64,000 nucleotides of DNA, from assembly GCA_977016875.1 (NCBI GenBank), contig CDRNST010000265.1:248001-312000 (forward strand), given 5' to 3'. Below are positions 1 to 64,000 of the stretch, piece after piece; the stretch's first letter is position 1; each line of letters opens with the position of its first letter. Source of the stretch: Pavona decussata. Taxonomy: Eukaryota. A model generated the notes under the pieces. That model saw nothing but the letters and a program-made list of their open reading frames with translations, made no database searches and was not told where the DNA came from. A program made the position numbers and the translations under genes.

Positions 1-803
1 GGAAGTCTTTCGATGAACAAAAATGAATTGTTTGGCTTTTAATACTTATCGATAAGTCTTCTAATATACGGTTGCAATATAATAAAACAAATGAAGTGCT
101 CGGTCTCATCTAACAGGATTCATTAGAAATTTCACACGATGACTTTCATTGGATATGAACGCCCAGAGTGGATGTCCAGATGTTCGTTCAATTTTAAGTT
201 ATGCTTAGCAGTTGTTCACTGCTGGGCCATGTAGGCTTAAAAAGACATCTTTATTTTCCATCTACTTAATTCCTCTAGCCGAAAGTCATTCTCCCAAAAT
301 ATAATTTATCTAATTCCATTCTTTTCTTTCATTGAATTATAGTTTCCACTGAAAATAATAACTTAACTATTATGTAAATAAATTGCACAACAATAATTTT
401 TGGGGAAAGGATGATCGTTCTAAAATGATTAATTGCTGGAATTTCGATAAGCTAAGTGCACTTCAGAATTTCCTTCAAATAATAAAATTAATAATGAAAA
501 AAAAAAAATAATAAAAATTAAATAAATAAATAATTCCGATGTTGGAGGGGAAGGTGGGGGAATACCTTATCCCCCATGAACGTCCGAGGATTAAACAGGA
601 ATTTAACAAATATTAAAGTGAAAGGAGCCTTTTAAATCTGACGTGTAAGGGTTACATGTTAACCTATACATAAAAGATTGCCATTAGGAAAACACTTCAA
701 ATGGAGCCAGAATAATACATTCGTGGGCAGATAAATATGATGATCACGAAAACGTGTTGCATTTAACATTGTTGCACGAAGGTTTTCCTTCAGCTGAGGC
801 AAG

Positions 804-882
804 ATGTCTGACGAGCGCCATCTCCCCCTGCGCATGTGCTTTGTGTTATTTACAGTTGTGCTGCTAATCCGAGGCAATGAAG
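804..882 (+). CDS. Exon 1, signal peptide ([26 protein letters not shown])
   Basis: ATG at 804, hydrophobic core, phase-1 donor GAAG|gtacc. Same exon in copy 2. An acceptor-like ttttccttcag at 783-793 hints at an upstream UTR exon. Confidence 0.8.
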
Positions 883-3800
883 GTACCTTGAAAAATCAAT
901 TTACTTTAATTTTAACATTTTCCTAGTATATTTCGTTATTTCTTTCCCTTAATAATAGCTAAAAGAGAAACAAAGATTTGGGGGTGGGGCGGAAGTAGAT
1001 CGCTGTGGAAGTAACCAGATAAAACAGCATTTTCAGAGATAGTTTAACTTAATAAAACTTGAACTAGTTTAAGGTCTTTAAACCTTTTTTGAAAGCAAAT
1101 ATCGCACGTTTTACAATTAATAGTCACCTGCATAGCTTTCTTGACGTCTTGAATTAATTTGAACAGCAATTATTGGTTGGGTGCTCATGGATGGACTATA
1201 CAATCAACCCAAATACTTTTGTGGATTAATTTACTGACGACAAAAAAGTCTTCAGTCTTAGTCAACCTTTGTCTATTGTCTTCTTTCATAGCCGCCAGTT
1301 TTAAGGCCGGAAAAGACAATGTAACGACATCCAGTCCAGGACTGTTCGCTTGCAAGAAAATATCGTTTTCTCAACCTTTCAATGGCGGAAAGAAAGTGAA
1401 AGTGTTTGCCTCATTTGATCATTCGGTGGAAAGAAGCCCAACTCGTGGTAACGGTGCTGCTATTTGGGTTGAATCAGAAGATCAAAATCAATTCACCACC
1501 TGTGTTTCTGAATACGGTGAAGGTTCTAATGGAACAGCGGAGGTGAATTGGATCGCTGTCCAATCCGTTCCTTCTAGGGCTCAAATAGGAACTGCTGACT
1601 TGGATCCTTGGACTACTGGGACACAATGCAAAAGGATCGACTTCCCACAGGTTAGCATAGTTGGTATTTCTATTAGTATTTGTTTCATGGAATTTCGATT
1701 TGCACAAAAGAAGTAGAAAAACCTCTTCCCGCTGGATTCATTTGTAATCAGAGTTCTAGGTTTAAAATAGGATCTTAAAAGTAACGGCCTTTCGTTTCTG
1801 GTATCAACTTAAGCCAGCTTTGGAAAAAGAAACCGTCTGTTAATTTAGACAATTTACTTTCCTTGCGAAAAGTTAGACGGACAGTATTTTCAACCTTGTT
1901 TGCCAAAATAATTTCTCGATTACAGGACGTCAATTTCAAAGTAAGCAGTCGATACCTTTTTTGTCAAAATTGATTTGTCCTCTCAATTATCGATATTTTG
2001 TGTAACTAATGCTTTAGAAATTGAAAAAAAAAAAGCTTACGCTCGTTATAAACTTAATTAACCATTGCAGTTGGTTTATCGAGGTTCACGTAAGAAGTTC
2101 TAAATCATAGTTTTTGTTTTTCTCACTTTTTTGAGCCATAAGCACCCAGACAGAGGTCCAAAAGTTCATGAGCTACTAATCTATTTTTCAGACAATGCTG
2201 GCACAAAATCAATGNNNNNNNNNNNNNNNNNNNNNNNNNNNNNNNNNNNNNNNNNNNNNNNNNNNNNNNNNNNNNNNNNNNNNNNNNNNNNNNNNNNNNN
2301 NNNNNNNNNNNNNNNNNNNNNNNNNNNNNNNNNNNNNNNNNNNNNNNNNNNNNNNNNNNNNNNNNNNNNNNNNNNNNNNNNNNNNNNNNGATTAGGTGGG
2401 TGCATGAGTGAGTGAGGGGGTAAGTGGGTGCGTGGGTGGTTTATTCGATTAGTGAGTAACTGAGTGAATAATGCGCGCGTTTCTGCGTGCGTGCGCGAGT
2501 CAGTTGGGAGTGGGTGGGTGGGTGGGAGGTTAGTGGGTAAAAGTGTGAGTGTGTGATTGAGTGAGTGTGTGATTGAGAGTGAATGAGTGACTGAGTGAGT
2601 GGGTGAGTGAGTGAGTGAGTGAGTGAGTGAGTGAGTGAGTGAGTGAGTGAGTGAGTGAGTGAGTGAGTGAGTGAGTGAGTGAGTGAGTTAGCGAGTAAGT
2701 GGTTAGGTGGGTGCATGAGTGAGTGAGGGGGTGAGTGGGTGCGTGGGTGGTTTATTCGATTAGTGAGTAAGTGAGTGAATAATGCGCGCGTTTCTGCGTG
2801 CGTGCGCGAGTCAGTGGTGAGTGGGTGGGTGGGTGGGTGGGAGGTGAGTGGGTAAAAGTGTGAGTGTGTGATTGAGGGTTTAAGTGAGTCTGTGAGTGAG
2901 TGAGTTGCTGAGTGGGAGAANNNNNNNNNNNNNNNNNNNNNNNNNNNNNNNNNNNNNNNNNNNNNNNNNNNNNNNNNNNNNNNNNNNNNNNNNNNNNNNN
3001 NNNNNNNNNNNNNNNNNNNNNNNNNNNNNNNNNNNNNNNNNNNNNNNNNNNNNNNNNNNNNNNNNNNNNNNNNNNNNNNNNNNNNNNNNNNNNNNNNNNN
3101 NNNNNNNNNNNNNNNNNNNNNNNNNNNNNNNNNNNNNNNNNNNNNGGGTATCTTTTATGCGCCTTAATCTCTAAAGGGAGAGATTGGTCTAGTTACAATA
3201 AAGATTTCGATGTTAACTACAATAACGAATTAACTAATACAAGGAGATTACAGCATAGAATAATTGATATGAAAAGAGTGAAACAATTCATTATTTACAT
3301 GCTGATTCGAGGAACTTGTCTCTCTTCTGGAACATTAAATTAGTATATTTACCTACTGTTTTAGTAGTATTTTCCTTGTCTAGAGTAAGTGGATAGCTAA
3401 TTTTGTCTTTATTACTTAAGTTGGCGATAACATGATTATTTTTGGAAATGAGAGAATGGAGTTCATGTCTAATTTTATCATATTCTTGGAAATACAACAA
3501 GAAAGCCGTTTGTCCTCAATGAAATTTCTTTTGCATATTAAGCAGGTTCTATCTACTACCGAGATTAATGCCCCTTTTTTTCTTATTTCCCAGTTTGTAT
3601 ACTCAGTGAATGAAGCACTAGTTGCAATTTCGAATTCGTAATACTAATTCTATGTGCTGGGTTTCTGATGGTCTTTAGAGAGTCCTCTAGTTGGTTGTCA
3701 TTTTTAAGTGTTTGTGAGTAGCTTTTTCTCTAGAGTTTTCAGAACTGTTACTGCGGATCTTCGGCTAATTTTGAAAATAGCTTTTTCCTTAGTTCCTTTA

Positions 3801-6800
3801 TAAGGGAGGAACGAGCATTCTTGATATGTTGTCGATTTACTATATTGCTTGTGGAGGGCATTCGTATTAACTCTCACTATTTAATTCATCAAAAAATCTT
3901 GCGTAACAAAAAGCTTCATTAAAGAGATGATTGTTTGTTTTATGTAGTAGGCTTTGCCAGTAACTAAAAATTAAAGCCTTTATGTCTATAGTTAAGAGGC
4001 TCCGTCCAAGTTCTACCCTACAGGCTATGTTTTATGTTTTATTTGTACCAGGGTGTATTTATTGTTTCTTTTCAGAACTTAATATGGACTTGTTCAACAG
4101 TCCTTTTGTCAAAATAAGTCTTATATGATAATAATTCAGGCTCAGCAATTTCGCGTTCATATAATAGTATAAGTTTGACAAGAGCATCACAAAGTTCATT
4201 CCTAATTGTAATTTTGGTCGTATCGGAATTAGGGAACGACCGTTTTATTATTGTCGTTATTAGTCCTCCCAAAAACCTTTCCTTATTCTTGTATGTTTGA
4301 TATCATAGCTCAGTCTGCCCTCTTACTTAGCAGTAAAAGGCATTCTTTCTCAGTTTTGTCATCCTGGTCCGTCTAGATTAGCTTTGCTACCTGCGGCGCC
4401 CAGAAAGTGTCCATGTAAATTTAAGCAAACACCAAATAAACTTGAAAGTTTAAGTTGAAGATAGAACTTTGTAAACTTTTTTACTAATGCGAATTCGTGG
4501 GATATAACGACCAGATCAAGTCCTTCTATCCCTACTATGTTTGTCTTTCTCTCAAAGATATGTTTGGCTACATTGTCCTCATTTTGGTATAACATTATTA
4601 AATTTAATTATATTTTGAATTTAGGTTGTCTTTTCTCTTCTGAAACATTAAATATGTGTATTTGCCTACTATATTTGAAGTGGTTTCATTTTCTAGGGTA
4701 AGTTAATACCGTGTCTTATCGTCATCATTTATGTTTTTAAAAATCATCGTGTGTTGAAACGAGAGAATGCAGCTCATTTCTAATGTTATTGAGTGAGTGA
4801 GTGAGTGAGTGAGTGAGTGAGTGAGTGAGTGAGTGAGTGAGTGAGGAGGTTGAACTTATATATTAAATGGTGATAACAAGTACTGTTCGATTATTTTCAA
4901 TTTCGTCTTGTTTTATATTTGATTTTTTAGCGTTTTATGACTCCACCAACTGTTCTGGTGACCCCTTCTCACAAGTTAGCCAAAAAACCCCAGGATGCCA
5001 TGGCTCTGTGGATTCAACATCCCAGTGTGGACAGTTTCACTCTTTGTGCCCGTGAAACCAAGCTTTTTGATGGCCTACACCAAAATATAAAAGTTGTGAG
5101 TAATTACTTTTTATTATTACTGTTTTTCAAGGTATTGCTTTTTTCTTCTGTAGCGTAATTCTTTGTCTTATAAAGAAATAAAATCGCCCTTTTAAAGGGT
5201 GAGTTGGACTGGAATAGAAAGTGCCCGAACTTGTCTCTGAACATTCGTGCCTATTGGAGTGAACGTAGCAATAAGCACACTCTCTGACTTTTCCTAAAAT
5301 TAATCTAAGGACACCTTGGTTTTAAAACCTTTATTGTGAAATGATTCTCTTAGAAATAAATCGTAAACGATTTTGACAACGATGGTGCTTCCTCCTCTAA
5401 AATGTCTTTGTCCTTTGATTATAAAACATTGCGTTTATCGTACTTTTCTCTTTTTACATTTGGTTAGTTTTATCAGGGGCTATAGGAAACAGGGTTTCGA
5501 CTAAATAAATATTACAGTTTATCTCAAGTAAAGTTGAAATACTCACAATGAATCAGTCTTTTGTTCTTTTCTGATCGTTGCTCGCCATTTATGTCAAGTA
5601 GAATAGCCCTAATAACCCTGCGTTTGATTCAGAAATATCCTGCAAGCGTTCGTCAAGTCTTGGTAACCGCGCGTCGAACTCCAATCCCAGGCGCGGGCAC
5701 TAAGCGCGCAAGCGTTAACCCTTATTGCCTGATTTCATACCGTGGGGGTCTGGGTACGAGTCTGTGTATTATGGGTTATGGGACTCAACACCCACATAGC
5801 CGGAAAGAGCACACCGCACTTTACAACATTTCCAAGTTTGGTGTTAATCACGCTAATATTAGGAAAGATACAGCCATTCAAAAACTCCAAATTTTACTAA
5901 GAAATGTATGGAACGCCGGACGTGTGTCCGGCGTTCCATACATTTCTTAGTAAATTTTTAAGTTTTTGAATGGCTGTATCTCGCCTAATATTAGCTTGAT
6001 TGACACCAAACTTGAGGATGTTGTAAAGTTCGACGTGCTCTTTCCGGCTATGTGGGTGTTGAGTCCCATAACCCATAATACACAGACTCGTACCCAGACC
6101 CCCACGGTATGAAATCAGGCAATGGGTTAACACTCGCGTGCTTAGCGCCTGCGCCTTAGATTTGATTAGGACGCTCGGTTACCAAGACTTAACGAATGCT
6201 TGCGATATAGTTCTGAATCATAATGGCGCGTTGTTAGGGCTATTCTAAAAGAAATAAATAAGGAGAAAAAACCAGTAAAGACAATAGACTACTTCATTGT
6301 GAGTAATTCAACTTTACTTGAGATAAAATGTAATCTTTACTTAGTCGAAACCCATGTTTCCTATAGCCCATGGTTTCATTTATTGTTAGGTCAATTCTTG
6401 GATGTATTGATGATGTGTTGGAAAACCTAAAAAATCCAAATGAGATAAAGAATCCTGAAAGGCGGCACTTAAGATTATTGGCTTAAATTCCAGGCTATAT
6501 CAGTTCATTGTCCCACTTTGAAAACGTAAATTAAGAGACAGTTTGAGACTTAATGCATTAATCTACATAACAAAAGGCGTGGGCTAAGAGGAGACAGGTA
6601 AAAGGAGAATAAGAAAGTACAAACAACAGCAGAGGTGAAAAGAAACACCAATGTAGCATGTTTAAACTTGTGTAGTAGCCTGTCAGACAGTCTGGTCAAA
6701 TACCCAAAAGATCTTAAAAACTGAAATAAGAGGGTTGTATTCGATTAAAGAAAAGTTTGACTTGAGCATTAATTTATTTTGCTTTCTTGCAGAACTGGTT

Positions 6801-9800
6801 AGCATTTACTAACCTCAATTTGGACAATTTTACCCTGACGAACAGTCTGTTGTTTGCAAACATTACTCCACCATCTCACAGAGACAACTATGCTTTCTGT
6901 CAGGTAAGGAAAGTAAATAAGCAAAATTACTAACTTTCATCATAGTCCTATACGTTTATGCATATTTATTTATTTATTTATTTATTTATTTGTTTTCTTT
7001 TAAAGAAAATCAACTTTACAGACCCATTCTTTGTTCCTCCTGTGGTAGTGGTGACGCCTAAACGCAGTTATAACAACTCGCATCTGTCTCCTGGATCTGG
7101 ATGTGACGCAATTGTCAGCTGGGTTGAGGTATTTTCTTTAACTTTGCTATGTTTATCGTTGATCCAATAAGCAATTGGTTTAGAGAAAGTAAGTAAGCAC
7201 GATTTTACATTATCTCCTGAGAATACAAACAAGTCCATATATCTAATATCCACTTGCTTCAAATTTTATCACAAAACTGGATGTTTTTGTTGTTTTATGC
7301 TGGATTTTGTGGCACTGTGAGAAGAAATCCACCCTTACTGGCCTCTTAACTTACTCAAGCAGTCTAGGGTCTCGGTTTGAAGTATGTTCGAAAAATATAA
7401 CTCGTCCACAAATTTTCGACATCTAAAGCCTAGAACGGGACGAAATTTTGCCTTATTTTAAAACTAGTTTTCGAACAAGGTCTTTCTTGGATCTCTTAGT
7501 AAGTAGCTTTTGGTCGGCAGGCTTAAAAATTAATCAAGATGGTTTCATAAAGCAAAGAAACTCAACCAAGATATAAAAATGTGAACTTTAAAGTGGCAAA
7601 AGAGATGCAACTCTAGCACTGATATAGTCTGCCAAGAACGAAGTCTTTTAGCTCCATCTCGATAGGCCACATAACTAAGAGAAATGAAAGACATATACAA
7701 AACGTATCCTTTGACATATAGAAAAAAAATAACAAAATAATTCCCGGTTCATGCGTCGAACTTTACATGAGCCGAACCTAATCATTTGGTTGGGCCCATG
7801 TAAATTTCGACGTATGAATCAGTTAGGATCGACAGATTTATATGTGGGTCGACCCGCCGTTCTATTCGAATGCGCCATTTGAATAGAACGGCAAAAGTTC
7901 GACTTCGATTCATACGTCGAACTTTACATGTGCAAAGGACTTCATTCTGCACAAAATGGCGGGAAAAGAGGAATGTGCTTGTTCTTCTTGTTTCTAAACA
8001 AATAAATATACTTGTCTGAGATGCGAAAGATTTTAAAAGAATCTATTCTTGATGTGCAAACGCACTTCAAACCGACCGAAACTGTCCAATACAGGCTATA
8101 TCGAAGGTGAAGCCTTAATACTTCTCAGAACAAAATGTTCAAAAACATCATTTGAAGAGAACATTACTTTATTCAAACAGAGATTACGCCACAGAGGTTA
8201 CCTCGATAACCTTTAGTTATAGATAAAACTCTTTCAGAAGTCAATTTCCTCAAACGAATGTCGGCACTACAAAACAAACAAAACACGCGCACAAACATTT
8301 TGCCTTTTGTTACGGATTATCGCCCTTATTTGCCCAACATAAAGAAATTGAGATGAGTAAATGACACTTGATAGAAAATCAGCCTCTGCTAAGAGAGATC
8401 TACAAAGACCCTTCCCACTTTCGTACAGAAAAGGAAGATCTTTGAAAGACGTACTCGTGAGAGCAAATTAGCTTTGGAGGTCATATTCTCCCTATCTCGT
8501 CAAATAGGAGCCGTGTTTGGCCTGTCTTCATTATTTTACCAAACAAGGTCTTCCATGTCAGAATTCATCTTTCCCGCCATTTTGAATCTTGTTGAGTAAA
8601 AAAAAACAGCCGCTGACCGCGAAAATCTATTTTAACACTTTAGCTTTAATTAAGTTCGACTTCAGTTAGGTTCGACGTCTGAATCAACTGCCGAACTTAA
8701 TTATTTGGGTCGACCTTAATAGATATTAATAGATATTAGGTTCGGCTCATGTAAAGTTCGACGCAGGGCAGTACATAGCAGGATGGGGGGGGGGGGGGGG
8801 GGGGGCAGGGCAGAGGGGGCAGCTGCCCCCGCCAGGAAAACTATTTTTTTTTTGTAACAGTGTTTCAATTTGTAGAGCTTATTCTTGTAGGTTGTTCCAA
8901 AATCTCAAGAAAATCTTATTGAGTGGAAAAAATATTCCTTCAATGAGAATTTCAAATAATTATGTTGGAAAATCTTTCAAGCCAAAAGCCAATACGAGTT
9001 TTCTTATGAAAATAACGATTTTGTAATTTGGGCTGCCTGTGGTGTAGAATTTGGTGTGCAAATAATGACTGGTCAACAAGCCTATGCCACTCCCTGGCGT
9101 GTGCCTTTTTTTTTTTTTAATCTAGCTTACACGAGTATGTTTTAATTGGTTTTAAAAGCCTGCGCGACTCCCATAAGTATTTTGGGTTTGAAGGATTTGA
9201 TAGAGCGTTGGATTTAACCATCGTATGATCAACATCACAGGTCATTTGTGCCTGATAAGTTTTGATTTTCCTTTTTTGAATTCTCTTCATTTTAAATATG
9301 ACTTCTTATTCTGTGTGTTCAACGACGGTGTTTTTATGCCACATAGGGCATTTCAGCTGGGTTTGGTTTGGCTTGTTTAGTTTGAACCGAACATTGCCTC
9401 TCATCTAATGGTAAATTTTAAACACAGTCGATGCACTGCAGCTGTAATTAAACGGAGAAAATCACTTAACTCCCACAATTCAAACGCACTATAACAGTTG
9501 AGCGAAGCACTTGCAAAAAGACAGTCGTGAATTAAGTACAATTTACGCCTTTTATGACTGTGACACGTTGCATAGCTCGATAACACGCTACAACGATTAC
9601 TAGAGAAACAAAGAAACAAATAGCCGTGCCAAGAAACACAACACCTTACATTATGACAAAAACTAATAGCCGGGCCTGGTATTACAACTACAAAATGAAG
9701 TTTATTACAAATTCAATCGGCAAGCAATGATTAATTCCTGTTCTAACATTTCACAAATCTCAACAAGAAGGCCGTTGAAACTATCAAGCACTTAAACAAG

Positions 9801-12800
9801 GTGTTTATGCCATAAAAAGTCATGACAATTTAAGACAAAAAGCAACAGTGTGTTTTTTTTTCCTTAAAGGTCTTTTAGGAAACTTTCTGTGTAGCGGTAA
9901 ACTGCAAAAACGTTCAACTAGAAACCCTGGAAGACCCCCGTGGGGGTGTGCGGAGTTTGCCCCCGCAGACAAAAAAATCCTAGGTACGACCCTGCCAACG
10001 TATGAACCGGGCCTAACATATACAAAATACAAAATACAAAATGTATACTTTGAAATCCGCAATGGACAGTGATAAACGTAGAATACCTTCCCCATCGATT
10101 GATATCGGCCTATATAGTCTTAAGTTATGATTGCTACGGATAAATAAATTACCAGGGATATTTAATTAAATTTCGTTAAATGCTAGTTAATTGTATGCAA
10201 AAAGTCACAAAATGAAGTGGTCTCTGCTTGAATATTATATTAAAAAGACTTCATTACAATTTACATCACTGCTGTCTCTAAGCCCAAAAATTAAACAATT
10301 CTGTTCAATTTTAGCACACATCCACAATGGAAACAGAAATTTGTGTGAAGCACTATAACAATGATGTCAACAAAAAAGACGCCATCCAAGTTGATTACGT
10401 GGTTATTGGAGGTAAGTAAAATCAGTTGTTACTGAAGACCAAGCAACAATTTATGTATATTGTCCATGCTGACAATTGTTTCTCTGGACTCTTCTTTACC
10501 TAAAATTAAGGACAAAGTCTTTGGACGAATTTTCATTGACGTTTTCTTTTCCTTTTTTTTTTTTTTTTTTTTTTTTTGCGCACGATACAAATATTTATAC
10601 ACGAATGAAAGACTACCAGTTCTCCGACCCACACTTACAGTGTTGACCTCGTGTACCTAAATAGGTTAGTCGTCTTCTGGAGAAAGTGGTGGGAAAGTAC
10701 TATGTTATTGACAGTGGATAGCATGGCTTCTAGGTCAGATCATGATACACTGGGAATGGTGTATATTGATTGAAATATTTGCCCCAATCCCTTTTGTCTA
10801 CCATTTCAGGTACATTCATAGCAGATATGACGCTAATACTAATACGCTTGTACACGTTTCGATGTTGAGGGAATCGAGAATAATGTATTTTTCCTTTGAG
10901 CGTTTCGGGTTTTGATATCTGCCATAATATCAAGCCAGATATATTCATCCTCCCCGAACTCAATTTCAAATCATCACGCTCTCCTGCTACTTCCAACCGG
11001 ATGTCTTACTTAGTTGAAGACTAACATTCCTTCCCTTGCACATATTTCTAGACTTGGATCCATGTTTAGACGTCACGTGCGATTACCACTGTCTTTGTAA
11101 GGCTTTTGGGCCTTTCGATGCTCGCTGTGTCAGTGTTGAGAACTGTCCCTCATTTCAAGAACCAATCTGTTCCTCAAATGGTACGACTTATGACAACAAG
11201 TGCCTGTTTGAACAGGAAATGTGTTTGCTGCAACTGAATTTTACAGTACGACATCCTGGCAGCTGTGAAGGTATGCTTAGTTACATAAAGGTTGAATTTT
11301 AGATACGTCTTTGAAGACTGACGGTATAAAGACATTATGTAAACCAATAATAAGCAACGTTTACTTAACAATGACTACAGCATTTATACTCTTTTAAAAG
11401 ATGCGCATCGGGGCACTAATATTACAAAACCGTGTCTCAATTTGGAGAGGAGATATGTTACATTTAGATACATGCACAACGCTGGAGTTCCTCTAAGAGC
11501 TATCGTGAATTAGTTCCAAGTCGTACGAACCTCAAATGGCTAAGAAATCCAAACCACAAACTTAAAGGGGAATTCTACTCCGAAAACAAATGGTAAATGG
11601 TTCGAACTGCTTTCTAAACTCTAAATTTTATTTCAAGTCATATCTAATTTTAATAACATTTGGAGGTTATTGCTACTTCTTAAACTAAAAGTTAAAATTT
11701 AGACATTATTTCCAACAATTTACCTTCTATCTCTTTTCGGACTAGAGGTTCCCTTTAAGAACTTGAAGTCATTTTATTTTATGGTCGGAGATGACTAAAC
11801 CAGGTTTGGTGGTGTGCGGGATCTCGATTATTTTGGATATGTGAGCAGGGGCGGAAAGCATAATGATTGCAATTAATCGGAAGGGGGTACGCTATTCTAT
11901 GTTTCTTGAGGGGTAGACATACGGGCATCGAGGGATAATAGAAAATACGAGGTTAGAATTTGACATGACTTCGTGTATTGACAAGCACTTTTTTAATACA
12001 ATAGCAAAGGAGGATTACCCTGTCAAACATCCATCTTGCCAATTTTCTATAAATTCAGAAATAAAATTTAACGATTTGGCTGGGATCGGAATTTTGACGT
12101 AAAGAGGGACGTGATGGCGGGAAAAACAGGCAAAAGGTGAAATGTAAAGAGCTCATTGTGAACACGCGTACAAAGCATGAGTTTGACGAATTGCTACACT
12201 TCTTAGTGAATTACTTTTTTTTTTTTTCGAATCTTAAAGTAGAAAAAAAGATTAGGTCCTCCAATAAAGCATTTTAAAAGTCCCACTTGTGTTTACATAG
12301 AAAACCCGCAATTACGCTCTTATATGTCTGACAATTCTTTTTAAATATTATCTCCTGTCATTTTTACTGATATATTTATTAACCATAACAACAATTTTTA
12401 TTTACAATAACTTAAGCCGATTTACGTTTTGTATTATGATAACAGGATTTCCATTTCAACGCGGTCGCTGTCACATGCCACACATTCCATCACTGGGGTA
12501 CTCCCATTGTGAAGTAATCCGTTTCCAACCTTACGTTTTCTATCCTGACAAGCCCATTGATGTGCAGATTACTGTCAATCACATTGACACCAGTGACAAG
12601 TCCTTTGTTCATGATGCCACAGTTTCTTGGGTTGAACACGTAAATTACCATCAATTCACTGCCTGTGTGATGGCAGCCGGTTTCAACGAACGCAAATCTA
12701 GTGCTAACGTGACCGTTGACTGGATGGGTTATCAGGGAGCTCCAGTTGGTGGTGTCAGTGGAGAGGTGCGCATATCGCAGTGGTGGACTGGGACGACTTG

Positions 12801-15800
12801 TGAGACTGTGAATTTTCCCTCAGTAAGTGAATTGTTTTTGTTTTCCTTGCCATAGGTAGGGGGAGGGGAGGGAGGTTGCTGTTTTCAAGTTTTTTCCTCA
12901 GCACAGAAGTGCGCATTTAACCATATCTAGACCTGGCTTTTCTTTGTTTTCAGTTGGCCGAGGGAGGGTCTGGGCGGGTTCCTCGCCCGCCTCATTAAAG
13001 CTTCGATAGTGACAGTGACACTTGGAGGATAGATAGTTCGCCCAAAGATGTTTTCTTTGAGATCCACAACGTCCATCTTGGATGGACTAATTTGGATTTC
13101 TGAATAATTGGAATTTACTACTATACAAAGAAGCCTACCATATCAAGCGTTCAGCACCATCTTTGAACAATGGTTTAAAAGCTAGCAGAGAAATATGCCT
13201 ATTCTCCTGACATTAACGTCTTGTTTAGCATTTTCATGCGCATGTTTTAAATTGCTAATTTACCATCTTTCAGTATTTAAATCATAGCTACTTGTTGTCA
13301 CCTTAGTCTGAAGATGATATAGTATCATATCGAAATATAACAATTAGGTACACCAACGTTTCCTTGCATTTGTTGTCCATATTATTGACTCGGAATTACA
13401 TTTATTCTTTATATTCATACGATGCACTAAAAACTATAAACGTCTTTTGCATTAAGGTAACATCGGTATAACTAGGCCGCATAATTATTATTCTACCTTT
13501 TTTTTATTTCCTTTAATCTACAGGGTAAGTTTTCAAAGAAACCTTCAGGTTTTGTTACCGCGGCACACCACCATGCTGGACTGAAAAGGGATGCTGCCAG
13601 TGTTTGGTTGGAGGACCTCTCCCAATCTTCACTGAAAATATGTCTGAGGGAACTGCAAAATTACGCAGGTTCTCATGAAGATATTTACGTGGTAAGCACA
13701 TACAAATTTCTGTTGTTTTGCCCTGTTGTTTTGATTTAACACAATTCATGAGTGCCACATACGGCATCCTTACCGACTGCACAGAGGGTAAGGAAGAAAT
13801 TGGTTTCAGTCAAAGGTCTTCTTTATTGAGTTTTTATAAGACTACCTGAAAAATGCCTTTCAAAAACACAACATTTACACTTGAATAAGCTGAAGCGCAT
13901 CGAAAACATGTACAAAAACTGAATTATCAGTTAATTACTCTATGTGGATTTTTCAAAACTTCCCATGCATCATTTTAAATGGAAAATATTATGTCCACGT
14001 GATGTGGCGTAAACATATTAAGCTTTCTTAGATTCTTCCATTTCTGCATACACCATTTAGAACACCTTATCAGCTATGGTCTACTCCTCTTTAGTCTAAC
14101 ATTAGGTCAGCCTTCACTTTATCTGCCATTGTATATAGTAAAGTCACGCGCCCAGTGACATAACAGTGTTACCTAGCTACTTTTAATAAGATTTTTGTTG
14201 ACATATTTTCTCTAGAGCTGGTTGGCGTTTTCCTCTCTTCACAAGCCCCTCTTCTCGGAACACAGTTCAGTTTATTTTGCAAACTCACAGCCTCCTCCTG
14301 CTGATTTCAATAATGCCTTCTGCAAGGTCAGTGCGCTTTGTTCTTAGTTTAAACTGCAATGTTTTTTTCTGGAGAGAAAAGAGCATGTTTTCTTTTTGGA
14401 TGTATGTATCCTTGACATCCGCAGGATCGCTAACTTCAACGTGAATTATATTGATTAGTTTGAGAGTTAATGTAATCCTGTTCTAACCACTACGATTTTT
14501 TCATAGGACATACACTTTACTAAAGTATATCAAAATGCTCCGAGCGTTTTCGTTTCATCAAACCATTCCTCAAGTGGTGGAAATCAAGATCCTATGCACA
14601 ATTCCATAACAGCTTGGGTGGAGGTAGGTCAGCCGCTTCACTCTATACTAGATATGTTCACCTCACCTGTTAGAGATACCACTAGCTGTTAGAAATCCAT
14701 TTAAAAATGGAGAGAATTTACCATGGAGGTTTATGATTCATGAACACATTTTACAATGTAACATGAATTTTCTAGGCTTTGACGTTGCAGGACGTAGAAG
14801 GACCATTTCTATTAATTTGGACTATCATTTTTTTAACAGCGTAAGAATGCTCACGTCGCATGGAATTAAGATAAAGATTCGATCGAGGTCATTAACTCAA
14901 TGAGACACTTTTTGAAATACAAAAGTAACTCTGTGCTGAAAAACAATATAGCAATCTGTGAGTCAACTATCTAAATAACATACCATTCAAAGAGCTCGGG
15001 TCTACCTCTCTGAATAACGTTATTGGTTTTTTCGTTTGTTTAAACTGCATCCGTGGCAGTCTAAGTTTTAGTCGCACAAATTACGCAGGTACAAGGATTG
15101 TGATAACAAAAGCGAAGTCTAGGGAACAAACAAGAAAAGCATAGAACATTTCATGTGTTTGTCTTATTTCACAGTACATCAACACCACAGGAGCTCGAGT
15201 CTGTGTAAAGGAATTGTATGTGTCAAAGTATGACCCGCTCTCTATATCATACACTGTCCTGTCTGGTAAGAGTACAAAAAACTTTTTTTGTTGTTTTTGT
15301 TTTTGTTGTTGTTGTTTCACGTACAAGTAATCAGTCAGTTAACGAAAGAAGACAAATAACTGTTCACTGAATAAATCAATGGAAATGAGCAATGTACAAA
15401 TATACAGATTAATAAAGAAGTAAAACCTAAAAATTGGATTTACAACCAAATTGGGCTAACTAATGTAAATATGTATATTTTATTACTCTTGTTTCAGGAC
15501 AGTATGGAGTTGGGGGGGGGGGGCGGGGGGGGGGGGGGGAGTTCGGGTGTTCTCTGATTTTTTCAAGGCTTTCCGTAGATGTTTCTTTATTAGAACTATT
15601 TTGGTTAAATTTAGTAACTATTTGTTTCCATCATCACGACATATATTGTAATAAAGGCTGAGAAAACAACTTTTAATTTAACCAACAATGCCATCTGTGT
15701 TTTTAATGTCGGCCGGAAACCTATCAAGAAGCAGCAAAGTATTTAAGTATATGACATTCTGCACGTTGATTGTGCAGGATTTCTAATTTGCAGAGTTTTT

Positions 15801-18800
15801 TATGTAAAGTTGAGTTTTGAGCACCATTCAGGATGACGCACATTTTTGCCACCACTACAGTCCTTGCATTCGCACTTCCCATACCCACATCCCAGCAGTG
15901 TCATAACCCGATAATACAGCCCTTTCTTTGCAGAGTACGTCCTAAGCTATGCATTAACCGAGGAGGACGAGTTTGGTTGTTTGTATAAAAGTTAAGGATA
16001 CTTCCTGGGTTCGCGGGTGTCCTTTAGAAAAAAATTCGTACGCGCGCAAGTTTTAATAAACCTCTAACAAACTATATATCATTATAAAGCTTAATAAATG
16101 TAGTTTCCTATAAAAAAATATAATTTAGCGATTTTTCCCTTTTTTAAGTGCCAGGAGCCAGTAGAACCTCGAATCAACCGATGGTCGTTCCATTGAATTA
16201 ATCGGTTATCGAACGCCGCGCGAAGAACGAAATCGCTGCACAGTGTTATTCACAAGGTATCAATCAACAAAAAGGTGTCAGGCTTTTTCGAAATTCTGAT
16301 TGGTTATTTAGATATCCACGTCTAAAGTTTGAGTAGCAAAAAATATTTGAGGCGTGTTGCGTAAACAGTCGCCACGGGAAAAATATTTTGAAAATCAAAA
16401 TTCCCTGACACCTTTTTGTTTGTCGTTATTCCTCAAATCGTCTGGCCAAATTTCACGACAATCCGTCAAAACTACATACCCTATTAATTCGTTCAAAGTC
16501 GATAAACTCTGCCAAAATTCAAGTGCGAGTTTTCGCTTGATAAAGGTTTGCAAGAAAAACAAGCCTCCACAGGAGATTATGACACCTCATTACGTGGCGA
16601 GCCAATCGAGCAACAGGACCCCATGGCGTCAACAACAACAGCACAGAATTTCGCGGAAAAAGTATCGCGTTGCAGACACGTTTTAGACTCCGCTGTTGTG
16701 ATTGAGCGAGATGGGGAAAGTGGCGAAAGGAAAACGTAAAAATCAACCAGGAAAACGGGGTAAAACCAAGGCTAACGAAACCGAAAGCGCGTCAGCGGAG
16801 AGTTTGAGGAGTGCACTGATATCAGAGATGAAATCTTTTGGGTAGGTTGTTCGTTTTGATTGCTTGTAATGTAATTTACGCTTCAAGCTAAAGCGATTAT
16901 TCATTTCGTATCAAAGGAAATGTATAATGAAAGAAAATCGCATTTTTACTGTGACTTAGGTACGATGGTGATTTCTTCGTAAGAAATCTTCAAGATAGCG
17001 TGGAGCGAAGCAAAAAGCGAGAGAAAGGGCCACGCAGAACGCGCTATCTCCAGTATTACACGTGGGCTCATGCGCTTCTGGTGAGTTCTATTTCATCGGT
17101 CTAATTCTTGCTGATTTTATGCCAATGTTTCATTAGAAACGCGCAGTAAAACGTTATTTGGATTTTTCTCGCTGCAGAAGAAAGAAATCGGCCCAGAGGA
17201 TGCAGAATATGATATTTGATACTTTCACAGGACGCTTGCAAAGTTACCCTGCAGGACTTTTGCACGGCAATCGACCTAAGTGTATTTGATCCAATAACAG
17301 TGGATAAATTTGAAGGCCGCTGCTCCAGTTCTTCGTGATCACCTTCGACAGAACCGTCAACGTCGACTACAGTTTCTTGGTCGAACCAAGAGCCTTTGTT
17401 GCTCTCGCCAAGATCACGTGTCCGATCTTCGCTGAAACCTATCTTTCCCTTTTTCTTAGGCCCTGGCTTCTTCCAGGATTTTATCCTCAGGCTCTTTTCG
17501 TTTTTTGATGACTTTTCCATTTGGGAAGCGCGAAGAATATAAAATTCAAAGTGAGAAATTTTCTGCAGGCCAAATGTAAACAAAATATGCTTATTTCTGA
17601 AATAAGAGCTCTCGGATGAAGCGTTTTGCCGCGAAAATTCCTCTGGGGCGTCTCGCACTAAGAAGATTATGACACCTTTTTTATTTATTTACTTTTATAT
17701 GGAAATACGTTTTCCTAAATATCTCGCGCTTTTTTAAATATTTTTCAAATTTTTTTTTCAGTAAATGTTAGATAAGATCCCCAAAATCTATTTGGTCGAA
17801 AAAAATGTTTTTTCACTTTTTCATCCTATCGAACCCAGGAAGTACCCTTAAGATTACCCTATTTCAAATAAATAATGACTAGCCAAGGTAATTAATAACT
17901 AACACGGCTGAATCATAACAGAATTGGTTGCCTGGTAACAGAAAAATTTCCTAAGGAGAAATTACCACTGAATATTTTTTTCTTCATGTCCTCTCTTCAT
18001 ACAGACATATGCCGACCAGGCTGGAGTTACTTTAATGGTTACTGCTACTTCACAAGCCGCGCATGCGCCTCATGGCTGACCGCTGAATCAAACTGTTCAA
18101 CAATGCACTCAGATCTAGTGACCGTTCACAATCAAGAGGAAAATGTCTACATCCAGCATGGCAATAACGGCGAACGAAGTTGGATTGGTTTGAATGACAG
18201 AAGTGTTGATGGATCGTTTGTTTGGACCAACAAAGAAGTGAGCAGCTTTAGGTTCTGGGCGCCGAGACAACCAAATAACTGGAGAAATGAAGACTGTGTG
18301 CACACTTTGGGTGCAAAGCATGGTTATACTTGGAATGATGTGTCTTGCGATAATTGCAACAACTTTACTTGTTTTACAGGTACAGGGAGAACAACTTTAT
18401 TAGGCATTTCTTCTAAGTAGCATCGTGGAGATAAATATATTTGATAGCGTTTTTTAAAACTTTAGATAGGTAAAACAAAACATCCATCTGGAAACGAATA
18501 ATTGCCTCAAATGAGCACTTCTCAGAGTGTTAATGATTTGCATTAAAGGAGTTAACGTTAAGAAGGAGAAATCAGCCATTTATCTGCGAATAATTGCCGC
18601 CACGGATCATATCAGCTGTCACATAAATTTTTAATTTTTTTTCAGTGACTTTATCGCGTAGCCCAACCGCTCACGCAATATAAACAGCATACAACCCACA
18701 ATGCCTTTATCCGCTCTGACAAAGGACTAACAGTAGACGTCAGTATCAAATTACTTTATCAACTCTGTTTACAAAACCAAACATTCGTTTAAGCTTCCGT

Positions 18801-21800
18801 CCGACCACAATCTCATTATAAACCAGCCCCCTTATCCAGTGAACTCTGGCCTTCCATTCCAAATATTTCCCGGTGAATTGCTAGAACAGAAAAGGTCATG
18901 GAGTTTTGTTTCGTTTGCACAACATAAAAAGAAAGTTATGAACCCTGAAAGTAGGCCCTGGCAGATTCTACCCCCCACCTGTCTGTATGGAGGTTAATGT
19001 TGTTGTCTTTGGTTATATCTTTCCAGACCTAGACGAATGTACTACAAACTCCTTTGATTGTGACTCCAATGCTGCTTGTCAAAATACCAAGGGCTCGTAC
19101 ACCTGTGGTTGTAAATCTGGCTATACAGGAAATGGCAAGATTTGCAATGGTAATAAATTGATAATGATGGCACAGAAAAATTGTAAAATGTAATTGTCGT
19201 TCACATCCACATGGAACTAGAATGGTGAGAATGCTTTCACCGAGAAGATGACAACTACGTCGGTAAAATAACGAGGACGAGGCTTAAAATAATTATAACC
19301 GAGTAATGCTGGCGATCAAGAGGATGATCATATAAACAAAAAGATGTACAGTGAAAGCGTGGAAGTTGTATCAGTCATATGATATAGCACACAATTGTGA
19401 TATTGAGTCGTACACGTAGTAGACTAGTGTTATTCCAGATCATTTTGGCAGCAAGTAACAGGGACTACTAGAAATTCTAAGTTTTTTACATGTGAATAAT
19501 CCAATTGATTGAGTGTTTTAATCAACAGCAAGAACAAAAAGAGGCGAAAATAAAACAAAAAAAAAACAAAAAAAAAAAAAACGAGGCCCTTAGAGACTTT
19601 CCCATACAGAAGAAAAGAACTTGTCTAGTGCAGTTTACGACAGTTTTCATATGCAACGTTTTCTCTCATTACGCTTTCATAGATATTGATGAATGTGTCA
19701 CCAACTCCCACAGCTGCAGTATTAATGCTTCGTGCAGCAATACCGACGGATCGTACACATGTGCATGTAAATCTGGATTTTCAGGCGATGGAAAGACTTG
19801 TATTGGTAAGCTACTTTAATTTGCACTTTACTTATTTTTGGTATTTAATTTCTTTTTATAATTGAACCTGCGTGCATGGGTGTAAAAATAGTGGGAGGAA
19901 TATGTACTTAAATTACAGCAACTCAAAGTAACCTCGCTGCATAGTACACAAGAAATGGAAGATAAGATTGTTTGTATATTAGCTGTGCACGCGTATTTTA
20001 TTAACTTATTTTTCAGGTGCTTCGTGTAAATTGTCCAAAGAGCAGAGTAGGATATCCTGCATAAAATTGTGCATAAGGACAAATGTTTTCGGGGACAAGT
20101 AATTTTGAAGTTAACAGGGTCCTCCAAACATTACGCGAACTTTCCATACATTAATTATGTGTTCTATTTCCCAAACAACAACAGCAGCAGCAACAGCGAC
20201 AATAACAACGAAAGCAAGAACAGTGAGAAAAATGATAAAAATTGATGCCGTAGTGCAAAAAAAAAAAAAAAAGCGGAGGAATTTTAGAACGATTTAACGA
20301 GAGTACAAATTTCGTATGAATTAACTAAAATCATTGAGACTTTTCCTCATTACATTTTTGTAGATATCGATGAGTGTTCTACCAACTCTCATAGCTGTGG
20401 TGTTAACGCCGTGTGCAGTAACACCTATGGATCGTACACCTGTGCATGTAATTCTGGATATTCGGGCGACGGAAAAACATGTACTGGTAAGCTACTTCTA
20501 GTCTGATCTACTATACTAAGGGAGTCGGGTATCGTTTACATTTCCATAACCCAACCTTTCTTAATCTCTCGCTAAACGAAAGCTTCAAGACAAAATGGCC
20601 TGTAAGCAGGCCCGTAAACACTTAACCAGAGCCTTGGTGGCGGTCATAAACTAATCTGGGAGCAAATTTCAGAAAGCTACATTAAATTATTTATTAACTA
20701 CTTTATTTCTTTCTTTGCTACATATGCTGTTACTCACGTGTTTCCTCAAAAGTAAGATTACTGAACAATAACAACGGCTAAAGTAAGACAGCGTTTACAT
20801 GAACGCGGTTTCAAATCGTCACGGTTTCATGCCGTTGAAACCGCATGGAAAAAGATACGGTTTCAAAGCGTTTACACGGTGCCAATCTCACTGTTTTCAA
20901 GTGCTTACGTTATGCCGATCTCGTTCCCAAGCACTCATTATTGAGGAAGGGGATCTGGGTTCGATAATTACGCCGTTTTGGTTTCTTTTTGCCAACACAC
21001 AGGTCACCAAAGCGTGATATACGAGTTTGTATGTGTGACGTGGATCTCTCCCTTGTGAGGCACGATTTAAAAGGGGACTGTACAAAACCCTTCCCGCAAA
21101 CCCACTAAGTAATACAAGACTAAGTAATACAACAAATTTAATTAATTTAGTATACATAAACGCTTAGTAAACACAATAAACGGTAACGTAAAAAAAAAAA
21201 AAACTTTCTTAACCTAATTAATTATCTTAAACTAAATTACTTATTTCAGTTCAGTTCAGTCCTTCCTTGTTCTTGAAGTCTTCTCCAGGCACAAACAAAC
21301 TGCTACTTCAACCACTCGCATAAACAAACCGCACCAACAACCGTTCACACAAACCTCTCCTTCTTGTCTTCTGGCACCTTTTCTCTTCTTTGTTCCCGTC
21401 TTGTTTGACTCCGCCGCACTCAGTTTAAATTTCTATGCACACGCCTTGAAATCTTGTTCACTCGCCGCCGCGGACAAAAGGGTTTATGTCAGGGAAAACA
21501 CGGCCGGCTCCTGCCAATGGCTCTTGACAGTGACTTGAACAATTTCGCCTTCGACCTTGCAATACAAACTTTTTTGCTTCTCCTTACTTCTTCTTACTTC
21601 TCTGTCCTTTTTCTCCTTCCAAGAATAACAACCAACTACACAACAACAACCTTGACTTCTATTTAAATACTGTACACAATTACGACATTACAAAGAAGAT
21701 TCCAGAAAACGGTAACTACAAGATGTACAATAAATGCTGATTACACAATAAGATACAAAATATACGGTAACGGGAATAATAATAGTTAGTTAGATTACAT

Positions 21801-24800
21801 TGAAATTTACAATACTACACACCATTTTCTAAGACAATAACTACTAATATACTAGTGACATTTTTTGACTAATAAAAATACGACGAATAAGACTACAAAT
21901 AATTAACAATAAACCTAACGAATTTAGATAATGAAAAAGAAACGACTAAATTTCTACATGCAAACACGAAACATGAAAATGCAAACATGAAATGAAAACA
22001 ACGAAAACATGAATAATATGAATTTTGTGACAGTATGGCGTTAACATTAAATCGAAAAAATAGACAACAATATTCCCACAAAACCCCCCAAAAATATGTA
22101 ATTAAGTCTGAAAAAGCTTACCCGGTGTGTTTTGCTGTGTTTTCAAGGCTTCTCAGTGCATCCAAACGCCGTTTTGAGCGGTTAATCTCTCAGCGGCTGG
22201 TCCACTTGCATCACTGTATTATGTTATGAAAGGCTGGAAACTTGAAGTCGAATTTCAATGTAATTTGACCCAGGCCTTAGATGAAAACAAAGTTGATTTC
22301 AAATCGGGCGCCATTTTTGCCGCGGAGCGAGCGTGTCCCTGGAATGCTTTGTCATGACAAACTCACGGTCAAACCTAGTCATGAGTACTAAAGTGTGCTC
22401 AACCTTTCATTAACATAATACAATGGTCTACGTGGACCAGCCGCTGAGAGATAAACCTCTCAAAACGGCGTTTGGAAGCACTGAGAAGCCTAGAAAACAC
22501 AGCAAAACACACCGGGTAAGCTTTTTCAGACTTAATTATATTTTTGTGGGTTTTGTGGGAATATTGTTGTCTAATTTTCGATTTAATTTTAACGCCATAC
22601 AAACTCTTATATCACGCTTTGGTGACTTGTGGTCAAAATGGCAAAAAATAGCGCTCAATTCACATGGACGCATGGACTGACAACGAAGTAGAACTCCTGT
22701 TGAAAGTAGCTAATTTAATTTCTATTAAACCAGCGCTGTACTCCATGTGAGGTTCCCCATTTTGAATCTACGCGCCGAAGTGAGATTCCAACCGGCGACC
22801 TCGGTTTCGGTAACGGTCTCGACCGGTGTCGTGTAAACGAAAACAATGTGGTTAAAATAGAAACCGCGTTCGTGTAAAGGCTGCCTAAAAGGCACTTGAT
22901 TATATGTCAGTAATGAGCGTCTTGATTTAATTATTTTTATCCACAGATATCGACGAGTGTGCTAGCGGCGTTCACGGCTGCCACAATCTTGGTTCATGTA
23001 CGAACACCTTGGGATCTTACAGTTGTTCGTGCAACCATCCTTTTGTAGGAAGTGGAACAAACTGCAGGCACTCTGCGTCAGGTGAGTCACAATGATCTCA
23101 TATAATTTATTTATATACTTGAATCTTGCAAACAAACAATCACACACACGAAGTTCAAGAACAACGTGGAGAAGAGAGGTCCCGTTACTCGTTTTCATTT
23201 TGCGTTGGGTTTCTCCTGTACCACCAGAGATATTGTATGTTACTATAAACTAAAACAGTCAATAGTGCATTGGCGCGCTCTGTCTGGCTACTGGAACTTG
23301 GTATAGCAAGTGCTATTTACCTCCAAAAAACTCGTGAACTTCGCGTTTATTAAGAGAAAAAATGGTTTCACAGTCTCCTACCAATAAAGGAAAAAAACGA
23401 AGAAATATAACAAATAAACGAAGAAGCTGTTCCCGCTAACACAAACAAGTCGGCAAAATTTGGTTGGCAGATTTTATAGGTTATGCTTGATCCATTTAAG
23501 CCCACATTTATCGATGAAACCTGTGAAAAAGCTTTTGGTTACAAAATTGTAATGGTTGACAAAAATCAATGATTTGATAATCATCATTTTCGTACCATAT
23601 TATCGCACTGTTTTAGTATATAGTAATACAACTATTCACCTCAGTGGCGGAGGCCAGTGGTACCACTAGGCACCTCCACCTCGCTCAATAGTTGTTAGTT
23701 ATTTAATGTAAAAAAGGCAGCTAAAACACGCAGATATTATGTGACTGCATTACTGATAAACGTAATTAGAACGTGCTGATTCTAAGCTCTTGTTTATGTA
23801 GACAGTTAACAAAGAAAGGATTATAATAATAATTATAATCATAATATTCATAATGATAAAGAAAACTACATGAACAAGTAAATTATGGTTGAACTGAATG
23901 GCAGAATGATAGTTTCGAAAATTTAATTAGTTTTCTAGAAAGCAAAATGCTTTGAAGACTGAAAGAAGCGCAGGCAATGTACAAAACATTTCAAATATTC
24001 CCAAAGCGTGGGCTCAACACTCAACTCTCAATTATAAGGGCCCACACAAGTTAAGTCTTCTGAGTGATAGTTTGAAATTTAAAATATAAGGAATTGTTTC
24101 TGTAACGAAATATTCAAATCAACTTTACAATAATGCCACGAATGTTAACATTTAAGTTAAATAAAAATCATTTTAAATTTACTACGGCCATTGCGTATTT
24201 TAAATCACATTGGTGGTTAGAATGCTTTTACGCTATCCACTACTGTAAGCACTCGACAAGCAATAAACAATCAACAAGCAAACAAATAAACAGAAACGTA
24301 CAAGAAACGAAAAAATACCTCTAATTGCTTGATGTTATCCACATTGTTTAACACAATGGACTCCGGTAAGTGTACTCTAAAATATCTCAATTAGACATTT
24401 TAAACCTTTAATAATCGTTAACTCATAACACGGTTTTGCAAGTGTGCGATTTTTAGGCGTGTGTGTCTTTGAGGAAGGGAGGCTATCTAGGTTCCTCAAA
24501 AGACAAAATACACATCTTTTCTTCGTATTTTTATCTTTCAATAAAATACGTAAGGCCACCTGGTTAAAATTTTTAGCCCGGTTCTGATCTCGCGTTGTTC
24601 ATGCGTCGTACCAGCACGACCCTGCAGAACACCGGAAGTGGAAATTCAGAGTAAAATCACGCAAACCAGAAATAAAAGCTGCAGGAAACATTTGTTTTAG
24701 TCTCGAAATTGTGCGCGGTGACCTAGTATGCCACCTCAAATAGAAATTTTTAGGAGAAATTTATCTAGTAGAAATTTTTGTTTGAGAAAAAAAAATGCCT

Positions 24801-25705
24801 TTTTGAAATAACACAAGATCTATTACATACCAGCAACTGAGTTACAAAGCTGTTTATAGTTTGTCCACATGATCATTAGCAATTTTTTGTAATCCTTCAT
24901 CATTTCAAAAACACTACAACAATGAAAAAACCCTTACAACAGGCGTCCTTAAGTGACAAAATCACCGATGCGAGGTTTTTCGTTTGAGGTGCCGAAAAAG
25001 TACCTGCATAAAACCGTCGAATAAAATGTAAAAAAAACAAACAAAACAACAACAACAACAACAACAATTGTCACAGGCCCATTTATTTACTTTTCGTTAG
25101 ACACGATCTTGTTTAATGCTTGCGAGTGACCATACGTTCAGCAAAGTGTACGGTTTTGTGAGTATTCAACGCCACAAAAAGACGATGGTGGAACAGTGCG
25201 TTTTGCATAAATTGTAATGAAGATGATCATCCTTTTTAGCTATGCTATTCTCATAATGATAAATTCCTGGTAAAAAGTAATTAGATATTCATATTTGAAT
25301 ATGCCTTCTTGTTTCAACTCTCTGACCTTCTTCTTTTCCTCAGAATGCCAAAACTATCAAAGTTTGAACAGTGCTGATAGGAAGATAACCTACACCACTT
25401 TTCATGGTTATTGTGACAGTTCAATTAGTCAGAGATGGTATCGATTTGAAGGAGCTGCTGGCACAAGAATGCCTACCTCGTGTACTCCTGGTGTGAGGTG
25501 TAGCACTCACGCAACCAGCTGGCTGACCAATGGACATCCATCGGTTGCTGATGGTGAGGTTACAAGACGTGTGTGCTTCAGCTATAGTGGATACTGTTGC
25601 TATAGTTCAATTTCTTCCATAAAAGTGAGAAATTGTGGTTCCTACTATGTCTACTACCTAATCCCTATTGGTGCTTGCTATTATCGCTACTGTGGTACTG
25701 ACTAA
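804..25705 (+). CDS. Secreted multi-lectin mosaic protein, copy 1 (18 exons, 1085 aa): SP-(H-lectin-like)x3-FOLN/Kazal-(H-lectin-like)x3-CTLD-cbEGFx4-UMOD/GP2 D10C
   Basis: Exons 804-882, 1292-1650, 4931-5095, 6793-6903, 7006-7128, 10315-10411, 11052-11270, 12446-12822, 13524-13691, 14216-14326, 14507-14623, 15175-15265, 18005-18379, 19027-19149, 19683-19805, 20364-20486, 22947-23081, 25344-25705. All introns GT-AG, phases compatible, total 3258 nt with no internal stop. Exons 1-7 are conserved in copy 2. Confidence 0.88.
1292..1650 (+). CDS. Exon 2, H-type-lectin-like repeat 1 and start of repeat 2
   Basis: ttcatag| ... CCACAG|gttag; [27 protein letters not shown]. Confidence 0.9.
2215..3145. 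repeat. Complex (GAGT)n/(GGGT)n microsatellite with ~0.3-kb higher-order unit, partly N
   Basis: Pure GAGT run at ~2600-2688. The block starting ttaggtgggtgcatgagtgag is repeated at ~2392 and ~2703. Paralogous region 56913-57818. Confidence 0.9.
3146..4790 (-). mobile_element. Degenerate 5'-truncated non-LTR retrotransposon fragments (RT C-terminal region; RTE-X/L2-like, clade tentative)
   Basis: Minus-strand decayed motifs [40 protein letters not shown]...IED...Y..IR. A second copy of the C-terminal tail lies at ~4610-4790. Paralogue at ~57819-59469. Confidence 0.75.
4791..4845. repeat. (GAGT)n microsatellite
   Basis: Direct observation; shorter in copy 2 (59470-59499). Confidence 0.95.
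4931..5095 (+). CDS. Exon 3, H-lectin-like repeat 2
   Basis: ttttag|CGTTTTATG ... AAAGTT|gtgagt; [26 protein letters not shown]. Confidence 0.9.
5477..6369. mobile_element. Outer foldback/MITE (long imperfect palindrome)
   Basis: gggctataggaaaca.gggtttcgactaa... matches reverse complement of ...ttagtcgaaacccatgtttcctatagccc. Uninterrupted form in copy 2 at ~60132-60625. Confidence 0.85.
5726..6121. mobile_element. Inner 396-bp near-perfect palindromic MITE with AT duplication
   Basis: TGCCTGATTTCATACCGTGGGGG...CCCCCACGGTATGAAATCAGGCA, flanked by AT at 5724-25 and 6122-23. Absent from copy 2 (aacccttATgagtt). Confidence 0.92.
6793..6903 (+). CDS. Exon 4
   Basis: ttgcag|AACTGG ... TGTCAG|gtaagg; NWLAFTN..NYAFCQ. 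111 nt, same size as paralogous exon 10. Confidence 0.88.
7006..7128 (+). CDS. Exon 5, H-lectin-like repeat 3
   Basis: taaag|AAAATC ... GTTGAG|gtatt; [20 protein letters not shown]. Confidence 0.88.
8022..8526 (+). mobile_element. Decayed Penelope-like retroelement 3' fragment
   Basis: Frameshifted motifs [75 protein letters not shown]. Confidence 0.75.
8764..9994. mobile_element. CAGGG...CCCTG non-autonomous DNA element nested in the right TIR of 7741-10013
   Basis: cagggcagtacatag / ctaggtacgaccctg imperfect TIR. It splits the host TIR between gttcgacg and tatgaaccggg. Degenerate flanks tcgacg/ccaacg. Confidence 0.7.
10315..10411 (+). CDS. Exon 6, end of repeat 3
   Basis: ttttag|CACACA ... 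GGAG|gtaagt; [20 protein letters not shown]. Confidence 0.88.
11052..11270 (+). CDS. Exon 7, follistatin-N/Kazal-type module
   Basis: [36 protein letters not shown]; phase 1-1 exon. Confidence 0.92.
12446..12822 (+). CDS. Exon 8, H-lectin-like repeat 4 and start of repeat 5
   Basis: aacag|GATTT ... CCTCA|gtaagt; paralogous to exon 2 (SWVE..FTACV..VDW..WWTGTTC..F). Confidence 0.9.
13301..13349 (+). ncRNA. Candidate minimal hammerhead-ribozyme-like motif (Penelope-associated type), probably degenerate
   Basis: CTGAAGA-T-GATAT-agtatc-ATATC-GAAA-TATA: core boxes with a 5-bp stem II. Stem I pairing is imperfect. Confidence 0.3.
13524..13691 (+). CDS. Exon 9, repeat 5
   Basis: ctacag|GGTAAG ... 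TACGTG|gtaagc; [36 protein letters not shown]. Confidence 0.88.
14216..14326 (+). CDS. Exon 10
   Basis: tctag|AGCTGG ... TGCAAG|gtcagt; SWLAFSS..NNAFCK. Confidence 0.88.
14507..14623 (+). CDS. Exon 11, repeat 6
   Basis: catag|GACATA ... GTGGAG|gtaggt; [21 protein letters not shown]. Confidence 0.88.
15175..15265 (+). CDS. Exon 12, end of repeat 6
   Basis: tcacag|TACATC ... TCTG|gtaaga; [20 protein letters not shown]. Confidence 0.88.
15996..17847. mobile_element. Kolobok-like internally deleted DNA transposon
   Basis: TTAA|GGATACTTCCTGGGTTCG ... CGAACCCAGGAAGTACCC|TTAA (18-bp TIR, 1 mismatch; TTAA TSD; RR termini). Lys-rich minus-strand ORF remnant at ~17101-17520. Confidence 0.8.
18005..18379 (+). 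CDS. Exon 13, C-type lectin domain
   Basis: [28 protein letters not shown]; phase 1-1. Confidence 0.93.
19027..19149 (+). CDS. Exon 14, calcium-binding EGF 1
   Basis: DLDEC..C..C.NT.GSY.C.C..GY.G.G..C; 123 nt, phase 1-1. Confidence 0.93.
19683..19805 (+). CDS. Exon 15, calcium-binding EGF 2
   Basis: [41 protein letters not shown]. Confidence 0.93.
20364..20486 (+). CDS. Exon 16, calcium-binding EGF 3 (not in ORF track)
   Basis: [41 protein letters not shown]; tag| and |gtaagc. Confidence 0.92.
20996..22631. mobile_element. CAC...GTG MITE with ~230-bp TIRs (Transib-like, tentative)
   Basis: Left arm 20998-21033 plus 22038-~22233 is the reverse complement of ~22403-22631. Flanks gccaa/gtcaa (5 bp, 1 mismatch). 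Confidence 0.7.
21034..22032. mobile_element. Solo LTR (999 bp), 5-bp TSD GTATG
   Basis: GTATG|TGTGAC...GTGACA|GTATG. The opposite TIR arm of the host MITE shows the empty site (aacgccatacaaactc). Confidence 0.85.
22947..23081 (+). CDS. Exon 17, calcium-binding EGF 4 (not in ORF track)
   Basis: [45 protein letters not shown]; cacag| and |gtgagt. Confidence 0.92.
25344..25705 (+). CDS. Exon 18, uromodulin/GP2/OIT3-type D10C (D8C) domain and stop
   Basis: EC..Y..L..R..CD..WYRF.G.AGT.MP..C..C.TH...WL..HP..G.V.R.VCF..CC..I.VRNC..YYVY.L..C..RYC; 10 Cys; TAA at 25703-25705. Confidence 0.92.
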
Positions 25706-28700
25706 AACCATAGGAAAGACATATATTGTAAATCAAGGAAACTTTGTTATAACATGAAGGAAATTTTGGTAGATTTTAAAAGGTGAAATTCGAGATTTTG
25801 TGAACAACGTGAGGATACGACAGTGAATTTTCAATTTTCTTTCGTGACTTGAACCCTGTTCCTACAAATTTAGTTTGAAGCAGACATATAGCTCCTTGTC
25901 TGCCTGTTGAAAAGTTATATAATAGAAAGTTATATTTTCAGTTGACTTTTTCGTTAAGTTTGCCGTTGTTGCCCCTTAACTTCTCTATTGTCCGACGTCA
26001 ACAAGAACAAAAAGCGGTGAATGTGGTATACGTAGTGTAATTTTCGTTATTCATGACGTATAGTAGAGGTAAAAGTGGTTGCGTGGTAGNNNNNNNNNNN
26101 NNNNNNNNNNNNNNNNNNNNNNNNNNNNNNNNNNNNNNNNNNNNNNNNNNNNNNNNNNNNNNNNNNNNNNNNNNNNNNNNNNNNNNNNNNNNNNNNNNNN
26201 NNNNNNNNNNNNNNNNNNNNNNNNNNNNNNNNNNCGCAAACGGCACGGAAATTCGTGATCTTTTCAGAAATTTGGGATGGAAAATTAGGGTTCACTGAAT
26301 TTCATGTTGCCATTACAATCATTTTTTTTTTTACGGGCGGATTTTTCAAGAATCGTTAGATTCCTAATTTTTAATGTTCAACTGATTTACGTTCATGCAG
26401 TTAATTTCATGTTTTTTATATATTTTCTTGCTTTTCATTTTGATTACTTTTTGATTGGTCTTGGTGGTTTTCCGAGGCTTCGTGCAATACGGAAATCTAT
26501 GATACGTGGAAGTAAGATGGTTGCCATTTTGGAATCGTGACGTACTTACCGCACCATTCGCATCATCACTCCTCGTTTCGAGTATCCATTCTCCAGAAGA
26601 AGAAGTTGTGGAGGGGGATTGGGTGGGTGGGGCTGGCGGAATAGCCTCCCAGCCACAGAATCCCGAAAAAGTTAGTGATATAAAGTGGTATTGTATGTGT
26701 TACTAAAAACATGTCACAGCATTAAGCCAAACAATTATATTGTGGAGCATATGGGAAGAATAAGATAGTATCTGGTCGACAGGTGTGTTGCTGACTCTCC
26801 AGCTCACTTATAATGCGACGGCGTAAAAAAAACCGCTACAAAACAACACATACTCGTGACCTTAAAAAGTAATTAACAAACACCATGTGTAATTTTGTGT
26901 GATTTAAGTGTGACAATATGGTCCAAATCATAAAAGATAGAACATTACCAATAGCAGGTATCGACAGTTGTATTCAACCAGGAGCCATAATCAGGGATCA
27001 AGACGAGCCATTTTCTGATTTACCGGTATATTAAAGTAAGCTTAATTGGATTGTTAACTTATCCTTAAGTGATGATATCATTTATTCATTATCTTAAGTG
27101 TACGTTCAGTACTTAGGGCTGTTACTGTTTAGCAATTTGGTATACAACGTGATATATGTCTTACTGCAATGAATTGAAGCGAAAAATAAAATCATCTTGG
27201 GGAAAATATGGATAAAGTGCTACTATTACTATTTGGGCATGCGAAGAATGGGAGTTGAAGTGGTGCGAGTTGCTAGACGCAAACCTAGAAAATTAAAATA
27301 CTTTTAATTCTGGACAAGATAACGTATCAAAGTTAAGGATCGCTTAGACGCAAAAACAAACATTTCAAAAAAAAAAAAAAAAAAGAACAAAGGCCAATAA
27401 CCCATGGGTGTGTACTTTCATCTGTTATGGAGTTGGTTTTAATGTATCTGCTTATTCTTGCATCCAGAGGATTCCCTTCTTGGGTAAAAGAAGTATGAGG
27501 GATCTATCTCACTGATTTATAAATCTCAGACTAATGCAAAACATTGAACGAATACGATTAGTTTTCTTTTGGTACTTTTTGAGGGAAAATTTAACTAAGT
27601 ACCAGAGCAAACGTAATTAGTCTCTTGTACTTTTAGGGTTTCTATATAAATCTTCCGACGAGCATTCCCTTCACTTTTATATATGGAAGCACCAAAGGCT
27701 GTAAATTTATTTACTAAAGAAATTCACCTCTACACCCGCTACAAATAAAATAAGCATCATTGGTTCGCAAAAAATTAAAATAAAATAAAATAAAATAAGA
27801 GGGCCCATTAGGGACTATAGAAATGGGTGTTGGGTGGGAGGGATAATGAGATAGAGGATATTGAGAAACGAGATTCGGGACACAATCCTCCTTCCTCAAT
27901 TCTGTTATTGCCTACGTTGCTCTATTTGAAACATAATCTACCTTTGAGTATAAATCATTTTAGGCTATAGTCTGATTGAAGAGTCACCTGCCATGACGTT
28001 TACAGCTATAGGAAATTACATCGAGCACCACCTGGACATTCTCGGAAAACTGATAACAGTTTTACGATTGAGGCTCTCCCTTTCCCCTTTGATCGTTAGT
28101 TGAGAGGTCAGTTCAACCCCTTCCGAATTTTTTTTTTTTTTTCAATCCTGTTCATTTAACTTTGTTGCCAGGATTTAAAACTTTGTAGGAGAGGAAAAAT
28201 GGGCACGACATCACTCGGTAATTGTTATTGAGGTCGGGATCAAGATGGTCAAGTTGCGGTTGTCAAGGGACATTAAACATTGGACTGTGTCCTACCTTAT
28301 TGAGAAAGTAGGGTGTAGAGAACAAGTGAGTACGGAATAAAAGCAATATTAGAAGCCACCGGTACTGAGGTAGAGGAGCTAGAGTCATTAAACCATTTAC
28401 AGTGTATGAAAGTAGTGATGAGGGTGTTTATTTTACTACTCATTACTTTGGTCTACAAATTGTTCATTCAAGTGTTTCTTTAAAGGCATTTTAACCCCTC
28501 TTCTGAACAAATGTTTCCTTTTCCAGCAATTATTATCCACAATAAACTAGCCACCCGAAAGGGTTTATTAACTTAGACACCATTGAGACAGCTTCTGCTA
28601 TGGATGAGCGTAGATTTACACAAGATGGTAAAAATCGAAATTTAGAACAACACACTTGATTAATTAAAAAAATCATTTATTAGCAAATTCATACACACTC

Positions 28701-29467
28701 ACAGGGTTTATTTTTTACTCCTTCTAAACTAAAGAAAAAAAATAGACCGCCTCTATTGCGATCACAAAAGATACGTTGACATTACATACCATGCGTTAAT
28801 TAATAATTTAGTACACACACTTATTTAACTATTCCTTCCTGCTCATCTAAATTCACCCACCATATGTTGGCCGTTTTTAGGTCCTAAAAATTTTCCTGTC
28901 TGACATATCCATCTACAATGTGTTACGCGTGTGTGACTGAATGGGTCAGCTTGTATGTTAAACGGGTAATTCGCAGGATTTGATCAGCCCCAATATATGT
29001 CTATTCATATGGATTCGAGGGCAGACTTTACTACCTATGGTATGGAATCTTCAACAACCAAGTGCCGTTTTCACACTCAGACGGATAACTTTTCATACGA
29101 CTCATTTCCCCAGAGAAATTATTGCGTGGAAGCGCCCATTGCGGAGAGCAAAGGTAGGGAAGGACATGAAGAGAGTCTAAAAGTTGGCGAGTCTTCCCTC
29201 GCTTTTAATCCTTCTTGCAACTTGTGTGCTGCCCGACCCTGCTCCTTACAATTTCCATGCCTGGGATAGCTTAATTGAATGTTTATTACTGCCGTTTACT
29301 TTATTTAAACCCAAGCCGAATTTGACGACGAACTCCCGTTTGGTCTAACAACATTGTGTTCCACACACCATTTCCACGAGAACACCATTTTACAGCAAGT
29401 ACAAGAAATTTACTTGTTTAAGATATAAATTTGGTAATCCCACTGAGGTTTAAAAAAGAAGGGAAAA

Positions 29468-29703
29468 TAGACCGCGAGCAATCTTTTTCTTTGCTCGAAA
29501 ATCCGCAGTGATAAACGCATAAAGCTGGACGACACGATATTTGAGGGGCGGGTGGCGAATCCGCGAGTAGCGCGGGAACCGGAAGGCGAGCGCGCTACAA
29601 AGTTAGCCGCTCGCCCCTCGAATAAGTCGTACCCGCTCACTTTTTTTTTTTTTCGTTCTTCCCGCCAATTTTTTTTAGCAAAAGGGAGAATGCTCGCAGT
29701 CTA
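29468..29703. mobile_element. TAG...CTA MITE
   Basis: tagaccgcgagcaatct / gagaatgctcgcagtcta terminal inverted repeat; no clear TSD. Confidence 0.65.
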
Positions 29704-29979
29704 GACGAAAAACGAAAAATTGTTCTTGTAGTGTTAACAAAATGACGTTATCTTTAAAATCGTCTATGGTGACCAAGATTTCAACTCTCCACACAGTATT
29801 ACTTAATAAAAATGGAGGTCACGAAACTAAAAAAAAAGTATATATCATTTAAGATAAAATTTTTCCAAATTAAAAGACGTTGTAGTGTCATAAATAAATA
29901 TGCAAGAAACAATAATATTGGGACCTATCAGCTTAAGAGGTAACAGCAACGAGAGAGTCGCGCTGTTTGGACTTCTTTA

Positions 29980-30265
29980 AGCCAATTTAGACTGTACAAC
30001 TTTTGCTTACGACTGTCGCATGCGGTTTCTGAAGCGCGCGCTGCTCGTGTCATGCATGCGAAACAAATCGGACACAACCCTCTTGCCTATACCTACGATT
30101 GCCGTAGGATTTTAAAACATGTTTTAAAATCCTTACGACATTTTTTTGTGACGTACACGACAGTCGTAAGCGAGTTGTAGGTTTGATTTAAACGAAACAA
30201 TTCATGTCGTAGGCCTGTCGTATTAGCTCGTCGCATGCGACAAAGTCGTACCGTGTAAATCGCCC
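29980..30265. mobile_element. Degenerate MITE (Harbinger-like ends)
   Basis: gccaatttagactgtacaacttt / aaagtcgtaccgtgtaaatcgccc imperfect TIR; internal cgcatgcga repeats. Confidence 0.55.
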
Positions 30266-30784
30266 TTTTTGCGAGTGTTTTAACTTGTTCAACTTTTTCA
30301 TCGTGGGAGAGCCACCAACGAGATGAGTTGAAACTCACTCAAATGCTCGCGCTCTCCAAAAGACTGCTTATAGTCATGCCACGTCACTGGGTTTATTCAG
30401 ATTTGTGTAGAAGTACGGGACTGAGTACGAGCAAGACTTTCAAAACTTCAAACCACTCAGGTTCCCAGGACTCTCGCTCTCGTTAAACAAGGAGACGTAG
30501 TGCTCGAATCTAAAGGACCCTAATGTCTGTTGGAGAAATGTACTAAATCATCCTATCTTGACTAAATTCATTACCAGCCCTAACACTGCCATTGTTTTGC
30601 TAAGTAATCCTTTTTTTTGTAACGCTCTCGTTGCCATCGCCATGCCGTCAAAGCTGCTTACGATCCCAAACTAAGCAAGGAGAAATTACTTTAAAATAAC
30701 GACCGAGACGTAAAGCTTGTTCAGGTTACCCGGTACCTTCAGAGGTGTCTCGCGTTTAAGCGATGTAGCGCGTCCAGTTTAAAC

Positions 30785-31364
30785 TGTAGATACCTAAACC
30801 CCAATATCAAATTAAAGCTTATAGAGCTGGCTATCGAACTATACCAAGAATTTTGAAATAAAATGAATAGTCGTATTTTTCACGACCTCTTATTGCGAGC
30901 GTCCGAATCACCTTTTTAAAGCTACAAGTCAAAGTGAATTTTGTTTTTTGTGAATTTAATTTGCTCCTCAGTTTCCGGACCCAAAGCGCTAGAAAAACGT
31001 GTTTGCGTTTTGCCATATTCAATCGCAGTGAAAAGTTATAAAGCATTTTCGAATTAGGATGAAAAAAAAATGTGGAGAAATCGTACAAAAATCGCTCTCT
31101 GAGAAAAAATATTTCGAAATAAAAAGTTCGCAGAAACATTTTTGTTGTTTATATGTTAAACTAGCTACTGTCCAAATTTCAAGGCAAACGAACAAATTCC
31201 TTTTGAGTTTTAGCTCTTTGAAGTGGCTCCTCCAAGTGAAAAAAATTTATTCGAGAAAACAGCGCAAAAAAAATTAGGCAATTCATTTTATTTCAAAATT
31301 CTTGGTTTAGTTGGATAGCCAGTTTTATAAGCTTTAATTTGATATAAGGGCTCAGGTATCTACA
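30785..31364. mobile_element. MITE with ~55-bp TIRs flanked by GTTTAAAC duplication
   Basis: tgtagatacctaaaccccaatatcaaattaaagcttata / tataagctttaatttgatataagggctcaggtatctaca. Confidence 0.85.
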
Positions 31365-31811
31365 GTTTAAACGAGTTTGCCTTTTGGTCGAGGGTCGAGG
31401 GTCGAGGGTAACTAGTCGAGGGTCGAGGGTAAATGGTCGAGGGTCGAAAAATTATTCAAAATTATTTTCAAATTATTTCTGAGCTTCGTCAACTCAAAAG
31501 TTCACAGGCTCGTGTTTACTCGAGTTTCCGGTACCAGTTTTTGCCGCATTTGGGTCATATTTTTGTTTGTCAAAATCAGAATCTGGCCCTTTCTATTTTT
31601 ACGGTTAAATTATTTTTTTCCGGGCCGCGAATTCGAATTATAGAAGAAGATAATGCGAACGCTGAAGATGCTGTTACGTATCGTTGTAACACTCAAGTTT
31701 TAAACCAATATTGTTTATTCAGAGCAGAAACCCAGTGTTTTTTTTTTTTTTTTTTTTTTGTCTAACGATTCACTTGCTTATGAAAAGATTTGACAAAATA
31801 ACCCTTAATAT

Positions 31812-32900
31812 CGGCAGGTCTATTCCGGGGGTGCGGGGTGGGTTGTGAAAGATGAGGGGTGAGGGGTGAGGGGTGAGGGGTGAGGGTGGGGGTGAGGGGT
31901 GGGGGTGGGGGTGAGTTTAACAGACGTGGATCTAGACTCTCATATACGTGACAACATTATCACAAGATGCTGATTTCATGCAAATGATCACAAAACCTGA
32001 AAGTTGACCTGGCTAAACAAAAGCAAAACACTATTATTAAGGATGTTGTGTTTTATTTGTGAAATTTTGGCGTAAATAATGGATTAAGCTTTATAATACT
32101 TCAGAAGTATGTTTACTGGGGCATTTTGTTTATTAAACTCGCCGCGATACGTAACCGGATCCTAGTAAATTATTTTCATTATTTTTCACTCTGACGCCAT
32201 TGAAAAGTTTCACGGCGAGGTTTACATTTCACGGCGTGAAATATTTCACTCCTTTATAATTTTATTTTCACGGCGTGACCGGGCGGCGTGAATTTATTTC
32301 CCAGTCTTCAGATTCACTCCCAGAGTGAAAACGTTTCGGAATAGCGTGAACACGGCGTGAAATTTCCACTTCACGGTGTGAAGTTTCAAATACACGCGCC
32401 GTGACCGTGAAAAAAATTCACTATTTAGCGTGAAATCCATAAGCCCTCTTTTCGCGTGGAGGGTCACATATGGAGACAGTATGACAAAGTGAAAGGGGTT
32501 TTTGGGCTGCTATGGAACCCATTTTGTTTTAGCACCTAAGATAGTGTGTGAATTAAATTCAAATAAATTAGCAATAATGTAAAAATTATAGTTCTCAGGA
32601 AACTTATCAGTGTCACATGTACCACGTTACAATACACTCCATTAGTGAATGTCAGGTATTAGATGCGTCTCAGATCTCAGTAAAAAAGGGGAAAGAAACT
32701 ACAGTCTTGAATCTTGAATTGTTATAGTCTGAAATGGCAGCTGTCTCCTCCCCCTAACCCCCTGTGGGTTAAGGAGAAGAGACGGCTGACATTTCAGACT
32801 AGAATTCGTTTCGAACAATTGGCTCACCCCACACCCCCCACCCCTCACCCCTCACCCCCACCCCTCACCCCCAACCCCCACCCCCGAAATAGAGCTGCCG
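31812..32900. mobile_element. Nested element with G-rich (GGGGTGA)n / (TCACCCC)n inverted ends, 8-bp TSD
   Basis: cttaatat|cggcaggtctattccgggggtg ... cacccccgaaatagagctgccg|ctcaatat. Confidence 0.75.
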
Positions 32901-33945
32901 CTCAATATCAATATCAATATCGATATCAATGGATAACAATCGAAGATTGATATCGATTGGTATCGGCAATTAATAGAAATCCATAAAGATAAAACGATGT
33001 CAATTCGATTCATATGGATTCATCGGAAATTGACTGAGACGACTGATTCATCGATTGCTATCGATTACTATCGGATTTTTTCCCTTTTTGTTTTAGCCTG
33101 TGTACATCCGTTCCTGGCCTCAGTTATACAAATAATACTAATATTGAGGCCAAGAACAGATGTATACACAGGCTATTTTGTTTTTACGTTGCACTGATAA
33201 AATAATTGACTCGAGTTTTCTGTATAGTTCTCAATGAGTCATTTGATATTTATTATTTGTCATAAATCACGGCGCAGATCAGTAACCAACAGAAACATCT
33301 ACTATAGATATATGGCCTTTTTATAGACCTTCCAACCGTATAACAGGTTATGGCAGCAGGAGCCGTGTAGTATAACGGCTAGTATAATCCTATGTGAGAC
33401 TTGGGTCAGCGCGATTATACGCATTCGCGCCTGTAAAACAAAAACATGGAAAACTCAACGATAACAATGTAATAAAGACAAATATCAAATGCCGCATTCA
33501 CAAACAACTATAGCAAGCACTAACACGTAATTCACGCCATTGGTTCAAAGTCTCTCTACCTGTCTCCGGCGATTAAAAAGCGAAGTAAAGAGGCTGGAGT
33601 AAGGGAAAAGATCAAAACATTGGCACTATTCAAAGATATCCAGGTTACGGGGTATATATCCGAGACCCACCACATTTTCGATTGTTCCGGAAAAAATATC
33701 TCGCAACTGAATAAGCATAACAATAAGCGTTACTAAGCAAGGTCAATTCATTTTAAAATTTAATTGGGTACTCCTAATATGTTGTTCGAGAGAAATAAAG
33801 CTTGGGCTGTGGTGGTGTACTGCCCGAGAACCATTACCTATTTTGACACCTATTTCGACACCAAGAGTACCGTTGTTTTGCCTCCTCCTTACGAAATTTT
33901 AAAATACCGCAGGCACGCGGCACTTGCGCCCAATCAATTAAAAGG

Positions 33946-34326
33946 TTACTTTAAAATAATATTTAGGCTATGAAGCGTGTTGATGTAATTGCGCTGGGCA
34001 TTATCCAATGATTTGTAAAGCTCATACCTGAGGTAAACTTGGCCGGAAAAAAGTGGATTTTTTCTAGTTATATGAGTCGCTATAGGATGATAATATGTGT
34101 TTGAATAGTCCTGACTGTGTATTAGCTGACCTGTTGTAGAATCTTTTCCGGTGACCCTTTTGTCTACATGTTTTATTATAATATTACAAGGTGGAGTTTT
34201 GAATTTATCACCCAGGTCGTCCCCACACCCATAGCATTTTCTCACTGTTGGAGGCGTGATGACCAGCTCGTAAATACTTGGCGACATGCTAGAATTCCAT
34301 GAGGGCTGTAAGCCAGCACAGGGCAT
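33946..34326 (-). CDS. C-terminal Cys/His domain of the transposase (RKCYGC...H...YYH), separated by a single stop
   Basis: Same frame as the 618-aa ORF: TTC ACT TAA TCA CCA ATG. Confidence 0.7.
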   Translation of the reverse strand: MPCAGLQPSWNSSMSPSIYELVITPPTVRKCYGCGDDLGDKFKTPPCNIIIKHVDKRVTGKDSTTGQLIHSQDYSNTYYHPIATHITRKNPLFSGQVYLRYELYKSLDNAQRNYINTLHSLNIILK

Positions 34327-34332
34327 TGGTGA

Positions 34333-46400: not shown

Positions 46401-49400
46401 TATAAGGGACTCTTGAAAGAATGCGCTCATCCGCTCACTGCATGGCCTTCGGGTCGACATGCCAATTTTCGAAGCAGTAATGGTTTTACAAACAAACTTC
46501 GAGAAAGCTGTGTGTAATTAATTTGTCAATAATCCCACTCAGGGGACTGGTATATCAGAGGAAACTGCCCAACGCTTAAAAATAAACAGTTGGCCGAGAA
46601 AACACAACCAAAACATTACCAAGCCATCGTCTATTCTGTGTCCAAAAACACTCTAGCGACAATCAAGTTCACAATTTTTGGAAACCTTAACATATCGGTG
46701 AAGGTCATGATAGTGAGCGTCATGACTGGAACAGTGTTCATTTAAAACCATCACCAACAGAGAAGATACAACCATATTCTACTTTCACCTATTTTAAGAG
46801 AGAAATCGACATGAAATAGTCAACTGACAAAGAACATGCGACCAGACAGAAAATCAATAAATAAAGGATTAAACAGCTTAACACTTGGTCGAGCACGAAA
46901 GCTTTTTAATTTGCCGTTACGGTATATTAGGGAGGGGAGGGAAAGGAAGGGAATGGGGTAATCTAAGGGAAACTGTTTGTATGAGGAAGCAGGATCTTTG
47001 ATGTGAAAAATACTGGCATATTAGTGTGAGCTTGTGACGTTAAATATTTTAGTTAAGTCATATTTTATTTTAAGATTTAGGCGCGCGAAGCCAATGATAA
47101 ATTTTCGTGAGTCAGTTCATTTAGTTCCTATATTCTAATTTTGCGCGGGAAACCTCCTGTTAGTTAGCTTACAAAAAAGATGCGTTGAACTTAAAACGAA
47201 TTAGAACTTGTAGAGAGAGCATGAAATTGGTGTTGCCTTTGTTCAAGATCCCAGATACTTGCGGTACCTCTTGAAAGAAGCTAGTAGAGTTGTCCAAGCA
47301 GCTTCTACGTACTTTCTTGTAATGTTTACTCACTCGGCCTTTTTGCTTTTTTTGTTTTTTGTTATTAGAACGAGAATGGAAGGGGTTCGTCACTTGCTGA
47401 TCAAATGTTTTCCCAGCTGCGTTTTATCGAAAATGATTTTACTTTCCCTTTCGTCCTTCAAGGGAGTTTACAGATTTAAAACATTACCAACTCATCGTTT
47501 ATTCCATGTCCAACAAAACTCTAGCGACGATCAAGTTCACAATCCTTAGAAAAACCTTAACATAGCGGTGAAGGTTAGAGTGAGCGCCATCAACTGAGAA
47601 GACACAATCATATTCTGCTTCTGCATATTTTAAGACTGGAAACGCCCTGCAATTAATTACGTAAATGACAAAGAAAGACATTCGACTAAAAAGAAAATAA
47701 ATCAATATTAAATAAAAATTAAGCGGATTGACGCTTGGTCGTACATGCAGGCTTTTTTTTTCCATTATGGCACAGTACAAGCGACTACCTTTTCTCTACG
47801 CAATGGCTCAGGAGAAGTAATTCGTCCGAAAAATTATCCCTCTAAAAAAAGTGATAACACGACGGCACTTGGTTGTTGAAGAGCCCACACTCTTAGAAGG
47901 ATAGTTTGTCCTCAAATCTATCTATATAGACGGATAATGGGGCTTATTAAATTAGACGAACTGCCCGTCTAAATTATAAGCGACTCGTTCACTTACAGAC
48001 GCGTAACATGTTCAAGATTGATAATCTGTCAGACAGGAAACTGAATTTTCAGGACCTGAAAATGGCCAACACATAGTGGGTGACTTAAGATGAAAAAGAA
48101 ACAGTCAAATATGCGTGTGTTATTTCCGGCACGAAATTATTAATAAAACAATAAATACATTTATTGCCATTTGAAGAATGCACATTATCTAATCTTTGCC
48201 GTAACGAAATCGGTTTAAGTTTCACGTGCTCGCTTACCAGAGCTTAAAACAGAAAAAAAAAAAAATCAGCAGAAGTAACAATCAGCCACCTTCAAACATC
48301 CAGCCGTGATTGAAAGAAACCGACAGACTATGTATTAAAAATTTGTTCGCGTCCGTATTATTATTACTTATTTCAAAATTTATTTCTCTGTATAGAGTAT
48401 TATAACTGCATATTTTTCATTTATCAAAGTACCGAAGATACAGGTGTCGTCCGACTGCAAAAGCCCACTTAAGATAAGTCCTCACTTGGGTCATGCCATA
48501 CCCCGCAAAAACGCGAGCTTGTGCATATTGGGAACAGCAGTAAAGTATATCTTCTAAGAGATGATTTACTCTTAGTTGTGAAACGTCTAACACAGAAGAG
48601 TGGATAGGCGATTCACATAGAAACTCGACATTCAGTCTTGCAGCACTGCCGATAATAATTATGTGGAATATAAGTCTGCGCAAGCAGCCTCGAAAAAAAC
48701 CCCGTAAATTTAAGCCGCAGACGTACGAGCAAAGTGGATCGACAAAAATTCACTCGTTCGTTCATTTCAGTTTTAATAGAACAAAAGCTTTTCGTGGCTA
48801 CAGTACCACTTTTCTCGACGCTCGTACAAAGGAGTGAATAACATCCACATACCAAACAGGAAGCAAAAACGTTTAACATAAGGCACTTACTGGCTTGTGT
48901 AACAGTGAAAACGTACAAAATCCATCAGTTGTAACGCAATTGACTACTCTTTCACTTTAAACAGCCAATTGCAAAGAGTATGAAACTTAAGGTTTCTTTC
49001 AGTGCGACAATCAATAAGATATTGAGGTTTGTGGGGCTTTTTGTTTTCATATTGAACAGGGGAAAATATTCCCTGCACATGGTTAAACAAGAAAATTTGT
49101 CAAAATGGCGGAATAAGTCGTGACCCGATCAGAACTTGAAGTGGATTACAAAATTATACTGCGGGGCAGACCATTTGGATGAAATTATTGAAATTATTTC
49201 AAAGAACCGTTATTTACAACAGTGTTAATTCTGGGATACATTTAGTTTGTTGCACGTTTCAATTTAGTTTAAACGTTTACTGTTATTCTTATACTAACTA
49301 GAAGATTACAAGCTCTCTCTAAACATGTCAATAATTATCGGGCTATTACTGAGTATGCTAGTTTTACCCCCAAAAGGGATTTGAAGGAAGGGAAGGGAGG

Positions 49401-52400
49401 GTAGCAATCCCTCAGATAAGCAATGAGTTTGGGAATTTTCTTTTCGAGAAATGATATGGATCGTAAAATTTTGGTCTGAAAATTTGAAAGCGGTTATGAT
49501 TCTTAAAGTCCAACCAGGTCTAGACTGAACTGAAAGCGAACTGAATTTTAGAAGCCAGGTTGAAAAGGGGAGCCATTCATAATTTCCTATCAGTCAGGTT
49601 GGCATAGAAATTCCATGGAATTCCCCACCCCTCCTCCCCAGCAAATTAACCCTGGGAGAGAGAGAGAGAGCTGGCGCCATTGCCTTCCTCATAGACTATC
49701 GACCCGCTCGTTTACGTCATTATGCATGAAAATGTAACTCGGCAATTCTACTGAGTAAGCTAAGGTAGCCAGCATTGTTATAAACAACAGGAAACGTCAA
49801 ATTATCAGTCTGATGAAAATTGCTGAACTGTTGCCAGTAAAAAGAGCTGAGTTGATCACTGCTTTATCAAAAGGGACAAGAGAATAACCAGAAGGTGATC
49901 GATTTATACGTGATTTTACATATCCACATTAAACAATAGGCACTCCACTAACAATAACACACTTGACATCTTCATCCATTAGGTACTACGACAACGTGTG
50001 CACAGTGTATACTGGCTATTAAGTTTAGAGCTAAGATGTTTGTATCCTCTTAATTTTCTCACTAAATTAAAGTTCTCCCAAAACGAGATTAATAAAGTTT
50101 TATTGAAGGAATGCACTCATCCCCTCACTGCACCGCCTTCGGGTCGACCCGTAAAGTTGAGAAACAGCAACAGTTTTACAAACAAGCTGAGACAAGCTCT
50201 GTATGACGAATCGGAGCAAAAAAACCCCTTCAGGAGACTGCTATATCGGAGGGATATGTCCGAGAAGCAATGTCCGAAAGCATGTGTGAAACTTTGGGAA
50301 TAATCTTTAAGGCGCGGGCATTATCTCCTGCCCGATATGCAAACAACAGAGAAAGGACTTCCTTTACTGAGTCATTACTTTAGTCTGGAAAACACAAAAC
50401 AGCTAGTGATGGTCTCTGAGTGATTGCAGCTAAATAAATGAAAGCTAATTAGTTTACCAGTTGTTTCTTTGTTTCCTCGATGTTAACGTTTAGGCCACTG
50501 TTATCAATCGTGTGATTACCAAATTCCTATACTGTATCATGTGACGTGTTTGTCCAATGACGCGCGTAATTAATCAGTGGGTTATATGTCCACTTTACCT
50601 TACTATAAACATAACAATAGTAGAGTTGTTCAAACAGCTTCTACTTTCTTGTAATATTCACTTACGTGGCCTTTTTGCTCCTTTTTAAAAAGAGAATGGA
50701 AGAGGTCGTCATTTGCTGATCAAATGTTTCCACAGCTGCGTTTTATCAAAAATGAGTTTACTTTCTCTGTCGTCCTTCAAGGGGTTAAAAAAAAAAAAAA
50801 AACATTGCCAAGCCATCGTTTATTCTGTGTCCAGAAACACTCTAGCGACGATCAAGTTCACAATTCTTGGAAACCTGAACATATCGGTGAAGGTTAGAGT
50901 AAGTGTCCTGATTGGAAGAATGTTCATTTAAAGCCATCAACCAGTGAGAAGGTACAACCATATTCTACTTTCACCTATTTTAAGAGCGGAATCGCGACAA
51001 GAAATCAATCAAATGACAAAGGACATGCGCCAGAAAGAAAATCAATAAATAAAGGATTAAACAGCTTAACACTTGGTCGAGCACGAAAGCTTTTTGCCGT
51101 TACGGTATATTAGAGGGGAGGGAAAGGAGGAGAGGGGGGTAATCTAAGGGAAACTTTTTTTTGTGTGAGGAAGCAGGATCTTTGATGTGAAAAAATACTG
51201 GGATATTAATGTGAACTTGTGAACTTATATAAATTTTCGTGATTCAGTTTATTCAGTTCCTTCATTCTAAGTTTGCGCGGGAAACGCTCCCACCTGTTAT
51301 ACCTGTTCTTCTGATTGTTTTCTGTCAGTCCGCTAAGAAGACTTACAACTCATGCTAATTATAATAGAAATTACATTAGATCAGAACCTTCACTGAGTTT
51401 TCACGGCTTCCAAATCTGCCCCTTCCCCTAGCTAATCACTTTTTCTTCCCCTGTGACAATAGAACTAAACAACGCCTACTAAATAATTATTTAACTCTTG
51501 CTAAGTCACATGTAATAGTTCTCACTGGCTTCGTTGCATAGGATTGACACTCAAGGGGTAGGTTGTAGCCTAGTTTAGCTCAGTGTAATAGGTTTAAGTA
51601 GCCTCCTCTGAGTTAGCTTACAAAAAGGATGCATTGAAAACATGAGAACGAATTGGAACTTGTAGAGAGAACTTGTAGTTGTTGTTGCCTTTGTTCAAGA
51701 TCCCAGATACTTGCGGTACCTCTTGAAAGAAGCCAGTTGCTCTGCTGTTCCCCGTGCCAGTACAAACTAAAAGGAACTGAATTTTAGAAAGGATTAAAAG
51801 GATTAGATCACGGGATTAAACGCCTTAGCACTTGATCGAGCACGGAAGCTTTTTCTTTTTTTCCGAAGGACAAACAATTCCAATGCATCCACCTACCCAT
51901 CCACTAGCCGGTGAAAGCTTACACCAGTGCCGTCTCTCGTAGGCTATTGCCTTGTTCGTTTCCGCCAACATGAATTAAAAGTCGAGCAAAAACTTTGCAT
52001 TCTCTTAATTTTCGCGGTTAAATCATTCCAAAATGAGATTTATAAGGGTCTCTGGAAAGAATGCACTCATCCACTCACTGCATGGTCTTCGGGTCGACCT
52101 GGGAATTTGCGAAGCAGAAATGGTTTTACAAACAAACTTCGAGAAAGCTGTGTGTAATGAATTTTTAAAAAAATCCCTTCAAGGCGACTGGTATATCGCA
52201 GGAAAATCACCAAGGCTGAAATATTGTCTGAAAAATAGCCAGTTGGCCGAGAAGCAAACCTCCGAGGGCAACTGCGAAACTTTAATGATAATCTTTAAGC
52301 CAAGGGCATTATGTCCTGCTGGATATGCCAGCAATCCCGAAAGAGCTTCCTTCACAGAATCATCACTTTACTTAGAAAAAGACAAGACAGCTAGTGATAG

Positions 52401-54700
52401 CCTCTGTGTGATTGCAGCTAAACAAATGCAAGCTAATTAGTTTGCTAGTTGTTTCTTTGTTTCCTCGATGAAAAAGTTTGGGCCACTGTTATCACATCGG
52501 ACGACTGTTATTAACCGTCTGATTACCGAAGTCCCATGCTGTATCACGTGCCACGTTTTGTCCAATGACAAAGCGCGTAATTAATCAGTGGGTTATAGCT
52601 CCACTTTTCCTTGTTATAAACATAACAATAGTTGAGTTATCCAAAGAGCTTCTACTTTCTTGTAATATTCACTTACGTGGCCTTTTTGCTTTTTTTTATT
52701 TTTTTATTTAGGAAGAGAATGGAAGAGGTCGTCACTTGCTGTGTTTTATCAAAAATTATTTTACTTTCCCTTTCGTCCTTCATGGAGGTTTACACATCTA
52801 AAACATTACCAAGCCATCGTTTATTTCTTGTCCAACAAAACCCTTGCGACGATCAAGCTCACAATTCTTGGAAACCTTAACATATCGTTGAAGGTTAGAG
52901 TAAGCGTCATAATTGGAACAATGTTCATTCAGAGCCATCAACTGAGAAGATACAATCATATTCTGCTTCTACATATTTCAAAACCGGAAACGACCTGAAG
53001 TTGATTATAATTACGTAAATGACAAAGAACATCCCACCAGAAAGAAAATCAATCAATAAATAAACATTAAGCGGCTTGACACTCGGTTGAACACGCAAGC
53101 TTTTTTTTTTTCCATCATGACACTGATACAATGGAGGGGAGGGAGGGGAGGGAGGGAAGGGTGTTATCTAGAGGAAACTGTTTGTATAAAGAAGCAGGAC
53201 CTTTGACTCTCAATGTGGAAAATATTGAGACATAAGGCTGGAGTTTAAGGGAACTGAATTTTAGAAGTCAGGTTAAAAAGGGGGCCATTTCGATTTCATA
53301 TTAAGGAGGACATTCCCAGGGGTCCCCCTACCCCGCCGCTGGCCTGTCAGAGCTGACGCCATTGCCTTCTCTCATAGGCTATCGCCCTGTTCGTTTCAGT
53401 CATCATGCATGAAAATGAAATCGACATAAAATAGTAGGTGCTCTACTAATAATAATAATACATTAAAGATTCTTACGCCGACGTGTGCACAATGTCTAAT
53501 GTCTTTGCATAACTCTTAATTTTTGCGGTTAAATTCTCCCAGAACGGGATTAACAAGGGTTTCTTGAAGGAATGCACTCATCCGCTCGCTGCATGGCCTT
53601 TGGGTCGACCTGTAAAGTTGCGAAACAGCAATGGTTTTACAAACAAACTGAGGGAAAGCTCTATACATGAATAAACCAACAAACGCAATCAGGAGACCGG
53701 GCTATCTGAGGAAAATGTCCAAGGCTGAGAGATTGTCCGAAAAAAATAACATTTAACAGAGACGAAAACCTCCGATGACAACTGTAAAACTTTGAGGTTA
53801 ATCTTTTAGCTAAGGGCATTATCTCCCGCCGGATATGCCTGCAATCCCGAGAGGACCTACTTCACTGAATTATTACTTTACTGTGGAAAAGGCAAAACTG
53901 CCAGTGACGGCCTCTGCGTGATTGCAGCCAATAACCCAGCATGATAACTAGTTTACCAATTGTTTCTATGTTTTTTAATCGGAAATTTTGTGGCGACTGT
54001 TATAAAATCGGACGACCGGTTATCGTCTGATAGCCAAAGTCCCTTTGGGTACCACATGACGTGTTTTGCACAACCGATCGCGCGGAGCTTGATCGGCGGG
54101 TCACAACTCCAGAAAAAAAGCAGTTGTCCTCAATTTAAACATAAGATGAGGAGAGTTTCCAAAAGAGCGTCTACTTTCTTTTAATATCCACTTACATAGC
54201 CCTTTTACTTTTTCTTTGAAAAATACAGGTCAAAGTTGTCACTTGCCGATCAAGTTTTCTCACACTCACAGCTACGTTTATTCAAAACTGATTTCACTTT
54301 CCTTTTTGTCCTTCAAGGGGTTCGGATAACCAAGGAACCGTTTTTTTCCGTGTCCAAACAAAAAACCCTAGCGACAATCGTTCGCAAATACAAGTTCTTA
54401 ACGGTTGGTAGGTGTAACATATGGGAGAAGGTTAGATTAAGCGTCATAATAATAGAACAATGTTCCACTGAGAAGACACAACCATACTCTACTTTCACCT
54501 ATTTTAAGCACAAAAAATTGCAATTAATCAAATGACAAAGAACAAACGACCACAAAAAGTCAACAAATTACAGATTAAACGGCTTAACACTTCGACCAGC
54601 ACGAAAGCTTGCGAAAGCATTGACACTTTTTATCACAATAGACGGGAGGGATGGGAGGGGAAAGGGGGGAGGGGGGGAGGTAATCTAGGAAAAATTGGAG
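43440..54700 (+). repeat. Degenerate tandem array of ~5-7 partial 1-2.5-kb non-coding units
   Basis: Motif gaactgaattttagaa at 43511, 49538, 51774, 53251. Motif gaatgc(a/g)ctcatc at 44244, 46419, 50109, 52059, 53570. aacatatcggtgaaggttagag and cttggtcgagcacg motifs recur 6-7 times. Confidence 0.85.
45427..45864. mobile_element. MITE with ATCCG-rich interior and 6-bp TTGACA duplication
   Basis: TTGACA|gagaggggtgaatagg ... cctattcacccccctc|TTGACA. Confidence 0.8.
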
Positions 54701-55529
54701 ATCTCTGATTCTGATTTTTAAAAATGCCGGAACAATAGGAAGTATTTCAATGAAAAAAAAAAGAAAAATGAATTGTTTGGCTTTTAATACTTATCGATAA
54801 GTATTCTAATATACGGTTACAATATTCCAAAACATATAAAGCCCTCAGTCTCATCTAACATGAATCATTAGAAATTTCACACGATGACTTTCATTGGATA
54901 TGAACGCCCTGAGTGGATGTCCAGATGTTCGTTCAATTTTAAGTTATGCCTAGCAGTTGTTCACCGCTGGGCCATGTATTTATTTTCCATCTAGCTACAT
55001 AATTCCTCTAACCGAAAGTCATTCTCCCCAAAAATGGATTTATCTAATTCCATTCTTTTCTTTTATTAAATTATAGTTTCCTTTACGGTTTATTTATTTC
55101 CACTGAAAATAATAACTTAACTATTATGTAAATAGATTACAAAACAATAATTTTTGGCCAAAGGATGATCGTTCTAAAATGGTTAATTGCTGGAATTTCG
55201 GTAAGCTAAGTGCAGTTAATAATTTCCTTCAAATAATAAAATTAAATAATGAAAAATAAAAATAAGAATAAACGAATAATTCCGATGTTGGAGGGGAAGG
55301 TGGGGAGATACCTCATCCCTCGTGAATGTCTGGGGGTTAAAGAGGCATTAAAAAAATATTAAACTGAAAGGAGCCTTTTAAATCTGACGTGTGAGGGATA
55401 CATCTTAACCGATACATAAAGGATTTCTATTAGAAAAACACTTTAAATGAGGCCAAATAAATATGATGATCACGGAAACGTGTTGCATTTAACATTGCCG
55501 CACGAAGGTTTTCCTTCAGCTGAGGCAAG

Positions 55530-58500
55530 ATGTCTGACGAGCGCCATCTCCCCCTGCGCCTGTGCTTTGTGTTATTTACAGTTGTGCTGCTAACCCGAGG
55601 CAATGAAGGTAACTTGAAAAGTCAATTTGCTTTAATTTCAACATTTTCCTGGTATTTTTCGTAATTTTGTCTCTTAATTAAAGCTAAAAGAGTAACAAAG
55701 ATTTGAGGGTGGGGCGGAAGTAGATCGCTGTGGAATTTATCAGATAAAATGGAATTTTAAAGATAATTTGAGGTCTTTAAACCTTTTTTGAAAGCATATA
55801 TTGCACGTTTTACAATTAATAGTCACCTGCATAGCTTTCTTGACGTCTTGAATTAATTTGAACAGCAATTATTGGTTGGGTGCTCATGGATGGACTATAC
55901 AATCAACCAAAATACTTTTGTGGATTAATTTACTGACGACAAAAAAGTCTTCAGTCTTAGTCAGTCTTTGTCTATTGTCTCCTTTCATAGCCGCCAGTTT
56001 TAAGGCCGGAAAAGACAACGTAACAACATCCAGTCCAGGACTGTTCGCTTGCAAGAAAATATCGTTTTCTCAACCTTTCAATGGTGGAAAGAAAGTGAAA
56101 GTGTTTGCCTCATTTGGTCATTCGGTGCAAAGAAGCCCAACTCGTGGTAACGGTGCAGCTATTTGGGTTGAATCAGAAGATCAAAATCAATTCACCACTT
56201 GTGTTTCTGAATACAGTGAAGGTTCTAATGGAACAGCGGAGGTGAATTGGATCGCTGTCCAATCCGTTCCTTCTGGGGCTCAAATAGGAACTGCTGACTT
56301 GGATCCTTGGACTACTGGGACACAATGCAAAAGGATCGACTTCCCACAGGTTAGCATAATTGGTATTTCTATTAGTATGTGTTTCATGGAATTTCGATTT
56401 GCAAAAAAGAAGTAGAAAAACCTCTTCCCGCTGGATTCATTTGTAATCAGAGTTCTAGGTTTAAAATAGGATCTTAAAAGTAACGGCCTTTCGTTTCTGG
56501 TATCAACTTAAGCCAGCTTTGGAAAAAGAAACCGTCTGTTAATTTAGACAATTTACTTTCCTTGCGAAAAGTTAGACGGACAGTATTTTCAACCTTATTT
56601 GCCAAAATAATTTCTCGATTACAGGACGTCAATTTCAAAATAAGCAGTCGATACCTTTTTTGTCAAAATTGATTTGTCCTCTCAATTATCGATATTTTGT
56701 GTAACTGATGCTTTAGAAATTAAAAAAAAAAAAATTACGCTCGTTATAAACTTAATTAACCATTGCAGTTGGTTTATTGAGGTTCACGTAAGAAGTTCTA
56801 AATCATAGTTTTTGTTTTTCTCACTTTTCTAAGCCATAAGCACCCAGACAGAGGTCCAAAAGTTCATGAGCTACTAATCTACTTTTCAGACAATGCTGGC
56901 ACAAAATCAATGNNNNNNNNNNNNNNNNNNNNNNNNNNNNNNNNNNNNNNNNNNNNNNNNNNNNNNNNNNNNNNNNNNNNNNNNNNNNNNNNNNNNNNNN
57001 NNNNNNNNNNNNNNNNNNNNNNNNNNNNNNNNNNNNNNNNNNNNNNNNNNNNNNNNNNNNNNNNNNNNNNNNNNNNNNNNNNNNNNNNNNNNNNNNNNNN
57101 NNNNNNNNNNNNNNNNNTTAGGTGGGTGCATGAGTGAGTGAGGGGGTGAGTGGGTGCGTGGGTGGTTTATTCGATTAGTGAGTAAGTGAGTGAATAATGC
57201 GCGCGTTCCTGCGTGTGTGCGCGAGTCAGTTGGTGAGTGGGTGGGTGGGAGGTGAGTGGGTAAAAGTGTGAGTGTGTGATTGAGTGAGTGTGTGATTGAG
57301 NNNNNNNNNNNNNNNNNNNNNNNNNNNNNNNNNNNNNNNNNNNNNNNNNNNNNNNNNNNNNNNNNNNNNNNNNNNNNNNNNNNNNNNNNNNNNNNNNNNN
57401 NNNNNNNNNNNNNNNNNNNNNNNNNNNNNNNNNNNNNNNNNNNNNNNNNNNNNNNNNNNNNNNGGCTAGGTGGGTGCATGAGTGAGTGAGGGGGTGAGTG
57501 GGTGCGTGGGTGGTTTATTCGATTAGTGAGTAAGTGAGTAAATAATGCGCGCGTTTCTGCGTGTGTGCGCGAGTCAGTTGGTGAGTGGGTGGGTGGGTAG
57601 GTGGGAGGTGAGTGGGTAAAAGTGTGAGTGCGTGATTGAGTGAGTGTGTGATTGAGGGTTTAAGTGAGTCTGCGAGTGAGTGAGTTGCTGAGTGGGAGGG
57701 TGTGTGAATGCGTGAGTCAGTGAATGAGTGAAGGAAAGAGTGAGTGAGTGAGTGAGTGAGTGAGTGAGTGAGTGAGTGAGTGAGTGAGTGAGTGAGTGAG
57801 TGAGTGAGTGAGTGAGCGATAGTGATAGGGTATCTTTTATGCGCCTTAATCTCTAAAGGGAGATATTGGTCTAGTTACAATAAAAATTTCGATGTTAACT
57901 ACAATAACGAATTAACTAATACAAGGCGATTACAACAAAGAATAATTGATATGAAAAGAGTGAAACAATTCATTATTTACATGCTGATTCGAGGAACTTT
58001 TCTCTCTTCTGGAACATTAAATTAGTATATTTCCATACTGTTTTAGTAGTATTTTCCTTGTCTAGAGTAAGTGGATAACTAATTTTGTCTTTATTACTTA
58101 AGTTGGCGATAACATGATTATTTTTGGAAATGAGAGAATGGAGTTCATGTCTAATTTTATCATACTCTTGGAAAGACAACAAGAAAGCCGTTTGTCCTCA
58201 ATAAAATTTCTTTTGCATATTAAGCAGGTTCTTTCTTCTACCGAGATTAATACCCCTTTTTTTTCTTATTTCCCAGTTTGTATACTCAATGAATGAAGCA
58301 CTAGTTGCAATTTCGAATTCGTAATACTAATTCTATGTGCTGGGTTTCTGATGATCTTGAGAGAGTCCTCTAGTTGGTTGTCATTTTTAAGTGTTTGTGA
58401 GTAGCTTTTTCTCTAGAGTTTTCAGAACTGTTACTGCGGATCTTCGGCTAATTTAGAAAATAGCTTTTTTTCTTAGTTCCTTTATAAGGGAGGAACGAGC

Positions 58501-61500
58501 ATTCTTGATATGTTGTCGATTTACTATATTGCTTGTGGAGGGCATTCCTATTAACTATCACTATTTAATTCATCAAAAAATCTTGCGTAACAAAAAGCTT
58601 CATTAAAGAGATGATTGTTTGTTTTATGTAGTAGGCTTTGCCAGTAACTAAAAATTAAAGCCTTTATGTCTATAGTTAAGAGGCTCCGTCCAAGTTCTAC
58701 CCTACAGGTTATGTTTTATGTTTTATTTGTACCATGGTGTATTTATTGTTTCTTTGCAGAACTTAATATGGACTTGTTCAACAGTGCTTTTGTCAAAATA
58801 AGCCTTATATGATAATAATTCAGGCTCCCCAATTTCGCGTTCATATAATAGTTTAAGTTTGACAAGAGCATCACAAAGTTTATTCCTAATTGTAATTGTG
58901 GTCGTATCGGAATTAGAGGACGACCGTTTTATTATTGTTTTATTAGTCCTCCCAAAACCTTTCCTTATTCTTGTATGTTTGATATCATAGCTCAGCCTGC
59001 CTTTTTACTTAGCAGTAAAAGGCATTCTTTCTTTTTGTCATCCTGGTCCGTCTAGATTAGCTTTGCTACCTGCGGCGCCCAGAAAGTGTCCATGTAAACT
59101 TATGCAAACACCAAATAAACTTGAAAGTTTAAGTTGAAGAAAGAACTATGTAAGCTTTTTTACTAATGCGAATTCGTGGGATATAACGACCAGATCAAGT
59201 CCTTCTATCCCTACTATGTTTGTCTTTCTCTCAAAGATATGTTTGGCTACATTGTCCTCATTTTGGTATAACATTATTAAATTTAATTATATTTTGAATT
59301 TAGGATGTCTTTTCTCTTCTGAAACATTAAATATGTGTATTTACCTACTATATTTGAAGTGGTTTCATTTTCTAGGGTAAGTTAATTCCGTATCTTATCT
59401 TCATCGTTTAGGTTTTTAAAAATCATCGTGTGTTGAAACGAGAGAATGCAGCTCATTTCTAATGTTATTGAGTGAGTGAGTGAGTGAGTGAGTGAGTGAG
59501 GAGGTTGAACTTATATATTAAATGGTGATAACAAGTACTGTTCGATCATTTTCAATTTCGTCTTGTTTTATATTTGATTTTTTAGCGTTTTATGACTCCA
59601 CCAACTGTTCTGGTAACCCCTTCTCACAAGTTAGCCAAAAGACCCCAGGATGCCATGGCTCTGTGGATTCAACATCCCAGTGTGGACAGTTTCACTCTTT
59701 GTGCCCGTGAAACCAAGCTTTTTGATGGCCTACACCAAAATATAAAAATTGTGAGTAGTTACTTTTTATTATTACGGTTTTTCAAGGTATTGCTTTTTTC
59801 TTCTGTAGCGTAATTCTTTGTCTTATAAAGAAATAAACTCGCCCTTTTAAAGGGTGAGTTAGACTGGAATAGAAAGTGCCCGAACTTGTCTCTGAATATT
59901 CGTGCCTATTGGAGTGAACGTAGCAATAAGCACACTCTCTGACTTTTCCTAAAATTAATCTAAGGACACCTTGGTTTTGAAACCTTTTTTGTGAAATGAT
60001 TCTCTTAGAAATAAATCGTAAACGATTTTGACAACGATGGTGCTTCCTCCTCTAAAATGTCTTTGTCCTTTGATTATAAAACATTGCGTTTATCGTACTT
60101 TTCTCTTTTTACATTTTGTTAGTTTTATCAGGGGCTATAGGAAACAGGGTTTCGACTAAATAAATATTACAGTTTATCTCAAGTAAAGTTGAAATACTCA
60201 CAATGAGTCAGTCTTTTGTTTTTTCTGATCGTTGCTCGCCATTTATGTCAAGTAGAATAGCCCTAATAACCCTGCGTTTGATTCAGAAATATCCTGCAAG
60301 CGTTCGTCAAGTCTTGGTAACCGCGCGTCGTACTCCAATCCCAGGCGCGGGCGCTAAGCGCGCGAGCGTTAACCCTTATGAGTTAACACTTGCGCGCTTA
60401 GCGCCTGCGCCTTAGATTTGATTAGGACGCTCGGTTACCAAGACTTAACGAATGCTTGCGATATAGTTCTGAATCATAATGGCGCGTTGTTAGGGCTATT
60501 CTAAAAGAAATAAATAAGGAGAAAAGACCAGTAAAGACAATAGACTACTTCATTGTGAGTAATTCAACTTTATTTGAGATAAAATGTAATCTTTACTTAG
60601 TCGAAACCCATGTTTCCTATAGCCCATGGTTTCATTTATTGTTAGGTCAATTCTTGGATGTATTGATGATGTATTGGAAAACCTAAAAAATCCAAATGAG
60701 ATAGTGAATCCTCAAAGGCGGCACTTAAGATTATCGGCTTAAATCCCAGGCTATATCAGTTCATTGTCCCAATTTAAAAACGTAAATTAAGAGACAGTTT
60801 GAGACTTAATGCATTAATCTAGATAAAAAAAGGCGTGGGCTAAGAGGAGAAAGGTAAAAGGAGAATAAGAAAGTACAAACAACAGCAGAGGTGAAAAGAA
60901 ACACCAATGTAGCATGTTTAAACTGGTGTAGTAGCCTGTCAGACAGTCTGGTCAAATACCCAGAAGATCTTAAAAACTGAAATAAGAGGATTATATTCGA
61001 TTAAAGAAAAGTTTGACTTGAGCATTAATTTATTTTGCTTGCTTGCAGAACTGGTTGGCATTTACTAACCTCAATTTGGAGAATTTTACCCTGACGAACA
61101 GTCTGTTGTTTGCAAACATTACCTCACCATCACACAGAGATAACTATGCTTTCTGTCAGGTAAGGAAAGTAAATAAACAAAATTACTAACTTTCATCATA
61201 GTCCTATACGTTTATGCATATTTATTTATTTATTTATTTATTTATTTTCTCTTATAGAAAATCAACTTTACAGACCCATTCTTTGTTCCTCCTGTGGTAG
61301 TGGTGACGCCTAAACGCAGTTATAACAACTCGCGTCTGTCTGCTGGATCTGGATGTGACGCAATTGTCAGCTGGGTTGAGGTACTTTCTTTAACTTTGCT
61401 ATGTTTATCGTTGATCCAATAAGCAATTGGTTTAGAGAAAGTAAGTAAGCACGATTTTACATTATCTCCTGAGAATACAAACAAGTTCATATATCTAATA

Positions 61501-63216
61501 TCCACTTGCTTCAAATTTTATCACAAAACTGGATGTTTTTGTTGTTTTATGCTGGATTTTGTGGCACTGTGAGAAGAAATCCACCCTTACTGGTATGTTC
61601 AAAAAATAAAACTCGTCCACAAATTTTCGACATGTAAAGCCTAGAACGGGATGAAATTTTGCCTTATTTTAAAACTAATTTTCGAACAAGGTCTTTCTTG
61701 GATCTCTCAGTGAGTAGTTTTTAGTCGGCAGGGTTAAAAATCAATCAAAATGGTTTCGAAAAACAAAGAAACTCAACCAAGATATAAAAATGTGAACTTT
61801 AAATTGGCAAAAAAGATGCAATTCTAGCACTGATATAGTCTGCCAAGACGGAAGTCTTTTAGCGCCATCTCGATCGGCCACATAACTAAGAGACTTGGAA
61901 AACATATACAAAACGTATCCTTTGACATATATAAAAAAAAAAAAATAATAAGAAAATAACATGTACAAAATACAAAATACAAAATGTATGCTTTGAAATC
62001 CGCAATGGACAGAGATAAACGTTCAAAGTCAGCGCGTGTAGAATACCTTCCCCATCGATTGATATCGGCCTATATAGCCTAAAGTTATGATTGCTACGGA
62101 TAAATATAATACCAGGGATGTATAAATTTTGTTAAATGCCAGCTATTTGTTTGCGATAAGTCACAAAATGAAGTGGTTTCTGCTTAAATATTATATCAAA
62201 AAGACTTAATTGCAATTTACATCACTGCTATCTCAATCTAACCCTTAAAATGAAACAATTCTGTTCAATTCTAGCACACATCCAAAATGGAAACAGAAAT
62301 TTGTGTGAAACATTATAACAATGATGTCAACAATAAGGACGCCATCCAAGTTGATTACGTGGTTATTGGAGGTACGTAAAATCAGTTGTAAATGAAGACC
62401 AAGCAACAATTTATGTTTATTGTCCTTGCCGACAATCGTTTCTCTGGACTTTTCTTTACCTAAAATTAAGGACAAAGTCTTTGGACGATTCTCGTTGACG
62501 TATTCTTTTTTTGCGGACTGTAGAAATATGTATGCACGAATGAAAGACTACCAGTTCTCCAACCCACACTTACAGTGTTGAGCCCGTGTACCGAAATAGG
62601 TCAGTTGTCTTCTGGAGAAAGTGGTGGGAAAGTACTATGTGATTGACAGTGGATAGCATGGCTTCTAGGTCAGATCATGATACACTGGAAATTATATATA
62701 TTGAAATATTTTTCCCAATCCCTTTTGTCTACCATTCCAGGTACATTCATAGCAGATATGACGCTAATACAAAGACGCTTGTACACGTCTCCATGTTGAC
62801 TCAGAGGGGATTGAGAAGAATGTATTTTTCCTTTGAGCGTTTCCGGTTTTGATAACTGCCATAATACCAAGCCAAATACATAGGAATTTTTATATTCATC
62901 CTCCCTGAACCCAATTTCAAATCCACACGCTCTTCTCTTGCCTCCAACCGGATGTTCTACTTTCTCGTAACATTCCTTCCTTTGCACATATTTCCAGACT
63001 TGGATCCATGTTTAGACGTCACGTGCGATTACCACTGTCTTTGTAAGGCTTTTGGGCCTTCCGATGCTCGCTGTGTCAGTGTTGAGACCTGTCCCTCGTT
63101 TCAAGAACCAATCTGTTCCTCAAATGGTACGACTTATGACAACAAGTGCCTGTTTGAACAGGAAATGTGTTTGCTGCAACTGAATTTTACAGTGCAACAT
63201 CCTGGCAGCTGTGAAG
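55530..63216 (+). CDS. Tandem paralogue (copy 2) of the multi-lectin gene, exons 1-7, 3' part beyond window
   Basis: Exons 55530-55608, 55991-56349, 59586-59750, 61049-61159, 61258-61380, 62275-62371, 62998-63216. Lengths identical to copy 1 exons 1-7, splice sites intact, no stops. Confidence 0.88.
55991..56349 (+). CDS. Copy 2 exon 2 (H-lectin-like)
   Basis: 359 nt, 4 amino-acid differences from 1292-1650. Confidence 0.88.
56913..57818. repeat. Complex (GAGT)n microsatellite, copy 2
   Basis: Same higher-order blocks as 2215-3145. Confidence 0.9.
57819..59469 (-). mobile_element. Non-LTR retrotransposon fragments, copy 2
   Basis: Near-identical to 3146-4790. Confidence 0.75.
59586..59750 (+). 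CDS. Copy 2 exon 3
   Basis: 165 nt, equivalent to 4931-5095. Confidence 0.88.
60132..60625. mobile_element. Foldback MITE, uninterrupted form
   Basis: Palindrome centred on aaccc-ttat-gagtt at ~60371-60384. Confidence 0.85.
61049..61380 (+). CDS. Copy 2 exons 4 (61049-61159) and 5 (61258-61380)
   Basis: Equivalent to 6793-6903 and 7006-7128. Confidence 0.86.
62275..62371 (+). CDS. Copy 2 exon 6
   Basis: Equivalent to 10315-10411. Confidence 0.86.
62998..63216 (+). CDS. Copy 2 exon 7, follistatin/Kazal
   Basis: Equivalent to 11052-11270. Confidence 0.9.
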
Positions 63217-64000
63217 GTATGATTACTTAGATATAGGTTGAATTCTAGATACGTCTCTGAAGACTTCTGGCATGCACATTATGCAAACCAAGAATAGGCA
63301 ATTGTAACAATGTCTGCAGCATTACACTCTTGTAAAAGATGCCGACCGGGGAACTAATATTACGAAAACATGTTTCATGTTTGAGAGGAAAGATGTTATA
63401 CTTCGAGACATTCACAACTCTGGAGTTCTAAGCTAAAGGCTGTCTTGAATTAGTCCAAAAAAAATTCAAACTTAAAATTTCAAACTCCCACAAACCTAAG
63501 AATTCAACGTCATTTTACTTTATAGTCGAAGGTGATCTAAACGGAGGTTTGGCGGGATGCGGGATCTGGCTTATTTTGGGACCGTTATTCCATGTGCGAG
63601 TAGAGTAGGGATGCATTATCATTAAACCGGAGAGGGTGAGGGATTTTATGTTTGTTAAGGGGTCGACATACGGGTATCGGGAGGGATAATAGGAGAATAC
63701 GGGTTACAATTTGACATGACGTTATGTATTGACTATGCATTTCATAATTCATTTGGTAAAAGGAGGATTGCCCTGTCATTCATCCCTATTGCAATAGGCC
63801 ATTTTACAGTTGTGTTTAGTGACGTGGCCTTGGATTGGCGATCTATATATGAAAGCAGTGAGGTCTGTAAAAAAAAGTGACTAAGCACACAACTGTAAAA
63901 TGGTCTATTCTCTATAAATTCAGAAACCAAATTTAACGATTTGGCTTGATCGGAATTTAGACGGAAAGAAGGGCGTGATGGCGAAAAAAACGGGCGTAAA

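Follow-up and report, generated by a model that had tools for sequence, protein, structure and literature searches.

The 18-exon gene on the plus strand at positions 804-25705 of the window, a 64,000 nt stretch of a Pavona decussata contig, probably encodes a secreted multi-lectin of the LePin family, belonging to a scleractinian subfamily with a uromodulin/GP2-type D10C domain at the C-terminus. Rebuilding of this gene (gene A) returned an ORF identical to that of the preliminary description, whose claim of an intact spliced ORF of 1085 aa was reproduced exactly: the coding length of 3258 nt corresponds to 1085 codons plus the stop codon TAA at 25703-25705, all introns are GT-AG, the phases are consistent, and none of the exons contains an internal stop codon. 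Frame continuity was checked from the exon lengths, and domain searches were run on single exons or on related proteins.

Exon 1 (804-882) provides the ATG at 804 and the signal peptide, comprising 26 codons and 1 nt ahead of the donor GT at 883. Exon 2 (1292-1650), which is flanked by AG and GT, entered in phase 1 and left in phase 0, encodes H-lectin repeat 1 and the first strand of repeat 2 and shares 58-70% identity with related proteins. Two assembly gaps (2215-2389 and 2921-3145) are situated within intron 2 (1651-4930). Exon 3 (4931-5095), placed by its match to related proteins and by the splice phases, encodes the middle of repeat 2. The junction of exons 2 and 3 is in phase 0 and the residues encoded by these exons are adjacent in related proteins (122|123 in P0001 and 131/133 in P0205); since the relatives are contiguous over this junction, apparently no coding sequence was lost in the gaps. 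Exon 4 (6793-6903) contains the end of repeat 2 and the start of repeat 3, which continues in exon 5 (7006-7128) as far as a WVE motif and ends in exon 6 (10315-10411), left in phase 1. Exon 7 (11052-11270) encodes a Kazal module. The second set of repeats is arranged likewise: repeat 4 and the first strand of repeat 5 are in exon 8 (12446-12822), the middle of repeat 5 in exon 9 (13524-13691), its end and the start of repeat 6 in exon 10 (14216-14326), equal in size to exon 4 with 111 nt, repeat 6 up to its WVE motif in exon 11 (14507-14623), and its end, again with phase 1 out, in exon 12 (15175-15265). Downstream follow a C-type lectin domain (CTLD) in exon 13 (18005-18379; phase 1 in and out), four cbEGF modules in exons 14 to 17 (19027-19149, 19683-19805, 20364-20486 and 22947-23081, with EGF_CA scores of 41.4, 43.8, 44.9 and 44.0 bits), and the D10C (D8C_UMOD) domain together with the stop codon in exon 18 (25344-25705).

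Judging from phase compatibility and from the relatives, exons 12 and 13 are probably joined over intron 12 (15266-18004) in one mRNA. We consider it unlikely that the locus instead consists of two genes or produces a short isoform, such that an H-lectin/Kazal part ends after exon 12, a CTLD-EGF-D10C part starts in intron 12, and the 1085 aa chain is a conceptual fusion. Intron 12 is indeed 2.7 kb long, D10C-type exons are very common in the genome outside the LePin-like arrays, and short forms that end after repeat 6 and lack CTLD and EGF modules are real in Nematostella (A7RGA2), Acropora (LOC114971082) and Porites lutea (P0229). However, the end of exon 12 and the start of exon 13 are both in phase 1 with GT and AG sites, exon 13 has neither a start codon nor a signal peptide of its own and begins with DICRPGW as in the relatives, and the intronic ORFs, including a 184-aa minus-strand ORF in intron 12, matched no Pfam family. 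Furthermore, single related proteins match all 17 coding exons downstream of exon 1 in the same order, and the whole chain is represented on the transcript-sized contigs of P0205 (4190 nt, D8C included) and P0220 (3406 nt) and in the sponge transcript P0029. The RefSeq models LOC144665201 of Oculina and LOC122961271 of Acropora millepora also display the whole architecture including D8C, and the same domain order is found in the neighbouring paralogue of gene A.

This paralogue, gene B (54761-64000, plus strand), was recognized by nucleotide identity and exon matches to gene A; its 5' half lies in the window, and the remainder, located on the contig beyond the window, follows the domain order of gene A with the D10C exon last. 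Compared to the 5' half of gene A, gene B is 85-96% identical at the nucleotide level, introns included, which indicates a recent duplication or gene conversion. According to the count of E8-type exons, the genome holds at least 104 genes of the LePin-like type, organized in tandem arrays. A stop codon was present in only 1 of the 104 E8-type exons, suggesting purifying selection over the family. With more than 100 paralogues, gene A might be weakly expressed or silent. A stronger version, that it is an untranscribed or decaying copy left intact through recent duplication, would fit its membership in a large tandem family and its resemblance to gene B that extends into the introns, but is hard to reconcile with 18 of 18 exons being open, every splice site being intact, the Cys patterns and the calcium motif of the CTLD being retained, and the signs of purifying selection across the family; we regard it as improbable.

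Beyond this genome, the core of gene A is common to more than 120 annotated anthozoan proteins, and a D8C/D10C tail is present in 26 of the 120 listed. Such tailed relatives are annotated in Porites, Acropora, Montipora, Oculina, Pocillopora and Dendronephthya (LOC114534584 in the last), some under the name "Uromodulin". The core with CTLD and EGF modules also occurs in the sponge transcript and in non-symbiotic anemones, and this speaks against the design having arisen specifically for symbiosis. A search for the contig encoding P0006, which shares 99% identity with exon 8, yielded only a 957-bp metagenome scaffold.

The six repeats with the H-lectin fold form two triplets flanking the Kazal module. 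Exons 2 and 8 are homologous to each other (E 1e-10), and the two triplets go back to a block of five exons that was duplicated long ago. Single exons of gene A scored 13-14.5 bits against Pfam H_lectin (PF09458; E 0.11 for exon 5 and 0.038 for exon 11) at a gathering cut-off of 24 bits, and these per-exon scores are below the threshold because introns split each domain. Intact relatives exceed the cut-off: in P0205, repeats 5 and 6 reached 29.0 and 27.4 bits, while repeats 2, 3 and 1 remained below with 21, 17.3 and 16.4 bits, the matches of repeats 1 and 2 being full-length, and repeat 4 gave no Pfam H_lectin match. Octocoral SLL-2 and Helix pomatia agglutinin (HPA) are H-type lectins with solved structures. 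The AlphaFold model of repeat 4 of gene A (exon 8, pLDDT 81) is a sandwich whose top five Foldseek matches in the PDB are all H-type lectins, and VIA comparison with HPA, SLL-2, HAA and discoidin I/II gave Z scores of 9.0-9.7 with whole targets covered. Concordantly, the 647-residue core model of P0205 (pLDDT 85.5, pTM 0.54) shows the H-lectin fold in repeats 1, 2, 5 and 6 (Z 8.5-9.7); Foldseek of this core was dominated by the Kazal module, and the VIA comparison recovered the H-lectin matches. The H-type-lectin-like nature given to the repeats in the preliminary description is supported by the fold of repeat 4 and by the relatives passing the Pfam cut-off.

From these models, the repeats are predicted to form the six-stranded beta-sandwich of the HPA/discoidin type that is shared by HPA (2CCV, 2CE6), SLL-2 (3WMP) and the C-terminal domains of discoidin I/II (2W94, 2VM9), although sequence identity to these solved H-type lectins is only 12-19%. 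PDB sequence searches with a repeat-4 profile and with repeats 5-6 of P0205 found no H-lectin, and the solved structures were reached by fold comparison only. Whereas the solved H-type lectins are homotrimers of single domains, gene A carries six tandem repeats per chain, and the three repeats of each triplet may imitate the H-lectin trimer within one chain. A three-chain complex prediction for repeats 4, 5 and 6 of P0205, in which the alignment was unused, scored 0.29 against a mark of 0.34 and weighs neither for nor against such trimer-like packing.

The Kazal module of exon 7 (Kazal_2, 43.3 bits) is of the 10-Cys follistatin (FS) type, consisting of a hairpin and the Kazal fold. In the P0205 model it gave Z scores of 7.7-9.1 with the FS domains of Fstl1, hevin and BM-40, and overall 7.0-9.1 with FS domains compared to 6.2-6.9 with ovomucoid-type Kazal inhibitors. 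FS-type Kazal domains are often non-inhibitory, and the initial remark that Kazal modules can inhibit proteases is not supported for this one. The 10-Cys hairpin and Kazal fold are shared with follistatin, Fstl1, SPARC/hevin and agrin, but unlike these proteins gene A has a single FS module, set between lectin triplets. It is the most conserved exon of the gene, with 76-82% identity to relatives. In the CTLD of exon 13 (Lectin_C, 60.3 bits), all five positions of the calcium site 2 motif of sugar-binding C-type lectins (here QPN...E...WND) are filled, as read from the translation. QPN is a variant of the EPN/QPD triplets, and for this reason no sugar specificity can be derived for the domain.

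Hydropathy analysis in 19-residue windows gave a single value above 1.6, located in exon 1 (KD19 1.64), which displays the n-h-c pattern of a signal peptide, while all other exons stayed at or below 0.77. Neither a TM segment nor a GPI-type tail was detected by hydropathy in any exon, and a Pfam scan of all exons gave no match to a ZP module. The last Cys is followed by 3 residues before the stop codon at 25703, and the relatives terminate at the same place. The product is thus predicted to be a secreted, non-membrane, multi-lectin mosaic protein, in line with the earlier reading of a signal peptide and no TM, GPI or ZP region.

The D10C domain was likewise correctly identified at the outset. 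Exon 18 scored 55.2 bits with D8C_UMOD and aligned end to end with residues 174-288 of human uromodulin (E 1.6e-19), with 10 of 10 Cys matched; the E value against the D10C domain of GP2 was 4.7e-18. P0205 aligns collinearly with residues 17-288 of uromodulin over its cbEGF modules and D10C (E 3e-40). The order of cbEGF modules followed by D10C is hence shared with the N-terminal arm of uromodulin and GP2 (EGF I-III and D10C; 6ZS5, 7P6R). In contrast to these proteins, gene A lacks EGF IV, the ZP polymerisation module and the GPI signal. The sequon NLT of human uromodulin (Asn275), which carries the FimH-binding high-mannose glycan, reads Y-L-I in the exon 18 alignment. With this sequon absent, the analogy to an adhesin decoy, drawn from the presence of D10C, is weak. 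The expectation that automated annotation would call such a protein uromodulin was borne out by UniRef, which labels several Porites relatives "Uromodulin".

The preliminary description knew of no characterised protein with such an architecture and named an already characterised family among the findings that would speak against it. Such a family exists: LePin of the soft coral Xenia (Xe_002591) combines H_lectin, Kazal, CLECT and EGF domains behind a signal peptide (Hu et al., Nature 2020, PMC7332420; bioRxiv 10.1101/2022.12.13.520278). LePin is secreted, forms a coat on Symbiodiniaceae and helps them to attach and be taken up, and RNAi causes a phenotype (PMC7332420; bioRxiv 10.1101/2022.12.13.520278). 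Its functional hallmarks besides the coating are expression in cells that host algae and reduced uptake upon knock-down. LePin-like proteins were defined by a signal peptide, no TM, the domains H_lectin, KAZAL, CLECT and EGF, and BLASTP homology over at least 60% of Xenia LePin (bioRxiv 10.1101/2022.12.13.520278). Gene A possesses a signal peptide and no TM segment according to hydropathy, as well as Kazal, Lectin_C and four EGF_CA domains, with H_lectin assigned from the fold of repeat 4 and the Pfam matches of the relatives, and would count as LePin-like by the domain criteria of Hu et al. 2022. Multiple H-type lectin, Kazal, C-type lectin and EGF domains occur in the same order in both proteins; a D10C tail, as found in gene A, is not mentioned for LePin in Hu et al. 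2020 and 2022.

Homology to LePin was assessed through three published 15-residue antigen peptides, Xe_002591 not being among the 325 proteins searched. The peptides map to homologous places, namely exon 11 (peptide 1), exon 4 and its counterpart exon 10 (peptide 2), and the CTLD/EGF junction of relatives, with scores of 39/85 and 39/90 on gene A exons compared to 63-72 on octocoral relatives. In a tree of the core, which included proxies of gene A (P0205, P0207 and others) in place of the gene A protein itself, these proxies grouped in a scleractinian-only clade (SH-aLRT 100), and the octocoral sequences nearest to the LePin peptides fell into a sister long-form clade. Placed through its proxies, gene A thus appears to lie outside the octocoral LePin clade, as a family member among at least 104 paralogues and not as a 1:1 orthologue.

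A main role other than glycan recognition, as protease inhibitor, as antagonist of TGF-beta ligands via the FS/Kazal module, or as structural or skeletal-matrix polymer like uromodulin, would accord with the strong conservation of that exon, its resemblance to the FS domains of follistatin, Fstl1 and SPARC, and the collinearity of the EGF-D10C arm with uromodulin, but is highly improbable given one Kazal module against seven lectin-type domains, a missing ZP module that makes uromodulin-type polymerisation impossible, and a characterised relative, LePin, that acts as an alga-binding lectin.

Recognition of microbes or symbionts, as first proposed, remains the best inference for this secreted LePin-family lectin and is now backed by an experimentally studied homologue. 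The protein would be released into the gastric cavity or the mucus, where the H-lectin repeats and the CTLD could bind algal or microbial surface glycans multivalently; by analogy to Xenia LePin coating Symbiodiniaceae, the EGF-D10C arm might present the bound particle to host cells. Considering the at least 104 tandem paralogues and a clade that is not the nearest to Xenia LePin, it is more plausible that gene A belongs to a diversified set of recognition proteins than that it is "the" lectin of symbiont uptake.

A wider reading, which we put forward tentatively as rather less than an even prospect, is that the LePin design in reef-building corals constitutes a large combinatorial recognition repertoire, in which at least 104 tandem genes would combine a conserved chassis of two H-lectin triplets, FS/Kazal, CTLD and cbEGFs with exchangeable C-terminal heads that were shuffled repeatedly (D10C, fibrinogen-like, TLD, CUB/SRCR, F5/8C, pentraxin, olfactomedin and intelectin). 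Genes A and B, both with a D10C head, would make up one module. If so, "coral LePin" would not be one gene, and the expressed paralogues may encode symbiont or microbe specificity.

Few coral proteins have been linked by experiment to the recognition and uptake of symbiotic algae; LePin is one of them, and its editing has been proposed as a means of altering symbiont choice. That this design is present in a stony coral in very many tandem copies with varied end domains, and not as a single gene, helps to explain why "the LePin gene" was not confidently identified in Oculina in a recent study, and any study of function or engineering effort in reef builders must handle the choice of paralogue. 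For the gene A locus the outcome is mainly an annotation: it should be labelled as LePin-like, the lectin being one that ends in a D10C domain, and not as a uromodulin.

The window DNA is AT-rich and animal in character, with a GC content of 0.32-0.46 and six runs of N. An 18-exon gene, here gene A, was rebuilt at 804-25705 on the forward strand from stop-free frames, boundary sequence and tblastn with related proteins. According to the splice-site reading all of its introns are GT...AG with agreeing phases, and none of the 18 exons contains a stop codon. The summed exon lengths of 3258 nt correspond to 1085 codons plus TAA, identical to the 1085-aa spliced ORF of the preliminary description; continuity of the reading frame was derived by arithmetic on exon lengths, and searches were made by single exons or related proteins. 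The related protein P0205 has the complete architecture including the D10C domain (Pfam D8C_UMOD) on a single 4190-nt contig, which is transcript-sized for its 1029 aa, and exons 2-18 of gene A (17 coding exons) all match it in the same order. Of the indirect evidence for a single mRNA encoding the gene A chain, this collinearity with one contig is the strongest at hand.

Two of the N runs (2215-2389 and 2921-3145) lie inside intron 2 (1651-4930) of gene A. Phases, contiguity in relatives and repeat register gave no sign of a missing exon in these gaps: the end of exon 2 and the start of exon 3 are both in phase 0, the residues encoded by the two exons adjoin in tblastn alignments with the Porites relative P0001 (122|123) and with P0205 (131/133), and the register runs unbroken from ‘...CKRIDFPQ’ to ‘RFMTPP...’, split as between exons 8 and 9. 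The intron 2 gaps of gene A and of its downstream tandem paralogue, gene B, occupy equivalent positions, and GC skew is strong (0.35-0.40) around both, at 2001-4000 and 56001-58000. Gaps and skew probably reflect a G-rich repeat that the assembler failed to resolve.

Exons 2-6 and 8-12 encode three repeats each, described beforehand as H-type-lectin-like. Exon 2 is homologous to exon 8 (E 1e-10, 31% identity), and the exon sizes of the two blocks match (359/165/111/123/97 nt and 377/168/111/117/91 nt) with identical phases, which confirms duplication of a five-exon block. Single exons of gene A reached only E 0.04-0.1 with Pfam H_lectin because introns split every domain, while the profile passes its cut-off of 24 bits in intact relatives. 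When P0205 was scanned one repeat at a time, repeats 5 (29.0 bits) and 6 (27.4 bits) scored above this cut-off; repeats 2 (21 bits) and 1 (16.4 bits) stayed below it with the whole profile aligned, repeat 3 (17.3 bits) did so with just the first half aligned, and repeat 4 had no match in this repeat-wise scan. Exon 8 of gene A, encoding repeat 4, was folded with 90 homologous segments (pLDDT 81), and the five top Foldseek matches of the model comprised Helix pomatia agglutinin, SLL-2 and Helix aspersa agglutinin. VIA-align placed it at Z 9.0-9.7 to discoidin I/II, HAA, HPA and SLL-2, covering the entire targets; apart from these, only phage tailspike and pyocin-fibre domains reached a Z of about 7 or higher, and the following rows had Z <6. 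In a model of the P0205 core (647 residues, pLDDT 85.5, pTM 0.54), repeats 1, 2, 5 and 6 match H-lectins with Z 8.5-9.7. Thus, the models directly support an H-lectin-like fold for at least five of the six repeats (repeat 4 in gene A; repeats 1, 2, 5 and 6 in P0205), and paralogy with repeat 6 supports the same predicted fold for repeat 3. Together with the Pfam matches in relatives, these models bear out the earlier reading of the repeats.

The remaining domains were called by Pfam scans of one exon at a time: Kazal_2 in the Kazal exon (43.3 bits), Lectin_C in exon 13 (60.3 bits), EGF_CA in four exons (41-45 bits) and D8C_UMOD in the last exon (55.2 bits). The Kazal exon, exon 7, has 10 Cys, and the Kazal module of the P0205 model finds its top matches in the follistatin-type FS domains of Fstl1, hevin and BM-40 (Z 7.7-9.1). 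In exon 13, where the motif ends in ...WND, the C-type lectin calcium/sugar site is filled at all five positions, with QPN as a variant triplet. Over its whole length the last exon aligns with human uromodulin 174-288 (E 1.6e-19) and the D10C of GP2 (E 4.7e-18), and ten of ten Cys are matched. Since uromodulin 17-288 aligns collinearly with the EGFs and D10C of P0205 (E 3e-40), the C-terminal third of the protein corresponds to the uromodulin N-terminal arm, but without the ZP module. The gene A protein ends 3 residues beyond its last Cys, as do its relatives, and outside exon 1 there is no hydrophobic stretch, all Kyte-Doolittle 19-residue windows being at or below 0.77; there is thus no TM segment or GPI-type tail, in agreement with the previously noted lack of TM, GPI and ZP regions. 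The D10C identity given in the preliminary description thus stands, but its bacterial-adhesin decoy analogy is weak, since Y-L-I stands in place of the sequon to which human uromodulin attaches its FimH-binding glycan, and the ZP module is absent. The expectation that automated annotation would yield ‘uromodulin-like’ proved correct, as UniRef names several Porites members ‘Uromodulin’.

The assertion that no characterised protein has this architecture is refuted by LePin, a secreted lectin of the soft coral Xenia that marks alga-hosting cells (Hu et al. 2020, PMC7332420; Hu et al. 2022, bioRxiv 10.1101/2022.12.13.520278). LePin antibody stains the mouth surface and free algae, and LePin-like proteins of symbiotic anthozoans are defined by KAZAL, EGF, CLECT and H_lectin domains (Hu et al., bioRxiv 10.1101/2022.12.13.520278), all four of which are present in gene A. 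Sequence comparison with LePin covered three published 15-residue peptides, which map to homologous places in the family, namely the repeat-6 loop in exon 11, the ends of exons 4 and 10 (‘...NYAFCQ/K’) and, in relatives only, the CTLD/EGF junction; their strongest matches are octocoral relatives. Unlike LePin as described, gene A has a D10C tail; such tails of LePin-like proteins are already annotated in databases, yet we found no discussion of them in the LePin papers. Gene A is a new, D10C-tailed member of the known LePin-like family. By analogy with LePin and known H-type and C-type lectins, the protein would be secreted, bind surface glycans of algae or microbes multivalently and bridge them to host cells. 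Of this picture, the domain content, the missing anchor and the intact calcium motif are observed features. The microbe/symbiont-recognition function suggested earlier is a reasonable guess.

With a profile built on exons 2 and 8, 449 representatives were retrieved from a large library, and a word search with P0001 yielded more than 120 anthozoan proteins that share the core. By our count of the 120 proteins listed, the C-terminal domain is D8C_UMOD in 26 (Porites, Acropora millepora, Montipora, Oculina, Pocillopora and the octocoral Dendronephthya), fibrinogen-like in 18, TLD in 18 and CUB and/or SRCR in 12, with a few each of F5/8C, pentraxin, olfactomedin and Ig. The six-repeat-plus-Kazal core occurs in Nematostella (A7RGA2) and, with additional CTLDs and EGFs, in a transcript of the sponge Oscarella pearsei (P0029), and is thus old. 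Long forms with CTLD and EGFs are also found in the non-symbiotic anemones Nematostella vectensis (P0310, LOC5502715; P0311, LOC5500783) and Actinia tenebrosa (P0246, P0269), although the most similar Nematostella lectins were reported without CTLD/EGF domains (bioRxiv 10.1101/2022.12.13.520278). Together with the sponge transcript, this implies that the architecture predates photosymbiotic anthozoans and is not limited to them.

In a maximum likelihood tree with the sponge as root, 94 cores fall into a short-form group and one long-form clade (SH-aLRT 97) with two parts. The first contains scleractinians only (SH-aLRT 100), including all their D8C-tailed proteins in the tree and those closest to gene A; the second (SH-aLRT 87) unites the octocoral sequences nearest the LePin peptides with CUB/SRCR-, FReD- and TLD-tailed groups. 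Gene A was placed by exon-level identity, its exons being 55-89% identical to the first part versus about 40-58% to the second. This indicates that gene A belongs to the family without being a 1:1 orthologue of Xenia LePin. Well-supported branches carry at least six switches of tail type, and P0205 (D8C) and P0220 (F5/8C) have 90% identical cores but different tails, which points to repeated head swapping in the family; some tail changes may be gene-model errors. Closely related cores with different tails (D8C, F5/8C, pentraxin, fibrinogen-like, TLD) were likewise seen in P0218, P0221, P0224 and others.

In the 602-Mb assembly of P. decussata, in which the window is contig C265:248001-312000, searching all six frames with the exon-8 profile gave at least 104 full-length matches (E <=1.3e-51; 150 of 304 candidates scored), one of which bears a stop. 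D10C-type exons number at least 150. Both counts come from exon matches, with about half of the candidates scored, so that the real figures are higher. The exon-8-type matches form tandem arrays, with about 30 on C123 and five on C265; contigs with exon-8-type matches or D10C-type exons, mostly in tandem arrays, also include C86, C25, C293, C388, C337 and others. As a lead, the wider pattern of a very large tandem family whose heads are swapped is more interesting than gene A alone.

The next LePin-like gene downstream is gene B (~54761-64000, continuing to ~325974 of C265); tblastn of related proteins detected no LePin-like exons between 25705 and 54761. Including the contig continuation, gene B has the order of gene A, with six H-lectin repeats, FS-Kazal, CTLD, four EGFs and D10C. 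Its first seven exons and introns are 85-96% identical to gene A at the nucleotide level, but the D10C exons share only 67% protein identity, a difference that points to gene conversion in the 5’ half or rapid tail divergence. A partial additional D10C-like fragment lies ~1.9 kb 5’ of the last exon of gene B. Gene B (at 61951-61957) lacks the segment 7741-10013 of gene A (intron 5, ~2.3 kb), which is either an insertion in gene A or a deletion in gene B, and the nearby 5474-5719 and 6124-6372 of gene A match gene B in inverted orientation.
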